A stretch of 64,000 nucleotides of DNA from positions 23,535 to 87,534 of the forward strand of contig JAUYHB010000020.1 of assembly GCA_030690305.1 (NCBI GenBank). Reading direction: 5' to 3'. Origin of the DNA: a bacterium. GTDB taxonomy: Bacteria > Patescibacteriota > Minisyncoccia > Phycocordibacterales > JAGLPS01. The notes below the pieces were generated by a model. It was not told the DNA's origin, searched no databases, and was given only the letters and a program-made list of their open reading frames with translations. Below, piece by piece: positions 1-64,000 of this stretch (the first letter of the stretch is position 1; every line of letters begins with the position of its first letter). The position numbers were made by a program, and so were the translations under genes.

Positions 1-642
1 GAGAAACTCCGCCGGAATTTCTTCTTCGCGGACCTCCTCTCCCATTTGTCCGTCAAAGTAAAACGCTTTCATTGTAAGCAGGTCAATAACTCCTTTATGA
101 TTTTCTTCATGACCGATGGGAATTTGCATGCGCACGGCTTTTTTACTTAGTCGGTCAAGAATTGTTTTATACGAGTGTTCAAAACTCGCTCCCATTCGGT
201 CGAGTTTGTTGATAAAACAAATACGGGGCACGTTCCCTTCGTCGGCATACCTCCAGTTTGTTTCGGACTGCGGTTCTACTCCGGCAACGCCGTCAAAGAC
301 GACAACCGCACCGTCAAGAACACGCAAAGAGCGTTTCACTTCGGCAGTAAAATCGATGTGCCCGGGAGTATCAATAATGTTAAAGCGACATTTTTCCGAA
401 ACATCCGTCTTCATGTAGGTTGGATTCCAAAAACAAGTAATGGCGGCGGCGGTAATCGTAATGCCGCGCTCTCGTTCCTGTTCCATCCAGTCCGTTACTG
501 TGTCTCCTTCGTGCACTTCCCCGATTTTGTGCGTCATTCCCGTGTAAAAGAGAACACGCTCTGACGTCGTTGTTTTGCCGGCGTCAATGTGAGCGATGAT
601 ACCGAAATTTCTGACTCTCTCTAGGGGATAATCGCGATTCAT
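1..642 (-). CDS. fusA: Elongation factor G, N-terminal part (partial; gene runs off the window start)
   Basis: The reverse-strand translation from ATG at 640-642 reads [63 protein letters not shown], the canonical EF-G G-domain. It follows rpsL-rpsG as in the str operon. Confidence 0.9.
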
Positions 643-678
643 AAAAAACTAAATGTATACTGCTCTATTAAAAAATAA

Positions 679-1149
679 TTACCAGGCGAAATGAGCGAAG
701 GCTTTGTTTGCTTCGGCCATTTTGTGAGTCATTTCTCGTTTTTTGACGGCCTCGCCTTGATTTTGGCTTGCCAAAAGAATTTCATCGGCAAGACGCATGT
801 GCATCGGTACTCCGGTTTTTGCTTTGGCGGCGTCAAGAATCCACTTCATTGCCAAGTACTGTCTTCGTTCCGGACGAACTTCGCGGGGAATCTGATAGTT
901 TGCCCCACCGACACGTCGGGAACGGACTTCAACCAAAGGCTCGGTGTTTTTGAGTGCGGTTTCAAAAATTTCAAGCGGGCTTTCGGTTTTCCCTTTTTCT
1001 TTCAGCACGTCAAATGTTGCGTACGCAAGCGTGCGTGCGGTGTTTTTCTTCCCGCTTTTCATTATGTAATTGATGAATTTCGAAATCTTTACGGACTGGT
1101 AGGTCGAATCGGGTCGAATTTCTATTTTTTTACTTAGTTTTCTGCGCAT
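679..1149 (-). CDS. rpsG: 30S ribosomal protein S7
   Basis: 156 aa ORF with a typical S7 sequence, in the str operon context. Confidence 0.9.
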   Translation of the reverse strand: MRRKLSKKIEIRPDSTYQSVKISKFINYIMKSGKKNTARTLAYATFDVLKEKGKTESPLEIFETALKNTEPLVEVRSRRVGGANYQIPREVRPERRQYLAMKWILDAAKAKTGVPMHMRLADEILLASQNQGEAVKKREMTHKMAEANKAFAHFAW

Positions 1150-1152
1150 ATG

Positions 1153-1575
1153 TTATGAAGATTTTGGTTTCTTGGTTCCATATTCACTTCTCTCTTTTCG
1201 GCGGGCTTCAACTCCAGACGCGTCAAGAATACCGCGAACGATTGTATAACGGAGACCGACGTCACGAACTTTTCCTCCGCGGACAAGCACAACCGAGTGT
1301 TCCTGAAGGTTGTGTCCTTCCCCGGGGATATAGGCGGTTACTTCCATTCCGTTTGTCAGACGCACACGGGCGATTTTACGGATAGCGGAGTTAGGCTTTC
1401 TTGGAGTTTTGGTCGTTACTTTCGTGCACACACCTCTCTTGAAAGGAGAGTTGTAAGCAATGGGACGGTTTTTGAGCACGTTGAAACCGCGTGTCAGAGC
1501 AAGGGTCTTTGACTTCCGTTTTGGGCTTTTTCTTTTGTGTTTTACCAATTGGTTGATCGTCGACATACTTGTCAA
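1153..1575 (-). CDS. rpsL: 30S ribosomal protein S12
   Basis: 140 aa ORF with S12 hallmarks (PKKPNSALRKV-like tract ...[20 protein letters not shown]...). Confidence 0.9.
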
Positions 1576-1626
1576 AATAAAAACCTGATTTTTGTTTTAA
1601 CGTTGCGGAAACATATGAGCAGGAAT

Positions 1627-1683
1627 GCCGCTCCTCGCTCGTCAAAATAAACAAAAAAGCGCTTCCGCTTTAGTAGCCAATAC
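1627..1683 (+). repeat. Intergenic repeat family, copy 1 (modules A+B: cgctcctcgctcgtcaaaataaa ... gcgcttccgctttagtagccaatac)
   Basis: Shares its core with copies 2-7. Confidence 0.5.
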
Positions 1684-1713
1684 TTTAATATGGTCGGCCT
1701 AAAAATGCAAGCA

Positions 1714-2337
1714 TCATTGGAACGAAATACCGGTAATAAGAGAGAAGAGAAAGGCGACAATTGGCGTAATAAATCCCCAAAGAAAGAATACAAATATAAG
1801 GAGGAGAAAAAGGCTCCATTCCTCAATGCGGGCCCGCCACTCATAGAGACGGTGCGGAAAAAGGGCAAAAAGGATTTTTGAACCATCAAGCGGTGGGATA
1901 GGGATAAGATTAAAAACCGCCAATATAAGATTTATCTGAACAAGAAGCACCGCGATTGAAAGAAAAGTTTCCGGAAGAAATCCGTATAAAAGACCGAAAC
2001 GCACGAGCAGCCCAAATACGCTAGCGAGTACAAGATTTGTTGCAGGACCGGCGCCGGCGACGAGGGCCTCTCCCCACCTTGGACTTTTAAGGTTGTACGG
2101 ATTGTACGGAACCGGTTTCGCCCACCCGAAAATAAATCCTCCCGCGTAGTAAGAAATCGCGGGAACAATTACCGATCCGAGGGGGTCGATATGGCGAAAC
2201 GGGTTAAGTGTCAGTCTTCCGGAAATTTTTGCCGTATCATCTCCCAGAGCAAGGGCCATATAGCCATGCGACACCTCGTGAGAAACAACGGACATAATAA
2301 GAATGGCTATGGCAAAAATGAAGTCCAACTCTTGCAT
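1714..2337 (-). CDS. Site-2 protease family (peptidase M50) zinc metalloprotease
   Basis: Polytopic membrane protein with an HEVSHG (HExxH) motif and a downstream NLIPIPPLDG motif typical of M50/SpoIVFB-like proteases. Confidence 0.7.
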   Translation of the reverse strand: MQELDFIFAIAILIMSVVSHEVSHGYMALALGDDTAKISGRLTLNPFRHIDPLGSVIVPAISYYAGGFIFGWAKPVPYNPYNLKSPRWGEALVAGAGPATNLVLASVFGLLVRFGLLYGFLPETFLSIAVLLVQINLILAVFNLIPIPPLDGSKILFALFPHRLYEWRARIEEWSLFLLLIFVFFLWGFITPIVAFLFSLITGISFQ

Positions 2338-2381
2338 AGTAATGTCGTTAATGATACCATCAGGTACTAAATTACAAAAAT

Positions 2382-2624
2382 ATGGCTAATATTTGCCCGA
2401 TAACAAACAAATCATCGAAAAACGGCGGTGGCTACAGCAACAGAACGCGTGCCACGCAGTTTAACCCTGTCGGGAAAAGCCGGAAGCAGGTCAACATTCA
2501 GAAAAAGAAAATCTATATTCCGGAACTCAAGAAAACAATTGCTCTGATGCTTTCCACAAAAGCAATAAAGACAATCCAAAAGAACGGTGCTTTCGCCACT
2601 CTAAAAAAAGCAGGCCTTATCTAA
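2382..2624 (+). CDS. rpmB: 50S ribosomal protein L28
   Basis: 80 aa basic protein MANICPITNKSSKNGGGYSNRTRATQFNPV... with the L28-like pattern (C.ITGK...S...T.R.F.PN). It is followed by a GC hairpin plus T-run. Confidence 0.6.
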   Translation: MANICPITNKSSKNGGGYSNRTRATQFNPVGKSRKQVNIQKKKIYIPELKKTIALMLSTKAIKTIQKNGAFATLKKAGLI

Positions 2625-2628
2625 CCCA

Positions 2629-2655
2629 ATCCGCCTCTCGGCGGATTTTAGTTTG
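2629..2655. terminator. Rho-independent terminator-like hairpin (atccgcc-tctc-ggcggat + ttta), shared between rpmB (+) and the convergent MBL gene (-)
   Basis: Perfect 7 bp GC-rich inverted repeat followed by a T-run, seen directly in the sequence. Confidence 0.5.
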
Positions 2656-3502
2656 CAAGTACGGGTTCTCCCCCGTCAGAGGTGAATATGATTGTTCCCA
2701 TTTCATCAGTTCGTACAATTTGTGCGCCAAAATCGGAGAGGGTCTGAAGGACTTCCGCGTGCGGATGCCCATATGAATTATTTTCACCCGCGGAAATCAC
2801 GGCATAGTCCGGAGAAGTCGCGCTTACGAATGCTTTTCCCGTGGAAGTTTTTGACCCGTGATGTCCGGCTTTTAAGACATCAACATCAACGCCTGTTGCG
2901 TTAAGAAATGTAAGATAATTTTCAATTTCTTTCGGAGAATCCCCGGTTAAAAGAAAGGATGATTCCTCATAAGTAAGAATTCCCACGATAGAGGCGGTAT
3001 TCGTTTCAAAATCAGTGACATCTCTGTCAGGAAACAGGACAAGAAAAGAGACGCCACTTCCCAAATTGATTTTCATTCCGCGCCTTGCAAGAATTTTTTT
3101 AGCACCTTCATTAGCAACAGATTTTCCAAGTGTCTTATATATCGCCGTATCGGAGGAAACTCCCGGTTCAATAAAAGTTTTTATATTGAAATGTTCAAAC
3201 ACCGAGGGAAGCCCACCGATATGGTCGGCGTCAGGGTGGGTGGCAAGCACGATATTTATAGATTTATCATATAAGGGCATCACTTTGGAAAGCTGCGAGA
3301 GCACCGCTTTCCCTTTTCCGCCGTCAATAAGCATTTGATTTCCGTTTGGTGCTTGAATAAAAATTGCATCACCTTGTCCGACATCAAGGAAGGTGACAGT
3401 AAGATGTCCCCTCTCTTCGCCATAAACCGCATACCATATAAAACCATTGACAATAAAAAGAAAGACGAGAACAAAAACCCTGAAACGTGTGTAGTAATTC
3501 AT
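2648..3502 (-). CDS. ComEC/Rec2-related metallo-beta-lactamase domain protein with N-terminal TM anchor (stand-alone C-terminal ComEC module)
   Basis: N-terminal hydrophobic helix, then an MBL signature (HPDADHIGG, GHHGS, YGHPH) resembling the ComEC C-terminal domain. The channel-domain ComEC gene is separate at 5587-7080. Confidence 0.65.
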   Translation of the reverse strand: MNYYTRFRVFVLVFLFIVNGFIWYAVYGEERGHLTVTFLDVGQGDAIFIQAPNGNQMLIDGGKGKAVLSQLSKVMPLYDKSINIVLATHPDADHIGGLPSVFEHFNIKTFIEPGVSSDTAIYKTLGKSVANEGAKKILARRGMKINLGSGVSFLVLFPDRDVTDFETNTASIVGILTYEESSFLLTGDSPKEIENYLTFLNATGVDVDVLKAGHHGSKTSTGKAFVSATSPDYAVISAGENNSYGHPHAEVLQTLSDFGAQIVRTDEMGTIIFTSDGGEPVLAN

Positions 3503-3687
3503 TGGAAACTACTTCTGTGTTTACGTTTCTTCAAGTGGGTACTTCGCGTTTTTGTTGGCCTGATGGATACCAAAAATGTTTCCTTCGCTGTCTATGTACA
3601 TGCAAATTGACTACGTGTGTTATTAATACAATGTTTTAGTTAACCTATTTTAGCACAAGGAGATTTTCTTAATTTCTTTAGGCTTGA

Positions 3688-3966
3688 TTATGAAACGTTG
3701 ACGTTTCGTGGAAGCCAATCGATAAGTTTTTTGCGATGCTGGTCAAGCGACCATAGGTTGCCGTGCTTAAAAAGCATTGAGTGTGCGCTTTGAAACTTTT
3801 TTAACAACTCGACAGAGGCGCGCGGATAGCCTTCGGGCATATTTTTATTATAGAATTCCAAAAAAGCAGAAAGAGATATCTGCATTTCGCTCGGTTTTAA
3901 TTCTTTCTCGCGTTTCATCTCATAATAATACCACATATCAATGGAAAAATCAATATTTAAGGCCAA
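3688..3966 (-). CDS. Hypothetical protein (92 aa)
   Basis: ORF of non-repetitive composition in a gap between genes; no recognisable motifs. Confidence 0.3.
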   Translation of the reverse strand: MALNIDFSIDMWYYYEMKREKELKPSEMQISLSAFLEFYNKNMPEGYPRASVELLKKFQSAHSMLFKHGNLWSLDQHRKKLIDWLPRNVNVS

Positions 3967-4021
3967 AAATTATCTGACTTTTTGAATTCAAAAAACACAA
4001 ATGTGATAAAATGGGAATATT

Positions 4022-4615
4022 ATGCATACATACTCACCACAAAAATTCAGCATCCCGACGTTAAAAGGAATCTCGCAAAAGCAGATTGATATACACTTGG
4101 TCCTCTACGATGGATACGTCAAGCACGTCAACCTCATCCGCGAGCGGATACAGGAATTGAACACCGAGCCGGAAAAGAATAATTATCTTGCTTCGGAAAT
4201 CCGTCGTCGCTTCGCTTTTGAATTCAACGGCATGCGTTTGCACGAATTTTATTTCACATCATTTGAAGGAGGCTCCAAGGAAGCGAATACCGAAAGCGAA
4301 TTGGCAAAAAGCGTTTCCGAAAAATACGGAAGCTGGCAAAAGTTTATCGAGCACTTTACGACCGTCGGACTCACGCGCGGAAACGGCTGGTCAATTCTCT
4401 ACTACGACCCCATTGGCAAAACTCCTCATGTCATTTGGGTAGACGAACATCACATCGGGCACCTCGGTTCTTTGCCTGTAATTTTGGCTATGGATATGTG
4501 GGAGCATGCATATATGGTGGACTATCTCCCCGCACAAAAAAAAGAGCATATTACAGCCTTTCTTTCCAACATTAATTGGGAGACTGTGGAAAAAAGATTG
4601 AAAGAGGTCATTTGA
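4022..4615 (+). CDS. sodA: Fe/Mn superoxide dismutase
   Basis: 197 aa with Fe/Mn-SOD motifs (FNGMRLHEFYF, DMWEHAYMVDY). An extended -10-like tgtgataaaat lies upstream. Confidence 0.85.
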   Translation: MHTYSPQKFSIPTLKGISQKQIDIHLVLYDGYVKHVNLIRERIQELNTEPEKNNYLASEIRRRFAFEFNGMRLHEFYFTSFEGGSKEANTESELAKSVSEKYGSWQKFIEHFTTVGLTRGNGWSILYYDPIGKTPHVIWVDEHHIGHLGSLPVILAMDMWEHAYMVDYLPAQKKEHITAFLSNINWETVEKRLKEVI

Positions 4616-4715
4616 CTTCTTGCAAAACAAGACTATTCTACGAGTAGAAGAGAGAGTCTGTTTGAGAGTCTATTTTAAAGATTAAGTTCATTGCCAACCG
4701 AAAAAGGAGGGGGCT

Positions 4716-5459
4716 ATGAGGTATAGAACCTTTATGCTTTTTGTTATTGCAATTGTTACAATCTTTTCGCTCTGCGGATGCGCCGCAACCCAGATTGCAA
4801 TGGAGCACAAAAACCTTGATGTTCAGACAAAAATGTCTGACACCATCTTTCTGTCTCCCGAGGAATTGGGGGACAAAACCGTTTGGGTTGATTTGAAAAA
4901 CACGTCCGACAAAGACGTCGACCTTGGAGGAATCATTTCAACTCTTCAAGCAAGGGGCTATAGAATAGTCTCAAGTTACAAAGAGCCTCACAACCTAAGG
5001 CTTCAGGTTAATTTGCTACAAGCCGAAAAGACATCGCTTTCGGCCGCACAGCAATCGCTTCTCAACGGCTACGGCGGAGCGCTTGTCGGCGGAGTGGCCG
5101 GAGCATCTATCGGATCTCGCGGAGGATACGGAACTGCGGCTGCAGGAGGTATCGGCGGTGCACTTCTGGGAGGACTGATTGAAACAATGATAAACGCGAG
5201 CGTGAAGGACGTAACCTATATGATGGTTACGGACGTGCAGGTTTCCGCCCATTCGAATAAAAAAGTTTCTCAACAAATGGCCGGGAGCATAAGGCAAGGA
5301 ACATCGACCTCTCTGACGCAGAACGTCAGCGACGAGTCGGATTGGATAATTTACAGGACTCGGATAGTCAGCACGGCAAACAAGGTCAACCTGAAATTCC
5401 CTCAAGCATTACCGGAATTGGAGGCTGGCCTCAATCGGGTTATAGGAAATATTCTATAA
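4716..5459 (+). CDS. traT: TraT-family surface-exclusion / complement-resistance-like lipoprotein
   Basis: Signal peptide with an LCGC lipobox. Blocks recalled from F-plasmid TraT match (HKNLDVQTKMSDTIFL..., LKNTSDKDVDLGG, YMMVTDVQVS, YRTRIVSTANKVNLKF), with a central glycine-zipper. Strong RBS aaaggaggg upstream. Confidence 0.7.
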   Translation: MRYRTFMLFVIAIVTIFSLCGCAATQIAMEHKNLDVQTKMSDTIFLSPEELGDKTVWVDLKNTSDKDVDLGGIISTLQARGYRIVSSYKEPHNLRLQVNLLQAEKTSLSAAQQSLLNGYGGALVGGVAGASIGSRGGYGTAAAGGIGGALLGGLIETMINASVKDVTYMMVTDVQVSAHSNKKVSQQMAGSIRQGTSTSLTQNVSDESDWIIYRTRIVSTANKVNLKFPQALPELEAGLNRVIGNIL

Positions 5460-5480
5460 ACGACTCTCTCAAAAACTCAC

Positions 5481-5522
5481 AGCCCGTCTTGATATACATC
5501 AAGACGGGCTGTTTTTTTTTGG
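5481..5522 (+). terminator. Rho-independent terminator after the traT-like gene
   Basis: agcccgtcttg-atatacat-caagacgggct hairpin followed by 10 T. Confidence 0.7.
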
Positions 5523-5541
5523 AAATAAAGGGTATTAAACA

Positions 5542-5626
5542 CTTTGTTTCGACTTCGACTCGAACGCTATGAACATGAAGACATGCTCACACGCTTCTCG
5601 CTCGTCGAAATAAAAATAGAAAAATA
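5542..5626 (+). repeat. Intergenic repeat family, copy 2 (long form: ggtattaaacactttgtttcgacttcgactcg ... cgcttctcgctcgtcgaaataaaaa)
   Basis: 5' and 3' modules are conserved with the other copies; terminal 7 bp inverted repeat tttcgac/gtcgaaa. Confidence 0.6.
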
Positions 5627-7080
5627 AAAATATATAACACAGCGGTTACAAAACCGGACAAATGAATCACCGCGACGGAAAACGGAAGATTTGAAAAGAA
5701 ATGGGCAACGGCAAAAACATATGAAGAAATAATAGAAGTGAAAAGAGAAAATGGCGCTGCAAGCACGGGAGAAAATAAACCGACACACGCCGTCACAAAA
5801 CCGCTAAACATGATAAGCGGAGTAAGAGGGAGGACTAAAAGATTGACCGGAAACGCCATAAGCGGGAACTCCCCTCCCCGGTAAACAATCAAAGGTAAGA
5901 CAAGGAGTTGCGTGGCAATGGTTGCAACGGCAATTTCTTTAAACTGTGCCGGAATTTTTGAAAAATATTTTTCTATGAGGGGAGAAATTGCTATGAGCCC
6001 GAGTGTGGCAAGAAAAGACAACTGGAATGACGGGTCGAAAGCGGCGGTATAAGGATTGAAAAGTATCATAAGAAAAGCGACAAGACATAACAGCCGCACC
6101 GGAGCGGCATGCCGATAAAGCAATTTCCCAAGAATAACAACAAGGGCCATGAGCGCCGCGCGGACAATGCTCGCTTCAAAACCAACCATTGAAACGAACA
6201 GCAACACAAATGTCGACGCGAGGACATATGCGATTGTACGCGGAAGAAAAGAAGAGAAAAGCCAAAGGCTTGCCAGCACCACGAGAGAAATGTTGTAACC
6301 GGACAAAACGACAATATGAATAATGCCCGTTTTCCTGAATTCATCTTCAACATCTTTCGGAATAGACTGTTTTTCACCGAGCAACATTCCCGCAACCAGG
6401 GAAGCGTGCGGTTCCGGAAGAGTGCGGATAAGGCTTTGGGTGAATGTCTTTTTCATGGCAAGCAATTCCCGTCTTAAAGAGAAACTTGCACTCGGCGAAA
6501 CCGATTGTATCTGCACATTTTTTATCGTATACAGAATGCCGTCTTTTTTCAGATACGAAACATAATCGAAGGTAATTCCATATTCATTTTCAAATGACTT
6601 CGGCTTTTCAAGTATGCCTAAAAGGAAAACCGTATCGCCGTACTGAAACGATTGATATGGATCTGTGGTAACAAGAATTTTGTTTTTCTTGGAAAAATTG
6701 GCCGGAATTTCAGTCCCATTTATGTTCTGCGCGAGAAGGATAATCCGAGCGGTCGTGTCCCCTTCCCGCGGCTCATCAACGATAATCCCGGAAACGGAAA
6801 TACGTTCTGAAACAAAATCCGTGAAACGCTCTTGCGGAACAGCGAAATGGAAACGTAATGACCCGAAAGCAAATGCCAAAAAGAAAACTGCCAGAGAGGC
6901 AAGCGGCACAAAGATTTTTCCGCGCGTTTTCTTCAGAAAGAAAAAATACACAAAGAGATAAAAGGAAATGAGAAAGAAAAAACAAATTGAATAAATATCA
7001 AGAGAAACAAAAGAGCGGAGGAAAACTCCGCCCACAAAGCCGAAAAATAAACTATACAACCCTGCCGCCAAGCCCTTCAT
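5587..7080 (-). CDS. comEC: DNA internalization competence protein ComEC/Rec2 (DUF4131 + competence channel domain; lacks MBL domain)
   Basis: 497 aa polytopic membrane protein. The N-terminal OB/DUF4131-like region and multi-TM competence domain are typical of ComEC. Its start overlaps the rnhA stop. Confidence 0.75.
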   Translation of the reverse strand: MKGLAAGLYSLFFGFVGGVFLRSFVSLDIYSICFFFLISFYLFVYFFFLKKTRGKIFVPLASLAVFFLAFAFGSLRFHFAVPQERFTDFVSERISVSGIIVDEPREGDTTARIILLAQNINGTEIPANFSKKNKILVTTDPYQSFQYGDTVFLLGILEKPKSFENEYGITFDYVSYLKKDGILYTIKNVQIQSVSPSASFSLRRELLAMKKTFTQSLIRTLPEPHASLVAGMLLGEKQSIPKDVEDEFRKTGIIHIVVLSGYNISLVVLASLWLFSSFLPRTIAYVLASTFVLLFVSMVGFEASIVRAALMALVVILGKLLYRHAAPVRLLCLVAFLMILFNPYTAAFDPSFQLSFLATLGLIAISPLIEKYFSKIPAQFKEIAVATIATQLLVLPLIVYRGGEFPLMAFPVNLLVLPLTPLIMFSGFVTACVGLFSPVLAAPFSLFTSIISSYVFAVAHFFSNLPFSVAVIHLSGFVTAVLYIFIFLFLFRRARSV

Positions 7081-7771
7081 ATTCCTTTATGAGCGCCGTC
7101 TCGTCCAAGTCGTCGCTTGTTTTTCGAAACCGGGCAGGTTTTCCCTTCACGGCCTTCTCGCACTCGCCCCATGTTGTGTGAATCCGAATAACACCGTCAA
7201 GCAGACTCACATACGAGTACGCTTTCACGTTTTTTCTTGACTTGCCTTCTTCGCGTTTTTCTCTTTTTCCTTCGTCATAGTCGGTATTTAAAATATCAAT
7301 GCCATATTTGGGAAGCGGGCCGATATAGAGTTTCATATCCGTGCTCGTTGAAAATGATGCGGCAATCATATCCACTCGCTCGTTTCCGGGAAGTCCACTA
7401 TGTCCGGAAACATGCCTCCACTCAATCTGTTTCTCTGAAATAAGACGGGCAAGATCTTGCCACAAAGAAAGATTAGCGACTTCTTTTTTGGCTTTTGTTT
7501 TCCATCCGCGTGTCTGCCAGTTCGTAAGCCACTTCTGCGCTCCGTTCACGACATATGCGGAATCGGTAAATAAGATGATCGGCGTATCATTTTTCACAGC
7601 CGAGAGTCCCCGCACAACCGCTTCCAATTCCATGGCATTGTTTGTTACGTTTTTTGCCGCACCTCCCAATTCCGCAACCGTTTCATTTTGGACAATAATA
7701 CTTCCCCATCCCCCATTACCTGGGTTCCCCGATGAAGCACCGTCCGCAAAAATAATCGTCTGATTCTTCAT
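7052..7771 (-). CDS. rnhA: Ribonuclease HI with C-terminal hybrid-binding (Cauli_VI-like) domain
   Basis: N-terminal RNase H fold (ADGASSGNPGNGGWGSI, TNNAMELEAV, HSGLPGNERVD). The C-terminal segment YSYVSLLDGVIRIHTTWGECEKAVKGKPARFRKTSDDLDETA matches the RNase H1 HBD consensus (TW.EC...V...PARFKKF...EA). Confidence 0.8.
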   Translation of the reverse strand: MKNQTIIFADGASSGNPGNGGWGSIIVQNETVAELGGAAKNVTNNAMELEAVVRGLSAVKNDTPIILFTDSAYVVNGAQKWLTNWQTRGWKTKAKKEVANLSLWQDLARLISEKQIEWRHVSGHSGLPGNERVDMIAASFSTSTDMKLYIGPLPKYGIDILNTDYDEGKREKREEGKSRKNVKAYSYVSLLDGVIRIHTTWGECEKAVKGKPARFRKTSDDLDETALIKEYEGLGGRVV

Positions 7772-7795
7772 TACACTCAGTATAACAAGAAAGAT

Positions 7796-9532
7796 TTATC
7801 CTACCGTATCAATGATGCGCAAGCGTAATTCCGTTCGACCAGCGAAATAAGATTTTTCAAGCGTCGCTACAAGATTTGTTTTTTCTCCTTTTTCAACGGG
7901 GAAAGAAAGATTTTCCGGTTTCATAAAAAATCCGATGGCTGAAACCCGATTGCCGTTGGGAGACGAGAGCGTGAGTTTGAGATGCTCTTTTCCTTTGCCG
8001 AACAGTGAAACGTCAAAAACATCCGCCTGTTTGAAAAGAAATGTCGGCTTGGGATTGGCAATTCCAAACGGCGCAAGCGACGAAACAATACCGTATGTTC
8101 TGTCGTTCACTTCATCGAGAGAAAGGGTTGTGTCAACGTGCATAAGCGATTCTTCGGCCACGTGTTCAATCGTTTTGAATACTTTATTGAGACTGTCTTC
8201 AAGTGTGTGAATATGTTCGTGCGAAACGGAAAATCCGCCGGCAAGTTTGTGCCCGCCGAATTTCAGAAAATGGTCTTTCGCACCTTCCATTAATAACACA
8301 ACATCCGTATTCCCCTCCGAACGGCACGAGCCTTTTATGGATTCCGATTCCGCTCGTCCCCACAAAAAAACCGGTCGTTCATATTCTTCGACAATACGCG
8401 TTGCAACAAGACCGAGCAAAGACGGTTTCCATTTAGGATTTCCAACCACGACAACATTTGAAAGTTTCCGTTCCGAAAGCACGTGTTTGATTTCTTTAAC
8501 GAGAGAAGAAACGATTCCTTTGCGTTCATCGTTTATGGAGTTTAAATGCGATGCAAGCATCTGTGCTTCCTGTCTGTCATCCGTCGACAATAATTTGAAC
8601 GCGTCATACGGGTCTCCCATTCTCGAGGCTGCATTGAGGCGCGGGGCAATCATAAAAGAAATATCGTCTTCGGAAAGTTTCGACGGGAAAATTTTCACCG
8701 ATTCAAGCAACGCTTTTACTCCTGGACGTCGTGCGTGACGCAAAACGGTAAGACCATAAAAAGCGAGTGCGCGGTTTTCACCCGTCAGAGGCACCATGTC
8801 GGAAAGTGTTGCGATACCTACCATGTCCAACATCCATTTTTCTTTTCCTTTCGGCAGATTAAAGTTTTTTACCAAAAGAAGCGCCTGAATAAGTTTAAAC
8901 GTCACTCCCGCTCCGCACAGCATGTCCTCGGGATATTCGCATCCGTCTCTTTTTGGGTTAAGAATCGCATATGCCGGAGGAAGTTTTTCTCCCGGCACAT
9001 GATGATCAACAATGATGACGTCGATGTTGCGAGATTGGGCGAGGGTGATGGGTGAAACATCCGTCGTACCACAGTCTATGGTAATGATGAGAGAAACATT
9101 TTGCTCCGAAAATTCGTCAATCGCCTCTTTATGCACCCCGTACCCTTCGTCATGGCGATGCGGAATGTATACGGAAACATTTGTGTAACCGATGTATTTG
9201 AAAAAATCCGAAAGTATGACTGCGCCCGGAATACCGTCCGCGTCATAATCGCTGTAAATAACGATTTTTTCTCCTTTTTCAACCGCCGAAAGAATGCGCT
9301 TGACGGCTTTGTCCATATCTTTCAATAGATACGGGTCATGGAGGTCTCGTTCATAGTCGGGGTTTAAAAAAATGTCCGCCTCTTTTGCGTTGTTCACTCC
9401 ACGATTGGAAAGGAGGGTAGCAAGAAGAACGGGTAAATCCATCAGTTCTTTCGGAATTTCCTGTTTTTTGAAGACAATCTTCCTCATGTATAATGAGTGT
9501 AACATGGAAGAAAAAGAGTGCATTTTTTGCAA
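7796..9532 (-). CDS. recJ: Single-stranded-DNA-specific exonuclease RecJ (DHH/DHHA1)
   Basis: 578 aa with DHH family motifs (IYSDYDADG, DHH, GGH). Confidence 0.8.
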   Translation of the reverse strand: MQKMHSFSSMLHSLYMRKIVFKKQEIPKELMDLPVLLATLLSNRGVNNAKEADIFLNPDYERDLHDPYLLKDMDKAVKRILSAVEKGEKIVIYSDYDADGIPGAVILSDFFKYIGYTNVSVYIPHRHDEGYGVHKEAIDEFSEQNVSLIITIDCGTTDVSPITLAQSRNIDVIIVDHHVPGEKLPPAYAILNPKRDGCEYPEDMLCGAGVTFKLIQALLLVKNFNLPKGKEKWMLDMVGIATLSDMVPLTGENRALAFYGLTVLRHARRPGVKALLESVKIFPSKLSEDDISFMIAPRLNAASRMGDPYDAFKLLSTDDRQEAQMLASHLNSINDERKGIVSSLVKEIKHVLSERKLSNVVVVGNPKWKPSLLGLVATRIVEEYERPVFLWGRAESESIKGSCRSEGNTDVVLLMEGAKDHFLKFGGHKLAGGFSVSHEHIHTLEDSLNKVFKTIEHVAEESLMHVDTTLSLDEVNDRTYGIVSSLAPFGIANPKPTFLFKQADVFDVSLFGKGKEHLKLTLSSPNGNRVSAIGFFMKPENLSFPVEKGEKTNLVATLEKSYFAGRTELRLRIIDTVG

Positions 9533-9920
9533 AATCGCGCGGGGAGAGGTGCCCTCGGATAAAATTTACGAGGACGAACACACGTTCGCTTTTTTAGACA
9601 TTGAACCGAACAACCTCGGACACAGCCTTGTTATACCAAAGGAGCATTTCAAAAACGTATATGAAACCCCCGATGAAGTTCTGGGACAGATAATGGCAAC
9701 CGTAAAGAAAGTGACTCTGGCCGTGAAGAAAGGGATGGGCGCGGAAGGAATAAATATTGCCAACAACAACGAACCTGCAGCGGGACAGCTTGTCTTCCAC
9801 ATCCACGTTCACATCATTCCCCGTTATTCAAACGACGGTTTTCATCATTGGCCGGCAAAACCAAATTTCACTCCTGAACAATTCAAAGAAGCCGCCGAGA
9901 ATATAAAAAAGGCATTGTAA
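9504..9920 (+). CDS. HIT-family (histidine triad) protein
   Basis: Begins CIFCKI and contains HIHVHIIPR (HxHxHxx). Start chosen at MEEKEC (9504) rather than the extended ORF start. Confidence 0.8.
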   Translation: MEEKECIFCKIARGEVPSDKIYEDEHTFAFLDIEPNNLGHSLVIPKEHFKNVYETPDEVLGQIMATVKKVTLAVKKGMGAEGINIANNNEPAAGQLVFHIHVHIIPRYSNDGFHHWPAKPNFTPEQFKEAAENIKKAL

Positions 9921-9981
9921 AAAATAAAATAAGAAATCGCCACACATACATATGTGTGGCGATTAGGATTCAAGAATACAT

Positions 9982-10245
9982 TCAAGAGAACATAGAAATA
10001 ATGATCACCCCAAAACCGGATATTGCTACAACCGATCGGAATGCGAGATTATCACTTGGCGGGGGTGGCAGAAAAAACTTCACTATTGAAGCAAATCCGC
10101 AAATTGCGACTGCCTCATAGAGATAGCGAGACACAGGCAAACCGGAGGATTCTAAAGAGAGTATCATATAAATAACTACCAGCAACAAAATTTGTAAGAT
10201 AGTGCAAAGAATGGCAAGTATGTCGAGCTTAAACTGGGAATACAT
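9982..10245 (-). CDS. Small hypothetical membrane protein (87 aa)
   Basis: Two predicted hydrophobic helices; no homology recognised. Confidence 0.3.
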   Translation of the reverse strand: MYSQFKLDILAILCTILQILLLVVIYMILSLESSGLPVSRYLYEAVAICGFASIVKFFLPPPPSDNLAFRSVVAISGFGVIIISMFS

Positions 10246-10324
10246 TCTGAACCTCCTTTTTTTAGTTCACAATCAAAGAGCTTTTTGCCAATGCTAATAC
10301 AAATTCTATATGCGTCAAGGGAAA

Positions 10325-11434
10325 CTACGACAGTGCCTCAATTCCCGGTAATGTTCCTTTTGCCAAGAAATCAAGCATTGCTCCTCCTCCCGTGGAAATA
10401 AAGGAGAACTTATCGTTTAGTTTGAGTTTTGCAATCGCAGCGATTGTGTCCCCTCCTCCGACAACAGAGTGCGCATCAGAATCGGCAATGGCTTTTGCAA
10501 CAGCAAGCGTCCCTTCGGTAAAACTTTCTTCATAGGCACCCAAGGGTCCGTTCCATAAAAGTGATTTTGAGCGCTTGACCGCGTCAACGATTTTTTCAAG
10601 CGTGTGTTCTCCCGCATCGACGATTCTGTCATTGTCCTGGATGTGAGAAACAGGAATCGAAAGAGACGTGCCACGCCTTTCTACAACGACATCTTCCGGA
10701 AGGATAAGGCGTTCGTCATTTAAAAAATTTCCAAGGTTAAAGTCTCCCTCGGTATACAAGGATTTTCCGATTGACAATCCTTTTTCTTTGAGAAAATTAT
10801 TTGCAAGTGCGCCCGCGACAACAACCGTATCGGCAAGAGAAAAGAATTTCTCTATAAGAGGCAGTTTGGTGTCAAATTTTGCGCCACCCAAAATAAATGT
10901 GAAAGGATGCTCCGGATTCATTATCCCCCCAAGCTGGGTTGCCTCTTCAATAAAACGAAATCCCGCATATCCGGGGATGAATTTTGGTACGCCAACGATT
11001 GAGGCATGTGTTCTGTGGGAGGCGGGGAAGGCTTCGTTGACGTAGACGTCGGCAAGAGAGGCAAGGGATTTGGCGAACTGTTCGTTATTTTCTTTTTCTC
11101 CCGGATTGAGACGCAGGTTTTCAAGGAGGACAATGTCACCCCCCTTCATTGTATCCACAAAAGCGGATGAGCCGAGATACTCCTTCTCGAAAGTAAGCGG
11201 GAAAAATTGTTGCAGATATTCAAATACCGGATACAAAGAGTTTTCCTCTTTTCCTTCAAAGTGGCTTGCGAGAATAATTTTTGCGCCGCGTTCTTTTAAG
11301 AAACGGATGGTGGGAAGCGCGGAAGCAATACGGAAATCGTCCATGACGGCTCCCGAGAGAACAGGCACATTGAAATCAGCGCGCAGAAAAACTCTGACAC
11401 CCGCGTAATTGTCTATGTCTTTAATGGTACGCAT
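10325..11434 (-). CDS. pgk: Phosphoglycerate kinase
   Basis: N-terminal RVFLRADFNVPV motif plus other PGK signatures. Confidence 0.9.
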   Translation of the reverse strand: MRTIKDIDNYAGVRVFLRADFNVPVLSGAVMDDFRIASALPTIRFLKERGAKIILASHFEGKEENSLYPVFEYLQQFFPLTFEKEYLGSSAFVDTMKGGDIVLLENLRLNPGEKENNEQFAKSLASLADVYVNEAFPASHRTHASIVGVPKFIPGYAGFRFIEEATQLGGIMNPEHPFTFILGGAKFDTKLPLIEKFFSLADTVVVAGALANNFLKEKGLSIGKSLYTEGDFNLGNFLNDERLILPEDVVVERRGTSLSIPVSHIQDNDRIVDAGEHTLEKIVDAVKRSKSLLWNGPLGAYEESFTEGTLAVAKAIADSDAHSVVGGGDTIAAIAKLKLNDKFSFISTGGGAMLDFLAKGTLPGIEALS

Positions 11435-11437
11435 GTT

Positions 11438-12232
11438 TTACAATTTTTCCGCGATTGAAAGAATTTCTCCAAAACCTTCGGGTTCAAGACTTTGTCGTCC
11501 AACCAAAAGACCGTCAACTTCACCTTTGCCCAAAATGTCTTCGGCGTTGCGGGGACTTACCGAACCCCCATAGAGAACCGCCATACTCATTCCCGCACTG
11601 TATCCGTATACATCGGACACGACTTTTTTTACGAAAAGCACCATTTCATGGAGCGAGGCGCCCGTGATAGCTTCACTGTCGCTTTTGCCAATCGCCCAGA
11701 CAGGTTCGTAGGCAACAATAACGTTCTCAAGAGATTTTTTTTGGACCTTGTCGAGAGACTGTTTTATTTGGGAAGAGAGGAATTGAAGATATTCTCCGTG
11801 AGTATCGCGTTCCCGTTCTCCGACGCAAAGAATAACCTTGAGTCCGTCTTTGAGAGCAATTTTTATTTTTTGATTGACTATTTCATTGGTCTCGCCGAGA
11901 GCGCGCCGTTCGGAGTGGCCGATGATTACGTATGTTACCCCAACGTTTTTAAGTATTTTTGACCCCACTTCCCCGGTAAACGCTCCTTCATTTTCCCAAA
12001 AAACATTTTGTGCACCAAGAATAATCTTTCCTTTTACAAGAGGCTGTAATAAAGAAAGGTACGGGAACGGAGGGCAGATTACCACCTTGCTTTTCCTTAT
12101 TTTTGCGAGCTTTTTGCGGATAGAGAGAAAGGTTTTTTTAGCCGTTTCTTTGCTTGTCGGGTTAAGTTTCCAGTTACCCACAATGAGTTTCTCTGATTTT
12201 TTCATTCCCCCATTATAGCAAGACCGCCCCAC
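11438..12232 (-). CDS. tpiA: Triosephosphate isomerase
   Basis: VGNWKLN and IIGHSERR motifs. The true start may be the internal MKKSEKL at 12205. Confidence 0.9.
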   Translation of the reverse strand: MGRSCYNGGMKKSEKLIVGNWKLNPTSKETAKKTFLSIRKKLAKIRKSKVVICPPFPYLSLLQPLVKGKIILGAQNVFWENEGAFTGEVGSKILKNVGVTYVIIGHSERRALGETNEIVNQKIKIALKDGLKVILCVGERERDTHGEYLQFLSSQIKQSLDKVQKKSLENVIVAYEPVWAIGKSDSEAITGASLHEMVLFVKKVVSDVYGYSAGMSMAVLYGGSVSPRNAEDILGKGEVDGLLVGRQSLEPEGFGEILSIAEKL

Positions 12233-12248
12233 TTGTGTGGGGCGGTCT

Positions 12249-13691
12249 TCAGATTTCTTTCCAGGAAATCGTTGAATACTGGTCGGAGGTCAAAGGAAAG
12301 TTCGGTGGAGGGCCGTATAAGAGATTGCCGTCGTAAATAATGTTTCTTGTTTCATAGCCGGTACCGTTGGTATACGCAAAACCATAACGTTGGTACGTGG
12401 CTATCATTCCATACGAAGTAATAGTGTCTCTGTCATGATACGGGGAACAACGTTGGGAACCTCCTGAAGGTGGAGCGTAATAAAACCGTCCGACTCGACC
12501 ATTCTGGGCAACAAGAGCGGCATCAATACGCAAATCGTTTTCGGATACCATACCTATGTTTATATTTCGTTGGGCAATAAGGGCAATAACGTCCTGGCCG
12601 TCATAATTTGTGTACAGAAGATCATTATTTACGGTAATGTCGCGGCGTTGTGTCGGATTATCCGGAAAACGTCCCGCGGCAATAGTGAGACGGGCCGTAT
12701 TTATGGTTCCATTTACCCACACATGGTCTTCAAGAAAAATGAGACCATTTGCCGGATTGGCGTATGTTCCGAGAAGTTGCTGGGTATTGATACTCCACGT
12801 TCCCCAGTTTTCTTGAGATGAAGCGCATCCCGACGGAGTCGAGACGACCGTATTGACGCGATACAAGTCAAACGTGTCGTTTGTTTTAAGCACAATATGG
12901 TATCCGAGTGAACCGGACGCGGCAAAATACCTTCCACCGGATTGCGCGAGGGCCTTTATATTGGAAAGGTCCGAAGTGATTCCCAAAAAGTCAACGGGGG
13001 CGACCGGGTATTGCCGTCCGGCCTCAAAGACATCGGGACGCAATGGCGGGTTCGTAGGAGGCACAGGATCCGCTGGGGAAAGACACGTGTGCACCGCCCA
13101 TGAGGCGACGGTACACGCATCGGAGTCGCTGTCTGTTGTTGTACTTTGACCGCTTGTGACAATATTGTGGGCCAAACCGTCAAAACGGATTCCGAAATTC
13201 GAGTGAATGGGCCCGAACACTTCGGTCCCTTCTCCAAAGCGCATTCTGTCACTTGCCACTACAGCGTATTTAGCAAAAGACGGAATGGCAAGACGGACCT
13301 CTATGGCACGGGACACGGAAATAGGCGACGTGACAATTCCTGTTGACCGAACAGTCACTATGGTTGAGCCCGTAGCAGGAGGAGTAATATCGAGTCTGTA
13401 CTGTCCGATTGTGTTTCCGTCCTTATCGTAAAAATCGTGATAATACGGGCCGGGACCTCCGGTTCCATCCTGATAATCATCGGCGTCATGAGCAAGATGC
13501 CAACGATAATAGTCGGCGCCGGCTTCGGCAATTTGGAACGCCTGTTCCCGGACTTCAATGTGCCGGATAGCCTTAAGCAAAAGCGAAGTCCAACTCACAA
13601 AGGCCGTTGTCACCACAATTGCGATGAAAGCGAAAACAAGGACGTTAACGATGATGACTCCCCTATTCTTTTTTCTTATGTCGTCTCTCAT
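12249..13691 (-). CDS. PilX-like type IV pilus minor component (PilX_N domain)
   Basis: N-terminal TM followed by the QAFQIAEAG motif of the PilX N-terminal domain, then a large Thr/Gly-rich extracellular region. Last gene of the pilus block. Confidence 0.55.
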   Translation of the reverse strand: MRDDIRKKNRGVIIVNVLVFAFIAIVVTTAFVSWTSLLLKAIRHIEVREQAFQIAEAGADYYRWHLAHDADDYQDGTGGPGPYYHDFYDKDGNTIGQYRLDITPPATGSTIVTVRSTGIVTSPISVSRAIEVRLAIPSFAKYAVVASDRMRFGEGTEVFGPIHSNFGIRFDGLAHNIVTSGQSTTTDSDSDACTVASWAVHTCLSPADPVPPTNPPLRPDVFEAGRQYPVAPVDFLGITSDLSNIKALAQSGGRYFAASGSLGYHIVLKTNDTFDLYRVNTVVSTPSGCASSQENWGTWSINTQQLLGTYANPANGLIFLEDHVWVNGTINTARLTIAAGRFPDNPTQRRDITVNNDLLYTNYDGQDVIALIAQRNINIGMVSENDLRIDAALVAQNGRVGRFYYAPPSGGSQRCSPYHDRDTITSYGMIATYQRYGFAYTNGTGYETRNIIYDGNLLYGPPPNFPLTSDQYSTISWKEI

Positions 13692-14317
13692 AGGTTATCT
13701 TTCAGATTCCGAAGTGATACCTGGCTTGTGAATGTTTTGGGAGCAGGTTCCCGATTAGGGTCCGCGTCAATAACAATGCTGATTTTCACAAGACGGATGG
13801 TTGCGGTGGTTACGGGCTGAGAAAGAGGTGCGGTCGTGCCGTCATAGTTCGTATCGTAGTAGGTAAAAACGGGCTGTGCTCCGTTTTGAACGTTACGAGC
13901 AAGAAGTGTTGTTACCTGTTCGGATGCCGGATTGTATTGCAAAGGACTCCCCGTCGGTTCAATCACTCCCTTTTTTAGATCGGTCGCGGACAGAAAATAC
14001 CGCACCCTTTCTTGAATACCGTCATTGTCGATATCGCTGTAAAAGGCAAAACTTTGCGTTCCCGCCTCGGCTATCGGATACGCCCCGATGCCCGATGGCG
14101 AAGCGCTTCTCGCTTCACGAACCATAATACGCAACACGGAACGTGCATCCTGTGTTCCAAGCAAACTTTTGTCTATAAACCCCGCGAAATAAAGAATGTT
14201 CCTCTGAAATGTTCCCACGGCAAGGATGAGAATGCCGGCAATCGCTCCCACAACAACAAGTTCCGGGAGAGACATTCCTTTTTGTGGGTACGCTTGGTTT
14301 TTTTTCTTATTGAACAT
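13688..14317 (-). CDS. Type IV pilin-like / pseudopilin protein
   Basis: N-terminal prepilin-like leader and hydrophobic segment KGMSLPELVVVGAIAGIL with Glu at +5. Confidence 0.6.
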   Translation of the reverse strand: MFNKKKNQAYPQKGMSLPELVVVGAIAGILILAVGTFQRNILYFAGFIDKSLLGTQDARSVLRIMVREARSASPSGIGAYPIAEAGTQSFAFYSDIDNDGIQERVRYFLSATDLKKGVIEPTGSPLQYNPASEQVTTLLARNVQNGAQPVFTYYDTNYDGTTAPLSQPVTTATIRLVKISIVIDADPNREPAPKTFTSQVSLRNLKDNL

Positions 14318-14320
14318 TTT

Positions 14321-16141
14321 TTACGGACTTGGAATTAAAATAACCTCTCGTTGTTGCCACGCGCTACTCACAAGCACACCCTCAACAACAGTTGTATCGT
14401 ATCCGGGCTTGGAAACCGTCAATGTATAGGTATCTGCGGAAATTCCCGAAAAAATAATTTGCCCGGGAGGGGTACATTCGGAAGTGAAAGTAAAAGAAAT
14501 ATCGGCAACAGTCGGAGTGAAGGAGGAATTATCGGTGTGTAAAAATATTTTATACCGCAAATACCTGTCGCCGTTGTGGGCAGAAGCAATGTTGGAGTTT
14601 GAAACCGTATAATATGTGCCCGCCGTACCGTCCGGACCGAGATAATTCCACGTTGTTGTAGCCTGGTCATTTGTCGTCGCTATTTGGATGCGCACACTCT
14701 CCGCTCCGGTCGCCGGCGGTTGGTCTTGGGGTTGCCACATAATATTGTAAAAATTACTTTCCGAGCCCGTGTCAAATGTCGATGAGACAAGCCACCCATC
14801 GGAAGCATATGAACCGAATATTTGCTTAAGGGTCATGATACCGGCAGGGTTGTTGGTCTCAATATTGCTGTCGGAATCAAGGTATTTATTCGTGTCAACA
14901 AAAAACGCTTGTCCTGCACCGCCCGACCAATCAGTTTGGGTTAAGAAACCTCGTCCGGTCACAAGAGTTTCCGTATACGAAGCACCGTCATCCAGAGTAA
15001 CCGATGCCCCCGATAAAGGAAGTCCCGTCGCAGAGTCTTTTATCGTCACCATAAGGCTGTCGGGGTTTTCCGGAGCAAGTATGATTTGGACGTTATGTAT
15101 CGCCCCGGGATTGGCGTCAAAAGGAAATAAGGGATTCGAACCGATGAGATCGTGGGACGCGTCGGTAACCACCAATGTATAGGTGTCCCATTCCAAGCCT
15201 GTGATTGTTTCTGTTCCGTTGGAGTTGTCAGTTTGGTAATTCTGGCTGAACTTGATGACATTCGGGTCGGCCCCAATAAGTTTTGACCCTGTGAGCGTGA
15301 AAGGAACGTCAACCACAGCCGCACAATTGTCACGCACCGTTGAAAGATACAGCGTTGCGGTGTGATCTATGGCAAAACTTGACTGAGTCACCTGCTGTAA
15401 AACCACTGTCGCATGCGGAGAAACCGGATTATTGACTTCACTGCTTGAATACGTGGTTACGGTTGAATATCCTTCCTTGGAAACAGTAATTTTATACCGC
15501 TCAACTCCGGGCGGGATATCGACAATCTGGAGCATTCCTTGCGAATTGGTCACGTCGTTTATATTTATGGCGGGAGTTCCCGAGACGCTTTCAATATGGA
15601 CGGAGGCATCGGGTACGTCTACCCCGTTTGCATCAAACACACGAACAAACAAAGCACCGTTCGTCGAGGCGGTTTCAAGATTTTTCGGGGCAATTCGGGT
15701 TGTAAATGTAAGCGGTGTAAATATATTGCACGTCGTGCAATCAACGGTTATTTCGACAAGTTTATTATCAGCCGGGGAAAGGTCGTTCGGACTTCCGCCG
15801 ATAGTACCGTCAAAGGAAAGGTCAACATTACGGATGGTTGAGGTAACGAGAAACGTGTATGAGTCGCGCACAATCGTTTGTTGATACGGGATTTTCCCTG
15901 AAGGCAAACCTCCGATAATACCGACATCGCTATACGGAAGATTCCGAATGATTTCAAACTGTTCGTTTGCGAGGTTTGCCGCGACTATTTTGGACGTTGA
16001 AAGACGGACCGCCTGAAGCACCGACAAGTAGCCCTGATAAACACTTACGGCAATAACCAAAAACAACGCGGCCCCAATGAGCGTTTCAACAAGCGTAAAA
16101 CCTGTTTTTTGTTTTTTCATTCTACTGAATAACATCGACAA
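14321..16141 (-). CDS. Large type IV pilin-like protein (606 aa) with class III signal/N-methylation motif
   Basis: Canonical prepilin motif KTGFTLVETLIGAALFLV, followed by a long beta-rich Thr/Ser/Asn-rich region. Confidence 0.7.
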   Translation of the reverse strand: MSMLFSRMKKQKTGFTLVETLIGAALFLVIAVSVYQGYLSVLQAVRLSTSKIVAANLANEQFEIIRNLPYSDVGIIGGLPSGKIPYQQTIVRDSYTFLVTSTIRNVDLSFDGTIGGSPNDLSPADNKLVEITVDCTTCNIFTPLTFTTRIAPKNLETASTNGALFVRVFDANGVDVPDASVHIESVSGTPAININDVTNSQGMLQIVDIPPGVERYKITVSKEGYSTVTTYSSSEVNNPVSPHATVVLQQVTQSSFAIDHTATLYLSTVRDNCAAVVDVPFTLTGSKLIGADPNVIKFSQNYQTDNSNGTETITGLEWDTYTLVVTDASHDLIGSNPLFPFDANPGAIHNVQIILAPENPDSLMVTIKDSATGLPLSGASVTLDDGASYTETLVTGRGFLTQTDWSGGAGQAFFVDTNKYLDSDSNIETNNPAGIMTLKQIFGSYASDGWLVSSTFDTGSESNFYNIMWQPQDQPPATGAESVRIQIATTNDQATTTWNYLGPDGTAGTYYTVSNSNIASAHNGDRYLRYKIFLHTDNSSFTPTVADISFTFTSECTPPGQIIFSGISADTYTLTVSKPGYDTTVVEGVLVSSAWQQREVILIPSP

Positions 16142-17348
16142 GCGAGTACGTCGGACCGATCATGGCGAAAACAAAGAACCCGACACCGATTCCGACAAAA
16201 ATCATGAGAAGCGGTTCAATAATGGTCGACATGTCCCTTGTCTTTTGGTCGACTTCGTCTTCATAAAACTGGGCAACACCCATGAACATGTCGGTCAATT
16301 TCCCCGTCTCCTCTCCGACACTTGCCATTTCGGATACGAAAATCGGATACAAGTCGGTTCGCTGGGAAAGCACTTCGGAAATATTTTCTCCTTTTTCAAC
16401 CTGCATCTCCGCTTTTTTCAAAAGATCCTTGTAGAAAGAGTTTTGCAGCACGTCCCCGGTAATACGTATGGCAATAATCAAATCGACGCCGGCAGACAGA
16501 AGGGAGGAAAGTGTTCGTGCGGTGCGCGCCGAATTTATTTCTCTTGTAAGACCGTTTATGATGGGCGTTTTGAGCATAATGACATCAATAAGACGCGAGC
16601 CCTGTTTGGTGCGGGCAAAAGCGGTAATGGAAGAAAAGAAAAGAACAACAAATAGAATAGTGAGAATAAAATTATTACTCAAAAAATCGCTCACTCCGAT
16701 GAGAATACGCGTGGAAAGAGGAAGCTCAACGCCAAGCTCTTTAAACGTTAAAGTAAGGGTAGGTACAACAAATACAAGCATCAGAACGGCAATCACGGCC
16801 ATCAGCGCGACAATGACCGCCGGATACATCATGGCCCCCTGAATGCGTTTCTGTAAGGTGTATATTTTCTCCATTTGCATGGCAATGACTTTGAGGGATT
16901 GCGACATATTTCCGCTTTCCTCTCCCGCCTTAACCATGGAAATAAAGAGCGAGGTGAATACATCCGGAAATTTTTGCATTCCCTGACTCATCGTCTCTCC
17001 TTTATCAATTGATGCAATGAGCTCCGCGAGCACTTCCTTGAGTTTCTTGTTTTTCGTCTGTCGTTCCAAAACCGAAAGGGCACGGGAAACCGAGAGTCCG
17101 GCGTCAATCATTGAACCGAGGTTGCGGGCAAATTGTATTTTCTCCTGTGTTTTGACTTTACCGGCAAAAATATTTCCAAGGCGAAACATGCTGAGAAAAG
17201 AATTTTTTTGCCCGATTTCATGGACATATACAACCGCTTCCCCGTCATTTTTTATTTTTTGGTACACGCCGGCACGGTCTTGGGCTTCCATTGTTCCCTC
17301 ATAGGACTGTCCCTCCTTATTTATGGCTTTGAAAGTGAATAGTGGCAT
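16122..17348 (-). CDS. pilC: Type IV pilus assembly platform protein PilC (GspF family)
   Basis: Two GspF repeats and three TM segments. Start chosen at MPLFTFK (17348) just downstream of the pilB stop. Confidence 0.8.
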   Translation of the reverse strand: MPLFTFKAINKEGQSYEGTMEAQDRAGVYQKIKNDGEAVVYVHEIGQKNSFLSMFRLGNIFAGKVKTQEKIQFARNLGSMIDAGLSVSRALSVLERQTKNKKLKEVLAELIASIDKGETMSQGMQKFPDVFTSLFISMVKAGEESGNMSQSLKVIAMQMEKIYTLQKRIQGAMMYPAVIVALMAVIAVLMLVFVVPTLTLTFKELGVELPLSTRILIGVSDFLSNNFILTILFVVLFFSSITAFARTKQGSRLIDVIMLKTPIINGLTREINSARTARTLSSLLSAGVDLIIAIRITGDVLQNSFYKDLLKKAEMQVEKGENISEVLSQRTDLYPIFVSEMASVGEETGKLTDMFMGVAQFYEDEVDQKTRDMSTIIEPLLMIFVGIGVGFFVFAMIGPTYSLVDVIQ

Positions 17349-17361
17349 TGTGAAAATAAAA

Positions 17362-19119
17362 TTATTCCGAGGAGACGACCCGCAAAACTTCTTCAACGGT
17401 GGTAAGCCCCTGTGCGGATTTAAACAGCCCATCTTCAATCATGGTCATCATGCCCTCCTTCTTTGCCTGATCGTCTATGGCCTGCACCGGCGCGCCTTTA
17501 ATAATAAGATCCTTAATTGGAGGAGTCACTCGGAGCACTTCATAGATTCCTATGCGACCGGCATATCCGTCCGGAGCATCCGCGGATTTTTTTGGATGAT
17601 ACAGAGGAACTTGCGACCAATCGACGTCTTCTTTGACAATTTTTTCCTTTTTGAGAAAACCTAGAACTTTTTCCATATCAACGGAACTTTCGAGAGATTT
17701 AATTTCGTTCTTACTTAGGAAATACTCTTCTTTTGCACCTGAAAGTTTTCTGATGAGACGTTGGGCAATGACGATGTTTAAAACCGACACAAGAAGGAAT
17801 GGTTCGACTTTCATATCAACAAGACGAGGGATGGCTCCAGCAGCCGAGTTTGTGTGCAGAGTTGAAAGAACCAAATGACCGGTAAGAGAGGCGTTAACGG
17901 CAAGAGAAGCCGTTTCACCGTCGCGGATTTCACCAACCATGATAATGTCCGGATCCTGACGGACAAGCGTGCGCAAGCCGCTTGAAAACGTAAATCCGAT
18001 TTCCGGTTTTACCTGCGTCTGGTTGATTCGTTTCATTTGATACTCAATCGGGTCTTCAATGGTTGAAATATTCACATCGGGGGTATTGAGAATATCAAGC
18101 ATCGTATACAGAGTTGTTGTTTTTCCTGAACCCGTCGGACCAGTGGTTAAAATAATTCCCGTCGTGAGATTCATTGCGGTATGAATACTCTCGAGCGCCT
18201 CTCCGTGAAAACCAAGTGCTTCAAGGGTGAACCCGGAAACGCTTTCGCGGAGCACGCGCATCACGGTTTTTTCACCAAAATATGTCGGAAGCGTGGATAC
18301 GCGGAATGACACATTTTCACCGTTCAGCTCGATTTTGAAACGCCCGTCTTGCGGAAGACGTTTTTCGTCAAGTTTAAGATTTGAAAGCACTTTGATACGG
18401 GCGGTGATGGAGGGTGCACTGTTTTTGGGAAGTACCATGGCATCATGCAACAAACCGTCAATACGGTATCGGACAAGCAACTGTTCTTCCATCGGTTCAA
18501 TATGAATGTCAGAGGCATTTTGAATAATTGCGTGTTTGAGGAGTGTATCGACAATACGGATGACAGGAATGTCTTCGGCAAGTTTCTTCAGGTCGCTTTC
18601 CGACGCATCTCCCTCCCCCCCCTGTTCCGAAATCATCTTAAGAGAGGTCGCCTCCTTTTGAATAATGTCGCCAAATTCCGCCTTGAGGCTCTTTTGATAC
18701 TGCAACAGAGCACTTTTCATCGATTCCTTGTCGGTAAGCCGCGGAAGAATTTTTAAACCGGTTTTTTTCTTGATAAAGTCGATAGCCGCCAGGTCTTCGG
18801 TATCAAGCATTGCGACTTCAAGAGTTTTATCCGCGACCCGGAAAGGAATAATATTGTGGTTGCGCGCGATGGGCTCAGGGATGAGAGAAAGCACGTCAAA
18901 ATTTATTTTTTCTCCCTTCAAGTCCACAAAAGGAATACCGAGAATATGCGCCTGAATCTTCCTCAGGTCGTCATCGGTAATTTTTCCTTCTTCCACGAGT
19001 AATTGACCGACGCTTACTTTGCGCTCGGATGCTTTTTTATCCGCGGACTCAAAATCTTCCCGAGAAATCAGGTCGGAATCAAGGATAAATTCTTTTAATT
19101 GGGTTTCCTCAATGTGCAT
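17362..19119 (-). CDS. pilB: Type IV pilus assembly ATPase PilB (GspE family)
   Basis: Walker A GPTGSGKTT, Asp/His boxes, GspE N-terminal domain. Start chosen at MHIEETQL. Confidence 0.85.
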   Translation of the reverse strand: MHIEETQLKEFILDSDLISREDFESADKKASERKVSVGQLLVEEGKITDDDLRKIQAHILGIPFVDLKGEKINFDVLSLIPEPIARNHNIIPFRVADKTLEVAMLDTEDLAAIDFIKKKTGLKILPRLTDKESMKSALLQYQKSLKAEFGDIIQKEATSLKMISEQGGEGDASESDLKKLAEDIPVIRIVDTLLKHAIIQNASDIHIEPMEEQLLVRYRIDGLLHDAMVLPKNSAPSITARIKVLSNLKLDEKRLPQDGRFKIELNGENVSFRVSTLPTYFGEKTVMRVLRESVSGFTLEALGFHGEALESIHTAMNLTTGIILTTGPTGSGKTTTLYTMLDILNTPDVNISTIEDPIEYQMKRINQTQVKPEIGFTFSSGLRTLVRQDPDIIMVGEIRDGETASLAVNASLTGHLVLSTLHTNSAAGAIPRLVDMKVEPFLLVSVLNIVIAQRLIRKLSGAKEEYFLSKNEIKSLESSVDMEKVLGFLKKEKIVKEDVDWSQVPLYHPKKSADAPDGYAGRIGIYEVLRVTPPIKDLIIKGAPVQAIDDQAKKEGMMTMIEDGLFKSAQGLTTVEEVLRVVSSE

Positions 19120-19238
19120 GGAGCGATATGTACAAAAATTATACCATAGCCGCGCCGCAGATTGACTTATTGCGCTAATTGTGTATGATATAGGCATTAT
19201 CAAGTTCGCCTCACGGCGGACTCATTTTTTTATAACGT

Positions 19239-20438
19239 ATGTCATTTGATCTAAAAGTCATTCACTCGGTCTTCCAGCAACTTGAAGGAGAACGGGGAAT
19301 TCCAAAAGAAAAAGTTATTGAAGCCATTGAGATGGCGTTAGCAACCGCGTACCGAAAAGAGTACGGAAAAAAGGGCCAAATTGTCAGGGCCTCTTTCAAC
19401 GCGGAAAACGGAGAAACAAATTTCTACCAGGTAAAAATTGTGGTTGATCCTTCTCAGGTCATCATGGACGAGGAAGCGGCTGTTACAGAAACAAGCATTG
19501 AAGGTAAAGAGGGTGAAGTAAAAGAAGTTTTTAATTCCGAGAAGCATATTTTCCTCAATGATGCGAAAAAAATAAAAAAGGACGCAGAGCTCGGAGAAGA
19601 AATCATCTTTCCTCTTGAAGCAAAGGAAGATTTCGGCCGCATCGCATCGCAAACCGCGAAACAAATCATTATTCAAAAAATCAGAGAGGCCGAAAAAGTA
19701 TCCGTACTCGGAGAATTCGGGGAACGTGAAGAAGAAATCGTAAGCGGCACTGTTCAGCGAGTTGAACGGGGAAATATTTTTGTCGATATGGGACGGGCAA
19801 CAGGTTTTTTGCCGTATGAAGAACAAATCAGAGGAGAACATTACCGACCCGGGGAACGCATCAGGGCATATTTATATAAGGTGGAAGAAACTCCCAAAGG
19901 AGTATTTTTGCGTCTTTCCCGCTCACACCCGAAATTTCTTGAAAAACTATTTGAAGTTGAAACTCCGGAAATAGGAGCGGGAGTTGTTGAGATTAAAGCT
20001 ATCGCACGCGAAGCAGGTTCCCGAACAAAAGTTGCCGTATATTCAAAAGACGAGCATGTGGACCCTGTGGGCTCAATGGTTGGACAGCGTGGTGTTCGTG
20101 TTTCAACCGTTATGAGCGAATTGGGTGGAGAAAAAATCGACATTATAGAGTGGTCCGAGGACCCGAAGCAGTTTATTGAGGATGCGCTGTCTCCCGCCAA
20201 AGTATTAAGTGTGGCCATCATTGATGAGAACGAAAGAAAGGTTCGGGTTGAGGTTTCGGAAGACCAACAGTCCCTCGCTATCGGCAAAGGTGGACAAAAT
20301 GTGAGGCTCGCAGCAAAATTAACGGGGTGGAAAATAGATATTCAATCTCCCCAAGGAGAGTCCGTTGCCGCAACCGACGGTGAACATGTTGATGTATCGG
20401 AAACGGTTAAAACAGAGAAGAAAGAAGAGGCTGTATAA
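19239..20438 (+). CDS. nusA: Transcription termination/antitermination factor NusA
   Basis: S1 + KH domains; IGKGGQNVRLAAKLTGWKIDI. Confidence 0.9.
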   Translation: MSFDLKVIHSVFQQLEGERGIPKEKVIEAIEMALATAYRKEYGKKGQIVRASFNAENGETNFYQVKIVVDPSQVIMDEEAAVTETSIEGKEGEVKEVFNSEKHIFLNDAKKIKKDAELGEEIIFPLEAKEDFGRIASQTAKQIIIQKIREAEKVSVLGEFGEREEEIVSGTVQRVERGNIFVDMGRATGFLPYEEQIRGEHYRPGERIRAYLYKVEETPKGVFLRLSRSHPKFLEKLFEVETPEIGAGVVEIKAIAREAGSRTKVAVYSKDEHVDPVGSMVGQRGVRVSTVMSELGGEKIDIIEWSEDPKQFIEDALSPAKVLSVAIIDENERKVRVEVSEDQQSLAIGKGGQNVRLAAKLTGWKIDIQSPQGESVAATDGEHVDVSETVKTEKKEEAV

Positions 20439-20440
20439 GG

Positions 20441-20472
20441 AGTATTAAACCCTTAGTTACCGTCGCTCGTTC
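20441..20472 (+). repeat. Intergenic repeat family, copy 3 (short form, 2 nt after the nusA stop)
   Basis: ggagtattaaacccttagttaccgtcgctcgttcggaaataaa. Confidence 0.6.
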
Positions 20473-20524
20473 GGAAATAAATCAAAAAATTAAAACGTAA
20501 TAATTAATTATTTTTTAACACGTT

Positions 20525-22501
20525 ATGTCTACAATATACTGGCTCGTATTCGCTCCAATCACTATCGCGGTCTTATACAGTCTCTATATTATTCTGTGGC
20601 TCAGACGCCAGCCCGCCGGTAACGAGAAAATGGTCGCCATTTCCAAGGCAATTCAGGAGGGCTCGTCCGCGTATCTTAATCGTCAAAGCAAAACTATCGG
20701 AATAGTTGCTGTGGCCCTTTTTCTTCTTATCGGATTTTTGATTAATTGGACTGTGGCAACGGGATTTCTTCTCGGAGCTTTCCTTTCCGGACTTGCCGCG
20801 TATGTGGGTATGAATATCTCGGTTCGCAGTAACAGTAAAACCGCCGAAGCGGCCAAACAAGGGCTCGGGGCGTCATTTTCTCTTGCATTCAAAGCGGGTT
20901 CGGTTACCGGGCTTCTCGTTGTTGCCCTCGGACTTCTCGCAGTCGCAGGATTTTTTGCTTATACGGGAGACGTTAAATCTCTTATAGGCCTTGCGTTCGG
21001 TTCCAGTTTGATTTCCGTTTTCGCCCGTCTTGGGGGAGGGATTTTCACTAAAGCCGCCGATGTCGGAGCGGACCTCGTGGGGAAAGTTGAAGCGGGAATT
21101 CCGGAAGACGACCCACGCAACCCCGCGGTTATCGCGGACAACGTCGGGGACAACGTCGGGGATTGTGCCGGAATGGCTGCCGATCTTTTTGAAACATATG
21201 TCGTCACACTTACCGCGACAATGCTTATCGGTTTAATGACATTCACAGGCACTCAAATCTGGTTTCCCCTTGTACTGGGAGGTTTGGGAATTCTTGCCTC
21301 GGTTATTGGGGGACTTTTTGTCCGTTTATCGAGCTCACAAAATATTATGGGCGCACTCTATAAGGGTATGGGAGCGGCACTTCTTCTTTCTCTCGGATTA
21401 TTTTACTTCGCAAGTTCAATGTTTTTCCCGGGTGAAACATGGCCGGTATTTTTAAGCACATGCATTGGTCTTGCCGTAACCGTTGCCATGGTTGTCATTA
21501 CCGACTATTACACGGCAAAAAATTTCAGACCCGTTAAACTTATTGCCGAAGCATCGCGTTCGGGACACGGAACAAATATCATCATCGGTCTCGCTGTCGG
21601 GATGGAAGCGACCTTCTTACCGATTATCGTTATCGTCGCGGGAATTTTATTGAGTCATTCTTTACTCGGACTTTTGGGAATTGCGATTGCCGCCACGGCA
21701 ATGCTTTCGGTTGCGGGCATTATTGTTGCCATTGATTCATTCGGCCCGATTACCGATAACGCGGGCGGAATCGCGGAAATGTCCGGCGCAGACAAAGGTG
21801 TAAGAACGATTACCGATGCGTTGGATTCGGTTGGAAACACGACAAAGGCGGTTACAAAAGGATACGCTATTGGTTCGGCGGGTCTTGCCGCTCTTGTATT
21901 GTTTGCCGGCTATGTCGAAGAACTTGCAGGCGCCGGAAAAGAAATTTCTTTCAGTCTTGGGGATCCGTTGGTTGTCGCAGGCCTTTTCATTGGAGGCACG
22001 GTTCCTTATTTGTTCGGCTCGCTTGCTATGCAAGCGGTCGGACAGGTTGCGGGTTCGGTAGTTGAAGAGGTGCGCCGACAATTCAGGGAAATAAAAGGCA
22101 TTATGGAGTTTAAGGCAAAACCCGACTACAGCCGCGCCGTGGACATTGTCACCAAAGCAGCTTTGCAAAAAATGATTATTCCTTCCCTCTTGCCGATTGC
22201 GGCGGTGTTGTTCGTTGGTTTTTTCCTCGGTCCAATCGCCCTTGGCGGCGCACTTATGGGTGTTATCATTTCGGGTCTTTTCATGGCCATCTCAATGACA
22301 TCCGGAGGTGCTGCATGGGATAATGCCAAAAAATATATCGAGGATGGAAATTTCGGAGGAAAAGGAAGTGAGGCGCACAAGGCTGCCGTGACAGGAGACA
22401 CCGTAGGCGACCCGTACAAAGACACGGCGGGACCGGCAATCAATCCTCTTATTAAAGTAATGAACATCGTGGCCCTGTTGTTGGCGCCATTTCTGCTTTA
22501 A
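20525..22501 (+). CDS. hppA: Membrane-bound proton-translocating pyrophosphatase (V-PPase)
   Basis: 658 aa polytopic membrane protein with [16 protein letters not shown] and [10 protein letters not shown] motifs. Confidence 0.85.
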
Positions 22502-22528
22502 CAGTTTAATTTAAAAGTGACTCTTCAC

Positions 22529-22560
22529 TCCCCCGACATTGTTTGTCGGGGGTTTTTTAT
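22529..22560 (+). terminator. Rho-independent terminator after hppA
   Basis: cccccgaca-ttgtt-tgtcggggg hairpin followed by tttttt. Confidence 0.7.
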
Positions 22561-22635
22561 TTATAATTTCAGAACACCTTTCTTGTAAGCCCTCCGTTTT
22601 GAAAGTTATAAATTTAATATTCGTCTGTATACACT

Positions 22636-23274
22636 ATGAACATCCAAATGTGCGGCAAATCGTTATTCCTTGTTTTAGCTTCTGTCGCTTTCCTGTTTGC
22701 GGGCAACAGTGTTTTTGCCCAAATTACAAATACGGCGACAGGAACAACAACCGACGAAAAGGAGAGGAGTAGAGCAACTATCCAAGAGAAAAAAGATGGC
22801 ATCAGAACGAATGTGGAAGAGAAAAAAGAATCACTAAAAGATCGCCGTGAGGCTTTATCAAAAGAAATAAAAGACAGACTGAAAGCAAGAATAAGAGGTT
22901 TTGTCCAACAAATGGAAAGACGGCTGGGAGCCGCAATTGAACGAATGGAGAAAATCGCCGAGAGAATCGCATCCCGAATCGAAAAAATAAAAGTGACCGG
23001 AATCGATACCACGGAGGCTGAAACATATCTTGGAGCCATGAAAACCGATATTTCCGAAGCAAAAGCACTCGTAGGAAAAATCCCGGAAGCAATTGAAGAA
23101 AGTTTGCTTGCGGAAGAAATGCGTAAAGCGTTTGAAAATGTGAAAACTATTATTGAAGAAGCGAAAAGAGAGATACAGAGCGCGCATGATAATGCGAAAA
23201 AAGCGATCGGAAGCCTTATGGAGATGGTCAAGGAATCACAGTCGGACGCTTCCACTACCCCATCAATAAACTAA
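22636..23274 (+). CDS. Secreted coiled-coil protein (hypothetical)
   Basis: Signal peptide, then a highly charged K/E/R-rich helical sequence. Confidence 0.45.
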   Translation: MNIQMCGKSLFLVLASVAFLFAGNSVFAQITNTATGTTTDEKERSRATIQEKKDGIRTNVEEKKESLKDRREALSKEIKDRLKARIRGFVQQMERRLGAAIERMEKIAERIASRIEKIKVTGIDTTEAETYLGAMKTDISEAKALVGKIPEAIEESLLAEEMRKAFENVKTIIEEAKREIQSAHDNAKKAIGSLMEMVKESQSDASTTPSIN

Positions 23275-23286
23275 TTTCTTATCATT

Positions 23287-23628
23287 ATGGATAACCAAAA
23301 TATCTCAAATACAAACATGAATTCGAGGGATAACATGCAAAATCCTCTCCCAAACAAGCCAGTGGCTTCTTCCGTCGGACCGCTCGTCGGAATAATTATC
23401 GTCGTCATTATTATTGTTCTCGGTGGGATGTATTTTTGGGGACAACGAGTAGACAGGAGCGGAATAGATCCAATGCTTGAGAATGATGCGATGACTCAAT
23501 CTCTTGAAAACCAAAGTTCATCGGACGACCTTACTGCCATTGAAGCGGATATAGATAACACCGATCTTGAGAATCTTGACGCCGAGCTCAACCAAATAAA
23601 CTCCGATTTGGAAGCATCCGGGCTCTAG
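23287..23628 (+). CDS. Small single-pass membrane protein with acidic C-terminus (hypothetical)
   Basis: One TM helix (LVGIIIVVIIIVLGGMYFW) and a D/E-rich tail; a terminator follows. Confidence 0.4.
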   Translation: MDNQNISNTNMNSRDNMQNPLPNKPVASSVGPLVGIIIVVIIIVLGGMYFWGQRVDRSGIDPMLENDAMTQSLENQSSSDDLTAIEADIDNTDLENLDAELNQINSDLEASGL

Positions 23629-23644
23629 TGTCCATTTCTGCCCG

Positions 23645-23674
23645 CCACCCCGTTTCAAGCGGGGTGGTTTTTGC
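23645..23674 (+). terminator. Rho-independent terminator
   Basis: ccaccccg-tttcaa-gcggggtgg hairpin followed by ttttt. Confidence 0.65.
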
Positions 23675-23715
23675 TAGACAACAAAAAGAAGAACGGATAG
23701 ACTAAGAACTTAATT

Positions 23716-24771
23716 ATGTCGGAACAAAAAACACATTACCAAAATATCAAAGTGACCGCGCTTCCGGATGCGGAAGTGGAAATTGAGGGTGAAATTGACG
23801 CCCAAAGAATGAACGATTTGAGAAATAAGGCGCTCGACACAATTTCAAAAGAAATTGAAATTCCCGGTTTTCGCAAAGGCAAGGCGCCAACTGAAATCGT
23901 GGTTAAGAAAGTCGGAGAAATGCGCCTCCTTGAAGAAGCCGCGGAAATGGCTCTGCAGGAGGAATATCCGATTATTCTGTTCAATGAAAAAATAAACGCT
24001 ATCGGGCTTCCTCATATTCATATCACCAAACTCGCCCCCGGAAACCCCCTTGGATTCAAATTACATACTGCGGTTATGCCGACGATAACGCTCCCCGACT
24101 ATATGCGTATCGCTAAAACCGAAATGGAGAAAAAAGACAGTGTCGAGGTGGAAGAGAAAGAAATCGACCGCGTCATTGAGGAAATACGCAAACAAAAAGC
24201 GGGGAAAAAAGAAAAAGACGCTTCGGAAGAAAACGAACTTCCAGCGCTTACTGATGAATTTGTGAAATCCCTCGGAAATTTTGAGCATGTTGAAGATTTT
24301 AAAAATAAAATAAAGGAAAATCTCTCGTACGAGAAAAAAATCAAAGCGAGAGAGAAAAAAAGAGGGGCAACGATAGACGAACTTCTAAAAAAATCCTCGA
24401 TAACGTTGCCGAAAATTTTGATTGTAAACGAACTTGAAAAAATGCTTTCCCAATTTACGGGCGAAGTCGAGCACATGGGAATCACATGGAATGATTACCT
24501 TGCGCAGACAAAAAAAACCGAGGAAGAGCTCAAAAACGAATGGAGACCGACAGCAGAAAAAAGAGCTAAAACCCAGCTTATTTTGGATGAAATCGCCGTA
24601 AAAGAAAAAATAGAGCCGGAAGAAGACCAGGTGAAAAAGGAGGTGGAACATATTCTCTCCCACTATCCGAAAGCCGACCCGGAACGGGCTCGTGTGTACG
24701 TCAAAGGAATTTTAAGAAACGAAAAGGTTTTTGAGTTTCTTGAATCAGGCCTCGCCAAAGAAAGCGAATAA
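23716..24771 (+). CDS. tig: Trigger factor (short form, apparently lacking the PPIase domain)
   Basis: N-terminal ribosome-binding signature PGFRKGKAP. At 351 aa versus about 430 aa, the FKBP-like middle domain appears absent. Confidence 0.6.
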   Translation: MSEQKTHYQNIKVTALPDAEVEIEGEIDAQRMNDLRNKALDTISKEIEIPGFRKGKAPTEIVVKKVGEMRLLEEAAEMALQEEYPIILFNEKINAIGLPHIHITKLAPGNPLGFKLHTAVMPTITLPDYMRIAKTEMEKKDSVEVEEKEIDRVIEEIRKQKAGKKEKDASEENELPALTDEFVKSLGNFEHVEDFKNKIKENLSYEKKIKAREKKRGATIDELLKKSSITLPKILIVNELEKMLSQFTGEVEHMGITWNDYLAQTKKTEEELKNEWRPTAEKRAKTQLILDEIAVKEKIEPEEDQVKKEVEHILSHYPKADPERARVYVKGILRNEKVFEFLESGLAKESE

Positions 24772-24802
24772 AGATTCCCAGGGCAAAGCCCCGAGGAATT
24801 AA

Positions 24803-24920
24803 CCTTTGTTTCGTCTTCGCTCGCAGGTCATGAGAGCACAGTACCGCTCTCGCGACACCGCTCGCTCGCCGAAATAAAAAGTACCGAGCCTTTTGTTGTT
24901 GTTTAGACAATAAGCAAAAG
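24803..24920 (+). repeat. Intergenic repeat family, copy 4 (long form + B module, after tig)
   Basis: ttaacctttgtttcgtcttcgctcgc ... ccgctcgctcgccgaaataaaaa ... gtttagacaataagc. Confidence 0.6.
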
Positions 24921-25595
24921 TGAGGCGGCGGCAAGAGCCGCCGTTTCGCTTTTAAGAGTCATTGTGCCAAGACTGAGCGACGGAATATTTTTTTCTCCGA
25001 AGATTTCTTTTTCTTTCTCGCTCCAACCTCCTTCCGGCCCGATAAATACGGCCACGGTGTTTTCTGAGGCAGAGTGGGTAAACACCGCCCCCGCAGCATC
25101 AAAAAAAATAGCGGGTACGGAAAGTGTCTCAAGTGCCTCTTTCAAAGAAACAACCGGGTGCAGGGTTGGAAGCACGGCGTGCCCGGATTGTTCCGCCGCC
25201 TCCACAAGAATACGTTTCAGCCGTTCGAGATTTAAATTCTTTTTTTCGCTTCTTTCGGAGATAACGGGAACAAAGTGCGACACGCCGATTTCAGTTCCCT
25301 TCTCAACCACCCATTCGAATTTATCTTTTTTTATAAGAGAGGAATAAAGCCAGACTTCCCGTTTTGGTATGACAATATTTTTTTGAGAGCTCAAAACGGA
25401 AAGGACTGCGTTTTGTTTTGTTAAAACGGAGATTTCACATAAAAAATCAAAACCGGAACCGTTAAACAATACAACGCGCTCCCCCGCCTTAAAACGAAAC
25501 ACATTCCGCCATTGATTAAGAGTGTCGGTGTTTTCTATATCAAGCGTCTTTTTTGATGCAAAAGATGAGTCAATAAAAAATCTATGAATGCGCAT
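24903..25595 (-). CDS. rsmE: 16S rRNA (uracil1498-N3)-methyltransferase
   Basis: MRIHRFF start, PUA-like N-terminus and a SPOUT C-terminal domain ([12 protein letters not shown]). Confidence 0.75.
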
Positions 25596-25689
25596 AGGGT
25601 CAGTATGGGCAAAGCATTCTTCTTGCGCAAGTTATTTGAAATTATCGTCAACTTGTTATATTGTGTTGACATTAATCATTGAAACAACC

Positions 25690-26274
25690 ATGTTAATTCC
25701 AACAGTTATCGAAAAATCACAGTTTGGAGAACGGGCATATGACATCTATTCCCGCCTTTTGCGCGACAGAATCATATTTCTCGGAGGGCCGATTGACGAC
25801 AACGTGGCGAACATCGTCATTGCCCAGCTTCTCTTTCTTGAATCCGAAGACCCTAAAAAGGATGTGGAACTTTATGTCAACTCTCCCGGCGGCTCCGTTA
25901 CCGCAACCCTTGCCATTATAGACACAATGACCCACATCAAACCCGACGTTAAAACCTTTTGCATCGGTCTTGCCGCATCGGGAGCAGCCTGGATTCTTTC
26001 TTCCGGGGCAAAAGGCAAGCGTGCCATCCTGCCAAACGGAGAAGTTATGATTCATCAACCGTTGGGCGGCGCAGAAGGGCAGGCAACCGACATTGAAATT
26101 TCGGCAAAACACATACTCAAACTGCGAGACAAGCTTAATAAAATAATGTCAAAAAACACGGGGAAATCTCTTTCGGAAATAGAAAAAGACGTGGAACGCG
26201 ACTTTTTCATGAGTGCCGAGGAAGCGGTTAAATATGGAGTCGCGGATATGGTACTTGAAAAGAAACAAAAATAA
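25690..26274 (+). CDS. clpP: ATP-dependent Clp protease proteolytic subunit
   Basis: ClpP motifs ([11 protein letters not shown], Ser in GLAASGAAW, His in MIHQPLGG). Start at MLIPTV (25690). Confidence 0.9.
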
Positions 26275-26287
26275 AAAGTTTTGAACT

Positions 26288-26364
26288 TTTTGTTGTCGTC
26301 GCTCGTTCGGAAATAAAAAAGGGAGCTTTTTTATTCCACTTACTCGCTAGACAATAACAAAACC
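26288..26364 (+). repeat. Intergenic repeat family, copy 5 (short A + B module, after clpP)
   Basis: tttttgttgtcgtcgctcgttcggaaataaaaaa ... ttccacttactcgctagacaataacaaaacc. Confidence 0.6.
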
Positions 26365-26386
26365 CCGCCTCTCGGCGGGGTTTTCG
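26362..26386 (+). terminator. Rho-independent terminator downstream of clpP
   Basis: ccccgcc-tctc-ggcgggg hairpin followed by tttt. Confidence 0.6.
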
Positions 26387-26616
26387 CAAAAACCGGGCCC
26401 GTTTACAAAACAGAAAAAACCTTATACTATTAGGGCGTTAATCAAATTAATTTTTACGCTTCCGCTTTTTGGTATGCACCCCTACCTTCACACTCAGAGG
26501 AGAAAAGATGACAATCTGGATGATCTAGAGGATATTCGTTAAAATCAGAGGTTTTTCTATCTATTTCCTTAAATGTAATAAGGCTGGGATTCTAAAAAGC
26601 GAGGGGTAACGCTACC

Positions 26617-28146
26617 ATGTCATTAAAAATAGCGCTTCTCTTCGCTCTTTCGGCAGCACTCCTTGGAGTGGCGTTTGGTTATTTCCTGCGATGGATTATC
26701 TCGCTGGGAAACAAGACGTCCATGGAGCTGCGAATCAAGCAGATGTTGCTTGAGGCGAAAGACGGAGCCACGCGCATTGCCGCTGAGGCAGAAAAGAAAG
26801 CCGAGGAAACTCTAAAAGAGGCTCGGGTAGAGATAAAGGGAAAAGAAGACAGTCTTAAAAAAACCGAGGAGCGTCTCGTTAAAAAAGAAGAATTCCTCGA
26901 TAAACGACAGGTTGATATCGACAAAGAAGTCGAGAATATAAAGCAGAAAATCACCGAAATAAAGACGATTCGAGAAAAAACAGACGCTCTTGAAGTCGAA
27001 CGAAAGGGCGCTCTTGAAAAAGTGGCCCGATTAAGCGCGGAGGAAGCAAAAAAAGAAATTATGGAAATTGTCGAGAAGGAAACCGAGGAAGATCTTCTTG
27101 TCCGGATGCAAAAACTTGAGGCTTTTGGAAAAGAGAAGCTTGAGCGCAGAGCGCGTGAAATACTCACGACATCCATTCACCGGTATGCCAACTCCGTCTC
27201 TTCGGACATCATGACAACAACAGTTGCCATTCCGTCGGATGAAATAAAAGGAAAAATCATCGGGAAAGAAGGAAGGAATATCAAAGCATTTGAACGCGCG
27301 AGTGGTATTGAAGTTATTGTTGACGACACGCCGGGACTTATTACCCTCTCATCATTCGACCCCGTACGACGTCAAGTTGCCAAAGTAGCTCTTGAAAAAC
27401 TTATCGCGGACGGGCGTATTCAACCTGCAAAAATCGAGGAAATGATGGAAAAAGCAAAGCAGGAAATCAATGAAACAATAAAAGAAAAGGGTGAGCAGGC
27501 CGTGTATGAATGCGGAGTGTACAATCTTGACTCACGTATTGTTGCCATTCTTGGACGCCTCCACTATCGCACCAGTTACGGACAAAATGTTTTGCAGCAC
27601 TCGATTGAAATGGCGCATATCGCAGGTATGATTGCCGAGGAGATAGGCGCCGATGTCTATGTTGCCAAGGCAGGAGCATTGCTTCACGATATTGGAAAAG
27701 CGGTTGACCATGAAGTTGCCGGAACGCATGTTGAAATAGGTATCCGTATACTCCAAAAATTCGGTGCCGATGAAAAAATTATCAAAGCGATGCGTTCTCA
27801 TCATGACGAATACCCCTATGAGACGCCGGAATCATACGTTGTGCAGGCCGCAGATGCGATTTCCGGAAGCCGTCCAGGCGCGCGGCGTGATACCGTGGAA
27901 AATTACCTTAAACGGCTTGGAGACCTTGAGGCTGTTGCCAATTCGTTTTCCGGCGTTGAGAAGGCGTACGCCATTTCCGCCGGTCGTGAGGTAAGAATTT
28001 TCGTGAGATCGGAGGAAATTTCCGACCTCGATGCCCAAAAACTGGCTCGTGATATAGCTCTACGGATAGAACAGGAGCTTAAATACCCCGGTGAAATCAA
28101 GGTAAACGTTATCAGGGAAACGCGCGCTATTGAATTCGCACGATAA
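26617..28146 (+). CDS. rny: Ribonuclease Y
   Basis: N-terminal TM, coiled-coil, KH domain (GKIIGKEGRNIKAFE) and HD domain (LLHDIGKAVDHE). Confidence 0.9.
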   Translation: MSLKIALLFALSAALLGVAFGYFLRWIISLGNKTSMELRIKQMLLEAKDGATRIAAEAEKKAEETLKEARVEIKGKEDSLKKTEERLVKKEEFLDKRQVDIDKEVENIKQKITEIKTIREKTDALEVERKGALEKVARLSAEEAKKEIMEIVEKETEEDLLVRMQKLEAFGKEKLERRAREILTTSIHRYANSVSSDIMTTTVAIPSDEIKGKIIGKEGRNIKAFERASGIEVIVDDTPGLITLSSFDPVRRQVAKVALEKLIADGRIQPAKIEEMMEKAKQEINETIKEKGEQAVYECGVYNLDSRIVAILGRLHYRTSYGQNVLQHSIEMAHIAGMIAEEIGADVYVAKAGALLHDIGKAVDHEVAGTHVEIGIRILQKFGADEKIIKAMRSHHDEYPYETPESYVVQAADAISGSRPGARRDTVENYLKRLGDLEAVANSFSGVEKAYAISAGREVRIFVRSEEISDLDAQKLARDIALRIEQELKYPGEIKVNVIRETRAIEFAR

Positions 28147-28157
28147 AGGATATTAAT

Positions 28158-28234
28158 CCTTTGTTGCCGTCGCTCGTTCGGGAAGTAAAAATAAGAATTT
28201 TTCTTTCCGCTCACTCTCTAGGCAATAAAAAACC
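28158..28234 (+). repeat. Intergenic repeat family, copy 6 (short A + B module, after rny)
   Basis: ggatattaatcctttgttgccgtcgctcgttcgggaagtaaaaa ... ttccgctcactctctaggcaataaaaaacc. Confidence 0.6.
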
Positions 28235-28249
28235 TTTGTGTAAAGCCCT

Positions 28250-28277
28250 TGCGGGAGAAAAACCCTTGTATATAATT
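28250..28277 (+). promoter_or_regulatory. Sigma70-like promoter candidate for hup (TTGCGG-16nt-TATAAT)
   Basis: Near-consensus -35/-10 with canonical spacing, about 90 bp upstream of the hup start. Confidence 0.4.
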
Positions 28278-28366
28278 ACTTTAAGGCTTAACTCAGGCTT
28301 TTCGCTGTTCTTAGAGCTTGGGTTCCAGGGGGTCGAGAGAATTATTAGTAAACCTACAAGGAATCT

Positions 28367-28639
28367 ATGAACAAACAATCAATCGTAGACGTTGTCGCGG
28401 AAAAAATCGGCGTAACGAAAACCCAAGCAGAACAAGCTGTAGACGCTTTTATTGACTCTATTGTTTCAACTTTGACAAAAGGCGAAGAAGTTTCGATAGC
28501 TGGTTTGGGAATTTTTGCAACCAAAACACGTGCAGCGCGACAAGCTCGTAACCCAAGAACTGGTGCAACTATTCAGGTCCCTTCGATGAAAGTTCCGAAG
28601 TTCCGACCCGCCAAGGCTCTTAAAGATGCAGTCAAGTAA
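28367..28639 (+). CDS. hup: DNA-binding protein HU
   Basis: 90 aa with HU/IHF fold motifs (GLGIFATKTRAARQARNPRTG). Confidence 0.9.
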   Translation: MNKQSIVDVVAEKIGVTKTQAEQAVDAFIDSIVSTLTKGEEVSIAGLGIFATKTRAARQARNPRTGATIQVPSMKVPKFRPAKALKDAVK

Positions 28640-28662
28640 AATTTTTCTCTAGAGGAAAAAAC

Positions 28663-28694
28663 AAAATCCGCCCAGAAGGCGGATTTTGTTTTTA
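28663..28694 (+). terminator. Rho-independent terminator after hup
   Basis: aatccgcc-caga-aggcggatt hairpin followed by ttgttttt. Confidence 0.7.
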
Positions 28695-28765
28695 TGCGGG
28701 TAGGGAGAATCGAACTCCCGACCACAGTTTGGAAAACTGTTGTTTTACCACTAAACTATACCCGC
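28695..28765 (-). tRNA. tRNA-Gly (anticodon TCC)
   Basis: Manual fold: acceptor GCGGGTA/TACCCGC, D-arm GTTT/AAAC, anticodon stem ACAGT/ACTGT with loop TTTCCAA, T-arm GGGAG-TTCGATT-CTCCC. No encoded CCA. Confidence 0.85.
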
Positions 28766-28780
28766 AGATAAAGGTATTCA

Positions 28781-28856
28781 CCTTTGCTTCGTTGTCGCTC
28801 GGACACCATGAAACCTAGAAGTTTTCGCGGCGCTTCTCGCTCGACGAAGTAAAAAC
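28781..28856 (+). repeat. Intergenic repeat family, copy 7 (long form, beside tRNA-Gly)
   Basis: aggtattcacctttgcttcgttgtcgctcgg ... cgcttctcgctcgacgaagtaaaaa; terminal inverted repeat cttcgt/acgaag. Confidence 0.6.
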
Positions 28857-28914
28857 TATAGTAGCAAAAATCCAGTTGTTGGGCAATTTTTTACCGATTG
28901 TTATAATCAAACAT

Positions 28915-30018
28915 ATGAACATATTTTTTCGATTTTTTATCCTCTTTTTTATTGCTCTCGCTACAAATTTTTCATTTACCACACCTGCTTCCGACCAAAA
29001 ACAAGATTTTCTTTTACAAGAAACTGAAGAAAAAGTCCCCGAAACCATTAAAGAAAAAGAGTCGGTTTTAGACACGAAAACTCCCGAAAAACCTGAAATG
29101 CTCGTGGTCTCCAGTGGAAACTTGCCTGAGCAACCACAAGTGAGTATTGTGGCAACTCAACCTGAAAAAAGCACGATTGACTTTGAAACAATCAACACAA
29201 GGGCTCGAGAATCTTTGGTAAATGTTCTCTGTCTTGCGAAAGGAGGAGGTCTTCTGCCCATTACCGGCAGCGGAGTTTTTGTGTCCGAAAAGGGCGTCAT
29301 TCTCACAAATGCCCATATAGGGCAATATTTTCTGCTTGATAATTTTGTTGATTGCTTCATCAGAACCGGAAGTCCGGCAACGGCAAAATACAAAGCCTCT
29401 CTCCTGTATATCTCAAAAAGATGGGTAGTGGAAAACTCAAAGAGTATCGTCACGGACAATCCTAAGGGTACGGGAGAAAACGATTACGCCTTACTTTTGG
29501 TGACAGAAACAACCAATAATTCACAGTTACCGGGCGTATTCCCCCACCTTGAAATGGAGCTTACGAATGAGCCTCAGCAAAATGATGCGGTTCTCATTGC
29601 CGGATATGCCGCAGGCTTTTTGGGAGGATTAACAATTGAAAATGGTCTGTCGATTCTTTCAACCATAAATAATATTGCAAATATTTTTACTTTCAAGGAG
29701 ACCACGGTTGACCTGCTTTCCATAAGTGGAAGTATTGTTTCTCAAAAAGGGTCGTCAGGGGGAGCAGTGGTCAACGAGAAGGGAAAACTTGCCGGAATTG
29801 TTGCAACAGCAACCCAAGAATCGGAAACCGAGACAAGAGAGTTGCGAGCAATAACCACAGGCCACGTCAACCGAAGTTTCTCTGAAGAAGTTGGTGAATC
29901 AATTCCATTATTCTTCTCTCAAAATCTTCAGGAAAAAATGAAGTTTTTTAGAGACTTTGAATTCCCTTCCTTACAAAAAATTCTCTTGGATAAAATAGCG
30001 GAAAAAAACAAAAACTGA
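28915..30018 (+). CDS. Secreted trypsin-like (S1 family) serine peptidase
   Basis: Signal peptide (MNIFFRFFILFFIALA); TNAHI (His) and GSSGGAV (the GDSGG-like Ser motif). Confidence 0.65.
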   Translation: MNIFFRFFILFFIALATNFSFTTPASDQKQDFLLQETEEKVPETIKEKESVLDTKTPEKPEMLVVSSGNLPEQPQVSIVATQPEKSTIDFETINTRARESLVNVLCLAKGGGLLPITGSGVFVSEKGVILTNAHIGQYFLLDNFVDCFIRTGSPATAKYKASLLYISKRWVVENSKSIVTDNPKGTGENDYALLLVTETTNNSQLPGVFPHLEMELTNEPQQNDAVLIAGYAAGFLGGLTIENGLSILSTINNIANIFTFKETTVDLLSISGSIVSQKGSSGGAVVNEKGKLAGIVATATQESETETRELRAITTGHVNRSFSEEVGESIPLFFSQNLQEKMKFFRDFEFPSLQKILLDKIAEKNKN

Positions 30019-30223
30019 GGATAGGATCATGGATTTAGTCCACGATTAGGTCTTTATCTTGAAATTCGGGGAACCGGGATTTGAATCTTACAGATTCTGT
30101 ACACCTTTCGCATTTTGAAAACAAAATGCTCAAGGTCTTGCAGCGCGCTCCCAGCACGCTTCACCCGGAGTCGTTTCTCCTTCGGAGCCACGGATATTCC
30201 CCGAATATCCGATCAATTCTCTG

Positions 30224-30294
30224 TCGGGGTGCCGAGAATCGAACTCGGGTCTTACGCTCCCAAAGCGTGAATACTACCATTGTACTACACCCCG
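30224..30294 (-). tRNA. tRNA-Pro (anticodon TGG)
   Basis: Manual fold: acceptor CGGGGTG/CACCCCG, anticodon stem CACGC/GCGTA with loop TTTGGGA, T-arm CCGAG-TTCGATT-CTCGG. No encoded CCA. Confidence 0.8.
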
Positions 30295-30345
30295 ACACAA
30301 AATTGATCCCAAAGCGAGTATGTTACCGTTGCACTATTCCCCGTC
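30295..30345 (-). pseudogene. Truncated 5'-half copy of tRNA-Pro(TGG), directly 5' of the intact gene in tandem
   Basis: Minus-strand CGGGGAATAGTGCAACGGTAACATACTCGCTTTGGGA aligns with positions 1-38 of the adjacent tRNA-Pro, including an identical anticodon loop, then diverges. Confidence 0.5.
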
Positions 30346-30394
30346 GCAAGAAGTCTAGCACAGCAAAGGAATTGCCGAAAGTTGTCCTTTAAAA

Positions 30395-30802
30395 TCAAAG
30401 GATTAAATCTTCGAGTAAATCAATTTTTGCCTTTTTCCCCTCTCTGTCGAGATAAATTGAAACAGCCCCGAACGTCCATTCAACATCTTCCATTTTTCTT
30501 TCTATCAGGTAGAGGGATATGGTTTCAGAAAGTCTCTTTAATTTTAAAGGATGAATGTTGTCCTCCGGTCTGTAAGTGTCTTTTGTTTCATAAGAAACAT
30601 CATGTTCGATGTTTTCACATGAAACAGTTTTGACTTCAAAAAAATAAGTCTTTGAGTCCTTTTTGGCGATAATGTCTATTTCTCCTTGTTTCTTTCTAAA
30701 ATTTCTTTCGAAAACCAAATATCCCTTAGATTTTAAAAATCGACAGGCAATATCTTCTCCCAAACGACCAACTTCTAGATGTCTTTGTTTCATGTCAAAC
30801 AT
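30395..30802 (-). CDS. yraN: YraN-family (UPF0102) endonuclease-like protein
   Basis: GEDIACRFLKSKGYLVFERNFRKKQGEIDIIAKK...FFEVKT matches the UPF0102 signature. Confidence 0.7.
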   Translation of the reverse strand: MFDMKQRHLEVGRLGEDIACRFLKSKGYLVFERNFRKKQGEIDIIAKKDSKTYFFEVKTVSCENIEHDVSYETKDTYRPEDNIHPLKLKRLSETISLYLIERKMEDVEWTFGAVSIYLDREGKKAKIDLLEDLIL

Positions 30803-31051
30803 TTAAAAGTTTTCACGTGAAACCTTTTATCGTATTTTTGTTCTTTACAACGTCTTTTATAATTTAATGGCTTATATTAGGCCTTTTGTCTATTATTCAG
30901 AGACATCTCCCTTGTCTTTTATACACGGTATCAACAGAGTTATTAACATTTTTCAAATTTTCTGTTGATATTTTTGCTGAAAATAAGGATAAAAACATAA
31001 ACCTGTCTAAGAGACAAAAGACAGACAGCCTGGGCATAGGGTTGAAATATT

Positions 31052-31125
31052 TGGTGCGAGTAGGGGGAATCGAACCCCCACCATCTGATTGGCAACCAAA
31101 TGTTCTACCATTAAACTATACTCGC
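31052..31125 (-). tRNA. tRNA-Gly (anticodon GCC), CCA encoded
   Basis: Manual fold: acceptor GCGAGTA/TACTCGC, anticodon loop TTGCCAA, T-arm GGGGG-TTCGATT-CCCCC, and a genomically encoded 3' CCA. Confidence 0.85.
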
Positions 31126-31220
31126 AATAAGCGCAATTATAGCCCTATTCAAAAATATTTACAATTGACCTCATCCTGCCCACCACAAGGCGGTTTGCGG
31201 CTCATTAGAGGCACTACGTG

Positions 31221-31292
31221 CGCTCCTGGCAGGATTCGAACCCGCAATAGCGGTTCCGAAGACCGCTGTGATATCCATTTCACCACAGGAGC
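31221..31292 (-). tRNA. tRNA-Arg (anticodon TCG)
   Basis: Manual fold: acceptor GCTCCTG/CAGGAGC, D-arm GTGA/TCAC, anticodon stem GCGGT/ACCGC with loop CTTCGGA, T-arm GCGGG-TTCGAAT-CCTGC. Confidence 0.8.
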
Positions 31293-31350
31293 ATGAACAT
31301 ACATCATAACGCGGTTAGGAAAAAAACGAAATATATAATAAAATGGAACG

Positions 31351-32838
31351 ATGAAAAAGGCTGAAAATAAGGTCAATTCTAAAATACCGGACGAAGTTTC
31401 ACGAATAACAGAAGCTTTGGAAAAAGCTGGCTTTGAGGCTTACATTGTCGGTGGGTGTGTCAGAGATTTGCTTTTAGGCAGACGGCCAAAGGACTGGGAC
31501 ATAACCACAAACGCGAAGCCTGAAGAAATTATTTCTTTATTTGATGAAACATTCTATGAAAATGAGTACGGAACGGTGGGGGTGGTAAATAAAGGAATAG
31601 AAGACAAAACTCTTTCTATTGTTGAGGTTACCCCGTATAGACTTGAGGCGGAATATTCAGACAATCGCCGGCCTGATTCGGTTACTTTTAGTGAAAAAAT
31701 AGAAGACGACCTAAAAAGAAGAGATTTTACAATAAACGCCATTGCGTACAGTGTTTCGGGGAACACAGTAGTTGATCTGCACGACGGCAGAGGTGACTTG
31801 TCACAAAAAATATTGCGCACGGTTGGGAACCCCCTCGAACGCTTTGAAGAAGACGGACTAAGAATTTTGAGAGCCATTAGGCTTCACGCAGAACTTGGTT
31901 TCACGATAGAAAAAGAGACCTTGGAGGCAATAAAAAGAGCAGGGGGCTTACTTAAAAAAATTTCAAAGGAACGAATCAGGGACGAATTTGTCCGAATTAT
32001 AATGTCTGACAATCCTGTTAATTCCCTTGTTTTAAGCCGTGAATTGGGAATTTTGGAACACATCATACCTGAGCTTGAAAAAGGGGTAGGGATTGAACAA
32101 AATCAGGCCCACTCATATGACGTTTGGGAACACGGCCTCAAAACGCTTCAGCACGCAGTGAGTAAAAAATGGGGATTAAGCCTGCGGCTTTCTGCGATGT
32201 TCCACGACATTGGGAAACCACCGACAAGACAATGGTCCCCGGAAAAAAAGGATTGGACATTTTATGGCCATGACGTCGTGGGGGCCCGCATTACGGAAAA
32301 AACTCTTAAAGATTTGAAATTCCCTAAAGAGGTTATCGATAAAGTTGGTAAATTGGTCCGTTGGCATATGTTTTTTTCCGACACGGACCAGATAACCCTG
32401 TCGGCGGTGCGTAGGCTCGTTTCGCGCGTAGGACAAGAGAATGTGTGGGATTTGATGAATCTTCGGGTGTGCGACAGGATAGGCACAGGGAGACCGAAAG
32501 AGAGCCCCTACAGGCTCAGGAAGTACCAATCAATGATCGAGGAGGTTATGGCTGACCCTATTTCCGTCGGGATGTTAAAAATAGACGGGAATGTACTTAT
32601 AAAAAAATTAAAATTGAGTCCCGGACCCAAAATCGGCTATATTTTACATGCCCTCTTAGAGGAGGTGTTGGAAAATCCCCTTAACAATACAGAGGACTAT
32701 CTTGAGAAAAAATCAAGGGAATTAGCCGCATTATCTGATTCCGAGCTTAAAAAAATGGGAGAGAAGGGAAAAGTTGAAAAAGAAAACCTCCAGGAGGAAA
32801 AAATCAAAGAAATTCGAGATAAATATTGGGTTAAATAA
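31351..32838 (+). CDS. cca: CCA-adding enzyme / tRNA nucleotidyltransferase with C-terminal HD domain
   Basis: Pol-beta head motif GGCVRDLLLGRRPKDWDI, the RDFTINA motif and an HD domain (FHDIGKP). Confidence 0.8.
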   Translation: MKKAENKVNSKIPDEVSRITEALEKAGFEAYIVGGCVRDLLLGRRPKDWDITTNAKPEEIISLFDETFYENEYGTVGVVNKGIEDKTLSIVEVTPYRLEAEYSDNRRPDSVTFSEKIEDDLKRRDFTINAIAYSVSGNTVVDLHDGRGDLSQKILRTVGNPLERFEEDGLRILRAIRLHAELGFTIEKETLEAIKRAGGLLKKISKERIRDEFVRIIMSDNPVNSLVLSRELGILEHIIPELEKGVGIEQNQAHSYDVWEHGLKTLQHAVSKKWGLSLRLSAMFHDIGKPPTRQWSPEKKDWTFYGHDVVGARITEKTLKDLKFPKEVIDKVGKLVRWHMFFSDTDQITLSAVRRLVSRVGQENVWDLMNLRVCDRIGTGRPKESPYRLRKYQSMIEEVMADPISVGMLKIDGNVLIKKLKLSPGPKIGYILHALLEEVLENPLNNTEDYLEKKSRELAALSDSELKKMGEKGKVEKENLQEEKIKEIRDKYWVK

Positions 32839-33025
32839 GAGCCGTTCGTAATCCCTTTTTCAAAGCACGAATATTTTTCTGCTAAAAAATTCCTTGAGCT
32901 CATGCCGTCGCATTCGCTAGTCTCTGAAAAAGGGATTACTTACTCCAACCGGCAGAAAGACAAAAGGAGAATAATAAAAAGATATAGAGCAACGGCTTTT
33001 CCCGACAGTTCCTGTGGGGGTTTTT

Positions 33026-33062
33026 TATGTACAAAAACAACCGCCTCAACGTGGAGGCGGTT
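33026..33062 (-). terminator. Terminator-like hairpin downstream of xth (minus strand)
   Basis: aaccgcctc-aacgt-ggaggcggtt inverted repeat with a T-rich run following on the minus strand. Confidence 0.45.
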
Positions 33063-33321
33063 CTAAGAGCTATACAGTAAAATATATTGTCCTTTATCAT
33101 ACCCAAGGAGAAAAATTAAGAGAGGTTTTTGTTGCGAGTATGTATATGTGTGACAAAACTCTTACCATAAGAGTCTTAGTAAGTCGACTTAATTCCAAAG
33201 AACTAACGTCAGATTTTTTCTTTGTTCAAGATTTCCATCCAACGTCTAATTGAAAGTATATCAGTGGTAAAGGACAAGTAAAGATCTTGGGTGTTGATAA
33301 CTGTCTTTTATAGTTTGTCCT

Positions 33322-34098
33322 TTATTCTAGGCCTTTGAGGGTAAGAGAAATCGGACAATGATCGGAGCCCGTTACATCTTTCAAAATCTTTGTAGAAATA
33401 ACATTTTTTTCGGTATCCGGACTAATGAAAAAGTAGTCGATTCTCCACCCAACATTTCTTACTCTCGCAAAAGTTTTCATATCCCAGTATGTATACGCGT
33501 CTCGTGTTTCCGGATTTAATTTTCGGAAAATGTCTATGTATCCTTTGCTTATAACTTCGTCTATCCACGCCCTTTCTTCAGGAAGAAAGCCCGTATTTTT
33601 TTCGTTTTCTTTCGGCCGTGCAAGGTCTATTTCTTCATGGGCGGTATTTACATCACCGCAAAAAATAACTTTGAAGCCTTTGGCTCGAAGACGCTCAACA
33701 TAAGCAAGAAAGGCCTTGTAAAATTCAAGTTTAAACTTTATCCGATGAGGCCCTCCGCCTCCGTTAGGGAAGTAGGCATTTGAAATTGCGAAGTTTTTAA
33801 AAAGAGCGGTAACCATTCGTCCCTCTTGATCAAGTTCGGGAATTCCGAGACCGATTTCCACTTTTTCCGGCCTTTGTTTAGTGTAAAGAGCGACTCCGCT
33901 GTATCCTTTTTTTGTTTTTGCATGGTCAAAATACGCGGAAAAACCTTTCGGGTTCCGTACTTCTTCCGGTAATTGGTCGGGGTGCGCCTTTGTTTCTTGA
34001 AGACATAAGATATCGGGGCTCTCCTTTATAAGCCAGTCCCAACAACCTTTCTTGTGGCATGCCCTGATTCCATTTACGTTCCAAGAGATAATGTTCAT
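33322..34098 (-). CDS. xth: Exodeoxyribonuclease III (AP endonuclease)
   Basis: MNIISWNVNG start with ExoIII/EEP motifs (LCLQETK, GDVNTAHEEID, SDHCPI). Start at 34098, 14 bp after the integrase stop. Confidence 0.85.
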   Translation of the reverse strand: MNIISWNVNGIRACHKKGCWDWLIKESPDILCLQETKAHPDQLPEEVRNPKGFSAYFDHAKTKKGYSGVALYTKQRPEKVEIGLGIPELDQEGRMVTALFKNFAISNAYFPNGGGGPHRIKFKLEFYKAFLAYVERLRAKGFKVIFCGDVNTAHEEIDLARPKENEKNTGFLPEERAWIDEVISKGYIDIFRKLNPETRDAYTYWDMKTFARVRNVGWRIDYFFISPDTEKNVISTKILKDVTGSDHCPISLTLKGLE

Positions 34099-34111
34099 AG
34101 TTAATCTAAAA

Positions 34112-35041
34112 TTACTTTTGATTGCCCTTGTTATGGAATCGATGGTGCACATCACGAAGATGCTTATCCGTAACATGAGTATAGATTTGCGTTGTCCCAA
34201 TGTGCGCGTGGCCCAAAAGGGCTTGAACCGAGCGTAAATCTGCGCCGCTCTCAAGAAGATCAGTCGCAAAACTATGCCGGATGACATGCGGCGTTACTTT
34301 TTTGGTGATACCCGCCTTAATGGCATAGTATTTTACAATTCGTTCTACCGAACGTGAAGTAAGTCTTTTGGCATTAGTGTCGTGCCTGCTTACATGGATG
34401 AATAAGGCATCTTCCATGTCGGTTCGTTTTCCAAGGTACTGGCGTATTGCCTCCTTCGCACGCGGGGAAATAAAAACTACGCGCACTTTGTCTCCTTTTC
34501 CACGGATGGAAACTTCATCTTTCCTCAAATCAATATCTCGGGGAAGAGAGCAAAGTTCTGAAACACGAAGACCTGTGGAAAAAAGCAATTCAAGTATCGC
34601 CCTGTCCCGCAAATCCTTAACTGTTTTGGCATTTGGGGCTTCAATAAGGCGTTGCAGTTCATCCGCCGAAATGAGATCCAGGGAGCGTTCTCCCACTTTG
34701 GCAAGCTCTATACGATCCGGAGACAGAGACTGTATTTTCCGGCGCATAAGATACTTAAGGAAGGAACGAAGGGCAATAAGATAATAATTTTGGGTACGTT
34801 TTTTGAGCGTGTCGTAAGGGCCTCCGCTTTTCGTCTTTTTTCTGTTAAGAAAAAGGCGGTATTCCCTGATTAAATCGTCGGAAATATCTTCCGGTTGCTC
34901 GGTTCCGATAAAAATAAGAAAGGAGTCCAGGTAATGGGCGTAATTTTCAACTGTTTTGAGGCTTCTGCCTTTCTCGATTTCAAGATATTCGAGAAATTCT
35001 CGTTTGAGCTGGGTAAGCGTCATAACAACATTGTGCGACAT
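34112..35041 (-). CDS. xerC: Tyrosine recombinase, XerC/XerD family
   Basis: C-terminal catalytic motifs R...HSFATDLLESGADLRSVQALLGHAHIGTTQIYTHV (R-H-R-Y), with an N-terminal SAM-like domain. Confidence 0.8.
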   Translation of the reverse strand: MSHNVVMTLTQLKREFLEYLEIEKGRSLKTVENYAHYLDSFLIFIGTEQPEDISDDLIREYRLFLNRKKTKSGGPYDTLKKRTQNYYLIALRSFLKYLMRRKIQSLSPDRIELAKVGERSLDLISADELQRLIEAPNAKTVKDLRDRAILELLFSTGLRVSELCSLPRDIDLRKDEVSIRGKGDKVRVVFISPRAKEAIRQYLGKRTDMEDALFIHVSRHDTNAKRLTSRSVERIVKYYAIKAGITKKVTPHVIRHSFATDLLESGADLRSVQALLGHAHIGTTQIYTHVTDKHLRDVHHRFHNKGNQK

Positions 35042-35106
35042 TTGACAAAAGAGGGAAAGGAAAAAAGTCTTGCAAAAGAAGGACTTTCGTGCTATATTTC
35101 ACCCAC

Positions 35107-35373
35107 ATGCTTACGAAATTGAAGAAAAAAAGAGTTATAGAAGGCGTTAAAATACACGACACCGATACCGGCTCGGCGGAGGTTCAGATTGCACTTTTAA
35201 CGAGACGGATTGAAGAATTGACTGACCACCTCAAGAAAAACAAGAAAGACAAGCATTCAAGACGGGGTCTTCTCAAGATGGTGGCCACCAGACAGACACA
35301 TATGGGGTATCTCCATAAGAAAAACGTGAGACGCTACAACTCCCTCGCAAAAAAACTCAATATTAAAAAATAA
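35107..35373 (+). CDS. rpsO: 30S ribosomal protein S15
   Basis: GSAEVQIALLTRRIEELTDHLKKNKKDKHSRRGLLKMV is a typical S15 sequence. Confidence 0.9.
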   Translation: MLTKLKKKRVIEGVKIHDTDTGSAEVQIALLTRRIEELTDHLKKNKKDKHSRRGLLKMVATRQTHMGYLHKKNVRRYNSLAKKLNIKK

Positions 35374-35378
35374 TCGCC

Positions 35379-35406
35379 CCCGCCCTTAAGGCGGGTTCGG
35401 TTTTTA
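35379..35406 (+). terminator. Rho-independent terminator after rpsO
   Basis: cccgcc-cttaa-ggcggg hairpin followed by ttcggttttta. Confidence 0.6.
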
Positions 35407-35424
35407 CTTAAATTTTATTACGTT

Positions 35425-35946
35425 ATGACAGTTATCAAACATCCGGGACAAAGAGTGGGAGTTTTTATTGATTCACAGAATCTTTATCACAGTGCCAAGA
35501 ACCTTTATAAGAGGAGAGTCAACTTCGGACAAGTTGTCAAAGAGGGTCTCGCGGGTAGGGCGCTTATACGCGCTATTGCTTACGTTGTGAAAACCGAAAG
35601 CGGAGAAGAGCAAGCGTTTATTGACGCTCTGGAAAAGTCCGGCATAGAAACAAAAACAAAAGATCTTCAGATATTTTGGGGAGGAGCAAAAAAGGGCGAC
35701 TGGGATGTCGGTATCGCGGTGGACGCCATTAATCTTTCTCCCAAACTCGACGCGGTGATTCTCGTTTCCGGAGACGGTGACTTTGTTCCGCTTGTCGAAT
35801 ATCTAAAATACAATAAGGGATGCCAGGTGGAGGTTATCGCGTTCGGGAAATCGTCTTCGGCACGACTCATTGAAGCGGCAGACGATTTTATTGACCTGGA
35901 CGTCAATTCAAAAAAATATCTCATGCCGGGTTCCGACTACAGATAG
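35425..35946 (+). CDS. NYN/LabA-like (PIN-related) domain protein
   Basis: VGVFIDSQNLY ... VSGDGDF is characteristic of NYN/DUF88 RNase-like domains. It is inserted between rpsO and pnp. Confidence 0.65.
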   Translation: MTVIKHPGQRVGVFIDSQNLYHSAKNLYKRRVNFGQVVKEGLAGRALIRAIAYVVKTESGEEQAFIDALEKSGIETKTKDLQIFWGGAKKGDWDVGIAVDAINLSPKLDAVILVSGDGDFVPLVEYLKYNKGCQVEVIAFGKSSSARLIEAADDFIDLDVNSKKYLMPGSDYR

Positions 35947-36093
35947 TGGAGAGTGTGTGGGTGTGTGAGAAAGTCTTGAACAAAAAATAGGTTTTGTTAG
36001 ACTGGCATCATTACTAGGTTAATCGGTGGTCTTTGGATAGATAGATTTGAAAGACACTTTCAAGTCTGGAATCCAAGGATCACTCCACAATGT

Positions 36094-38262
36094 ATGCAGA
36101 AAAAAGAATATTCGTTTGAGTTCGCAGGCAGGCCTCTCGTTGCCGAGTTTAGCGACCTTGCTGACCAGACAAACGGTTCAGTAATGGTTCGTTATGGAGA
36201 CACTGTTGTTTTGGGTACTGTGGTTATGTCAAAGAACCCAAAACCGGATATCGGCTATTTCCCTTTGACCGTCGATTACGAGGAAAGATTTTACGCGGCA
36301 GGACTTATTCTCGGAAGTCGCTTCGTACGGCGTGAGGGAAGACCGTCGGAAGAAGCAATTTTGAGCGGACGAATTACCGACAGAACCATTCGGCCTCTTT
36401 TCGACAGAAATTTAAGAAACGAGGTTCAGGTTGTCATTACCGTTTTATCGCTTGGTGATTATGACCCCGACGTTCTTGGCGTTATTGCCGCCTCACTTGC
36501 CTTAGGCACTTCGGATGTTCCGTGGGACGGACCGGTAAGCGCCGTGAGAATCGGAAAACTTAAAGGAAAAAACGAATTTGAAACCAATCCGACGTTCGCC
36601 CTCCGACAAAACGATGACTTTGAAACCGACATTCTCGCCTGCGGGAAAGACGGGGTCATCAACATGATTGAGATTGGTGCGAAAGAAACGGGAGAGGAAA
36701 CAGTGCTCCAGGGACTTGAACGTGCAAAAGAAGAAATTGAAAAAATTCAAATTTTTCAAAAGAAAATAATTTCGGAAATAGGAAAAGAAAAACAGGAGAT
36801 AAAAATTGAAACACTTTCTTCCGAAGCCCGCGATTTATTTAAGGAAAAGTTTGCTTCACGCCTGCATGAGTATGTGTTCACCGGAGTGCCGGGAAAGGCA
36901 AGAATCGAGGAATCAAAAAATGAATGGCTTGCGGCCGTTTCTGAAACTCTTCCCGAAGAAAGGACCCTTCTTGCGGGAGAATATTATGAAGAAAAACTTG
37001 ATGAGCTTGTACATGAAGAAGCGATCAAAAAAGGAAATAGGCCCGATGGACGGAAACTCGACGAACTGCGTCCTCTTTATGTCAAAGCGGGAGGTGTGTC
37101 GCCCGTGCTTCATGGTTCCGGAATTTTTTACAGAGGCGGAACCCATATACTTTCCGTAGCCACTCTTGGCGGACCGGGCGATTCGCAACTTATCGATGCC
37201 ATGGAAGAACAACAGACGCAAAAGCGTTTCATGCACCATTATAATTTTCCGCCATTCTCAACAGGTGAAACAGGAAGAATAGGATCGACAAACCGCCGCA
37301 TGATAGGACACGGCGCCCTTGCCGAAAAAGCGCTTGCTGCAGTCATTCCTCCCAAAGAAATATTTCCATATACCGTTCGTGTCGTATCCGAAGCAATGGC
37401 TTCAAACGGTTCAACCTCTATGGGTTCGGTGTGCGGAGGCACGCTTGCCCTTATGGATGCGGGGGTTCCGATTCTCGCTCCCGTCGCAGGTATCGCTATG
37501 GGTCTTATGATGGAATCTCACGACACATATAAAGTTTTGACCGACATCCAGGGACCGGAAGACCACCATGGCGATATGGATTTCAAAATTGCCGGGACCC
37601 GAAACGGCGTAACTGCGGTTCAGCTTGATGTCAAAATCAACGGGATACCGACGGCAATTCTTAAAGAAGCCCTTGAGGGCGCAAGAAAGGCCAGACTTGC
37701 CATTCTTGATGTCATTGAAAAAGAAATTCCTGCTCCACGAACAGAATTGCCCGCAAACGCGCCGAGAATTACGACAATAAAAATTAAAAAGGAACAAATC
37801 GGATTGGTTATCGGCTCGGGAGGAAAAACAATAAACGAAATCAGAGAGAAAACAAAAACGGAAATCGACATTGAAGAAGACGGAACGGTCTTTATTACCG
37901 GAAAGGGAGATGGACCGGGAGAAGCGGCACGAATTATAGGTGAAATGACCCGTGAATATAAAGCGGGAGAAACATTTGAAGGAGAGGTCGTTAAAATTAC
38001 CGACTTCGGGGCCTTCGTTAAAATAGGAGCGAATGCCGAAGGACTTGTCCATGTTTCGGAAATTGCGCCCTTCAGAATCGAAAGAGTGGACAGTGTGCTG
38101 AAGGCTGGAGACAAAGTTCCTGTTATTATAAAGGGGATAGACGAAAAAGAAAGAATAAAACTTTCTATTAAAGACAGGGACCCGAACTTCATTAAAAAAC
38201 CCGAACTTAATCACAATGCCCCCAACAAACCTCCCTACACAGGACACCAACACGGACAATAA
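36094..38262 (+). CDS. pnp: Polyribonucleotide nucleotidyltransferase (PNPase)
   Basis: 722 aa with two RNase PH domains, KH (IGSGGKTINEIRE) and a C-terminal S1 domain. Confidence 0.9.
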   Translation: MQKKEYSFEFAGRPLVAEFSDLADQTNGSVMVRYGDTVVLGTVVMSKNPKPDIGYFPLTVDYEERFYAAGLILGSRFVRREGRPSEEAILSGRITDRTIRPLFDRNLRNEVQVVITVLSLGDYDPDVLGVIAASLALGTSDVPWDGPVSAVRIGKLKGKNEFETNPTFALRQNDDFETDILACGKDGVINMIEIGAKETGEETVLQGLERAKEEIEKIQIFQKKIISEIGKEKQEIKIETLSSEARDLFKEKFASRLHEYVFTGVPGKARIEESKNEWLAAVSETLPEERTLLAGEYYEEKLDELVHEEAIKKGNRPDGRKLDELRPLYVKAGGVSPVLHGSGIFYRGGTHILSVATLGGPGDSQLIDAMEEQQTQKRFMHHYNFPPFSTGETGRIGSTNRRMIGHGALAEKALAAVIPPKEIFPYTVRVVSEAMASNGSTSMGSVCGGTLALMDAGVPILAPVAGIAMGLMMESHDTYKVLTDIQGPEDHHGDMDFKIAGTRNGVTAVQLDVKINGIPTAILKEALEGARKARLAILDVIEKEIPAPRTELPANAPRITTIKIKKEQIGLVIGSGGKTINEIREKTKTEIDIEEDGTVFITGKGDGPGEAARIIGEMTREYKAGETFEGEVVKITDFGAFVKIGANAEGLVHVSEIAPFRIERVDSVLKAGDKVPVIIKGIDEKERIKLSIKDRDPNFIKKPELNHNAPNKPPYTGHQHGQ

Positions 38263-39385
38263 TTCCTTGTCCTTAAATCAAAACGAAAAAAGTACCGTCC
38301 CGGTAATAGACGAGAGCTCACCGCTTACGCAAGAAGTGGCGGGAGAGTTGGCACGGATGGAAGAAAAAGCGGGAGTTCTTGAAAATCTTGGAAACAAAAT
38401 GTCGAAGAATCAGTTCGATGCTTTTGCCAAACAGAGAGAAATCAAACAGTCTACGCAAGCGCCCGTACAAGACAATCGTCCATCGCGTGTACAAGAGCTT
38501 ATACGTAGTAAATATTCCGATTACCCGATCAAGCCGTTGCGTACATATCGCGGCGATGTCGAGGAAGCGATTCAAAATAAAAACGCGTCCGTTACAAGCA
38601 TCGCTATCGCGGAAAAAAAACGAAAGGAAACAAGAGGGGAAAAAACATCTACCCAAAAAAGAGCGGGACCGCAGAACATGCTTATCGTTATTCTCATTCT
38701 TGTCCTTGTGATTGCGGGCGCAGGTTCATTGTTTATTTTTCTGTATGCAAAATACGAACAGAGCAAAGCGGTAATCACCCTCTATAAGCAAACTATTGTT
38801 CCTTCCGATACCGGAACCCAAATAACATTTATACCCGAATCAATTATTCAAAACCGTCTTTCAATACGGGAGAACATTCTTTCCAAGGAAGCGAAAATCG
38901 GGTCGGTTGTTTACTTTGACCTCATAAAGAACATGGGCGGAGAAAAATTGGCGCCGACTTCCGTGCCCGTCAGTGAGTTGGTCTCCGTTATCGCGCCGTC
39001 CATTCCTCCATATCTTGAACGTTCGTTCGAAAAAGATTACATGCTCGGACTTTATGTCCTCTCGGGAAATGAGCCGTTTCTCATAATTAAAACAAATTCG
39101 TATGAAACCGCGTTTTCAGGAATGCTTGCATGGGAGGAAACACTTCTTTCCGACGCTACTTCCGTTTTTTTTGCAAGCGACCAGATGTTCGCCACAACGA
39201 CAGGATCGACAATTTTTGAAGACAAAATTGTAAAAAATAAGGATACGCGCATCGCCAAGAATATAAACGGGGAAACAGTTCTTCTGTATTCCTTTCTTGA
39301 TAAAAAAACGCTGATTATCACCACAAAAGAAAGTGTATTTTCCGAAATTCTCGGGAGATATCTCAATTCAAAACTTGTTCGGTAA
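38216..39385 (+). CDS. Hypothetical membrane protein (start uncertain)
   Basis: Single TM (MLIVILILVLVIAGAGSLFIFLYA) with a polar N-terminal region. The ORF start overlaps the pnp 3' end, so the real start is probably internal. Confidence 0.4.
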   Translation: MPPTNLPTQDTNTDNNSLSLNQNEKSTVPVIDESSPLTQEVAGELARMEEKAGVLENLGNKMSKNQFDAFAKQREIKQSTQAPVQDNRPSRVQELIRSKYSDYPIKPLRTYRGDVEEAIQNKNASVTSIAIAEKKRKETRGEKTSTQKRAGPQNMLIVILILVLVIAGAGSLFIFLYAKYEQSKAVITLYKQTIVPSDTGTQITFIPESIIQNRLSIRENILSKEAKIGSVVYFDLIKNMGGEKLAPTSVPVSELVSVIAPSIPPYLERSFEKDYMLGLYVLSGNEPFLIIKTNSYETAFSGMLAWEETLLSDATSVFFASDQMFATTTGSTIFEDKIVKNKDTRIAKNINGETVLLYSFLDKKTLIITTKESVFSEILGRYLNSKLVR

Positions 39386-39427
39386 CGTTTTCTTTTCTTA
39401 CCGCATTACTTTTGTTATCATAGGGCC

Positions 39428-39793
39428 ATGGAACAAAAAAATATCGAGCTTTTCAAAAAGAAAATTGAGGATGAAATGGCTCTCCTTGAAAAAGAGCTTT
39501 CTTCGGTGGGACGTAAAAATCCCGCAAACCCCAATGACTGGGAGGCGGTGACGGAAGCTTCGGGAATGTCTGCTGTCGCGGACGCCAATGAATCGGCGGA
39601 CACAATTGAAGAATATGAAGAAAATACCGCTATTTTGAAACAGCTGGAAATCAGATACAACGAATTAAAAGGTGCTCTTAAACGCATCAAAGACGGGGCA
39701 TACGGAATGTGCGAGAAGGGTGGTGAACCGATTGAGCAGGAGCGCTTAGAAGCAAATCCCGCCGCGCGCACATGCAAGGCGCACATGGAGTAA
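39428..39793 (+). CDS. DksA/TraR-family protein with degenerate zinc finger
   Basis: Coiled-coil N-terminus. The C-terminal ...CEKGGEPIEQERLEANPAARTCKAH resembles the DksA/TraR C4 finger (RLEA.P.A..C) but has only two Cys. Confidence 0.5.
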   Translation: MEQKNIELFKKKIEDEMALLEKELSSVGRKNPANPNDWEAVTEASGMSAVADANESADTIEEYEENTAILKQLEIRYNELKGALKRIKDGAYGMCEKGGEPIEQERLEANPAARTCKAHME

Positions 39794-39799
39794 GCTTAT

Positions 39800-41350
39800 A
39801 TGTTTGGAAAAGTATATAGCGCCCAGCTTTCCTTTCTTTCCGCTCATATTGTGCACATTGAAGTAGACCTCTCCCGAGGTCTATATTCTTTTTCAATCGT
39901 GGGACTTCCCGATAAGGCGGTTGAGGAGGCGCGCGACAGAATATCGGCGGCAATAAAAAATTCCGGATTTAAATCACCTAAAAACAAAAATCAGAAAGTG
40001 GTTATATCTCTTGCACCCGCCGAACTCAAAAAAGAAGGTTCGTTGTTTGACTTGCCGATGGCTCTTGCTTATCTTCTTGCATCGGAAGATGTTTCTTTCT
40101 CTCCCGAAAAACGTTTGTTTCTGGGTGAATTGTCGCTTGACGGGACGTTACGGAAAATTCAAGGTGCATTACCTCTTGTTGAAAAAGCAAAACGTGAAGG
40201 GTTTACCGAAGTTTTTCTTCCAAAAGATAACGCGAGAGAAGCGGCTTTTGTTCGAAACATAAAAATTTTCGGAGTACGAAATTTGAAAGAGGTTGCCGAA
40301 CATCTCGAAGAAAAAAAAGAAAAACAAAAAAAATTTCTTATCGAGCCGCAAAAAGAAACCGCGATTGTCTTTGAAAATGCACCGCAGAAAATAACTTTCG
40401 GGGATATAAAAGGGCAAGAAGGGGCAAAACGGGGGCTAGAGATTGCAGCCGCGGGAGGGCACAATATTGCGATGTACGGGCCGCCCGGAACAGGAAAGAC
40501 CATGCTTGCAAAAGCATTTTGCGGTATCTTACCACCTCTTTCCCGTGAAGATATTTTTGAGGTAACAAGCATTCATTCGGCTACCGGAATCCTAAAGGAC
40601 GACCTTCTCATACATCCTCCTTTCCGTGCACCACACCACACTTCTTCGTACGTATCCCTCATTGGCGGCGGGACAATTCCGAAACCGGGTGAAGTGACGT
40701 TGGCACATAATGGTGTACTGTTTCTCGACGAATTTCCCGAGTTTGAAAGCAGGGTTATTGATTCTCTGCGAGAACCGCTCGAGGAAAGGGTCGCCCGGGT
40801 GTCACGGGCACGGGGCTCGGTTCAGTTTCCTGCAAAATTTATCCTTATTGCCGCCATGAATCCTTGTCCATGCGGATATTTCGGAGTAAAAGGAAAATCG
40901 TGCGTGTGCAGACCGGCAGATATATTGCGATATAAAAGAAAAATCTCCGGACCGATTATAGACAGAATCGATTTGTGGGTTGAGGTCGCAAACATCGGAC
41001 ATGAGAAACTTATGGAAAAAGGGGAGGGGGTTGATTATGGAGAAACAGCGCGCAAACGGGTATTACATGCGCGAGAAATCCAAGAGAAAAGATTCAAGAG
41101 CCTAAATTTACAATTGAAAACCAACAGCGAGCTTGGGCCACGAAGTATCGTTAATCATATTTCTTTGGACACATCGGTAAAAAAGGTGCTCGATGATGCC
41201 GCCCGTCGGTTTGATTTATCTCCGCGAATGTATCATAGAATCATAAAGGTTGCCCGTACCATCGCCGATCTCGAGCCTTCGGAAAACATAAAAGAGGAAC
41301 ACCTGTTTGAGGCTCTGCAGTACAGACCGAAACAAGAAGAACGAGGGTAA
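39800..41350 (+). CDS. comM: YifB/ComM-family Mg-chelatase-like AAA+ ATPase
   Basis: N-terminal Lon-like domain, Walker A GPPGTGKT, and C-terminal Mg-chelatase-like region. Confidence 0.8.
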   Translation: MFGKVYSAQLSFLSAHIVHIEVDLSRGLYSFSIVGLPDKAVEEARDRISAAIKNSGFKSPKNKNQKVVISLAPAELKKEGSLFDLPMALAYLLASEDVSFSPEKRLFLGELSLDGTLRKIQGALPLVEKAKREGFTEVFLPKDNAREAAFVRNIKIFGVRNLKEVAEHLEEKKEKQKKFLIEPQKETAIVFENAPQKITFGDIKGQEGAKRGLEIAAAGGHNIAMYGPPGTGKTMLAKAFCGILPPLSREDIFEVTSIHSATGILKDDLLIHPPFRAPHHTSSYVSLIGGGTIPKPGEVTLAHNGVLFLDEFPEFESRVIDSLREPLEERVARVSRARGSVQFPAKFILIAAMNPCPCGYFGVKGKSCVCRPADILRYKRKISGPIIDRIDLWVEVANIGHEKLMEKGEGVDYGETARKRVLHAREIQEKRFKSLNLQLKTNSELGPRSIVNHISLDTSVKKVLDDAARRFDLSPRMYHRIIKVARTIADLEPSENIKEEHLFEALQYRPKQEERG

Positions 41351-41411
41351 TTTTGAGTTTATATTTGATTGGGGCTATTATTTGTAGAGCGCTACTTTAA
41401 CCCGAATATTA

Positions 41412-42476
41412 ATGATTAAAAAATATAGGTACCTTATAGTCTTTTCTCTTATGCTTCTTGTCGCTGTAAGTATTTTCTTACTGTGGGACAGGCTGAATCA
41501 AAAATTAAATCCTGAAAAAGAAATCTCGGAAGGAGAAGTGAAGGAAACCGTAGCCGACTCAAATATACCGATTTCCCAAAGAGTAACATTTGAAAAAATT
41601 TCGGAACCATCACGGGCATTTCCCGAAGAAAGCGGCCTTAATGTTCCGGTATTGCCAATTCCTCAGCCAAAAATGGATAAGGTTACGGAAAGCGAGGGGT
41701 TTCTCCCGAAATATGTCACCTTTTTTGAAAATATAAAAAAGGCGGCAGAGGCCGTCCAAGAAGTCGTGGAGAGAAAAGTAAGCACACCAACATCTTCAAG
41801 CCCGGGAGCTTTGTCTTCGACATTTTCCGCGACCTCAACGCAGGAAATCAAATTAACGCTCACGGACGAAGAGTTCAACTATCTGTATCCTTCTTATTTT
41901 TTACAAGATCTTCAGGATAGCCAAAATCTTCTGAAAGAGTACGACCCGAGCTATGAACCGCTTCCGGAAATAAAAAACGATTCACACGTCCGTTTTGTTC
42001 AGGAGAAGATCGTTGTCGCACTGCTCTCCGCAAACATGCTGAACACCGATGAGGCACAGCGGTATATCACGACCATTCGTTTTACACTTCCCCAAATTCA
42101 ATTTTTTGAGCTTGAATTACGAAAGCAAGCTCTCGAAAATCGCTCCTTCGTGCAAAAAATGACTGATTTTCTCATCGCAAATTTTTCAAAAACAAAACAA
42201 GCACCTCAAGGAATCTACCTGGCGGGACTTGCTGACCAACTGAAGAATCTTTTGCTTCCCACGGCACAAGCGGGAGGAGGGGGACCGTGCGGGGAATGCC
42301 ACATATTACCCGTGTGTGTTCAAGAGGGCGTGGCAACCCCTATAGCAGGTACGGAAACCTGGACGGCTTTTTGCCAGTGCACAGGATGTTTGTATGGGAA
42401 CGGGTGTCTTGATAGATGTTTCCCCTCAGCTGCTATTTGGGATCCGACGACCGGAATTTGCGGGTGCGGAATATAG
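41412..42476 (+). CDS. Hypothetical signal-anchored protein with cysteine-rich C-terminal domain
   Basis: N-terminal TM. The last 65 aa contain 10 Cys (GPCGECHILPVCVQEG...CQCTGCLYGNGCLDRC...GICGCGI). Confidence 0.45.
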   Translation: MIKKYRYLIVFSLMLLVAVSIFLLWDRLNQKLNPEKEISEGEVKETVADSNIPISQRVTFEKISEPSRAFPEESGLNVPVLPIPQPKMDKVTESEGFLPKYVTFFENIKKAAEAVQEVVERKVSTPTSSSPGALSSTFSATSTQEIKLTLTDEEFNYLYPSYFLQDLQDSQNLLKEYDPSYEPLPEIKNDSHVRFVQEKIVVALLSANMLNTDEAQRYITTIRFTLPQIQFFELELRKQALENRSFVQKMTDFLIANFSKTKQAPQGIYLAGLADQLKNLLLPTAQAGGGGPCGECHILPVCVQEGVATPIAGTETWTAFCQCTGCLYGNGCLDRCFPSAAIWDPTTGICGCGI

Positions 42477-43983
42477 AAAAAACAAGCACTGATAATGAAA
42501 TGATAACGGGCCAGTCTCCAAAACGGGTATAGGGGGTTTTGGTCTCTGAAGGACTTACTTGAACAAAAAGAATCTGGTCTTCAAAAGATGACGATTCTTT
42601 TATCACATCCCCCCTTGAGTCAATAAAAAACGATTGGCCGCCGTTTGACGCCTGAAGAAACGGGCGGGCGGTTGAAACCGCCTGGAAACGGGCCATTGTT
42701 TTTATTTGACGAAGAAAAAAAGGTTCGTTGCGAAATACTATCTGGCTTGCCGAGTTAACAAGGATTTCCGCTCCTTTATTGGCAAGGGAACGATACAGTG
42801 AAGGGGACACTATCCCCGAGCACATGAGCGCACCGATTTTTGTATCCCCAAACGGCACCGGCATTTCAAGAACGTCTCCCGGAATTCGTGTTCTTGAAGA
42901 ACTGAAGCGTTCAAGCAATGTCTTGTCCTGAAAATACAAAAAGGCTTTAAGAATCACAGGGAGATATTCTCCCCCGGGAATGAGAAATGTTTTGTCTTGT
43001 ACAGAGAGAATTTCATTATTTTGGGTTCGATATATCATTCGCTCCTTCGTGCCGGATTCATATGAAACGACACTGCTCGTGATAATAAGGCCGTCAGTAT
43101 CTTTTTTAGAGAAAATGTTTTCAAGCAAAGTCTTGTTGGAGTCATCGGAAAACAGAGTACCCCCTTCCGGAAAAATTACTACGTCAGGCTGTTGGAACCC
43201 TTTTTCTTTGGTAATCGCCTTTTCCCATAGTGAACTGAAGTCGTCCTGACTCAAGGACCCTAGTAGTTTTTCTGTGTGAACAAGGGCTATATTAAGAGGT
43301 TTTTCTTGGGGTCCTTCCTGGAAAAACAAATTGGGGGCATAAAATAAAAAGAGAAGAAAGAGCGTGACGGGAAAAATAAGGCGAAACTCTTTTTTAAAAA
43401 TGCGGAAAAGAAAGAAGTTTATGCATACAACAAGAAAACTTAACCCGTATAAACCTACAAGGCGAGACCAAAAAACAATCGGGGTATCAATGAAAACATA
43501 CCCAAGGTCCCCAAATGTCCAGTGAGGTCCGAGTGTTGCGCCTGGTCCCCATGCAAATACGCCGAAAAGCACGGCTCGGAAATATTCGGAGAGTATCCAT
43601 AGAGACGGAAGGGTGATGAATGGAAATATTTTTAAAAACTTCAAAGAAAGCAGACCGAATAATCCGAAGGGGAGACTGACAAAAAGAGAGGTCCCGAGCC
43701 AGGCTATCGCAAATAAAGGCGCGGCTGACAGGGTGTTATGCACACCCGCCCAGCCTCCCGGGAAAGAATACAAGATAAAACGAAACGTAAGGGAGAAGAA
43801 AACAAAACCCAAAAGCCAACCCCCAAGAAACACCTCCCTTCGTGTGTTTTTGTTTTGATTTCCCGTTATTTCAAGAAAAACAAAAAAGGGAATCTGGGCA
43901 AGGAGCACTACCCACCAGAAATAAGGTCTTTCAAGTGAAAGAGAGAGAAGAAGCCCGGAGAGAAGAGGTAAAAACCATTTCAT
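42433..43983 (-). CDS. lnt: Apolipoprotein N-acyltransferase-like protein (Lnt; polytopic N-terminus + CN-hydrolase domain)
   Basis: Multiple N-terminal TM helices followed by a carbon-nitrogen hydrolase-like domain (VVIFPEGG ... GALMCSG). Confidence 0.55.
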   Translation of the reverse strand: MKWFLPLLSGLLLSLSLERPYFWWVVLLAQIPFFVFLEITGNQNKNTRREVFLGGWLLGFVFFSLTFRFILYSFPGGWAGVHNTLSAAPLFAIAWLGTSLFVSLPFGLFGLLSLKFLKIFPFITLPSLWILSEYFRAVLFGVFAWGPGATLGPHWTFGDLGYVFIDTPIVFWSRLVGLYGLSFLVVCINFFLFRIFKKEFRLIFPVTLFLLFLFYAPNLFFQEGPQEKPLNIALVHTEKLLGSLSQDDFSSLWEKAITKEKGFQQPDVVIFPEGGTLFSDDSNKTLLENIFSKKDTDGLIITSSVVSYESGTKERMIYRTQNNEILSVQDKTFLIPGGEYLPVILKAFLYFQDKTLLERFSSSRTRIPGDVLEMPVPFGDTKIGALMCSGIVSPSLYRSLANKGAEILVNSASQIVFRNEPFFLRQIKTMARFQAVSTARPFLQASNGGQSFFIDSRGDVIKESSSFEDQILFVQVSPSETKTPYTRFGDWPVIISLSVLVFSIFRTRKFRSSDPK

Positions 43984-44018
43984 TTATAAAATTGTACATT
44001 AATTTAGGAAGTTACATA

Positions 44019-44046
44019 CAAAAACCGCCTCAGGGCGGTTTTTGTA
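44019..44046 (-). terminator. Bidirectional terminator-like hairpin downstream of the M23 peptidase gene
   Basis: aaccgcc-tca-gggcggtt hairpin flanked by an A-run and a T-run. Confidence 0.55.
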
Positions 44047-44157
44047 TTCGGAATACTATCTAGATTGTAAAGTTATTGCTTGGCGCAGCGAATGAGGTGA
44101 GGAAGTTCTTATATTATCTCCTACGAGCCGGTGACTGCAACAAAAGAACACCTTTTA

Positions 44158-45105
44158 TTAAAACGGATTTCGGGCGCCACGAACTTCAAAATGAAGGTGA
44201 CTTCCTGTTGAACGGCCGGTTGAACCAACATACCCGATAACTTCTCCCTGGGAAACGACTTGTCCTACCCTGGCAAGGACTCTGCTCATGTGGGCATACA
44301 AGGTCTGAGTACCGTTGTCATGCGCAATAACAACGTAATCTCCATACCCTCCGTTCCATCCGGAATCCCTGCTGATAATCACTACACCCGACGCGGAAGC
44401 AAAAACGGGAGTGCCCGACGGTGCCGCAATATCAATTCCGTTGTACCCGTGGAGTCCTTGACTACGAACACCTTGAACCGGGCGCATATAGTACCCTTCA
44501 TAATGAGGGTATGTTGTCCCTTTAACGCTTGAGCTTGTTATTGTAGCTGTCTGAGGTGCCTCTCCGTCAGGAATAATGACAACACTTCCCACTGCGAGGG
44601 AGGCGTTTGCGGAAATATTGTTATATTGGACTATTTCATCAAGGTCTCCTTTGTAGGTTTTGGCAATTTTGGCAAGAGTGTCGCCACTTTTTACCGTGTG
44701 TCGAATACCGGAAACCGGCAGAATCACCAGGGTTTGGCCTGGTTTGATGGTTGAACCACGTAGATTGTTGCCCCAGACGATAGTGTTGACCGATACGTTA
44801 AACATTTTTGCGATTTGCGACAGGGAGTCTCCTTCGTGAACAACATAGAGGCTGATTTGGTCACTTGAGGGGCGAACTTTCCCATATTCATCTCCACTTG
44901 GTCCAGTCTCAGGCAATAAAGCTGAGTCGTCAACAATAACAAGGTCGCCACCACCGCTTGCCGGGTTGAATGTGGGGTTGAGAACCCCTTGGAGTAAGGC
45001 TATATTTTGGGAATTAGCCTCGCGCTCATTAACAAAAGTAACGCGATTTATAAAATCAGAAAAAAGGGAAAGGAAGCCGGCGTGAAGACCGTTCGGAAAA
45101 AACAT
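44158..45105 (-). CDS. LysM-domain peptidase M23 (cell-wall endopeptidase)
   Basis: Two LysM repeats (YVVHEGDSLSQIAKMF..., HTVKSGDTLAKIAKTY...) and M23 motifs (GIDIAAPSGTPV, HLHFEV). Confidence 0.8.
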   Translation of the reverse strand: MFFPNGLHAGFLSLFSDFINRVTFVNEREANSQNIALLQGVLNPTFNPASGGGDLVIVDDSALLPETGPSGDEYGKVRPSSDQISLYVVHEGDSLSQIAKMFNVSVNTIVWGNNLRGSTIKPGQTLVILPVSGIRHTVKSGDTLAKIAKTYKGDLDEIVQYNNISANASLAVGSVVIIPDGEAPQTATITSSSVKGTTYPHYEGYYMRPVQGVRSQGLHGYNGIDIAAPSGTPVFASASGVVIISRDSGWNGGYGDYVVIAHDNGTQTLYAHMSRVLARVGQVVSQGEVIGYVGSTGRSTGSHLHFEVRGARNPF

Positions 45106-45421
45106 TATCGCAAGTAAAACAAAGACAACAGGATTCTTGAAAAGCCCGAAAAAAAGTGATTTTGTCGCCTGGTTTCTAGCTAAAGATTGGTTGCTAGGAA
45201 AGCCAGGGTCCTGGAAAGTGGGTAAAATAAGCCCTATTTTAATGATAACTCATCCTTCTCAGAAATAAATGGCTCAACTGAGCCATTTTTGGAAAAATCA
45301 GTATATTGCTGTATATTTGTGGATTATAGTCTCTGAGAACCAAAAGTCAACAAAGGAAACCCGCCGGTGTTGATAACAAAATTATGGTTTTAGGAAGTGT
45401 TTTTGAGAGATTTACAGAAAA

Positions 45422-47365
45422 ATGGAAGAGAAAAATTTTGCTCATCTTAACAACAAACAGAAAAAAGCCGTCCTAACTACACAAGGACCTCTGCTTGTTC
45501 TTGCGGGGGCAGGAGCGGGAAAGACAAAAACAATCACTTCCCGAATTTTCCACTTGATCAAACAAGGCACTTCTCCGGAAGAGATTCTAGCCATCACATT
45601 CACAAACAAAGCGGCAAGAGAAATGAAGGAACGGGTTAATTCCTTGCTCGAGCATGACCCGGGCACCGCACTGTCTCCCGAAGAGAGACCTTTCATAAGT
45701 ACATTTCACGCGCTTGCGGCATATATTTTGAGAATTCATGCGAAGGAGGCGGCATTGCCGAAACATTTCAAGATTTTTGACGGAAACGACTCACGAAGGG
45801 CGGTAAAAGAAGCCATTGAGCGTTCGGGACTCAATCCGAAAGAAGTGGACCCGGGAAAAATACAAAATATTATCTCCCGAGAAAAAGGTGAAGCGTATAC
45901 CGTCGAGGATTACAAAACAAATGTCGGCAGAGAAACAGGTTTAGTGGAAAATATATGGACCCACTACGAGCGGATTTTAAGAGAAGAGAGGGCCCTTGAT
46001 TTCGACGACCTTTTGCTCAAGGCGTTTTTGCTCCTGAAGGGAAACGAGATTGTTAGAGAAACATACCAAAATCGATGGAAATATATTCATGTCGACGAAT
46101 ACCAAGACACAAACAAAATTCAGTATCTTTTAGTACGACTTCTTTCGGAGAAACATCAAAATCTTTGCGTCGTCGGCGACATTGACCAAAACATCTACAG
46201 CTGGAGGGGCGCGAAACTGCGTAATATCCTTGATTTCGAGAAAGATTATCCAAAGGCAATTGTCATTCTCTTGGAGGAAAACTACCGCTCTACCCAGACA
46301 ATACTCAACGTCGCAAACACAATCATTGAAAAGAACAAATACAGAAAGAGCAAGCGACTATTTACTCAAAATTCTATTGGAGAAAAAATAGGTTTATTTG
46401 AGGGAGGAAACGAGACGGAGGAAGCGGAATTTGTGGCGGCACAAACAGCACACATTATTTCAAGCGGAGTCCGCCCGGAACACATTGCCGTTTTATACAG
46501 GGCGAATTTCCAGTCTCGGGTTCTTGAGGAAGCGTTTTTGGCGCGCACTATTCCGTACCAACTTATCGGAACGAAGTTTTTTGAACGCAAAGAAGTCAAG
46601 GATACGCTTGCTTTTATTCATGCGGCCCTCAATCCGGAAAGTTTTGGCGACATAAAACGTATTATTAATCTTCCTCCCCGGGGTATCGGAAAAGTGACAC
46701 TTTTGAAAATATTTGAAGGAAAAGAAGAGTCTCTGCCTCAAAAAACAAAAGAAAAAATTAAGGAATTTAAAAAACTGATTGAACGCATTAAAAATTATCT
46801 TCCGGAACACACTCCCTCGGAAAGCATAAAATACATCATGGAAGAAACGGGCATGAATGCGCTATATGAAAAAGAACTCGATACACTTGAAAATTTGAGG
46901 GAATTGGTGACTCTTGCGTCCCGATATGACGAGCATGGACCAAATGAAGGGTTGGAACGATTTCTTTCGGACGCCGCCCTTGTCGCAGACCAGGATGAAC
47001 TGGAAGACGGGAAAGAGGGAGTGAAACTTATGACTGTCCACGCTTCAAAGGGCCTTGAGTTCGAACATGTCTTCATTGTAGGACTGGAAGACAACCTTTT
47101 TCCCCATCGGAGAATTGACGAATCGAAAGTGAGCGAGGAAGACAAGGAAGAAGAGCGACGGCTTTTTTATGTTGCGCTTACCCGGGCAAAAAAGAAATTG
47201 ACTCTCTCGTACGCCCAGACACGAACGCTCTATGGCACAAAAACGGTAAGTATGCCATCAGAGTTTATTTTTGATATTCCACCCGAGTACCTGGAGAAAA
47301 AAGACTGGACGATTGACGAAAAAAGAAAAAGAGGAATTGCGGCGATTTTTAGCATAGAATTCTAG
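45422..47365 (+). CDS. pcrA: ATP-dependent DNA helicase UvrD/PcrA family
   Basis: GAGAGKTKTITSRI Walker A; helicase motifs through VALTRAKKKL. Confidence 0.85.
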   Translation: MEEKNFAHLNNKQKKAVLTTQGPLLVLAGAGAGKTKTITSRIFHLIKQGTSPEEILAITFTNKAAREMKERVNSLLEHDPGTALSPEERPFISTFHALAAYILRIHAKEAALPKHFKIFDGNDSRRAVKEAIERSGLNPKEVDPGKIQNIISREKGEAYTVEDYKTNVGRETGLVENIWTHYERILREERALDFDDLLLKAFLLLKGNEIVRETYQNRWKYIHVDEYQDTNKIQYLLVRLLSEKHQNLCVVGDIDQNIYSWRGAKLRNILDFEKDYPKAIVILLEENYRSTQTILNVANTIIEKNKYRKSKRLFTQNSIGEKIGLFEGGNETEEAEFVAAQTAHIISSGVRPEHIAVLYRANFQSRVLEEAFLARTIPYQLIGTKFFERKEVKDTLAFIHAALNPESFGDIKRIINLPPRGIGKVTLLKIFEGKEESLPQKTKEKIKEFKKLIERIKNYLPEHTPSESIKYIMEETGMNALYEKELDTLENLRELVTLASRYDEHGPNEGLERFLSDAALVADQDELEDGKEGVKLMTVHASKGLEFEHVFIVGLEDNLFPHRRIDESKVSEEDKEEERRLFYVALTRAKKKLTLSYAQTRTLYGTKTVSMPSEFIFDIPPEYLEKKDWTIDEKRKRGIAAIFSIEF

Positions 47366-47367
47366 AT

Positions 47368-48171
47368 ATGAATTCCGGACAACCTTTGGGTCAGCATTTT
47401 CTCCGCTCCGCCAAAGCATTGGCGGATATTGTTTCAGCCGCATCCCTTACTCCATCGGATACCGTCCTTGAGATCGGACCGGGGGAGGGGGTACTCACAA
47501 AAGAGTTACTCGCCCATGCGGGGAAGGTAATCGCCATAGAAAAAGACCCTGTGCTCGTCGAGTTTCTCAAAAGTCGGTTTGGAAATGAAATCGGAACCGA
47601 TAAACTTCTGGTGATTGAAAAAGATATAAGAGATTTCTTTCCTGAAAAGTACGGTCTCAAAAAAGGAAAGTACAAACTTGTCGCAAATATTCCTTACTAT
47701 ATTACGGGAGAAATCCTAAGAAAATTTGTTGGGGGGGAAACCCCGCCATCGCACGCGGTTCTTTTGGTTCAAAAGGAGGTCGCCGAACGTATCGTCGAAA
47801 AAGACGGTAAAGGGAGCCTTCTTTCTATATCGGTAAGAGCGTTTGGGGAACCGAAAAAAATGGCAGTGGTGAAAAACACCGCTTTCAGCCCCCAACCAAA
47901 GGTCGATTCGGCAATTCTTTCAATAGAAAACATTTCGGATAAATTTTTTGACGATATCTCGCAAGAAACGTTTTTTGAAACGGTAAAGATAGGATTTTCA
48001 CAAAAAAGAAAACAATTGAAAAATAATTTGAATAAAAAATTCGGGGAAAGCGCCGTTTCGGGTACGTTTAACACATGTTCAATCCCCGAAAAAGTTCGGG
48101 CTGAGAAACTAAGTTTGTCGCAGTGGAAGTGTCTCGCGCGTGAATTAAATAAAGCCTCTTCACACAATTAA
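47368..48171 (+). CDS. rsmA: 16S rRNA (adenine1518/1519-N6)-dimethyltransferase
   Basis: GQHFL, EIGPGEGVLT and NIPY motifs of KsgA/RsmA. Confidence 0.85.
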   Translation: MNSGQPLGQHFLRSAKALADIVSAASLTPSDTVLEIGPGEGVLTKELLAHAGKVIAIEKDPVLVEFLKSRFGNEIGTDKLLVIEKDIRDFFPEKYGLKKGKYKLVANIPYYITGEILRKFVGGETPPSHAVLLVQKEVAERIVEKDGKGSLLSISVRAFGEPKKMAVVKNTAFSPQPKVDSAILSIENISDKFFDDISQETFFETVKIGFSQKRKQLKNNLNKKFGESAVSGTFNTCSIPEKVRAEKLSLSQWKCLARELNKASSHN

Positions 48172-48188
48172 GGTGTTACAATACTCGT

Positions 48189-49172
48189 ATGGGTTGGTTA
48201 AAGAGCAGGTGGTTTAAAATCGGTATCGCCGTAATTTTTGCGGGGGGTCTTTTGTGGTGGGCTATAACAACCGTAAGCAAAGACACATACCGTTCGGAAA
48301 ATCTTTCAATAGACAGCTCCGTCAGAACTCTTCTTTCAGCACAGGCGCAGCAGGACGGAGACAACGATGGACTGAAAGACTGGGAGGAAGCGTTGTGGGG
48401 CACATCTCCTTCAAATGCTGATACGGACGGGGACGGTACGATAGATGGGAAGGAGGTGATGCTTGGAAGGAACCCCGCGGTTGCGGGCCCGAATGACACA
48501 CTGACCCAATCACAACTCGACGAAAAAACAAATTCCGGTCAAGAGGACTTAACTCTCACGGATAAATTTGCGAGAGAGTTTCTTTCCTCATACCTCACTC
48601 AAAAACAAGGGGGCGGGACAGTGGGGGCAGCATTTGAACAAGACCTTTTAAGCAAAGCGCTGGACCAGAATGCCATATCAAGGGGGAAAGTGTATACAAA
48701 AAATGACGTCACAGTAACTACCCAAAACGATTCCCAGTCAATTAAGGATTACGCCAATGCTGCGGGAAAAACTTTCAGAGTAAACACTCTTCCCCAAAGC
48801 GCGTATGACCCGCTTCTTATTTTGCAAAAGGCTTTTGAAAAAGAAGACGAGAGTGAAATCAAGAAATTGAAAGACATATATGAAACAAGCAGCAGAATAG
48901 TAGCCGACTTGCTTTCTGTTAAAGTCCCTTCAGACCTGGCAGAAAGGCATGTTCGACTTCTCAATGCAATGAGTGTTGTTTCCGAAAACTTCAAGGGGAT
49001 GGGTGACGGATTAAATGACCCGTTAAAGGCAATGCTTCATGTCCAGATGTATTACAATTCGTCCGTAGTGGAAATGCGGAACTCCGTAAAGGGAATCGGT
49101 GATTATCTCCGTGAACAGGGCGTTGTTTTTCAACAGGAAGAGGATGGTACTCTAATTATGAATACGATATAA
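48189..49172 (+). CDS. Membrane-anchored hypothetical protein with thrombospondin-type-3/dockerin-like Ca-binding repeats
   Basis: N-terminal TM; DGDNDGLKDWEE and DTDGDGTIDGKE repeats. Confidence 0.4.
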   Translation: MGWLKSRWFKIGIAVIFAGGLLWWAITTVSKDTYRSENLSIDSSVRTLLSAQAQQDGDNDGLKDWEEALWGTSPSNADTDGDGTIDGKEVMLGRNPAVAGPNDTLTQSQLDEKTNSGQEDLTLTDKFAREFLSSYLTQKQGGGTVGAAFEQDLLSKALDQNAISRGKVYTKNDVTVTTQNDSQSIKDYANAAGKTFRVNTLPQSAYDPLLILQKAFEKEDESEIKKLKDIYETSSRIVADLLSVKVPSDLAERHVRLLNAMSVVSENFKGMGDGLNDPLKAMLHVQMYYNSSVVEMRNSVKGIGDYLREQGVVFQQEEDGTLIMNTI

Positions 49173-49213
49173 TTTCAGGTAAGGATTTTCTATAACGAAC
49201 GCAGTTCGGCATA

Positions 49214-50101
49214 ATGCACCCGTATAATAAAAAAAGTTTCTTGGGACAAAAGGTTGTGGCAGCACTACTTGTATTTGTTTTTTTCTTTTCCAACCTTGCT
49301 TTTATGCCACAAAAAGTTCAGGCCGCTGTACCTACATTTGACGTAGGACTTAACCCTGCATTTGCAGCATATACTGCAGCATTTACAACATATGCCGGAA
49401 TAGAAACTGCAAACACAACATCTCTCACAGTAAAAGAAACCATCCTTGACGCCATTGCTTGGGCTGCCGCAAAAGTTATTATCCAGAACATGCTTCAAAG
49501 TATTGTTACCTGGGCCCAAAACGGCTTTAATGGTGGACCGTCTTTTATCCAAGACCCTGAAGGGTTTCTACGGGACGTTGGGGACCAGACAGCAGGACTT
49601 GTGATTAGCGACATCGCGCCTTTTCTCTGTGAACCTTTCCGTATCTCTCTTCAAACAAACCTTTCTTTGAGTTATTCTCTGCCTGTTTTTGATAAAATTG
49701 AATGTACACTTTCCGATGTCATCGACAACATTGACGGTTTCTTGAATGGAGATTTCACACAAGGAGGCTGGGATGGGTGGTTTTCAATGACACAAAACAA
49801 AAGAAACAACCCTTACGGAGCGTTTCTCTTGGCACAGTCGGAACTGAATGTGCAGGTGGCAAAAAAACAGGGAACAGAACTTAAGTTTCTTGATTGGGGA
49901 CAAGGCTTCTTTTCGTTCCGTGATGCTGACGGACTTGTTCAGACCCCGGGAAAAATTATTGAGAACCAGCTAAATCATTCCCTAGGCTCTGGAACACGCT
50001 CACTTGAAATTGCTGACGAAATTGATGAGGTAATCGGCGCTGTTGTCGCGGGCCTCGTCACACAGATGTTTAGCGGTGGTAGTGGTTTTCTTGGACTTTA
50101 A
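49214..50101 (+). CDS. Secreted hypothetical protein (first gene of the T4SS-like cluster)
   Basis: Signal peptide ending VQA; no recognised domain. Confidence 0.4.
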   Translation: MHPYNKKSFLGQKVVAALLVFVFFFSNLAFMPQKVQAAVPTFDVGLNPAFAAYTAAFTTYAGIETANTTSLTVKETILDAIAWAAAKVIIQNMLQSIVTWAQNGFNGGPSFIQDPEGFLRDVGDQTAGLVISDIAPFLCEPFRISLQTNLSLSYSLPVFDKIECTLSDVIDNIDGFLNGDFTQGGWDGWFSMTQNKRNNPYGAFLLAQSELNVQVAKKQGTELKFLDWGQGFFSFRDADGLVQTPGKIIENQLNHSLGSGTRSLEIADEIDEVIGAVVAGLVTQMFSGGSGFLGL

Positions 50102-50104
50102 ATT

Positions 50105-52081
50105 TTGATAATAATGTTTAAAAGAGAGAATAAAAAAATCTTCCTGAAACTCCTGTCATCCTTCTTACTGTTGCTTCTTGTCCTTGTTCCTTTCTTTGTA
50201 AATGCACAACAAGCCTCGACTCAGGAAAGCGGGGAAAAGTGTGGCTGGACTAACATGGCCGGATGTATAGAGATGGCGTGGGGCAAACTTGTAGGCTCCA
50301 TAGCGGATCTTATTCTCAGTCTTGCGGCATTTGTTACGTTTGCGGCAGGAACATTATTGGACTTCGTCATTAAATACACAATTGTTGATATGTCTGCGAA
50401 TGTAGGTGTAATTACCGGGATCAGCACTGCTTGGGCGGCGTTACGAGACCTTGCGAACATTTTCTTCATATTCATTCTCCTTTACGCGGCTATTGCTACC
50501 GTCCTTCAGATGGGAGGAGTAAATACAAAAAAAATAATCACCCGGGTGATTATTATTGCCCTTCTCATAAACTTCAGTCTTTTCTTCACGCGGGTGATGA
50601 TTGATGTGTCCAACGCCCTTTCGGTTGGCTTTTATAATGCCATTTTAAGTGGTGTTTCCGGAAGTGACGGCATTTCATATGCATATATGCAGAAACTTCT
50701 GCTCACAACCGTTTATCAACCCGGTAGTGGTGCTGGTGCTGACCTTACAAAGTTTCCGGAGGTAGGGTTTTTGGGTGCAATATTTTTCCTTGTAGCCGCC
50801 TTTGTTTTTCTTGCCGCAGCCGTAATGTTCATCACCCGTTTTGTTGTGCTTGTTTTCCTCATGATCACTTCTGCCCCTGCTTTTGCAGCTATGGCCCTCC
50901 CTAATGACAAATATTCCGGAGATTGGTGGAAAGCTTTGTGGGACCAACTAATTTTTGCCCCTGTTTTCTTTATTCTTTCATGGGCAACTCTTCAGGTGCT
51001 TGATGGTGCACTGGGCACCTTGGGCGCAGGAGCAAGCTTAAAAGACGCCATTGCAGGGAGTATGGATGCGAACGGAAACAAAACTGCGATTCCGGGTGCA
51101 GCCGCTGTGTTTGCCAACTTCGGAATCGCAATAACATTCATGATTGTTACTCTTACCATTTCTAAGAAACTTGCCGGAAGTGCCGGAAAAGGAATTCAGA
51201 GTTTTGTAGGTGGGGTTGTTGGTGGAGCAACTATTGGCGGAGCCGCGTGGCTTGGCAGGCGAACATTGGGTTGGGCTGGTGACAGATTAAGCCAAAACAC
51301 TTCCTTACAAGGAGCTGCAGGTCAAAATAATCTTGCGGGGAAAGCTGCTCGATTAACTCTTCAGGGTACCAAAAACTTATCGAGGGCAAGTTTTGATGCG
51401 CGCAATATAAAAACACTCGGTATTGGTGAAACTATTTCTAGAGAAGGTAGTTTGGGTAAAGGAAAAGGCCAGGGTGGTTATGTTACAAGTAAGGACAGCC
51501 AAAGAGAAAGGGTACTTAAGGATGACCAGCTAAGGGTTGCTGGAGCGAGAACAGCAATTGTTTCGACTGGTTTGGCGCCTACAGCCACAGGTGCGGATAT
51601 TCTTGCTATGCAACAACAAGTGAGCAAAATGAGTACAAACGATATTGAAAATACAAGCTTAGCAAATTTGCAAAGAAGTGAGTTTGCCACAGGATTATCA
51701 CACAGTCAAATGGAAGACATTAAGAAAAGCACTAAGTTTACACAAACAGAAAGTAATTTGATTGAAAATAGACGCGATGCAGGACTTGTCAATCTTTGGA
51801 ATGCATCTGGATCAGCAGGACTGTTCGCGGTTACAAAGCGTGCTAAACCAAATGAGATGGCAGAACTTCCGCAACCAATCCTTGTTGATCCTAACTTCGC
51901 ACAACATTTAAGTGTCCCTGCGTTACAGCGCATAACTAATGAAGGGACTCTTGGTTTCGTCGATAAAGCATTGGTAAGAGCTAATATTATTGCTGCAGCC
52001 GCACTTCCGACTAACATAGGGAATGTCCAGCTTCAGAAAACGGCATCGTGGCTTGCGAGCCCGCAGGGCAGCATCTTCTAA
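50105..52081 (+). CDS. VirB6/TrbL-like polytopic membrane protein (type IV secretion component candidate)
   Basis: Signal peptide plus 6 or more TM helices and a long hydrophilic C-terminal tail, as in VirB6/TrbL. Sits in the cluster with VirB4 and PrgI homologs. Confidence 0.5.
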   Translation: MIIMFKRENKKIFLKLLSSFLLLLLVLVPFFVNAQQASTQESGEKCGWTNMAGCIEMAWGKLVGSIADLILSLAAFVTFAAGTLLDFVIKYTIVDMSANVGVITGISTAWAALRDLANIFFIFILLYAAIATVLQMGGVNTKKIITRVIIIALLINFSLFFTRVMIDVSNALSVGFYNAILSGVSGSDGISYAYMQKLLLTTVYQPGSGAGADLTKFPEVGFLGAIFFLVAAFVFLAAAVMFITRFVVLVFLMITSAPAFAAMALPNDKYSGDWWKALWDQLIFAPVFFILSWATLQVLDGALGTLGAGASLKDAIAGSMDANGNKTAIPGAAAVFANFGIAITFMIVTLTISKKLAGSAGKGIQSFVGGVVGGATIGGAAWLGRRTLGWAGDRLSQNTSLQGAAGQNNLAGKAARLTLQGTKNLSRASFDARNIKTLGIGETISREGSLGKGKGQGGYVTSKDSQRERVLKDDQLRVAGARTAIVSTGLAPTATGADILAMQQQVSKMSTNDIENTSLANLQRSEFATGLSHSQMEDIKKSTKFTQTESNLIENRRDAGLVNLWNASGSAGLFAVTKRAKPNEMAELPQPILVDPNFAQHLSVPALQRITNEGTLGFVDKALVRANIIAAAALPTNIGNVQLQKTASWLASPQGSIF

Positions 52082-52082
52082 A

Positions 52083-52748
52083 ATGATGAACAATCAACTC
52101 AGAGAGAAAATAAAAAATGCACTTCAAAAATTCCCTAAGGAATTGAAATATGAAGTGACCTCCGAGGAGGCTTTTGATGCCTTCCTCGAGATAGTTAAAA
52201 AACATGGAATAGAAAAAGAGAAGACTGACAGATTTTCTGATGCTGTTTATTCGGTTGCATACGGTGTTGAGCCTTTAGAAACACTTACCGCACAAATTGA
52301 AAAGGCGTTGGACGGAAATATTCAAAAAGTACAACCAATAGCGGAGGACGTGAGAAAAATGATAATTACTGAGAATCTAAAAAATTATCTGGCGGCTCAA
52401 AAAACAGGCATGGCGTCTGGTATAGAAAAAATAGGTGGGCAGTACGTGTTCCCAGAAACAGGAAACATGATAAAAACTACCTCGGTGTCTGAGCAGACAA
52501 GCAACAGGTCTGTAATGGCAAACGGGGAAGTGATAAATAAGACGCAGGTTCTTCATGACATTGAAAATCCTCAAAAGGTTACTCCCGCATTTGAACATCT
52601 TCCTTCCGGAGTGGCTGGGGGGAACATCATCGACGACAAGCTCAACAAAATCGTTAAACTGCCACGGCAAGAAAAATATGATGAAAATGGAGGCCCTAAA
52701 CCAGAAGGACAGATTCAGTCGGACCCTTATCGGGAACCGATTGAGTAG
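52083..52748 (+). CDS. Hypothetical protein (T4SS-like cluster)
   Basis: ORF directly following the VirB6-like gene. Start taken at MMNNQ immediately after the upstream stop. Confidence 0.35.
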   Translation: MMNNQLREKIKNALQKFPKELKYEVTSEEAFDAFLEIVKKHGIEKEKTDRFSDAVYSVAYGVEPLETLTAQIEKALDGNIQKVQPIAEDVRKMIITENLKNYLAAQKTGMASGIEKIGGQYVFPETGNMIKTTSVSEQTSNRSVMANGEVINKTQVLHDIENPQKVTPAFEHLPSGVAGGNIIDDKLNKIVKLPRQEKYDENGGPKPEGQIQSDPYREPIE

Positions 52749-52763
52749 CGGGATTTTTTAACA

Positions 52764-53198
52764 ATGCAGTTTCAAACCCCACAATTCATTGACGTTGAGG
52801 ACAAGATTTTCGGTCCTCTGACGTTTAAACAGTTCGTATATCTTGCCGGAGGGGCAGGGCTTGTTGTCGTTTTGTGGACGTTGTTACCTCCCTTTTTTGC
52901 CGTTCTTTTAGGATTGCCGGTTATCGCTCTTTCACTGGCGCTTGCATTTTATACCGTAAACAACAAGCCTTTTGTAAATATCATGGAATCGTTTTTTTCG
53001 TATGTTTCCGGTAGTAAATTATATGTGTGGAAAAAAGAAGCGAAAAAGGCAATGCCTTCGGAACCAAAAGAAGGTGGAACCGACCTGGGACTTTACGTCC
53101 CCCGCCTTTCGGACAGTAAGTTAAAAGACCTTACCTGGAGTCTTGGTGTCAAAGACCAGACGCAACCGAAAGAAAAGAGTTCTGTTATTGGGCAATAG
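52764..53198 (+). CDS. PrgI-family (VirB3-like) T4SS membrane protein
   Basis: IDVEDKIFGPLTFKQFVYLAGGAGLVVVLW followed by a second TM matches the PrgI/TcpE-like family found beside VirB4 in Gram-positive-type T4SS. Confidence 0.55.
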   Translation: MQFQTPQFIDVEDKIFGPLTFKQFVYLAGGAGLVVVLWTLLPPFFAVLLGLPVIALSLALAFYTVNNKPFVNIMESFFSYVSGSKLYVWKKEAKKAMPSEPKEGGTDLGLYVPRLSDSKLKDLTWSLGVKDQTQPKEKSSVIGQ

Positions 53199-53326
53199 GT
53201 GAATAGACGGTATTACCATAGAAGTTTAATATCCCCGCAGATTATTGCGATTTGGGACAAACCTTCGAGCATAAAATGAGTCTGTCTGGCTTGCTCTGAG
53301 GTTTAATACCTCTTATTATTATACCA

Positions 53327-53971
53327 ATGGCTATCCAGGCACAGGCAACTCAAGACTTTGTTCCAATTAGTGAAATCAAAGACGGCATCGTCATTCTAAA
53401 GGACGGGTCATTGCGCTCAATAGTGATGGTTTCATCTCTTAATTTCGCGCTCAAAAGCGAGGAGGAAAAAAATGCCATCATTTCACAGTTTCAGAATTTT
53501 CTCAATTCACTGGATTTTTCCATGCAAATATTCATACAGTCCCGACGACTCGATATTCGGCCATATCTCGCGCTTATCGAACAGCGCTACAAGGAACAGG
53601 TAAATGAGCTCATGCGGATTCAGATTCAAGAATATATCGAGTTTATAAAAAACTTTACCGAAACAACGAATATTATGACGAAAAATTTCTTTATCGTTGT
53701 GCCGTATACCCCGGCTTTTCTTCAAACAAACAAATCAACGAGAGATTTGCTTAATTTCGGAAAAACAAAGTCTCAAAAAGAAACCCAAAAAACCAATGAG
53801 GCCGTCTTTGAGGAAAACCGCACCCAGCTTGAACAACGCGTTGCCGTCGTTGAACAAGGCCTTGTGCGCTGCGGCATCCGAAGCGTGCTCTTAGGCACGG
53901 AAGAGGTGATTGAGTTGTATTACAAAATTTTCAATCCCGGCGAAACCGAGAAAGCAATACAAACATCGTAA
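53327..53971 (+). CDS. VirB4/TraE-family ATPase, N-terminal domain fragment (separate ORF)
   Basis: TQDFVPISEIKDGIVILKDGSLRSIVMV ... NAIISQFQNFLNSLDFSMQIFIQSRRLDIRPYL matches the conserved N-terminus of Gram-positive VirB4 homologs (PrgJ/TcpF-like). It ends at TAA 53969-53971, 1 nt before the next ORF's ATG. Confidence 0.55.
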   Translation: MAIQAQATQDFVPISEIKDGIVILKDGSLRSIVMVSSLNFALKSEEEKNAIISQFQNFLNSLDFSMQIFIQSRRLDIRPYLALIEQRYKEQVNELMRIQIQEYIEFIKNFTETTNIMTKNFFIVVPYTPAFLQTNKSTRDLLNFGKTKSQKETQKTNEAVFEENRTQLEQRVAVVEQGLVRCGIRSVLLGTEEVIELYYKIFNPGETEKAIQTS

Positions 53972-53972
53972 T

Positions 53973-55784
53973 ATGGGGTTACTTGATTTTTTACAACCGA
54001 AAAAGAAAGAGGAGGAGGTCTCTATGATACTGCCGCAAGACGTATATGACGCGGGGGCTCTTGAATTAAAAGACATTATCGCTCCAAGCGCCTTGAAAGT
54101 CGGCACGAAAGACCTTAATCTTGGAGGAAAATCCGTCCGAAGTTTTTTTGTTATTTCTTATCCGCGATTTCTCGCGGAAAGTTGGTTTTCTCCGATCATT
54201 AACCTCGACAGGGTATTTGATGTCTCGATTTTCATTCATCCCATTGAAACCGCAACCATTCTAAGGCAGTTTCAAAAGAAAGTAGCGGAGGTTCAGAGCC
54301 AAATTCATGAACGCGAAGAAAAAGGCCTTGTCCGCGACCCGAAGCTTGATACCGCATATCGCGACTTGGAAGAATTGCGTGACCGACTGCAGCAAGCACA
54401 GGAGAAACTTTTCGATGTCGGATTATATATTTCAATATATGGAGAAAACGATGAAGACCTCAACAAAGCGGAAGGCCAGGTGAAGTCCATTCTTGAGTCA
54501 AAACTTGTATATGTAAAACCGGCGCTTTTCCAGCAAGAACAGGGGTACAAAAGCGTGTTGCCCGTAGGAACCGACCTTTTGGGAGTTCATTCGAAGTTTA
54601 ATTCCGCTCCTTTATCGAGTCTTTTTCCTTTTATCTCATTTGACCTGACTTCGGACAAAGGAATTTTGTATGGGATAAACAGGCATAACTCGAGTCTTGT
54701 GTTGTTTGACCGATTCAGCCTTGAAAATTACAACTCAATCACGTTCGCGAAATCAGGCGCGGGAAAGTCATATGCCACCAAACTTGAGATTCTTCGGTCA
54801 CTGATGTTCGATACTTCAATCATTGTCATCGACCCCGAGCGTGAATATGAATATCTCGCACAGGCCACCGGAGGAAGATACTTTAAAATATCTCTCACTT
54901 CGGAACACCACATTAACCCTTTTGATCTCCCCGTCCCTCAGGAAGGGGAATCGGGAGCAAATGTACTGCGCTCAAACATCATAAACCTTGTCGGACTGTT
55001 TAGAATTATGCTTGGAGGACTTACCTCAGAAGAAGACGCGGTTATTGACCGGGCAATTTCCGAAACATATGCACTTAAGGATATAAGCCCGAATTCGGAT
55101 TTTTCCGCCGTGACACCGCCTCTTTTGTCAGATTTTGAGCTTGTGTTGTCGGGTATGGAAGGGGGAGAGTCCCTGGCGCAACGATTAAGTAAGTACACAA
55201 AAGGAACGTGGTCAGGTTTCATCAACCAGCCGACCAACATTGACATAAACAAGAAATTTATCGTTTTCTCGGTTCGCGACATGGAAGATGAGCTGAAACC
55301 CATTGCCATTTACATCATCACCCACTACATATGGAATGCCATCAGAAAAGAAATCAAAAAACGCCTCCTCGTTATTGATGAGGCGTGGTGGATGATGAAA
55401 TCGGATGACACCGCGTCGTTTTTGCTTGGCCTTACCAAGCGCGGAAGAAAATATTATCTTGGCGTCGCGACCATTACCCAAGACGTTGACGACTTCCTTG
55501 GGTCTCAATACGGAATGCCCATCGTAACAAACTCTTCAATTCAGCTTCTTCTCAAACAAGCCCCGCCGGCCGCCGAGAAGTTGCAGAAAATTTTTAATCT
55601 TACAGACGAGGAAAAGTATCTGCTTCTTGAGTCTGACGTTGGGGAAGGGATATTCTTTGCAGGACTTAAGCACGTCGCCATAAAAATCATCGCCTCGTAT
55701 ACCGAAGACCAGATTATTACTTCCGACCCCTCACAAATACTTGCCATTGAAAAGTCGAAAAAGGATCTGGAGGTAAATTCTTAG
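53973..55784 (+). CDS. virB4: VirB4/TraE-family type IV secretion ATPase (ATPase portion)
   Basis: Walker A FAKSGAGKS and Walker B LLVIDEAWWM; conserved VirB4 middle and C-terminal regions. It starts in a different reading frame from the upstream fragment. Confidence 0.75.
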   Translation: MGLLDFLQPKKKEEEVSMILPQDVYDAGALELKDIIAPSALKVGTKDLNLGGKSVRSFFVISYPRFLAESWFSPIINLDRVFDVSIFIHPIETATILRQFQKKVAEVQSQIHEREEKGLVRDPKLDTAYRDLEELRDRLQQAQEKLFDVGLYISIYGENDEDLNKAEGQVKSILESKLVYVKPALFQQEQGYKSVLPVGTDLLGVHSKFNSAPLSSLFPFISFDLTSDKGILYGINRHNSSLVLFDRFSLENYNSITFAKSGAGKSYATKLEILRSLMFDTSIIVIDPEREYEYLAQATGGRYFKISLTSEHHINPFDLPVPQEGESGANVLRSNIINLVGLFRIMLGGLTSEEDAVIDRAISETYALKDISPNSDFSAVTPPLLSDFELVLSGMEGGESLAQRLSKYTKGTWSGFINQPTNIDINKKFIVFSVRDMEDELKPIAIYIITHYIWNAIRKEIKKRLLVIDEAWWMMKSDDTASFLLGLTKRGRKYYLGVATITQDVDDFLGSQYGMPIVTNSSIQLLLKQAPPAAEKLQKIFNLTDEEKYLLLESDVGEGIFFAGLKHVAIKIIASYTEDQIITSDPSQILAIEKSKKDLEVNS

Positions 55785-55787
55785 ATT

Positions 55788-56102
55788 ATGTTTAATGAAA
55801 CAAAACGGGTGGGGATGGCACATTTTTTAGTTGCCGGTATCGCTGACGGGTTGCAATTTGTAGTTAATTTCCTTCATTTGTTCCCCGTTATTGGAACTAT
55901 TCTTGCCTCAATGGTGTCTTTTGCCATCACCTTGGGAACATTTTTGACATTTGGTATTTTTTTCGGAACGTGGTTTCCTGTCACCTTTTTTGGGGAAACA
56001 ATTCCCGTCATCAACGGCCTTCCTTTCTGGACTGCCCGCGTCATGTTTGAAGCCGCAAAAGAGCGCGCACCTGCGGCAGCACCGGTGCCAAATAAAAAAT
56101 AA
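55788..56102 (+). CDS. Small membrane protein (hypothetical; T4SS-like cluster)
   Basis: Three hydrophobic helices; no homology recognised. Confidence 0.35.
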   Translation: MFNETKRVGMAHFLVAGIADGLQFVVNFLHLFPVIGTILASMVSFAITLGTFLTFGIFFGTWFPVTFFGETIPVINGLPFWTARVMFEAAKERAPAAAPVPNKK

Positions 56103-56138
56103 GTGTGGAAAAGTTGACAAAACATTGTGATACAATAA

Positions 56139-57275
56139 ATGCATATGCGTAGTATTTCTCTGATTAAAGTGTCTTTTGTGGTGTTTGTGTGTGCAATGTC
56201 TGCTTTTTCGTTTGCTCAAACTTCCGATCCGTATCAGCTGAGCCCGGAGGAATTGGCCCTTACACAAACAGGAAGCACGACGTCTTTTACTTCTACAACA
56301 AACAGTCAGTACCTGGGTGAACAGTTACAGAAACTCCAAGACGCGATTCAAAGCCAGTATGGGTCAATGATAAGTATCAGAAGCAAACCGGATGCGCCAA
56401 AACCTTTTGAGAAAATTATTGTGGAAATTGAAGGGTATAGCGTTAATCTCAACAGTTCCTATATCACTTGGTCCGTGAACGGAGTGGCACGGAAGGCGGG
56501 ACCGGGAGCAAAGAGCGTTGAACTTGTTTTGGGAGGGCTAGGAAGTGTTACCGTTGTTTCCGCAACAATTGAAGCCGATGGAGGAATAAATATTGAGAAA
56601 GAAATAACATTACGGCCGGTGGACGTTGACCTTGTTTGGGAGGCGCAGTCATACACACCTCCTTTCTATAAAGGCAAGGCTTTAAACGCGCCTCAGGGAA
56701 GTGTGGTTATAACCGCCATTCCATACGTTGTTGAGGGAGGAGTAAGGATAAATTCAGCAAATCTTATTTACAAATGGAGTAAGGACAATACGGTGCAAGG
56801 AAGTTTGTCGGGGTCTGGAAGAAATACGTTTGTTTTCAATGGCTCAATCATTTCAAGGCCCGTTACAATTTCCGTTGAAGTAACTTCACCCAAAAGCAAT
56901 ATAAAAGCGGTTAAAAAAATAACCATTAAGCCGTCTCAGGCAAAAGTGCTTCTTTACGAGATCAACCCACTATATGGTGTAGGATACGCGAGCGCGATCG
57001 GAAAAGAGTATGAGATGAGAGGAAAGGAACTGACGCTTATCGCTACTCCGTACTTTTTCAGCAGCCAAGACAAGGCGGGTGATAATTTAAGTCATGTCTG
57101 GTCTCTTAATAACAAGAAAATTGATGGCGAGGCGAACAAAAACGTCATTACATTCCGAAGGCCTGAAACCGTCGGAGTTTCGCAAATTGCCCTTGGTGTA
57201 GAGAGTGGGAATAAAATTCTTCAGTCCGCAAGAAACACCGTTCTGCTTAAATTTAGCGAGGAAAAAAGCGAGTAA
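56139..57275 (+). CDS. Secreted hypothetical protein with internal beta-rich repeats
   Basis: Signal peptide (AFSFAQTSD); repetitive Ig-like segments. Confidence 0.4.
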   Translation: MHMRSISLIKVSFVVFVCAMSAFSFAQTSDPYQLSPEELALTQTGSTTSFTSTTNSQYLGEQLQKLQDAIQSQYGSMISIRSKPDAPKPFEKIIVEIEGYSVNLNSSYITWSVNGVARKAGPGAKSVELVLGGLGSVTVVSATIEADGGINIEKEITLRPVDVDLVWEAQSYTPPFYKGKALNAPQGSVVITAIPYVVEGGVRINSANLIYKWSKDNTVQGSLSGSGRNTFVFNGSIISRPVTISVEVTSPKSNIKAVKKITIKPSQAKVLLYEINPLYGVGYASAIGKEYEMRGKELTLIATPYFFSSQDKAGDNLSHVWSLNNKKIDGEANKNVITFRRPETVGVSQIALGVESGNKILQSARNTVLLKFSEEKSE

Positions 57276-57284
57276 GATAAGAAA

Positions 57285-57713
57285 ATGGAAAAAATCTTTA
57301 ATTTAATAAAGAAAATATGGACAGTGGGACTTGTGTTTCCTTTGTTTGTTTTCGCACAAAGTGAGTACACTCTCTTAGAGCCCCTCACAAATCCTTCCGG
57401 CGGAACAATCAATTCGACTTCGGATCTTGGGAACTATCTTCAGTTTGCTTTTCAATTTACTATCGGCATCACAGGAGTGCTCGCGGTTATTATGATTATC
57501 CTTGGAGGAATCCGCTATCTCTCTACCGACGCAATCAGCGGCAAAGAAGAGGGCAGGAGCATGATTACAGGGGCTATAGGTGGACTTTTACTCGCAATTC
57601 TTTCTTGGCTTATCCTTAATACAATCAATCCGGACCTGTTGAAGTTTAATGTGATACCTTCGTCAAATTCTTCCGGTGGGGGAGGGGGCGGAGGGGGAGG
57701 AGGAGGTTTTTAA
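57285..57713 (+). CDS. VirB2/TrbC-like pilin candidate with poly-Gly C-terminus
   Basis: Signal peptide ending FAQSE, two hydrophobic helices and a C-terminal GGGGGGGGGGGF. The architecture resembles conjugative pilins. Confidence 0.4.
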   Translation: MEKIFNLIKKIWTVGLVFPLFVFAQSEYTLLEPLTNPSGGTINSTSDLGNYLQFAFQFTIGITGVLAVIMIILGGIRYLSTDAISGKEEGRSMITGAIGGLLLAILSWLILNTINPDLLKFNVIPSSNSSGGGGGGGGGGGF

Positions 57714-57725
57714 TTTAACACAATC

Positions 57726-58961
57726 ATGCTTAAAAAATTTCTCATACCCGTCATTATTTTTGTTATTATCGCAGGAGCACTGGGAGCATATTTTTTCTTT
57801 TTACAAAACAAAAATCCCAATAATACTTTTTTTGGAGACCTTTTTCCTTTCGGACAAGGCCCTGATTTGGGAAATGGCTCAACTGTGACAGAGAGTGGTG
57901 GGGAAAATGGTAACGGTAATGAAGAAGCGAATATTTTACCTGCCCCTCAGATACGCAAAATAACGGGGGAACAGGTGGCAGGGGTAACCCTTATTGACGC
58001 GGCTAGCACAACGGTTATCCGTTACATTGAAAGGGGTACGGGACATATATACGAAGCAGACGCCCTTACACTTGCTTTGAAAAAGATATCAAATACAACT
58101 ATCCCGAAAATTTATGAAGCTTTGTGGACCGGGAAAGGAGATTCGGTCATTCTTCGATATTTGAAAGACGACAACGAAACGATTGAGACATTTTATGCAA
58201 AGCTTTCAAAAAATTCTATCTCCGGAGCGGATGGAAATTCGGTCTCGGACCTTGAGGGAAGTTTTCTTCAAACCGACATAAGAGAAATTGCAGTTTCTCC
58301 GGATAAAAACAGTATTTTTTCCTTGGTTGCTTCAGTGACGAGTGGAAGCGGAGTCATTTCACGGCCCGATGGAACACAGAAACAAACTTTTCCTCTTCCC
58401 CTTAAAGAATGGGTTGTCTCATGGCCGACACAGGACACAGTTCTTCTTACAACAAAACCGAGCGCGGAGGTTGGAGGTTATGTATACACGTTTAACACCT
58501 CGACCGGAGAGCTGGGAAAAATCACAGGGGAAGTGGGTGGCATAACGGCAAGCGCAGACCAGTCTCTGAACTATCTGCTTTACTCCGAGAGCAAACAAAA
58601 AAGCTTCTTCCTGAATTTACTCAATATTGCTGACAAAACAATTACCAGGTCTCCGTCCCAAACCCTACCCGAAAAGTGTGTGTGGAGCAAGAAAGAGAAA
58701 TCTGTTATTTACTGTGCGGTCCCTAAAACAATACCAAGCAATGACTATCCGGACGCGTGGTACCAGGGGATTGTATCTTTTTCGGATAAAATATTGAAAA
58801 TAGATTTTGAGAATAACACAACTTCCGTAATCGCCGACACGAAAGAGGCGGTAGGGGAAGAGGTTGACGCAGTTTCACTTTCTCTCAATGCAGAAGAAAA
58901 CTATCTTGTCTTTCTGAATAAAAAAGATTCCTCTTTGTGGGGAATTCAAATTACTCCTTAG
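57726..58961 (+). CDS. Signal-anchored hypothetical extracellular protein
   Basis: N-terminal TM (IPVIIFVIIAGALGAYFFF) with a long beta-rich ectodomain. Confidence 0.4.
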   Translation: MLKKFLIPVIIFVIIAGALGAYFFFLQNKNPNNTFFGDLFPFGQGPDLGNGSTVTESGGENGNGNEEANILPAPQIRKITGEQVAGVTLIDAASTTVIRYIERGTGHIYEADALTLALKKISNTTIPKIYEALWTGKGDSVILRYLKDDNETIETFYAKLSKNSISGADGNSVSDLEGSFLQTDIREIAVSPDKNSIFSLVASVTSGSGVISRPDGTQKQTFPLPLKEWVVSWPTQDTVLLTTKPSAEVGGYVYTFNTSTGELGKITGEVGGITASADQSLNYLLYSESKQKSFFLNLLNIADKTITRSPSQTLPEKCVWSKKEKSVIYCAVPKTIPSNDYPDAWYQGIVSFSDKILKIDFENNTTSVIADTKEAVGEEVDAVSLSLNAEENYLVFLNKKDSSLWGIQITP

Positions 58962-59655
58962 GTTTTCTTTTAAGGAGCATCTCCTGGCCGATGGTAAAAA
59001 GATTACTCGTGGCCCAGTAAAGGCTCACGGCGGAAGAAATTTGATAAGCAAAAAAGCCCATCATCACGGGTAGTATATATTTCATTTGAACACGCATACT
59101 TTTTGCGAGTTCGTTTTCCTGCACGCCGGGAGCAGGGGCAGGAAGTGATATGCGCATTTGGAAAAAAGAAGAAACGCCAACAATGACAGCGAGAATAAGA
59201 CTGTTTTTTGTTACATCAAAGATACCGAGAAAAATCATATTTAAATTTTGAGGTATGCCCACAAAAGAATAGAGGATTCCTGTGTCAACGGAAGGGAGTC
59301 CGCTTTGCGCGAAAATAAAGTAGAGAGCAAAGATAATAGGAAACTGTATGAAAGCAAGAAGAATGCTCATGAAGGGGTTGACCCCGTTTTCTTTATATAA
59401 AGCAATAATTTGTTCCGCTTGGGCCTGCTGGTCTTTTATTTTTCCTTTTATTTCTGAAATTTTCGGTTCAAGAATTTTCAGTTTCTGCTGCGCATGAAGA
59501 GATTTTCGTGAAAGAGGGAAGAGAACCATTTTGATAATAATCGTAAAGAGAACAACAATAATTCCCACATCAAACCATGGAAGGAAATCAATAAGCAGGA
59601 TGAGCCCGTTATACAACGGCTGGTAAAAAAAGGTGTGAAAAAAGGAAGAAATCAT
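58951..59655 (-). CDS. yidC: Membrane protein insertase YidC/Oxa1 (short form)
   Basis: 234 aa 5-TM protein with the YidC core, in the conserved rpmH-rnpA-yidC arrangement. Confidence 0.8.
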   Translation of the reverse strand: MISSFFHTFFYQPLYNGLILLIDFLPWFDVGIIVVLFTIIIKMVLFPLSRKSLHAQQKLKILEPKISEIKGKIKDQQAQAEQIIALYKENGVNPFMSILLAFIQFPIIFALYFIFAQSGLPSVDTGILYSFVGIPQNLNMIFLGIFDVTKNSLILAVIVGVSSFFQMRISLPAPAPGVQENELAKSMRVQMKYILPVMMGFFAYQISSAVSLYWATSNLFTIGQEMLLKRKPKE

Positions 59656-59692
59656 TTTCGCATTGTAACGTATTTCAAAGGGCCGTTCAATG

Positions 59693-60034
59693 TCATTTTG
59701 GCGGGATCATTATTTTTGCTTTTACAAAAAGGTCAACGATTTTCTTTTGTATTTCCATTTGCGGAATCAAGGAAACGTCGGAGAGAACAAAAACAACCAC
59801 TTCTTTCTGAGACAGAGAGCCCATGACCGACCCAATTATCTCGTATACCAGGCGTCGGATGCTGTTTCTTTTTACTTTGGAACCGGCTATTTTTGAAGAA
59901 ATAACGACAGCATAGCCTTTTTTGTCGCTTTTTGAACTAACGCACAAGGAAAAAGGATGGGAAGAAACTTTTTTCCCTTCTCTTAGAAGATGACGGACCT
60001 CAGAGGAGGTTAGTCTTTGTCTCTTCGGAAGCAT
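59693..60034 (-). CDS. rnpA: Ribonuclease P protein component
   Basis: 113 aa basic protein MLPKRQRLTSSEVRHLLREGKK... typical of RnpA, downstream of rpmH. Confidence 0.8.
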   Translation of the reverse strand: MLPKRQRLTSSEVRHLLREGKKVSSHPFSLCVSSKSDKKGYAVVISSKIAGSKVKRNSIRRLVYEIIGSVMGSLSQKEVVVFVLSDVSLIPQMEIQKKIVDLFVKAKIMIPPK

Positions 60035-60042
60035 AAAAACAG

Positions 60043-60177
60043 CTACAAACCCAGGCGCGCCCTCCCTTTTCGTCTTCGACGCTGCACTACCTTTTTGCCG
60101 GCGTGTTTCCTCTGTCTCGAGAGGAAACCATGCGTTGTTTTTCTTTTTCTTTTCTTAGGTTGGTATGTTCGTGACAT
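60043..60177 (-). CDS. rpmH: 50S ribosomal protein L34
   Basis: Manual translation of the minus strand gives [44 protein letters not shown] (44 aa), a near-consensus L34. It is not in the supplied ORF track because of its size. Confidence 0.85.
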
Positions 60178-60333
60178 AAGTATTGTATTCTACAATGTTT
60201 GTATTACTTATTCAAGGTGTATTTCATGTTCCTTGTACACCCCTTATACACAACTTATTAACATAAATGAGAGAAAAAAGGAAGTTCTATAATTCAAAGA
60301 CGAGGATATAATTAACCCTACCTAAAAAGTACG

Positions 60334-61680
60334 ATGATGGATACAAAAAAACTTTGGGATAGCGTACTTACTGAAATAGAGTTGAATGTCTCACGGGCAA
60401 CTTTTACGACATGGTTTAAAGACACGTACGTTTCCAAGGAAGAAGACGGGGTTGTTTTTGTAAGTGTGCCAAACGCATTTGTAAAAGAGTGGCTTCTCAA
60501 CAAATACCACAACATTATCTTGAAGTCGCTGCGAAGCGCTCTTGAGACGATTCGTTCCGTGGAGTATACAATCTCAAGAAGCGAGGAAAAGCCGCAGGAA
60601 GAACAAAAAATAGAGCCTCAGAGGACTTTTTCCGAACTTCCACTACATGATTTATATATAAACAAGGAGGACAACTTAAACCCACGCTATACCTTCGAAT
60701 CTTTTGTTATCGGACCTTTTAACGAGCTTGCCTATGCTGCGTCCCAAGCGGTAATAAAAAAGCCCGGTATTACATATAATCCTCTTTTTATTTACGGAAA
60801 CACCGGACATGGAAAAACGCACCTGATTCAAGCGATTGGCAACCATATAAAAAGCACGCAGACGGAAAAAAGAATTCATTATGTTACCTCGGAAAAATTC
60901 GCTCTTGATTATATAAATTCAGTACAAAACAATAAAACAAATAATTTCAAACAAAAATACAGAAAGTATGATGTTTTGATTATGGACGATATCCATTTCC
61001 TATCAAATAAAGAGAAAACCCAAGAGGAATTGTTTCATCTTTTTAATTATCTTTACGACAACAACAAACAAATTATCTTCTCTTCTGACAAACATCCGAA
61101 TTATATTCCCAACCTTGAAGAAAGGCTTAAATCAAGGTTTGCGGCGGGAATGATTATAGATATACCGATTCCGGATCAAGAGTCACGCGCGGCGATTTTA
61201 AGGGCAAAATCACGCATGAACAACTTTATCTTAAATGAAGAAGTTATTGATTTTCTTGCCCAATCAATACCGAGTAATATCCGTGAATTGGAAGGAGTGC
61301 TCAACTCGTTGATTTTTCAAACACAATTAAAAGGAAAGGACTTACTCCTTCATGAAATAAAAAACCTTATTAAAGACAGCGCCAAACCAAAGAGAAGCCT
61401 TGCGCCAAAAGACGTGATAAAGATAATTGCCGATTTTTATAATATTGAAGAAGAGAATATATATAGAAAAACAAGAAAGAAGGAAATCATTAAACCGAGA
61501 CAGGTTACCATGTATCTTCTTCGTGAGGATTTTAATATTTCTTATCCTTCAATAGGGGAGAAGTTGGGGGGGAGGGACCACGCCACAATTATTCATTCAT
61601 GCGAGAAGATAAAAAATGAGTTGAAAACAAACCAACTACTTAATCAGGAGTTAAATCAGATACGAGCGATGATTTCATAG
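60334..61680 (+). CDS. dnaA: Chromosomal replication initiator protein DnaA
   Basis: AAA+ Walker A GNTGHGKTHL, Walker B LIMDDIHF, and a C-terminal DNA-binding domain. Confidence 0.9.
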   Translation: MMDTKKLWDSVLTEIELNVSRATFTTWFKDTYVSKEEDGVVFVSVPNAFVKEWLLNKYHNIILKSLRSALETIRSVEYTISRSEEKPQEEQKIEPQRTFSELPLHDLYINKEDNLNPRYTFESFVIGPFNELAYAASQAVIKKPGITYNPLFIYGNTGHGKTHLIQAIGNHIKSTQTEKRIHYVTSEKFALDYINSVQNNKTNNFKQKYRKYDVLIMDDIHFLSNKEKTQEELFHLFNYLYDNNKQIIFSSDKHPNYIPNLEERLKSRFAAGMIIDIPIPDQESRAAILRAKSRMNNFILNEEVIDFLAQSIPSNIRELEGVLNSLIFQTQLKGKDLLLHEIKNLIKDSAKPKRSLAPKDVIKIIADFYNIEEENIYRKTRKKEIIKPRQVTMYLLREDFNISYPSIGEKLGGRDHATIIHSCEKIKNELKTNQLLNQELNQIRAMIS

Positions 61681-61888
61681 TGTTAATAGCGAGTTGATAT
61701 ATTGAAGAAAGGGTGTTGGTAAGTTTATGAAAATAGTGTTAAAAAGATGAAAAGGGATTGTTATATACAGGTAGTTTTCTTAAATAAACATACTATTACC
61801 GAAAATTTCTCTAAAATAACCAGGTTTTAAGACAAAAAATAAACTTACCAACATATCCACTCCCTATATAAAAATAACTTCTTTATAT

Positions 61889-62986
61889 ATGAAAATAGAA
61901 TGTATTAAAGATAATATTCAAAGAGCTCTTTCTAAAGCTGAGCGAATTTCCGGTAAGAACCTTAATTTACAGATACTTAATAATATTTGTATTGAAGTAA
62001 AAAATAAGGAGGTTAAAATACGTTCAACAAACCTTGATTTAGGTATTGAAATCATCATACCTGCAAAAATACACTCGGAGGGTATTGTTGTTGTTCCAGG
62101 GAAAACACTAAGTCTTTTTCTTGAAAATATTAAAAATGATACAGTGGTTTCTTTGGAAAAAGATGAGAACGTTCTGAAGATTGTCACAAAACACAATTCC
62201 GCCACATTGAAAACATATTCTGAAAATGAATTTCCTACAATTCCATTAGTTGATGGGGTGCTCGCACAAGTTTCCGTAAAAGATTTTATTAACGGACTTC
62301 GTTCTGTTTGGTTTAGTGCGTCTTCTTTAAATATAAAACCCGAGCTCTCGAGTGTTTTTTTATGCCCGGAAAAAGGAAATTTATTTTTTGTTTCTACGGA
62401 CTCGTTCCGTCTCGCTGAAAAAAAGATTAAATTAAAAACATCCGACACTATTCCTCAAATACTTATTCCTATTAAAAATATTTCGGAAATTATACGAGTT
62501 TTCGAAGAATCGGATGGAGAAATAAAAGTACGTATAGATAAAAACCAAATTTCTTTCTCAAAAGACGGAGTATATCTCACATCCCGATTGGTTGACGGAA
62601 CGTTTCCGGATTATAAACAAATCATTCCTAAAGAGTCTCTCACTGAAATAATTCTTCTCAAAGAAGACCTGATAAACGCAATGAAGATATCTCAGATATT
62701 TTCCGACCACTTCAATCAAGTCAGCTTTCTTATAGACCCGAAAAAGAAAAGTTTTGAGTTGAAAACAAAAAATTCGGAAGTGGGAGAAAGTGTTCAGTCT
62801 ATTGACGCGGTTGTGAGGGGTGAACCGATCTCTCTTAATTTTAATTATAAATATATCTTTGACGCGTTTCAGTCGATTGCAAGTGACAGTTTGTCATTAA
62901 AGATGAGCGGGGCCGGGAAGCCAATGGTAATACAGGGAGTATCAGACCAGACATTTACATACATTGTTATGCCTATGAATAAATAG
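61889..62986 (+). CDS. dnaN: DNA polymerase III beta sliding clamp
   Basis: 365 aa three-domain clamp, directly downstream of dnaA. Confidence 0.85.
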   Translation: MKIECIKDNIQRALSKAERISGKNLNLQILNNICIEVKNKEVKIRSTNLDLGIEIIIPAKIHSEGIVVVPGKTLSLFLENIKNDTVVSLEKDENVLKIVTKHNSATLKTYSENEFPTIPLVDGVLAQVSVKDFINGLRSVWFSASSLNIKPELSSVFLCPEKGNLFFVSTDSFRLAEKKIKLKTSDTIPQILIPIKNISEIIRVFEESDGEIKVRIDKNQISFSKDGVYLTSRLVDGTFPDYKQIIPKESLTEIILLKEDLINAMKISQIFSDHFNQVSFLIDPKKKSFELKTKNSEVGESVQSIDAVVRGEPISLNFNYKYIFDAFQSIASDSLSLKMSGAGKPMVIQGVSDQTFTYIVMPMNK

Positions 62987-62988
62987 GA

Positions 62989-63240
62989 ATGAGACCTCTT
63001 GAAGATTTTCTTGAGAAAATAAAAAAAACGATTCTCAAAGGACAGGTTCTAAAGGGCGACATCGTTTGTATTATAAAAAAAGAAACCGGTATAGAAGTGC
63101 CGGTAAATGAGATAACGGTCTCGAATAAAAAAATTAAAATTTCCTCCCATCCTGCGATAAAAAACGAAATTTTCTTAAAAAAAAGTTCTATTCTTTCAGG
63201 CCTTAAGGAGCGAGGAATATTTATCGACGGAATTTTTTAA
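62989..63240 (+). CDS. Small protein downstream of dnaN, possibly DUF721/DciA-like
   Basis: 83 aa located where DUF721/DciA-type proteins commonly occur. Composition is compatible, but the call is weak. Confidence 0.3.
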   Translation: MRPLEDFLEKIKKTILKGQVLKGDIVCIIKKETGIEVPVNEITVSNKKIKISSHPAIKNEIFLKKSSILSGLKERGIFIDGIF

Positions 63241-64000
63241 TTTTCCGCCACATCAAAGAAAATCGAAGTCTGGTTTTTGTTGTACACGGAATCGTATATA
63301 ACCACCCTCAGTTCGTTGGTTTTTTCGATGTAACTTTCAAATTCTTGGGGGATAAAGGAAAAATTAAACGGAGACTTTGACGAATTTCCGATATAGTTTC
63401 CATTGAGGTAATATTCTATTTTTTGTAACGGATATGTTCCACTGTAACTTATAGACACGAACAGACTCTCTTGCCTGTCATATTGCTTCCCGAACGCAGG
63501 ACTTACAATAGAAACCTTTGGTGCGTATTCTGGTTTATGGATATCGTCAAATGTTTGGGGGACGGACATATCTGTCGTTTCCACGATATTGTGTGTAACC
63601 ACCCACCGGCGCACCTGATATTCCCAGCGCTCAAACTGAGGGTCATTTAGGGGGTTTACAGGACCCACACCAAGGGGGTCTTCTTTGTTTACCCAATAAA
63701 GGATTGAGTGCACTCCACCGGTCAAGATCTCTCCAAGGGTCTCTTGGGGCGTGTAAGGAGAGGCTTTTTTACCGGAAACCGTATCGATGGGGAAGGATAT
63801 TCCTCCTTGCCATTTTCCTCTTATCACGGGCTTGATGTTGTACAGGGCGCTCTCACTTAACGGCTGTGGTTTAACAAAATACTCATTGGGCAGTGTTTTT
63901 AGAACCTCTTGCATAAAGGCGTTCCAAAGAGGGGCAATAATAAACCCTGCAACTTTTTTTTCCATAGGGCGGTTGTCGTTGTTCCCGGCCCATGCTCCGA
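63237..64000 (-). CDS. Hypothetical protein, C-terminal part (partial; continues beyond the window end)
   Basis: The reading frame stays open upstream of the annotated Met to the window edge. Confidence 0.4.
   Translation of the reverse strand, partial: GAWAGNNDNRPMEKKVAGFIIAPLWNAFMQEVLKTLPNEYFVKPQPLSESALYNIKPVIRGKWQGGISFPIDTVSGKKASPYTPQETLGEILTGGVHSILYWVNKEDPLGVGPVNPLNDPQFERWEYQVRRWVVTHNIVETTDMSVPQTFDDIHKPEYAPKVSIVSPAFGKQYDRQESLFVSISYSGTYPLQKIEYYLNGNYIGNSSKSPFNFSFIPQEFESYIEKTNELRVVIYDSVYNKNQTSIFFDVAEN

Follow-up and report, generated by a model that had tools for sequence, protein, structure and literature searches.

Among the short structured repeats of bacteria, those closest to the family reported here are the REP/BIME elements of Enterobacteria and the REPINs of Pseudomonas, with their RAYT transposases of the Y1 HUH type. 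These are small imperfect palindromes outside genes, in which mismatches are conserved. They are present in many copies, for the most part at gene 3' ends and seldom between divergent genes, are mosaic or composite and sometimes arranged in tandem, have covarying stems and outermost ends without terminal inverted repeats, and form 3' UTR hairpins where they are transcribed, and all of this is shared by the present family. REP hairpins stabilise mRNA. The Rickettsia palindromic elements (RPE; Ogata et al. 2000) are reportedly palindromic repeats of a reduced genome that lie in frame inside protein genes without destroying them. Strict MITEs, such as Correia elements, RUP and Nezha, resemble our family in being small, non-coding and highly base-paired, in having a short direct repeat at both flanks (here TAA), in their size variants that arise by internal deletion, and in a presence or absence that differs among relatives. 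The PATEs derived from IS200/IS605 have asymmetric ends with hairpins just inside both of them and a fixed short left flank, as is the case here with (A)TAA. Finally, the BOX elements of Streptococcus pneumoniae (boxA-boxB(n)-boxC; PMC3049150, where RPE are mentioned as well) are also composite, with constant modules at the 5' and 3' ends and internal hairpin modules that vary in number, have extensive secondary structure, are intergenic and sometimes alter gene ends, are transcribed with their neighbours, and likewise turn over slowly. They have been read as parasitic by the authors, their ends are similar to the terminal inverted repeats of ISSpn2, and there is a candidate transposase (PMC3049150). 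Transcribed interspersed repeats can affect expression: BIMEs have an attenuating effect on transcription, and ERIC and Correia elements cause cleavage by RNase (PMC3049150).

The repeat of the window (the whole stretch of 64,000 nucleotides analysed here) represents a previously undescribed hairpin-forming family of 70-110 bases that behaves like a mobile element and is carried by many related uncultured bacteria. The host is a Patescibacteria (Paceibacteria) bacterium with a tiny genome. Seven copies span 1.5-29 kb of the window (7 copies in 29 kb), all at or near the positions given by the original prediction and all on the + strand, as it had claimed. They are listed from the left TAA to the right TAA, together with two associated features; R1 and R2 are covariance models, the latter built from 104 metagenome copies only, with no window sequence.

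1578..1650, + strand: copy g (R1 E 3.9e-4, outside the seed; R2 E 6.9e-8), with a minimal P1 (AAAAA/TTTTT), P2 stem TTTGTTTTAAC/GTCAAAATAAA and a short P3.
5526..5613, + strand: copy a (R2 E 6.4e-21; fold z -2.87), with P1 AAAGGGTATTAAACACTTT, P2 pairing 5543-5553 with 5604-5614, and P3 GAACATG..CATGCTC.
5587..5613, - strand: tail of the ComEC ORF, the last 7 codons (..FRRARSV) plus TGA, from translation (Pfam DUF4131 and Competence).
20436..20503 (right end approximate), + strand: copy f (R1 E 0.016; family D3), with P1, the P2 5' arm and the 5' loop intact, the 3' loop lost, and 21 nt identical to copy d.
24769..24877, + strand: copy b, a medium form (R2 E 7.7e-17; fold z -3.48), with an extra GC hairpin CCAGGGCAAAGCCCCGAGG in P1, P2 TTTCGTC/GCCGAAA and P3 GAGAGC..GCTCTC.
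24886..24912, + strand: possible P2-only remnant CCTTTTGTTGTTGTTTAGACAATAAGC directly after copy b.
26272..26357, + strand: copy d (R2 E 3.6e-10; family D4), with P1 AAAAAGTT/AACTTTTT, P2 TTGTTGTC/GACAATAA and the AT-rich P3 hairpin GGAAATAAAAAAG/CTTTTTTATTCC.
28144..28228, + strand: copy e (R2 E 2.8e-9; fold z -3.29), with P1 AAAGGAT/ATCCTTT, P2 TTTGTTGCC/GGCAATAAA and an AT-rich P3.
28769..28852, + strand: copy c (R2 E 1.1e-20), with P2 CTTCGT/ACGAAG, which is compensatory with respect to copy a.

Motif counts in the window far exceed chance expectation, with 3 matches against 0.19 expected for CGCTCGTTCGGAAATAAA at up to three mismatches, 4 against 0.14 for CTCGCTCGNCGAARTAAAA, and 2 against 0.00 for the 24-mer 'third module'. 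R1 recovered copies g (E 4e-4) and f, which were not in its seed, and on both strands of the 64 kb found no further copies besides the known seven. R2 matched six of them (a, c, b, d, e and g, E 6e-21 to 7e-8), copy f having no match at E<=1. Neither model found a copy between 29 and 64 kb, and the remnant after copy b, a possible one as judged from a weak R1 match at 24890-24921 (E 2.3), is not counted. The copies of this genome are only about 60-75% identical, and there is no sign of recent transposition among them.

Homologues in related genomes, which had been proposed as a check, do exist: there are 12 matches to the family in 9 of 80 related GTDB loci, and at least 120 metagenome stretches carry its pattern, with match lengths clustering at 48-65 nt and with shared flanks. 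The same pattern had no match in the 2.9 million viral contigs of a phage collection, and Rfam contains no matching family, so that a known RNA family was rejected as its identity. The genes adjoining the copies are housekeeping genes, and no protein family recurs beside the copies (591 ORFs, largest cluster 5 loci). A PNPase gene is present in the window.

Each copy is one unit that begins with (A)TAA and the small hairpin P1, continues with the stem P2 (TTTGTTTCGNC / GNCGAAATAA) and two conserved loops (TCGCTCGGA / CTCCTCGCTAG) flanking a variable P3 hairpin, and has a terminal TAA. In the full unit of about 165 nt, the outer P1 stem (AAAGGTTC...GAACCTTT) encloses one GC hairpin or two, with GGTATT after each, and then comes a long imperfect hairpin in which P2 (TTTCGTC/GNCGAAA) encloses the conserved mismatched loops (TTCGCTCGGA, CTCCTCGCTAG) and the variable P3. 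The shorter forms, including those in the window, are internal-deletion derivatives of this full unit. The earlier parsing into short and long copies with three modules is therefore wrong, since the copies are single units: there is no short form of about 32 bp, as copies d and e are full units in which CGCTCGTTCGGAAATAAA covers the 5' loop and the first part of the AT-rich P3, and only copy f is a truncated or degenerate 5' half; the supposed further module ending in CTCGCTAGACAATAA is the ordinary 3' loop and P2 arm of copies d and e, and what had been taken for terminal inverted repeats of 6-7 bp is the internal P2 stem, which covaries. The edges are sharp, as the information content reaches background 2-3 nt outside the left TAA and 1-3 nt outside the right one. 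One subfamily has ATATAG instead of ATAAAG as its left flank, which covaries with the 3' arm of P1. At the flanking TAA, a target-site duplication and a combination of fixed flank and fixed end would look alike.

Aligning and folding the copies, as the original prediction had suggested, revealed a conserved structure with strongly covarying stems. In the alignment of 104 metagenome sequences (among the matches listed), 84.5% of cells are paired as compared to 68.8% in shuffles, 18 of the 24 pairs vary on both sides, including all 13 P3 pairs, and the covariation score was reached by none of 500 shuffles, while slid registers pair only 35-46%. A set centred on the window (five window copies plus those of L004 and L039) is 90.5% paired with five compensatory pairs, the outer P1 stem covaries in the long forms (A-U 5, U-A 5), and the folds of the window copies are stable (z -2.9 to -5.2). 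The structure of the unit is under selection.

The prediction placed five copies 2-40 bp after a stop codon. In fact, nusA, tig, clpP and rny end on the left TAA of copies f, b, d and e, respectively, which serves as their stop codon, and copy a starts 66 nt past the TraT stop, beyond the gene's own terminator. It lies between this TraT-like terminator and the 3' end of ComEC, whose C-terminal tail is read from the 3' part of copy a on the opposite strand; of 117 copies, 17 likewise contain the end of an ORF that runs against the element. Copy c is located between the - strand gene of tRNA-Gly(TCC) and the promoter of a gene for a trypsin-like protease, and copy g is antisense between the stop of an M50 peptidase gene (1714) and the start of rpsL (1566), 14 nt from the rpsL ATG. 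The left TAA serves as a stop codon in 4 of the 7 copies of the window and in 11 of 56 metagenome copies (among the matches listed), as compared to a baseline of 3.7% of all TAA trinucleotides. Elsewhere, copies occur in tandem head-to-tail arrangement with a common junction TAA (L148, L118, L128, L162), and one lies in frame inside the protease gene of L039. The uniform orientation regardless of gene strand holds for the window but not beyond it, as relatives and metagenome contigs carry both orientations, even within one contig. A single orientation in 7 of 7 copies has a two-sided probability of about 0.016 if orientation is random, and the + strand of the genes whose stops are used accounts for it only in part. 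Between co-directional genes elsewhere, 28 copies are sense and 20 antisense, and at gene 3' ends an ORF of the same orientation ends upstream of 54 copies, and a convergent ORF adjoins the right end of 60. Orientation is thus nearly random with respect to transcription, and the repeats are not tied to it.

Comparison of relatives revealed three orthologous sites that are filled in one species and empty in others. The rny 3' end (copy e; alignment A8) and the tRNA-Gly/protease promoter region (copy c; alignment A9) carry the element in the window, and the alignments with L004 and L039 show an empty site and a clean gap of about 82 nt in each case, whereas the HU 3' end is empty in the window and filled in L039. 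No insertion site is common to the related species compared (seven window copies against four in L004 and L039).

The original prediction had listed four options, of which the REP/MITE-like one is supported, on account of discrete units with sharp edges, presence or absence at orthologous sites, the lack of common insertion sites, both orientations and tandems. RNA processing or stability and small RNA genes are not supported as the primary role, given the near-random orientation, the lack of a G.U excess and of an Rfam match, copy g lying antisense before rpsL, and the L039 copy in frame in an ORF. That the repeats are not classical terminators was correct: no U tract follows the hairpin, and canonical hairpin-plus-T-run terminators occur separately, such as the one at 26359-26384 directly 3' of copy d, so that a terminator identity was rejected.

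Of the other explanations, a host-selected cis-acting 3' UTR RNA that protects against exonuclease (PNPase), directs processing by RNase Y or RNase III, or attenuates read-through fares best, and still is unlikely. Four window copies follow a stop codon and precede the next promoter or terminator, and are thus transcribed in sense, their folds are stable, and copies are rarer between divergent genes (6) than between convergent genes (16). However, sense and antisense copies are nearly equal in number, related species share no position, two copies (g and that of L062) are antisense within 5' leaders, and there is neither a G.U excess nor a U tract after the hairpin.

It is quite improbable that the repeats are a new class of multicopy structured ncRNA genes with several stems, which act in trans or spread as RNA by retro-mobility. 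The very strong covariation in P1, P2, P3 and the extra hairpins, the multi-helix junction with conserved hairpin loops (GCAAG / GCAGAG), the conserved G.U pairs at columns 5-75 and 29-51, and the absence of the family from Rfam speak for such genes, and strong covariation together with invariant loops would also fit a functional RNA. Against them, the units have no conserved promoter or terminator around them, abut or overlap stop codons, in one case lie in frame within an ORF, number seven within 29 kb of the window, and include truncated or decayed copies (copy f, remnants); moreover, A.C pairs (110) are about as common as G.U pairs (120), a symmetry that fits a DNA-level palindrome better than an RNA.

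This symmetry would also agree with putative sites for a nucleoid or architectural protein, of which HU, IHF or gyrase binding to BIMEs is the model: the direct TCGCT repeats might be recognised and the palindromes might extrude as cruciforms. Every unit carries the nearly invariant TCGCT(C/A)G 2-4 times, always on one and the same strand, and such a function would be independent of orientation, matching the mixed orientation. Nevertheless, we consider such sites very doubtful, as positions are not conserved between species, the spread is uneven with no copies in 29-64 kb of the window, and insertions within coding sequence and tandem copies look parasitic. That the units encode peptides of 11-15 aa, starting at the ATG in P3, running up to the terminal TAA and ending ..RS(S/P/T)K in copies a, b, c and g, is next to impossible, since this frame exists in those four copies, in L039 (- strand) and in L010 but not in copies d and e or in L004, L079 and L062, the ATG belongs to the conserved P3 stem (CCATG/CATGG or CGCGG), nucleotide changes are stem-compensatory rather than synonymous, and only 10 of 104 metagenome copies (among the matches listed) have an uninterrupted frame between the conserved RTG and the terminal TAA, which refutes a small-ORF identity.

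The repeats thus are probably a non-autonomous, hairpin-rich selfish mobile family of Paceibacteria, similar to REP/BIME, BOX or RPE and mobilised by a putative enzyme, but the family is distinct from each known system. It has no sequence similarity to REP/BIME and no GTAG-type head, its units are larger (70-165 nt, with 2-4 different hairpins and TAA at both ends), its host phylum is Patescibacteria, and no RAYT gene was found in the genome segments examined. Compared to BOX, the modules are unrelated in sequence, the ends are asymmetric without a recognised partner IS, and only the present family is associated with TAA. The protease copy of L039 and the ComEC tail recall RPE, which however are unrelated in sequence and not known to be tied to TAA, whereas most copies of our family lie in intergenic spacers or at stop codons, not within genes. 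It is not a MITE in the strict sense, since the outermost ends (left AGGTATT.., right ..CGAAATAA) are not inverted repeats; the inverted repeat, P2, is internal, the copies within a genome are divergent, and to our knowledge no IS has matching ends. A T-rich stretch on the 5' side of the P2 hairpin could pair with the TAAA at the flank or terminus, which recalls the pairing of guide and cleavage site in PATEs, but the left and right hairpins are unlike each other, and the mixed orientation on single contigs means that there is no evident replication-strand bias, unlike in PATEs. No TnpA or TnpB was found in the genome segments examined, there is no transposase Pfam match within the window, and tblastn with an approximate IS200 TnpA query gave spurious matches only. 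The resemblance to PATEs may serve as a lead, not as proof of membership.

For such a selfish mobile family we infer mobility in trans, a single-strand intermediate, and TAA as target or target-site duplication. An enzyme supplied in trans would recognise the folded strand via the conserved loops and mismatches and insert the unit where (A)TAA lies in A-rich sequence, so that both ends would carry TAA. In a gene-dense genome, insertions would survive mainly in short spacers or exactly on TAA stop codons, where the left TAA would keep the gene closed, and such survival would account for the position right after stop codons and the co-orientation with + strand genes in the window. Gain and loss of copies would outpace the divergence of species. 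The effects on neighbouring genes (hairpins in 3' UTRs, added C-terminal codons, peptides inserted in frame) would then be by-products of this mobility.

The seven repeat copies of the window belong to an undescribed, widespread family with a well-defined structure. As a kind of element it is familiar, a small interspersed palindromic repeat, and it belongs to no named family. Like originally predicted, seven copies exist and all of them are on the plus strand, each being counted here from its left to its right TAA:

1578-1650, plus strand, copy g
5526-5613, plus strand, copy a
20436-~20503, plus strand, copy f, of which only the 5' half is kept
24769-24877, plus strand, copy b, in which one GC hairpin is retained
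26272-26357, plus strand, copy d
28144-28228, plus strand, copy e
28769-28852, plus strand, copy c

These seven copies lie within 29 kb, about 2% of which is structured repeat, and no copies are present between 29 and 64 kb. Motifs of the repeat were counted 3, 4 and 2 times, as compared to 0.19, 0.14 and 0.00 expected from dinucleotide shuffles of the window. A covariance model made from five window copies and two copies of relatives (R1) recovered the left-out copies g (E 4e-4) and f (E 0.016) when both strands of the window were searched, and it found no further copies on either strand of the 64 kb. A second model, made from 104 metagenome copies only (R2), matches six of the window copies (a, b, c, d, e and g) with E between 6e-21 and 7e-8. 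The copies are therefore part of a family that also exists apart from this genome. There is also a weak R2 match (E 0.37) at 23365-23398, TTCTTCCGTCGGACCGCTCGTCGGAATAA, which falls in a hypothetical ORF of 103 aa. It looks like a unit that lacks its P3 hairpin and is partly repeated at 18132-18176, and it may be due to chance.

The original prediction distinguished short forms of 32 bp from long forms of 80-118 bp and composed them of three modules. Folding and alignment show instead a single unit type of 70-165 nt with three stems (P1, P2, P3) and two conserved mismatched segments around P3, the 5' and 3' loops. From 5' to 3', the unit and its fuller version of about 165 nt, found in metagenome loci, read as follows:

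Unit, first: (A)TAA, then P1, a small hairpin AAAGGnT..AnCCTTT
Unit, next: P2 5' arm TTTGTTTCGNC, 5' loop (T)TCGCTCG(GA), variable hairpin P3
Unit, last: 3' loop CTYCTCGCT(C/A)G, P2 3' arm GNCGAAATAA
~165-nt unit, 5' part: AATAAAGGT TCC, hairpin A (e.g. CTCGGGGCAAAGCCCCGAG), GTATTGGAGGAAC TCGCTTCGCTCG N7, hairpin B
~165-nt unit, after hairpin B: GGTATTGAACC TTTAATTCGTC TTCGCTCGGAC, P3, GCTCCTCGCTAG ACGAAATAA

The conserved single-stranded motifs are GGTATT, TCGCTCGGA and CTCCTCGCTAG. What had been taken for a further module, TTCCGCTCACTCGCTAGACAATAA, is in copies d and e nothing but the 3' loop with the adjoining P2 arm, and the supposed short core, CGCTCGTTCGGAAATAAA, is the 5' loop of the same two copies together with the first arm of their AT-rich P3 (GGAAATAAAAAAG/CTTTTTTATTCC). 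Their P2 stems are TTGTC/GACAA and TTGCC/GGCAA, and compensatory variants of P1 occur in copy d (AAAAAGTT/AACTTTTT) and copy f (TAAGG/CCTTA). The window copies match internally deleted forms of the ~165-nt unit, copies a, c, e and f retaining of its 5' part only AAAGGT joined to ATTAAACC, and the internal deletions plausibly arose between GGTATT direct repeats. Two mini-hairpins, TTTTTGCTAGACAACAAAAAG at 23668-23690 directly after the terminator upstream of tig and CCTTTTGTTGTTGTTTAGACAATAAGC at 24886-24912 directly after copy b, resemble P2 arms of the d/e subtype plus CTAG with the interior deleted, and may be remnants of decay or excision. Some subfamilies carry a different 5' box, ATATAACTGGGTACAATG. 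A divergent subfamily in loci outside the window (L017 4985-5060, L049 347-416, L056 4535-4619) has the same architecture and a GGTATTAAnCC box, and its loops are different (TCCTCGGCTCG ... GCTCGCTCTAYGTCG). An extra hairpin module of ~57 nt, GCACCACA..CTTCTTGTT..AACAATGTC, is inserted between the P2 arm and GCTCGGAC in L120 595-760, L099/L173 and L194 3560-3733, in the last of which it is duplicated in tandem, and this points to an element that may grow by modules.

The original prediction proposed covariation and folding of aligned copies as a check, and a conserved structure is indeed present. In the alignment of 104 metagenome sequences, 84.5% of the cells are paired, the corresponding values being 68.8% for shuffles and 35-46% for slid registers. 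Both sides vary in 18 of the 24 pairs, including all 13 pairs of P3, and the observed covariation score was reached by none of 500 shuffles. In the window-centred set, P2 is 90.5% paired with five compensatory pairs. For the long forms, RNAalifold supports an outer P1 stem (A-U 5 vs U-A 5 at one pair) as well as hairpins A and B, and predicts possible GC/GC and GGA/UCC pairs within the "loops", at positions that are invariant. A search for P1 partners by a strict 8-bp criterion, which is too stringent, gave 11 of 99 as compared to 7 in the control. G.U and A.C pairs are about equally frequent (120 vs 110, three positions dominating the count), which weakly indicates that no RNA-specific constraint is visible from wobble pairs.

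The family is not confined to the window. Among the related GTDB species, 12 matches were found on both strands of 9 of the 80 syntenic loci, and a metagenome scan with the pattern GCTCGGAYN{15,45}CTCGCTNGNCRRARTAA detected at least 120 stretches, whose lengths cluster at 48-65 nt though 40-70 nt were allowed. Nearly all listed stretches have the upstream TTTCGTCTTC arm and the P3 hairpin. The same pattern had no match in the viral collection. One hundred metagenome loci contain 117 matches, about 17 being extra copies, and the copy-bearing contigs span about 1 kb to 510 kb. At gathering score, Rfam 15 recognizes only tRNAs, both in the window and in 15 loci with full-length units, and at E<=5 nothing overlaps the units over 24.7-29.0 kb. 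In the literature on MITEs, REPs and interspersed repeats of CPR bacteria and Parcubacteria, no description of the family was found.

The genomic setting is one of housekeeping genes, and the closest relatives of the RNase Y encoded here (66-80% identity) are all from Patescibacteria MAGs (Paceibacteria, Zambryskibacteria, Taylorbacteria and similar):

1-9 kb: rpsG and rpsL (minus strand); M50 peptidase, L28, SodFe, TraT-like gene, ComEC, RNase H
19-30 kb: nusA, H+-PPase, tig, rsmE (minus strand), clpP, rny, HU, tRNA-Gly, trypsin-like protease
60-63 kb: dnaA, dnaN

T4SS-like genes (a TraG P-loop ATPase and a T4SS pilin) are found upstream of yidC, dnaA and dnaN (53910-57713 and 60001-64000), and the GC content falls to 0.37 over the last 4 kb, which is probably the origin region. 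At 30307-30349, 43 nt are 77% identical to part of the adjoining tRNA-Pro (30223-30294) and look like a partial tRNA duplication or pseudo-tRNA. Two related-species loci, L004 and L039, are syntenic with the window, and the tRNA-Gly paralogues (window 28694-28766 and 31052-31125) are swapped between these close relatives, tRNA-Gly(TCC) being beside HU in the window and tRNA-Gly(GCC) being there in L004 and L039, with TCC distal.

Compared with L004 and L039, the window has clean insertions of ~82 nt at the 3' end of rny and in the promoter region between tRNA-Gly and the protease gene, both with conserved flanks. Conversely, at the 3' end of the HU gene a unit of ~80 nt is present in L039 between TAA and (A)ATYTTTTCTCTAGAG and absent from the window, and at this site L004 (6626-6690) has a different insert of ~45 nt, TCGTCTAGATTTATTTACTCTAAGACATCGTCTTGGAGATA, before the conserved CTCTAGAGG. 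Gene order is conserved, but none of the insertion sites is shared between the seven copies of the window and the four of L004 and L039. The Logan and NCBI contigs of the same strain are 99.99-100% identical to the window and thus uninformative about polymorphism within the species; contig JAXMJZ010000026.1 (MAG GCA_034375565.1) and two Logan assemblies differ by 2 mismatches in 21.2 kb. The boundaries are sharp: outside the unit, the background level of information content is reached within 2-3 nt of the left TAA and within 1-3 nt of the right TAA (A 73%, 54%, 54%).

An (A)TAA is found to the right of 16 and to the left of 14 of the 18 copies detected by covariance model, and empty orthologous sites contain a TAA. 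However, the right TAA takes part in P2 (T-A in 91 and G/A-T in 90 of 104 copies), and in one subfamily the left TAAAGG is changed to TATAGG and the P1 3' arm compensates for this. The TAA at both ends may therefore reflect either a target-site duplication or a fixed left flank together with a fixed right end. Due to the TAA on both sides, the element can occupy a TAA stop codon exactly and leave the protein unchanged. The original prediction had placed most copies shortly after stop codons; in four window copies, the left TAA is itself the stop codon, namely of nusA (copy f), tig (b), clpP (d) and rny (e). Among the 56 metagenome copies whose left end can be recognised, it is a stop codon in 11, as compared to 3.7% of all TAA trinucleotides. 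RNase Y is equally long in the window, L004 and L039, and in the latter two the stop codon is TAG and the site is empty. As about 90% of the genome is coding, insertions would survive at TAA stops and in short spacers, and this would also explain, at least in part, why the orientation follows the plus-strand genes in the 19-29 kb region.

Units also contribute to coding sequences. The last seven codons and the TGA (..FRRARSV*) of the ComEC ORF (5587-7080, minus strand) are located at 5587-5613, where the minus strand reads through the 3' loop and the P2 arm of copy a in reverse complement; by this sequence identity, copy a appears to have supplied ComEC with a new C-terminus and stop. An opposite-strand gene ends within the unit in 17 of 117 metagenome copies. 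Within the trypsin-like protease ORF of L039 (12420-12700), a unit in reverse orientation (12476-12549) is placed in frame together with its upstream modules and adds ~57 residues behind a conserved N-terminal helix, which has its homologue in the window protein (MNVFLKF.. vs MNIFFRF..), like the in-frame insertions of Rickettsia RPE in genes. In L145, L157 and L166 (around L145 2882-4027), a unit adjoins an ORF of a LAGLIDADG endonuclease (Pfam match); the sequence beside it resembles by eye what we take to be 23S rRNA, and the unit would then be in or beside an rRNA intron region.

Outside the window, the orientation is mixed. Between co-directional gene pairs, 28 copies are in sense and 20 in antisense orientation; in the count by spacer type, 44 of 70 copies are between co-directional genes, 16 between convergent and 6 between divergent pairs, and 16 are inside called ORFs. 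A co-oriented ORF ends just upstream of 54 copies, and 60 have a convergent ORF at their right end. Opposite orientations occur within a few kb (L155, L128, L131, L117, L039), as do head-to-tail tandem copies (e.g. L162), which have the junction TAA in common (e.g. L148, ..GTCAAAATAA followed by AGGGTGG..).

The family is probably a selfish mobile repeat. Its unit is discrete, structured and covarying, is bounded by TAA on either side, differs in presence between orthologous sites, and occurs in both orientations and in tandem. An enzyme acting in trans would mobilise the unit by reading a folded strand, as suggested by the invariant mismatched loops inside covarying stems, which are expected of a recognition surface, and integration would take place at (A)TAA in an A-rich context. 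The T-rich CTTTG has two potential partners, the left AAAG in P1 and the right TAAA in distal P2, and this alternative pairing recalls the guide-to-cleavage-site pairing of IS200/IS605, which is a lead only. A more far-reaching version, which we regard as rather unlikely, is that the unit is the recognisable part of a new CPR mobility system around a folded single strand, or that it represents a new and widespread class of structured RNA with retro-element-like spread. In such a system, the enzyme would read the mismatched loops, and the T-rich segment beside P2 would pair with the A/TAA target and thereby direct integration to TAA, stop codons included.

Searches for a mobilising partner gave the following. 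There is no transposase domain (Pfam) among the window ORFs, and neither a partner IS with matching ends nor a mobilising enzyme was detected in the window or in ~2 Mb of loci. Tblastn with an approximate IS200 TnpA query gave only spurious matches (E~1) in unrelated short ORFs, tRNA DNA and a PBP-like gene, and when left-end motifs lacking a right end close by were scanned for, only chance matches and one copy of a divergent subfamily came up. An inverted pair in L131 flanks an ORF of 195 aa that has no Pfam match. All-against-all clustering of 591 neighbouring ORFs revealed no recurrent family, the largest cluster comprising 5 loci; the top clusters are PBP, MreB, aminoacyl-tRNA synthetases, GreA, DsbA, XerC/D and LAGLIDADG endonuclease.

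The options left by the original prediction included REP/MITE-like elements, which is the direction retained, and several RNA functions, which are not supported as the primary role. For the four sense copies, a function in the 3' UTR of the sense strand, as stabiliser, processing site or attenuator, would plausibly be a side effect. It is unlikely to be the raison d'être of the family: the orientation is near-random, positions are not conserved, leaders contain copies in antisense (copy g at 14 nt from the ATG of rpsL, and L062 in the HU leader), and canonical terminators are present apart from the units. With trans-acting RNA genes, the covariation would fit, but conserved promoter or terminator signals are absent, units overlap stop codons and ORFs, decay products occur, and there is no G.U excess, which makes it very unlikely that the family consists of such genes. 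Host architectural DNA sites would explain neither the turnover nor the intragenic copies and are highly improbable.

Some further candidates were rejected. A promoter, with either the TATTAA in GGTATTAAACC or TAGACAAT itself as the -10 box, has no conserved -35; the box is missing in copies d and g though the hairpin is kept, and the real promoters of HU and the protease are outside the units. It had been claimed already that the repeats are not classical terminators, and this holds: an A run and not a U tract follows the P2/P3 hairpin, also with regard to attenuation, and a scan called canonical terminators elsewhere (22530-22552, 23644-23668, 26359-26384) but none of the units. A small ORF or peptide is in frame in 4 of 4 suitable window copies, yet this frame is open in no more than 10 of the 104 metagenome copies. 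By eye, the units do not match the core of a hammerhead ribozyme (CUGANGA..GAAA), and the core sites RYYYAAC ... GTTRRRY of integron attC, which mark the 3' ends of mobile gene cassettes, are absent, the flanking nusA, tig, clpP, rny and HU being syntenic housekeeping genes in 80 related genomes.

As to known systems, REPs are imperfect palindromes of 20-40 nt with a conserved 5' tetranucleotide head of the GTAG type, which is absent from the unit. Like REP and REPIN sequences, the unit is extragenic, has many copies, and is enriched at gene 3' ends and depleted in divergent spacers. REP/REPIN-RAYT systems have a single-copy RAYT (Y1 HUH) gene flanked by repeats, and no RAYT gene was found in the window and the examined loci. 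PATEs, which derive from IS200/IS605, insert 3' of a fixed tetra- or pentanucleotide and have subterminal hairpins and no terminal inverted repeats; the unit has a fixed (A)TAA left flank and asymmetric ends with hairpins, which may correspond. PATEs further show an orientation bias relative to the direction of replication; in the window, 7 of 7 copies are on one strand, with dnaA at 60.3 kb, and in L155, L128, L131, L117 and L039 both orientations are found close together. MITEs are defined as AT-rich and highly base-paired, with terminal inverted repeats and target-site duplication (PMC3049150). The unit corresponds to the structural side of this definition, as it is highly base-paired, small and non-coding, but it is without the terminal inverted repeats that define a MITE in the strict sense: its outermost ends (AGG(G)TATT... 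after the left TAA; TTATTTCGNC... as reverse complement at the right) have no similarity, and the inverted repeat, P2, begins 15-100 nt inside the left end. A similar behaviour is also known from the BOX elements of pneumococcus, which are composite (PMC3049150). By these comparisons, the behaviour would be closest to REP/BIME, BOX, Rickettsia RPE (in-frame copies) and IS200/IS605-derived PATE (asymmetric ends).

Genomes of Patescibacteria (CPR) are below 1 Mb, gene-dense and usually described as streamlined, and the phylum is regarded as having little mobile DNA. Many related lineages from groundwater and sediment carry the family. The repeat supplies stop codons, C-terminal residues (ComEC in the window) and in-frame ORF extensions (the L039 protease). 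If not masked, it would mislead gene callers and comparative analyses of CPR MAGs, and interspersed repeats can break contigs in assembly. With the covariance model, strains can be typed and the gain and loss of copies can be followed through time-series metagenomes, and the conserved loops in covarying stems are a precise substrate for identifying the mobilising enzyme. If sense copies stabilise transcripts or alter their processing, the family would also shape how core genes are expressed (nusA, tig, clpP, rny and the rpsL operon), and if a new mobility system or retro-RNA is true, it would offer a covariation-supported substrate for a new transposase or a guide-like targeting mechanism.

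Follow-up and report, generated by a model that had tools for sequence, protein, structure and literature searches.

A full-length TraT-family lipoprotein gene on the chromosome of a Parcubacteria bacterium, between the two genes of a split ComEC

The literature presents TraT as a protein of the outer membrane, and surface exclusion as a Gram-negative-specific process (Seddon et al., 2025; PMC11733297). An apparent TraT gene among the housekeeping genes of a bacterium from a group regarded as being without an outer membrane raises the question of whether the protein is a TraT at all, how its gene came to be there and what it might do in such a cell. We addressed this question for a reading frame in a stretch of 64,000 nucleotides (the window), whose features are collected in Table 1. 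The original prediction for this DNA had proposed a TraT-like surface-exclusion lipoprotein, encoded chromosomally between the two halves of a split ComEC, and had presented TraT as classically a protein of conjugative plasmids. That framing is dated: 104 of 399 TraT homologues are chromosomal and are spread over seven Gram-negative phyla, in contexts that are variable and unrelated to conjugation and with a function that is unknown even in diderms, and the authors' proposal is that traT began as a chromosomal gene and was recruited by plasmids on several occasions (Seddon et al., 2025). Because chromosomal TraTs have already been published, a chromosomal TraT without tra genes is not new in itself. 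What is new here is a chromosomal TraT in a lineage outside the published Gram-negative range. The exact protein is present in NCBI as 'MAG: complement resistance protein TraT [Patescibacteria group bacterium]' (P0001), and none of the papers listed by a full-text literature search deals, by title or abstract, with a TraT of Patescibacteria.

Table 1. Features of the traT locus and of other genes in the window, with positions counted from the first nucleotide of the window
Feature	Position	Strand	Remarks
ComEC metallo-beta-lactamase (MBL) gene	2648..3502	-	Own N-terminal membrane helix; Pfam Lactamase_B; TIGR00361 ComEC_Rec2 positions 423-663
76-aa hypothetical protein	3688..3918	-	Mechanical ORF extends to 3966
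Fe/Mn superoxide dismutase (SOD)-like gene	4022..4615	+	Directly upstream of traT; Sod_Fe_C E 2e-22
Promoter-like site TTGACT-16 nt-TATTCT	4612..4639	+	Upstream of traT; consensus scan
Shine-Dalgarno AAGGAGG	4704..4710	+	5 nt before ATG; read from sequence
traT ORF	4716..5459	+	247 aa, ATG start
Type II (lipoprotein) signal peptide MRYRTFMLFVIAIVTIFSLCG	4716..4778	+	Ends with lipobox L-C-G before Cys22
Mature TraT	4779..5459	+	226 aa plus stop codon; N-terminal amphipathic helix, beta-sandwich core, glycine-zipper helix pair, long beta-hairpin
Glycine-zipper segment, aa 118-162	5067..5201	+	From alignments to F TraT; counterpart of membrane helices alpha3/alpha4 in solved TraT
Intrinsic terminator (predicted)	5479..5520	+	15-bp stem (5479..5512), 4-nt loop, T8; between convergent traT and comEC-N
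ComEC N-terminal gene, comEC-N (DUF4131 and Competence channel domain)	5587..7080	-	PF13567, PF03772, TIGR00360; convergent with traT
Tyrosine recombinase	34112..35041		
Lnt homolog (LNT_N and CN_hydrolase)	42433..43983		
VirB4-like T4SS ATPase	53910..55784		48 kb from traT; sole T4SS-type gene in the window

The reading frame encodes a genuine full-length TraT-family lipoprotein. In a Pfam profile search it matched PF05818 (TraT) at 210.8 bits (E 2.6e-62), where the cutoff is 31, protein residues 33-247 covering profile positions 1-214 of 214. The similarity runs end to end instead of being limited to the glycine-zipper region, which was the outcome that would have refuted the original prediction. 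A phmmer comparison with the PDB gave a match to F-plasmid TraT (9fs5, E 5.8e-42; 9e2v and 9fsm also at about 1e-41), and in the alignment to 9fs5 query residues 22-247 correspond to chain residues 1-223, which places Cys22 opposite the lipidated Cys1. The blocks that the original prediction had named are all present and aligned to F TraT (LKNTSDKD with IKNTSDKD, YMMVTDVQ with YTMITDVQ, and ANKVNLKF identical). So is the lipoprotein signal, made up of a positively charged n-region, a core of about 15 hydrophobic residues and the lipobox. None of 80 homologs deviates from Cys22, Ala23 or Ala24 and at least 90% of them have Gly21, and Cys22 is the predicted lipidated first residue of the mature protein.

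The fold agrees with this assignment. An AlphaFold2 monomer model, computed with the 80 homologs as input, reached a mean pLDDT of 82.8 and contains the elements of the TraT protomer, that is an N-terminal amphipathic helix (H2-30), an alpha/beta core, two glycine-zipper helices (127-134 and 149-159) and a long beta-hairpin (E165-194/E198-224). When the model was compared with the PDB by Foldseek, the top three matches were TraT structures (E about 1e-22, best 9e-23; TM 0.60-0.65) and the first match to any other protein had an E value of only 0.01. The pLDDT is low at 126-154, where the glycine-zipper part is modelled with low confidence, and this would fit a segment that folds only inside a membrane-embedded oligomer. 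Homolog alignments show conservation of G118, G120, G125 and G129 in the glycine zipper and of A221, N222, V224, N225 and L226 in the ANKVNL motif at the C-terminus, and the beta-hairpin and core, which form the decamer interfaces (PMC11733297), have neither insertion nor deletion relative to F TraT.

Among the known systems to which the protein can be compared, the F and pKpQIL TraTs (9fs5, 9e2v, 9fsm) are alignable with it from the lipidated cysteine to the last residue at 39-41% identity and share its predicted fold. In contrast to them, however, it is neither on a plasmid nor in a tra operon; it does not lie next to traS and traD on a conjugative element, as F-type TraT does, and its score of 178.8 bits against the NCBIfam equivalog NF010291/PRK13731 (cutoff 445) places it outside the F-type functional subgroup of conjugative surface exclusion and serum resistance by that curated rule. 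The chromosomal TraTs of environmental Gram-negative bacteria (Acidithiobacillus, Nitrosomonas, Rheinheimera and others; PMC11733297) share with it the family, a length of about 245 aa, the start of lipobox, Cys, Ala and Ala, the glycine-zipper helices, the C-terminal ANKVNL, 45-51% identity and a stand-alone gene in a variable chromosomal context unrelated to conjugation, but those published are all from diderms, whereas the CPR TraT forms a clade of its own in a group regarded as being without an outer membrane. Glycine-zipper outer-membrane lipoproteins of the SlyB, YcfJ and YiaD type were also considered. They have a lipobox and a Gly-rich, membrane-embedded helix pair, the reading frame gives a weak match to YiaD_Gzip_OmpA (E 0.0011) and JGI has named P0003 and others 'SlyB'. 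We rejected this assignment, as the similarity is confined to the glycine zipper and the beta-sandwich, the beta-hairpin and both termini are TraT-specific.

The host is an ultra-small Parcubacteria/Paceibacteria CPR bacterium. The best matches of the EF-G of the same genome (locus L006) have 78-87% identity, and every named one is assigned to Patescibacteria, Parcubacteria, Paceibacterota, Taylorbacteria, Nomurabacteria or another candidate CPR group. The gene set of the window is typical of CPR (rpsG, rpsL, rpmB, RecJ, PGK, TIM, NusA, trigger factor, DnaA and DnaN) and includes a PilB/PilC pair and a membrane H+-pyrophosphatase. The Lnt homolog indicates that at least part of a lipoprotein maturation pathway is encoded; within the 64-kb window neither Lgt and LspA nor genes for outer-membrane biogenesis were seen. 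CPR/Patescibacteria have been proposed to be without an outer membrane (PMC12102498 and references therein), and it is from this literature that a single-membrane state would be assumed for the present host, our own data being the 64 kb of the window. The chromosomal location claimed by the original prediction agrees with the neighbours of traT, which are SOD, ComEC, RNase H, RecJ, ribosomal protein and glycolysis genes, with no tra operon. Its statement that no plasmid genes lie nearby holds for about 20 kb on either side and does not extend to the window as a whole, which carries the VirB4-like ATPase and the tyrosine recombinase.

Since TraT is otherwise known from diderms (PMC11733297) and MAGs can be chimeric, the gene could in principle belong to a co-occurring Gram-negative and have entered this contig by an error of assembly or binning. 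Several observations reduce the probability of such an artefact almost to nothing. CPR core genes lie on both sides of traT on one contig in independent assemblies from different samples, and the same arrangement around it was found in the NCBI MAG GCA_034375565.1 and in a Logan assembly of run SRR13727534. An 81% ortholog occupies the syntenic region (rpsG-rpsL-M50-rpmB-MBL ... ComEC-N-RNaseH-RecJ-HIT-PGK-TIM) of L001, the Hainich groundwater MAG H32-bin035, and orthologs with 61% identity lie on two further contigs (L005 and L088), where they adjoin the 76-aa gene, the named relatives of which are from CPR. The closest diderm sequence is only about 51% identical. The comparison of composition suggested by the original prediction also agrees with the host, the GC content of traT (0.48), its GC3 (0.51) and its codon usage lying inside the range of the 23 other genes of the window, and a recent foreign origin was rejected on this basis. 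A local rise in GC at traT coincides with the Gly/Ala-rich segment.

The strong ribosome-binding site and the gene's own terminator were both correctly predicted, and traT is a separate transcription unit, convergent with comEC-N and not co-transcribed with it. The promoter-like element, a putative promoter of traT, is retained (TTTACT...TACTGT / TATTCT) in L001 and L005 despite different surrounding genes, and hence in all three CPR lineages. The predicted terminator can serve both traT and comEC-N, on opposite strands, and in L001 its hairpin is retained with pairing-preserving changes (TCTTGAT/ATCAAGA to TTTTGGTT/AACCAAAA).

The position of traT within a split ComEC had led the original prediction to consider a role in modulating DNA entry or envelope contact. 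The split itself is real. The MBL gene matches the C-terminal third of the ComEC/Rec2 model, it is separate also in L001 and in two relatives without TraT at this locus (L173, EF-G 83%; L174, EF-G 81%), so that the split is common to four genomes, its dN/dS against L001 is 0.11, and both ComEC genes look to be under selection. Of the predicted arrangement, the convergence with comEC-N stands, but traT is not directly beside the MBL gene, from which it is separated by the 76-aa and the SOD-like genes. The content of the gap between the two ComEC genes is different in every genome examined: the 76-aa gene, SOD and TraT in the window; TraT, PRTase, two hypotheticals, dCMP deaminase, another hypothetical, peptidase S51 and SOD in L001; SOD alone in L174; and HIT, tRNA_bind, NUDIX and three genes with no Pfam match in L173. 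The traT genes of L088 and L005 have yet other neighbours. This variability, together with the same split in relatives that have no TraT, does not support a link to ComEC, and the role in DNA entry was not borne out.

A functional coupling in which TraT gates or modulates DNA uptake, or envelope contact, during natural transformation could still draw on the presence of traT in the ComEC gap of both the window and L001, on the bidirectional terminator shared with comEC-N and on the unusually low synonymous divergence of traT between these two CPR genomes, which would fit spread by transformation. We regard it as very unlikely. Besides the TraT-less genomes and the shifting gap content, traT has its own promoter-like site and converges on comEC-N, seven unrelated genes and SOD stand between the two genes in L001, and a tblastn survey of about 150 diderm TraT loci found no ComEC homolog beside traT. 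The gap looks like a variable insertion spot and traT like a variable passenger in it, with the proximity to ComEC looking incidental and no function shared, and our finding leaves the picture of ComEC and of competence unchanged.

The two other genes of the gap were likewise considered. The 76-aa gene, which adjoins traT divergently in L005 and L088, is a member of a 59-cluster family. The few clusters with a name come from Patescibacteria, Paceibacterota or Pacebacteria, and the family is not specific to genomes with TraT. As a partner of TraT the gene was rejected, because its family occurs much more widely than TraT does in CPR and is missing from the TraT loci of diderms. For SOD, at least eight alphaproteobacterial loci of Geminicoccaceae type were found by tblastn to have a canonical FeSOD gene immediately before traT and in the same orientation, an order that mirrors the window. 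A joint transfer of SOD and TraT was nevertheless rejected: the CPR SOD is only 33-40% identical to the Geminicoccaceae-type SODs, and this over the C-terminal domain only, other TraTs are closer to the CPR clade than those of Geminicoccaceae type, and the TraT-less L174 already has a CPR-type SOD, 48% identical, in its ComEC gap. The last point also indicates that SOD is at this locus independently of traT, and the adjacency in both CPR and alphaproteobacterial loci may be due to chance.

The original prediction had noted that a TraT would be unusual in a CPR host, and the distribution of the family agrees. Relatives were sought by motif-based scans of GTDB species-representative genomes and of metagenomes. 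A single member of the Patescibacteria was found among the 100 confirmed GTDB relatives, the others being from Pseudomonadota, Nitrospirota, Desulfobacterota-type taxa, Campylobacterota (Sulfurimonas) and Verrucomicrobia, and one contig among the 95 metagenomic relatives was of CPR type; as scans of this kind would miss very divergent CPR TraTs, these counts give a lower bound on how often the gene occurs in CPR. When 256 TraTs were placed in a neighbor-joining tree, all five distinct CPR sequences grouped in a single clade with a long branch (99/100 bootstrap). Outside this clade identities are 45-51%, the nearest sequences by distance being chromosomal TraTs of environmental Pseudomonadota such as Acidithiobacillia at about 50%, and plasmid TraTs reach at most 44%. 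The apparent sister group (P0012, P0017, P0021 and P0030) has a bootstrap of 0/100 and indicates no donor; one of its members, P0021, is in an ordinary chromosomal context. One viral contig carries a relative with 36% identity, and carriage by phage was dismissed as not relevant. L173 and L174 are outgroups to the pair formed by the window and L001 in EF-G, S7 and M50. The phylogeny is in line with the horizontal acquisition that the original prediction had suggested testing, and the simplest history would be a single transfer from a diderm to the ancestor of a small group of Parcubacteria. Such a transfer would be old enough for the composition of the gene to have ameliorated fully.

The CPR gene is under selection. 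Between the window and L001, TraT is 81% identical over the whole protein and 87% in the mature part, which is the level of ribosomal protein S7 and above that of SOD, RecJ, PGK, RNase H and both ComEC genes. Nonsynonymous divergence (pN 0.099; 0.073 in the mature part) is far below synonymous divergence (pS 0.474), and the resulting pN/pS of about 0.15-0.2 indicates purifying selection on traT. This makes it improbable that the gene is a neutral or decaying passenger of an old transfer with no present function in the CPR cell, a reading that would accord with the very narrow distribution and with the thought that an outer-membrane protein might be useless in a cell with no outer membrane. None of the five CPR sequences has a disrupted reading frame, and the lipobox, the glycine zipper, the Shine-Dalgarno sequence, the promoter and the terminator have all been retained. 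CPR genomes are small and streamlined, so that dead genes are not expected to persist in them.

How could a TraT work in such a cell? The TraT of plasmids is a homodecameric 'cork', each subunit being held in the outer membrane by a triacylated cysteine and three amphipathic helices (PMC11733297), and a search for specific partner proteins gave no evidence of any, physical interference being the most likely mode of action (Chen et al., 2025; PMC12658005). The same study stresses how seldom outer-membrane proteins have transmembrane helices. Anchoring by alpha-helices and lipid, with no BAM-dependent beta-barrel, would require neither BAM nor Lol machinery and makes it plausible that TraT is workable in a cell with no outer membrane; by this reasoning, it is among the few outer-membrane proteins that could plausibly be functional after such a transfer. 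We propose that the gene was acquired horizontally from a diderm by a narrow Parcubacteria lineage and kept as a functional chromosomal gene with a role as a surface shield, and we consider this reading, taken as a whole, to be probable. By analogy with F and pKpQIL TraT, the precursor would be exported through Sec, lipidated at Cys22 and relieved of its signal peptide, and the three amphipathic helices and the lipid anchor would insert in the single membrane of the cell, on its outer side. The subunits would then form a decameric 'champagne-cork' ring, as they do in the plasmid proteins, with the beta-sandwich ring outward. In the way suggested for F TraT, such a ring would act as a passive physical barrier to processes that depend on contact with the membrane surface, with the docking of a pilus or T4SS, pore-forming attack and some phages as candidates for what is blocked. 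The likely mode, a lipid- and helix-anchored ring that interferes physically, would thus be common to F, pKpQIL and CPR TraT, whereas on the CPR side there is presumably no outer membrane to house the ring, nor is an F-type pilus or a TraN partner evident. A point against the shield is that peptidoglycan, and possibly an S-layer, would lie outside the membrane, and the ring may be unreachable for the agents that it should block.

An intact and selected TraT in a lineage regarded as being without an outer membrane suggests that an anchor of helices plus lipid is portable between envelope types, and that the core function of chromosomal TraTs is independent of outer-membrane partners such as OmpA or LPS. 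The CPR TraT is in this sense a natural experiment on whether TraT can do without an outer membrane. For CPR biology, it is a rare case of a clearly imported envelope protein in organisms for which surface contacts with their hosts are central to the lifestyle.

This lifestyle also allows a different use of the protein, in which TraT has been repurposed in CPR episymbiosis, either for exclusion of, or immunity to, the T4SS of siblings or as a membrane-inserting ring at the contact with the host, and spreads as a self-contained cassette. We think this rather unlikely. The VirB4-like ATPase in the same window would be in line with it, as would the finding that 2,417 out of 3,035 Patescibacteria assemblies carry a VirB4 of a monoderm-type class (Quinonero-Coronel et al., 2025; PMC12102498), but a near-universal T4SS stands against a traT found in only a handful of CPR genomes, and traT, 48 kb away, has no link to the T4SS cluster. 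The cassette component has observations of its own. The pS of traT between the window and L001, calculated from about 178 synonymous sites with a standard error of about 0.04, compares with 0.68-0.81 in ten flanking orthologs, although a low pS could have other causes. Among these ten orthologs are highly expressed ribosomal protein genes. In addition, SOD has traT on one side in the window and on the other in L001: traT stands between SOD and comEC-N in the former and between the MBL gene and the seven-gene block in the latter. The unit from promoter to terminator is conserved while its neighbours change. No integrase or transposase gene was found within 20 kb of traT. Terminal repeats were sought around the cassette and discarded, as only weak inverted repeats were present, with 75-83% complementarity over 18-24 nt and no conservation from one genome to another; neither mobility genes nor clear repeats of this kind thus speak for self-contained spread.

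The anomalously low synonymous divergence and the different insertion points in the same variable locus nonetheless led us to extend the favoured reading, that of an acquired surface shield, by a passage among CPR. In this extended form, which we put forward tentatively and consider clearly less likely than not, an imported TraT would be anchored in the cytoplasmic membrane of a single-membrane cell, would block contact, for example by T4SS or pilus docking, by pore-formers or by phage, and would be passed between related CPR genomes as a self-contained cassette. Two further comparisons, in a small sample, give a hint that the promoter-to-terminator cassette was exchanged among related CPR after their divergence. 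The TraT of L088 has only 61-67% identity to those of the two other genomes, as against 73-78% for a short piece of its MBL gene. The signal peptides of the window and of L001 share only 19% identity, and that of L001 is 71% identical to the signal peptide of the distant L005.

Each of the four related Parcubacteria genomes examined has a split ComEC, with the channel and the MBL part encoded by two distinct genes. The four are represented by the window, the Hainich groundwater MAG locus L001 (H32-bin035) and L173 and L174, two host relatives that lack TraT at this locus. Between the two lie one to nine other genes, a different set in each of the four genomes, which marks this gap as a local gene-turnover hot spot. 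Within this gap, the synonymous divergence (pS) of traT (window 4716..5459 versus L001 4714..5457) is 0.47, far lower than the 0.68–0.81 obtained for ten flanking orthologs of the same genome pair, and traT occupies opposite sides of the superoxide dismutase (SOD) gene in the window and L001. The low pS together with the changed side of SOD suggests that traT was exchanged later among related CPR bacteria.

Window TraT and its 81% ortholog in L001 share only 19% identity in their signal peptides (window 4716..4778). The signal peptides of the L001 protein and of the TraT from CPR contig L005, a 61% ortholog, are 71% identical. This mismatch could reflect a mosaic or a recombination breakpoint near the lipobox, or alternatively it could result simply from fast evolution of signal peptides. 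Weak inverted repeats (18–24 nt, 75–83% complementary) bracket the traT unit in both the window and L001, and their sequence differs between the two. They are probably due to chance, but they could be remnants of cassette ends.

Features of the window and of the related locus L001
Feature	Coordinates	Strand	Remarks
ComEC MBL gene	window 2648..3502		separate from channel gene
Conserved 76-aa protein	window 3688..3918	-	motif HGNLWSLDQHRKKLIDWLPR
Fe/Mn SOD gene	window 4022..4615	+	same strand as traT, directly upstream
Weak inverted repeats around traT unit	window 4650..4684 and 5450..5473
Weak inverted repeats around traT unit	L001 4607..4624 and 5540..5557
ComEC channel gene	window 5587..7080		separate from MBL gene
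Exo_endo_phos family nuclease gene	window 33322..34287	-
XerC/D-type tyrosine recombinase	window 34112..35041	-	overlaps start of nuclease gene
Apolipoprotein N-acyltransferase (Lnt) homolog	window 42433..43983	-	LNT_N and CN_hydrolase
VirB4-like T4SS ATPase	window 53910..55784	+	P-loop_TraG, AAA_10 and TraC_F_IV matches

As in the window, traT is immediately preceded by a SOD gene in the same orientation, here for a canonical 201-aa FeSOD, in at least eight alphaproteobacterial Geminicoccaceae-type TraT loci (L024, L025, L028, L046, L071, L072/L146, L076/L152 and L119/L120). Co-transfer of SOD and traT is unlikely, since the relationship between the CPR and alphaproteobacterial enzymes is distant and a relative without TraT carries the CPR SOD at this locus as well. 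The conserved 76-aa protein, for which no Pfam family was found, belongs to a family of 59 clusters, the few named ones being assigned to Patescibacteria, Paceibacterota or Pacebacteria.

Triacylated lipoproteins are the product of Lnt, which is typical of diderms and Actinobacteria; an Lnt homolog in a CPR genome may be of interest. The VirB4-like ATPase lies within a series of large genes without Pfam match (window 50105..59000, + strand) that adjoins YidC, with dnaA/dnaN just downstream, and this run probably corresponds to the T4SS cluster of CPR type reported in PMC12102498. Four tRNA genes are found at 28.7–31.3 kb of the window, near the tyrosine recombinase/nuclease pair.

Follow-up and report, generated by a model that had tools for sequence, protein, structure and literature searches.

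A core type IV pilus operon of a Paceibacteria genome with a conserved three-pilin set and a predicted ComZ/solenoid-PilX-type tip pilin

The block described here is the core type IV pilus operon in a metagenome-assembled genome (GCA_034375565.1) of an ultrasmall bacterium from the Paceibacteria (Patescibacteria), in which pilB and pilC are followed by the genes of three pilin-like proteins, P600, P209 and P480. We consider it likely that this block encodes the core of a monoderm-type pilus and that the trio makes up its priming and tip complex, contacting a conserved ligand. A large part of bacterial diversity belongs to the Patescibacteria, which live in dependence on other cells and are almost all uncultured. 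To account for how they contact hosts and scavenge DNA, type IV pili are invoked more often than any other feature.

The initial annotation placed five open reading frames in this block, with tpiA and pgk next on the same strand, and this layout was borne out on the minus strand of the window, i.e., the whole 64-kb stretch of DNA that was analysed (Table 1). The nearby recJ, comEC and comM that it mentioned were all found by a Pfam search of the window ORFs. The mechanical ORF of pilB reaches as far as a TTG (19203); translation probably begins at the ATG listed in Table 1, at which the initial annotation had ended the block. An extended −10-like element (TGGTATAAT) is situated 19 nt 5′ of this ATG in the divergent pilB/nusA intergenic region. 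Further downstream, pilC starts 13 nt past the pilB stop, while the P209 stop and the P480 start overlap by 4 nt (ATGA), suggesting coupled translation. The hairpin 3′ of P480 is followed by TGCTATAAT (12220-12212) and then by the tpiA ATG at 12205. Because the minus strand shows no T-run here, the hairpin is no canonical terminator, and with occurrences in 3 of 49 relatives it is not conserved.

Table 1. Positions of the pilus block and of neighbouring features in the window
Feature	Position	Strand	Description
pilB	17362-19119	minus	type IV pilus extension ATPase, 585 aa from ATG at 19119
pilC	16122-17348	minus	platform protein, 408 aa from MPLFTF
P600	14321-16120	minus	599-aa modular prepilin, leader MKKQKTG/FTLVE
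P209	13688-14317	minus	small 209-aa prepilin, leader ...QKG/MSLPE
P480	12249-13691	minus	480-aa ComZ/solenoid-PilX-like protein, probable tip pilin
tpiA	11438-12205	minus	Pfam TIM 1.3e-73; co-oriented neighbour, no pilus part
pgk	10325-11434	minus	Pfam PGK 9.1e-107; co-oriented neighbour, no pilus part
recJ	7796-9532 (as ORF)	minus	Pfam DHH/DHHA1/RecJ_OB
rnhA	7052-7771	minus	Pfam RNase_H
comEC	5587-7080	minus	Pfam Competence + DUF4131; without MBL domain
comM	39800-41350		within the 64-kb window
Promoter-like extended −10 element	19138-19146	minus	TGGTATAAT; consensus match alone, read from sequence
GC-rich hairpin	12221-12248	minus	stem ~12-13 bp; directly 3′ of P480 stop

Both a PilB-type ATPase and a PilC/GspF-type platform are present, which places the locus among type IV pili (type IVa-like, monoderm). 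The pilB product matches Pfam T2SSE (8.9e-121) and MshEN (5.5e-16), and its median identity to relatives is 71%. Its best NCBIfam model is TIGR02538 PilB with 533 bits, which is under the equivalog cut-off of 676, and the 527 bits against the GspE model likewise remain under the equivalog cut-off. The pilC product carries two T2SSF domains (3.2e-58), while the GspF, PilC and ComGB models all score under their own cut-offs. A ComG pseudopilus ATPase and platform were rejected, as ComGA reached 251 bits (cut-off 300) and ComGB 172 bits (cut-off 240), with much higher scores for the PilB/GspE and GspF/PilC models.

The first of the three pilin genes had been read as a 606-aa ORF, which corresponds to 599 aa from the leader methionine and is identical to NCBI U1D31_03265. 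By architecture, P600 is a modular type IV pilin combining an N_methyl pilin module with CarboxypepD_reg (PF13620) and SpaA. PF13620 was matched with 54 bits and SpaA was also matched, while N_methyl scored 20.9 bits (cut-off 21.2); G-1, F+1 and E+5 are kept in the orthologues. The AF2 model (pLDDT 83) consists of an α1 helix (10-59), a four-strand pilin sheet (80-143) and then approximately five Ig-like β-sandwich domains. Its best Foldseek matches were Ig domains of the CnaB/SpaA type from Gram-positive pilins (E 5e-11). The protein is acidic (pI 4.3, family net charge -25) and has four conserved cysteines (C128, C131, C266 and C549). Modular pilins bearing PF13620 are among the 15 commonest architectures, with CPR examples cited and a tip location argued (PMC8179133).

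P209 scores 18.2 bits against TIGR02532, over the cut-off of 16.3, and 74 of its 76 orthologues match N_methyl. Its profile matches in the PDB cover pilin α1 helices only, and a GspI/J-like role is inferred from position and size only.

The initial annotation labelled the 480-aa protein as a PilX_N-domain protein. This label did not hold, since P480 has no Pfam match even at E<=10 and only 9 of 82 orthologues touch PilX_N (PF14341), weakly, with a best value of 5.3e-4. Its AF2 model (pLDDT 90.3, pTM 0.84) shows an N-terminal hydrophobic helix, a pilin sheet (83-135), an ice-binding-type β-solenoid and a final strand (473-479). The top Foldseek match was Thermus ComZ (6QVI, E 1.2e-10), leading the ice-binding-type β-solenoids that came next by seven orders of magnitude; the ComZ paper itself names ice-binding proteins as structural neighbours of the ComZ solenoid. 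In BFVD, only DUF3494 proteins were matched. The TM-scores of P480 to ComZ are low (0.28-0.30), and a profile of the 82 P480 orthologues searched against all PDB sequences did not retrieve ComZ at E<=1. Read from secondary-structure order rather than from coordinates, the strands run as four strands, the solenoid and a last strand, matching the insertion between the penultimate and last strands in ComZ and cyanobacterial PilX. The leader NRG/VIIVN has no Glu5, with N, Q, P, S or H at +5 across the orthologues, and the protein is also acidic (pI 5.3, family net charge -14). Combined, the model and the leader suggest that P480 is probably a tip pilin of the ComZ/solenoid-PilX class, as with GspK/PilX-class proteins lacking Glu5.

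Several properties expected for the large proteins were recovered, namely an N-terminal pilin helix plus extra domains in the AF2 models of both, and a richness in Thr, Ser and Asn (S+T+N of 27.7% in P600 and 21.5% in P480). A cleavable class III signal, in contrast, stood for P600 and P209, both with Glu5, but not for P480; a six-frame scan of the 64 kb retrieved such motifs in P600 and P209 only.

Full-length homologues of the large ORFs number in the thousands, at 55-73% identity. Since length and sequence are conserved in >2000 homologues, the proposal that these ORFs could be frameshift fusions fails. Their description as unusually large was not sustained either, because such sizes are the norm across Paceibacteria. 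The trio is contiguous in 76 of 78 related loci and its order is the same in hundreds of species. pilC lies immediately 5′ in 59 of 75 loci, tpiA directly 3′ in 51 of 76, and comEC within 10 kb downstream in 38 of 52. Most relatives keep the order trio-tpiA-pgk-(HIT)-recJ-rnhA-comEC. In L002, L025, L033 and other loci, the trio sits elsewhere and comEC does not travel along. The median identity of P480 to relatives is 61%, versus 49-50% for TpiA and Pgk, and P600 retains ~53-58% whole-length identity across a whole bacterial class. The domains of both proteins are about equally conserved (column identity 0.67-0.80), with no variable domain.

The initial annotation had found no pilT, pilM/N/O, pilD or pilQ in the window, and a Pfam scan likewise detected none in any ORF of at least 130 aa, nine of which have no Pfam match. 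A phmmer search with the PilM of a relative retrieved nothing in the window, and the six-frame scan for class III signals revealed no small major pilin in the 64 kb. PilD has been reported as widespread in CPR, where PilQ-type secretins are generally absent, and both CPR and Paceibacteria are known to have type IV pili with pilBCDMT. A type II secretion system was discarded as a candidate, with neither the secretin GspD nor GspC/L/M found among the window ORFs of at least 130 aa and PilQ-type secretins missing from CPR generally. Of the proposed "minimal or monoderm-type" pilus, the monoderm part agrees with the missing secretin and the patescibacterial lineage. The minimal part does not stand, because the trio lies between pilB-pilC and pilM-pilN-pilO in some relatives (L042, L048 and L037); in L002 it is ~7 kb from pilMNO-pilB. 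The missing parts are therefore most likely located elsewhere in the present genome. Judging from the relatives, PilD, PilM/N/O, probably PilT and a small major pilin are assumed to be encoded outside the window. Small canonical pilins of 142-151 aa are found 3′ of the trio in L025, L038 and L080, and the trio proteins look like minor or tip pilins rather than enlarged major pilins.

Type IV pili, modular pilins and solenoid-type PilX/ComZ proteins are all previously known. Like P480, ComZ and the cyanobacterial β-solenoid PilX proteins have ~480-550 aa, a hydrophobic N-terminal helix without the usual pilin signature and, as far as the P480 model can be compared, a pilin sheet resembling that of GspK, into which a triangular solenoid of the ice-binding type is inserted ahead of the last strand. 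They are also encoded beside a small pilin, and a tip or "plug" position has been inferred for them. P480 differs in having no detectable sequence similarity to them, in its acidity and in its presumably monoderm host without PilQ, and its partner is a 599-aa modular pilin instead of PilA1-4 or PilV/W/FimT. The trio as a whole resembles GspK-GspI-GspJ and FimU-PilV-PilW-PilX, which are co-encoded minor pilins beside assembly genes, with one member carrying an inserted domain and no Glu5 while the others retain Glu5. However, it comprises three genes rather than four, one member is 4x the usual size and there is no PilY1; Pfam gave no match to PilV, PilW, T2SSI or T2SSJ. P600 follows the design of the Streptococcus sanguinis modular pilins PilB and PilC, in which functional modules are attached at the C-terminal end of a small pilin module, but compared with the modular pilins of Raynaud et al. 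2021 (PMC8179133) it has about five tandem β-sandwich domains and class-wide, whole-length conservation. Its C-terminal domains share the CnaB/prealbumin-like fold of sortase-assembled pilins (BcpA, SpaA, RrgB, PitA and B. anthracis TIE), a domain-level resemblance only given the low TM-scores (0.13-0.18), whereas it lacks an LPXTG or sortase signal and would follow the type IV route of assembly. The Saccharibacteria systems T4P-1 and T4P-2, which are also type IV pili of Patescibacteria, combine small major pilins with large minor pilins, the latter being candidate tip proteins without a PilD signal. Compared by description, the modules of TM7x PilX1 and PilX2 are a jelly-roll and a β-propeller, while that of P480 is a solenoid.

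Modelled on the GspK-GspI-GspJ and PilVWX complexes, P480 would enter first and cap the filament, with P209 docking beneath it. P600 would join via its α1 helix and display a stalk of Ig-like, carbohydrate-binding-like domains, and this complex may prime the polymerisation of the small major pilin encoded elsewhere. The tip would then contact a conserved ligand, either extracellular DNA, which would be passed to ComEC, or some generic glycan of a host or a surface. Four more pilin genes form a second set in L037, so the trio could be accessory instead of the core priming set.

Which of these ligands is contacted separates two readings. In one, which we hold tentatively, the P600 stalk and the P480 solenoid would together act as the tip adhesin of a pilus for host attachment or twitching, as in Saccharibacteria. 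Matches of the P600 domains include CarboxypepD_reg, whose fold is carbohydrate-binding-like, as well as SpaA/CnaB domains from adhesive pilins of Gram-positive bacteria. Furthermore, TM7x binds its host through PilX1 and PilX2, large minor pilins without a PilD signal. Southlakia needs type IV pili for epibiotic growth, Paceibacteria are host-attached and possess pilin clusters, and an adhesin role has been proposed for the cyanobacterial PilX-EPS subfamily. However, the known hosts of these lineages range from bacteria to methanogenic archaea, and the equal conservation of all P600 and P480 domains is unlike that of host-range determinants, being compatible only with a generic ligand. The same uniform, strong conservation is easier to reconcile with a universal ligand than with one specific to a host, which favours the other, more doubtful reading. 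Here, P480 and P209 would be a ComZ/PilA2-like DNA receptor at the tip of a pilus whose retraction feeds ComEC upstream of RecJ and RNase H, and which would serve nucleotide scavenging or transformation. ComZ, the best structural match of the P480 model, interacts with DNA and with its neighbouring small pilin; transformation requires it, piliation does not. The retained gene order from the trio to comEC in most relatives points the same way, and because ComEA is often missing in CPR, a slot is open for a DNA binder. Against this, solenoid-type PilX occurs in both the competence and the motility pilin sets of cyanobacteria, so that the fold does not specify DNA binding, and the pI is acidic for P480 as well as P600. 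Synteny extends over a long block around the trio in which nusA, glycolysis and SOD genes are found too, comEC lies outside the operon of the trio because HIT is on the opposite strand, and comEC does not accompany the trio where the latter sits elsewhere. In Saccharibacteria, in addition, the essentiality of type IV pili does not depend on comEC, and competence is retained in T4P-2 mutants. The full proposal, in which the trio serves a Paceibacteria competence pilus as its receptor for extracellular DNA, filling the role of the often-missing ComEA and feeding ComEC, seems rather unlikely.

Two further readings would alter the nature of the filament itself. P600 could conceivably be the major shaft subunit, giving a thick pilus with Ig-like domains along its whole length; it is the first pilin gene past pilC, a frequent major-pilin position, it has a canonical leader with Glu5, and no small pilin is found in the window. 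We regard this as improbable, as ~450 residues of extra domains per subunit would clash in helical packing, which is why a tip location is argued in the modular-pilin literature (PMC8179133). Moreover, small canonical T4a-type pilins adjoin the trio in some relatives, and the conservation of P600 is far above that usual for major pilins. A type II secretion-like or ComG-type competence pseudopilus instead of a true pilus is, if anything, even less probable. In its favour, PilB and PilC obtain nearly equal scores with the GspE and GspF models, P480 is similar to GspK-class proteins and some homologues carry the JGI label "PulG pseudopilin". This is opposed by the lack of a secretin and of GspC/L/M in the window of a presumably monoderm organism, by the long N-terminal MshEN region of the ATPase together with its sub-threshold ComGA score, and by PilM/N/O adjoining the trio in relatives.

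The preferred reading of the trio as a priming and tip complex extends known pilus biology, namely modular pilins and solenoid tip pilins, to a new lineage without overturning current views. Going by its structural model, a family of unannotated 480-aa "hypothetical proteins" gains a probable identity as ComZ/solenoid-PilX-type tip pilins. Paceibacteria keep a fixed three-protein pilin set beside pilBC, surface proteins that are under unusually strong constraint. If true, the DNA-receptor reading would explain why a tip protein is more conserved than glycolytic enzymes in a host-dependent, nucleotide-auxotrophic class.

Seven closely spaced genes occupy the minus strand at 10.3–19.1 kb. The account of a pilus block with co-oriented tpiA-pgk in the initial annotation proved accurate. 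The pilus genes are separated by 13, 1 and 3 nt, and the final pair overlaps by 4 nt (ATGA). NCBIfam models ranked PilB as type IV-A PilB first (533 bits), followed by GspE with 527 bits. Downstream of pilB-pilC lies a trio encoding the modular prepilin P600 (599 aa), the prepilin P209 and the pilin-like protein P480. Scanned in all six frames, the 64 kb contained class III signal motifs in P600 and P209 only, and the motif scan revealed no further pilin genes in the window. Gly-1, Phe/Met+1 and Glu+5 are kept in the orthologues of both prepilins, and 74 of 76 P209 orthologues match the N_methyl model. The PilX_N label formerly given to P480 was not reproduced, as Pfam gave no match for this protein at a threshold of E ≤ 10 and only 9/82 orthologues weakly touch PilX_N.

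Features of the window, with median identity of ten gene products to the window sequence across the 33 loci holding all ten genes
Feature	Position	Strand	Median identity	Remarks
Metallo-beta-lactamase (MBL) protein	2648–3502	-		284 aa; N-terminal membrane helix, motif FLDVGQGDAIFIQ
TraT-family lipoprotein	4716–5459	+		between comEC and sodA; Pfam TraT 2.6e-62, lipobox LCGC
comEC	5587–7080	-	36%	DUF4131 + Competence, no MBL domain
rnhA (RNase H)			43%	
recJ			53%	
pgk		-	50%	last two of seven genes, with tpiA
tpiA		-	49%	next after P480
Hairpin to tpiA ATG	12203–12248	-		
P480	12249–13691	-	61%	480 aa
P209	13688–14317	-	48%	209 aa; leader ...QKG|MSLPE
P600	14321–16120	-	53%	599 aa; leader MKKQKTG|FTLVE
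pilC	16122–17348	-	50%	two T2SSF domains
pilB	17362–19119	-	71%	Pfam T2SSE 8.9e-121 + MshEN
Overlapping antisense ORFs	22614–23274	both		213 and 212 aa; near-complete
comM	39800–41350			Pfam
lnt	42433–43983	-		apolipoprotein N-acyltransferase; LNT_N + CN_hydrolase
Type IV secretion cluster	~48200–59000	+		Gram-positive type; adjoins yidC, dnaA, dnaN
PrgI-family protein	52764–53198	+		type IV secretion cluster
VirB4/TraG-like ATPase	53910–55784	+		type IV secretion cluster
T4SS_pilin	57285–57713	+		type IV secretion cluster

A TGGTATAAT element is situated 5′ of the pilB ATG (19119), within the divergent region shared with nusA. The P480 stop is followed by a GC-rich hairpin with a stem of ~12–13 bp, TGCTATAAT and the tpiA ATG at 12205. 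Given the hairpin and TGCTATAAT ahead of tpiA, a separate promoter may drive tpiA-pgk, and since TGCTATAAT ends just 6 nt short of the ATG, a leaderless or near-leaderless transcript is suggested. The mechanically assigned tpiA start (GTG 12232) falls within the hairpin sequence and is therefore unlikely to be correct. As a conserved operon boundary between P480 and tpiA, the combination of hairpin and -10 element was rejected, because a strong hairpin occurs in 3 of 49 loci and TGnTAwAAT in 9 of 49.

The large ORFs might have been artefactual fusions caused by frameshifts. However, full-length homologues of the two proteins number more than 2184 and more than 3417, all uniform in length, and these thousands of constant-size homologues rule out such fusions and confirm the conservation of the large pilins in relatives. 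Members of the P600 family are ~597 aa long with 55–65% identity, save three near-identical entries (87–100%), while those of the P480 family measure ~480 aa with 59–73% identity, save one at 91%. A pattern scan with one genome per species placed the P480 family in at least 538 species, the named lineages being Taylor-, Kaiser-, Yanofsky-, Giovannoni-, Campbell-, Wolfe-, Harrison-, Sung- and Portnoybacteria and 'Paceibacteria/Paceibacterota'. The same synteny occurs in many MAGs named 'uncultured Candidatus Saccharibacteria', which we suspect to be generic labels. When 1.84 billion cluster representatives were searched with a profile, 361 clusters matched at E ≤ 1e-30, a number that rose to 1515 at E ≤ 1e-3.

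Synteny was counted in 80 related loci, with denominators varying by feature. The trio is contiguous and in unchanged order in 76/78 loci, with pilC directly upstream in 59/75, pilB upstream in 59/66 and tpiA next downstream in 51/76. In 38 of 52 loci, comEC follows within 10 kb downstream, usually in the order tpiA-pgk-(HIT, opposite strand)-recJ-rnhA-comEC. Two loci (L042 and L048) carry the order pilB-pilC-trio-pilM-pilN-pilO, and in L002 the trio stands alone with pilMNO-pilB 7 kb off. Since pilMNO, pilB and pilC accompany the trio in relatives, it belongs to a complete type IV pilus system, whose remaining parts most likely lie outside the window; the earlier suggestion of a 'minimal' pilus is not supported. 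In agreement with the initial annotation, pilT, pilM/N/O, pilD and pilQ are absent from the window, while comEC, comM and recJ are present (Pfam, all ORFs ≥ 130 aa). PilM and PilO of a relative, used as phmmer queries, likewise had no match in the window, and a walk beyond one of its ends towards the rest of the machinery reached just fusA and tuf. In L025, L038 and L080 the trio is followed by small canonical pilins of 142–151 aa (GFTLIELLVV...), which may serve as major pilins. In another locus (L037:4819–7438), pilC and the trio are separated by four additional pilin genes, whose products measure 143, 150, 184 and 431 aa; the largest lacks Glu5. This suggests two minor-pilin sets in some Paceibacteria, as in cyanobacteria.

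P600 has the same sequence as U1D31_03265 from a 'Patescibacteria group bacterium' MAG (GCA_034375565.1), whose contigs JAXMJZ010000026.1 and JAXMJZ010000024.1 break near 32.9 kb of the window (32900–33000), where the window is continuous. An independent Logan contig (L088) spans this junction and confirms the join, which eliminates a concatenation artefact; comM is therefore truly ~20 kb from the pilus block.

Several other genes of the window deserve mention. The TraT-family protein is 41–44% identical to conjugative-plasmid TraT of Pantoea, Legionella and Edwardsiella. As no TraT-family gene was found in the 80 related loci, it was probably acquired in this lineage alone, which is odd for a presumed monoderm, and its presence together with Lnt is noteworthy in a genome believed to have no outer membrane. 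The MBL gene lies three genes (~2 kb) from comEC, and 32 related loci carry a homologue of it after comEC and sodA. This protein may represent the ComEC nuclease domain as a separate gene; the literature on ComEC of Patescibacteria (CPR) notes just the lack of an MBL fusion. The type IV secretion cluster, which also holds several ORFs without Pfam match, matches the Patescibacteria system of PMC12102498. The plus-strand member of the antisense ORF pair is a coiled-coil, apolipoprotein-like secreted protein whose Pfam matches are all weak, and a similar gene family of ~262 aa, perhaps related, occurs in 16 relatives' loci.

The structure of P480 was predicted with confidence (pLDDT 90.3, pTM 0.84). 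The model comprises a helix (2–68), four strands (83–135), a long series of short parallel strands with one helix (237–252), and a final strand (473–479). In a structure search ComZ (6QVI) ranked first (E 1.2e-10); the later matches, from E 2e-3, were ice-binding proteins, and the BFVD matches were DUF3494/ice-binding-like proteins only; the absence of tailspike enzymes or depolymerases among them led us to discard a phage-tailspike-like enzyme. ComZ has been reported to carry an ice-binding-type solenoid between the penultimate and last strands of a GspK-like pseudopilin domain. According to a 2026 preprint, all cyanobacterial PilX share this architecture, and their solenoid was proposed to plug the filament tip instead of PilY1. 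The P480 model follows the same pattern of pilin domain plus ice-binding-type solenoid, with an insertion point that we infer from the order of its secondary-structure elements. TM-scores against ComZ are low (~0.29), presumably because the free helix is long and the domains are bent differently relative to each other, and sequence-level similarity is lacking. Profiles of the three families searched against PDB sequences matched pilin alpha1 helices only, leaving ComZ unmatched.

The P600 model (pLDDT 83) shows an alpha1 helix (10–59), a four-strand sheet (80–143) and about five beta-sandwich domains, which match CarboxypepD_reg (PF13620) and SpaA in Pfam. Among PDB structures they resemble CnaB/SpaA-type domains from Gram-positive pilins, at the domain level only. 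The anticipated pilin N-terminal helix was predicted in both large proteins, while beta-sandwich domains were found in P600 and a solenoid in P480. N_methyl plus PF13620 is among the commonest catalogued 'modular pilin' architectures, CPR examples included, and modular pilins have been argued to be tip-located. The large proteins are indeed rich in Thr/Ser/Asn, as had been noted (S+T+N 27.7% in P600, 21.5% in P480), and their conserved cysteines (C128/C131 and C266/C549 in P600; C289/C415 in P480) suggest disulfides or a CxxC site.

On the best-supported interpretation, the trio is a complex of minor pilins that primes a type IV pilus of the monoderm type and forms its tip. Gene families, signals, folds and synteny are demonstrated by the data; from there we infer an assembly order and a tip location in which the Glu5-less, solenoid-bearing P480 would cap the filament like GspK, ComZ and PilX, P209 would sit beneath this cap, and P600 would supply an Ig-like stalk.

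The ligand of such a tip can be proposed only tentatively. Host or surface adhesion is a plausible but somewhat doubtful role, suggested by the carbohydrate-binding-like and Ig-like domains and in agreement with Saccharibacteria data. However, column identity is even, at 0.67–0.80 throughout all domains of both large proteins, with 70 invariant residues in P480, and no variable adhesin-like module was detected in either by per-domain column identity, which fits adhesion poorly.

This strong, uniform conservation speaks for DNA capture, as do the resemblance of P480 to ComZ, the conserved recJ-rnhA-comEC neighbourhood and the finding, taken from the literature, that ComEA is scarce in CPR. Nevertheless, we consider this role rather unlikely: solenoid-type PilX is found in competence and motility pili alike, the large proteins are acidic (pI 4.3 for P600 and 5.3 for P480), and the comEC neighbourhood belongs to a long housekeeping syntenic block. 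Moreover, pilus essentiality in Saccharibacteria is independent of comEC, and one of their pilus types is dispensable for competence. The two roles are compatible and not mutually exclusive.

Type IV pili in CPR, modular pilins and ComZ/solenoid PilX have already been published. In the literature searched, no link between ComZ and CPR was found, and the P480 family is annotated only as 'hypothetical'. Therefore, the structural assignment of this family and the fixed trio are modest additions to the knowledge of these pili.
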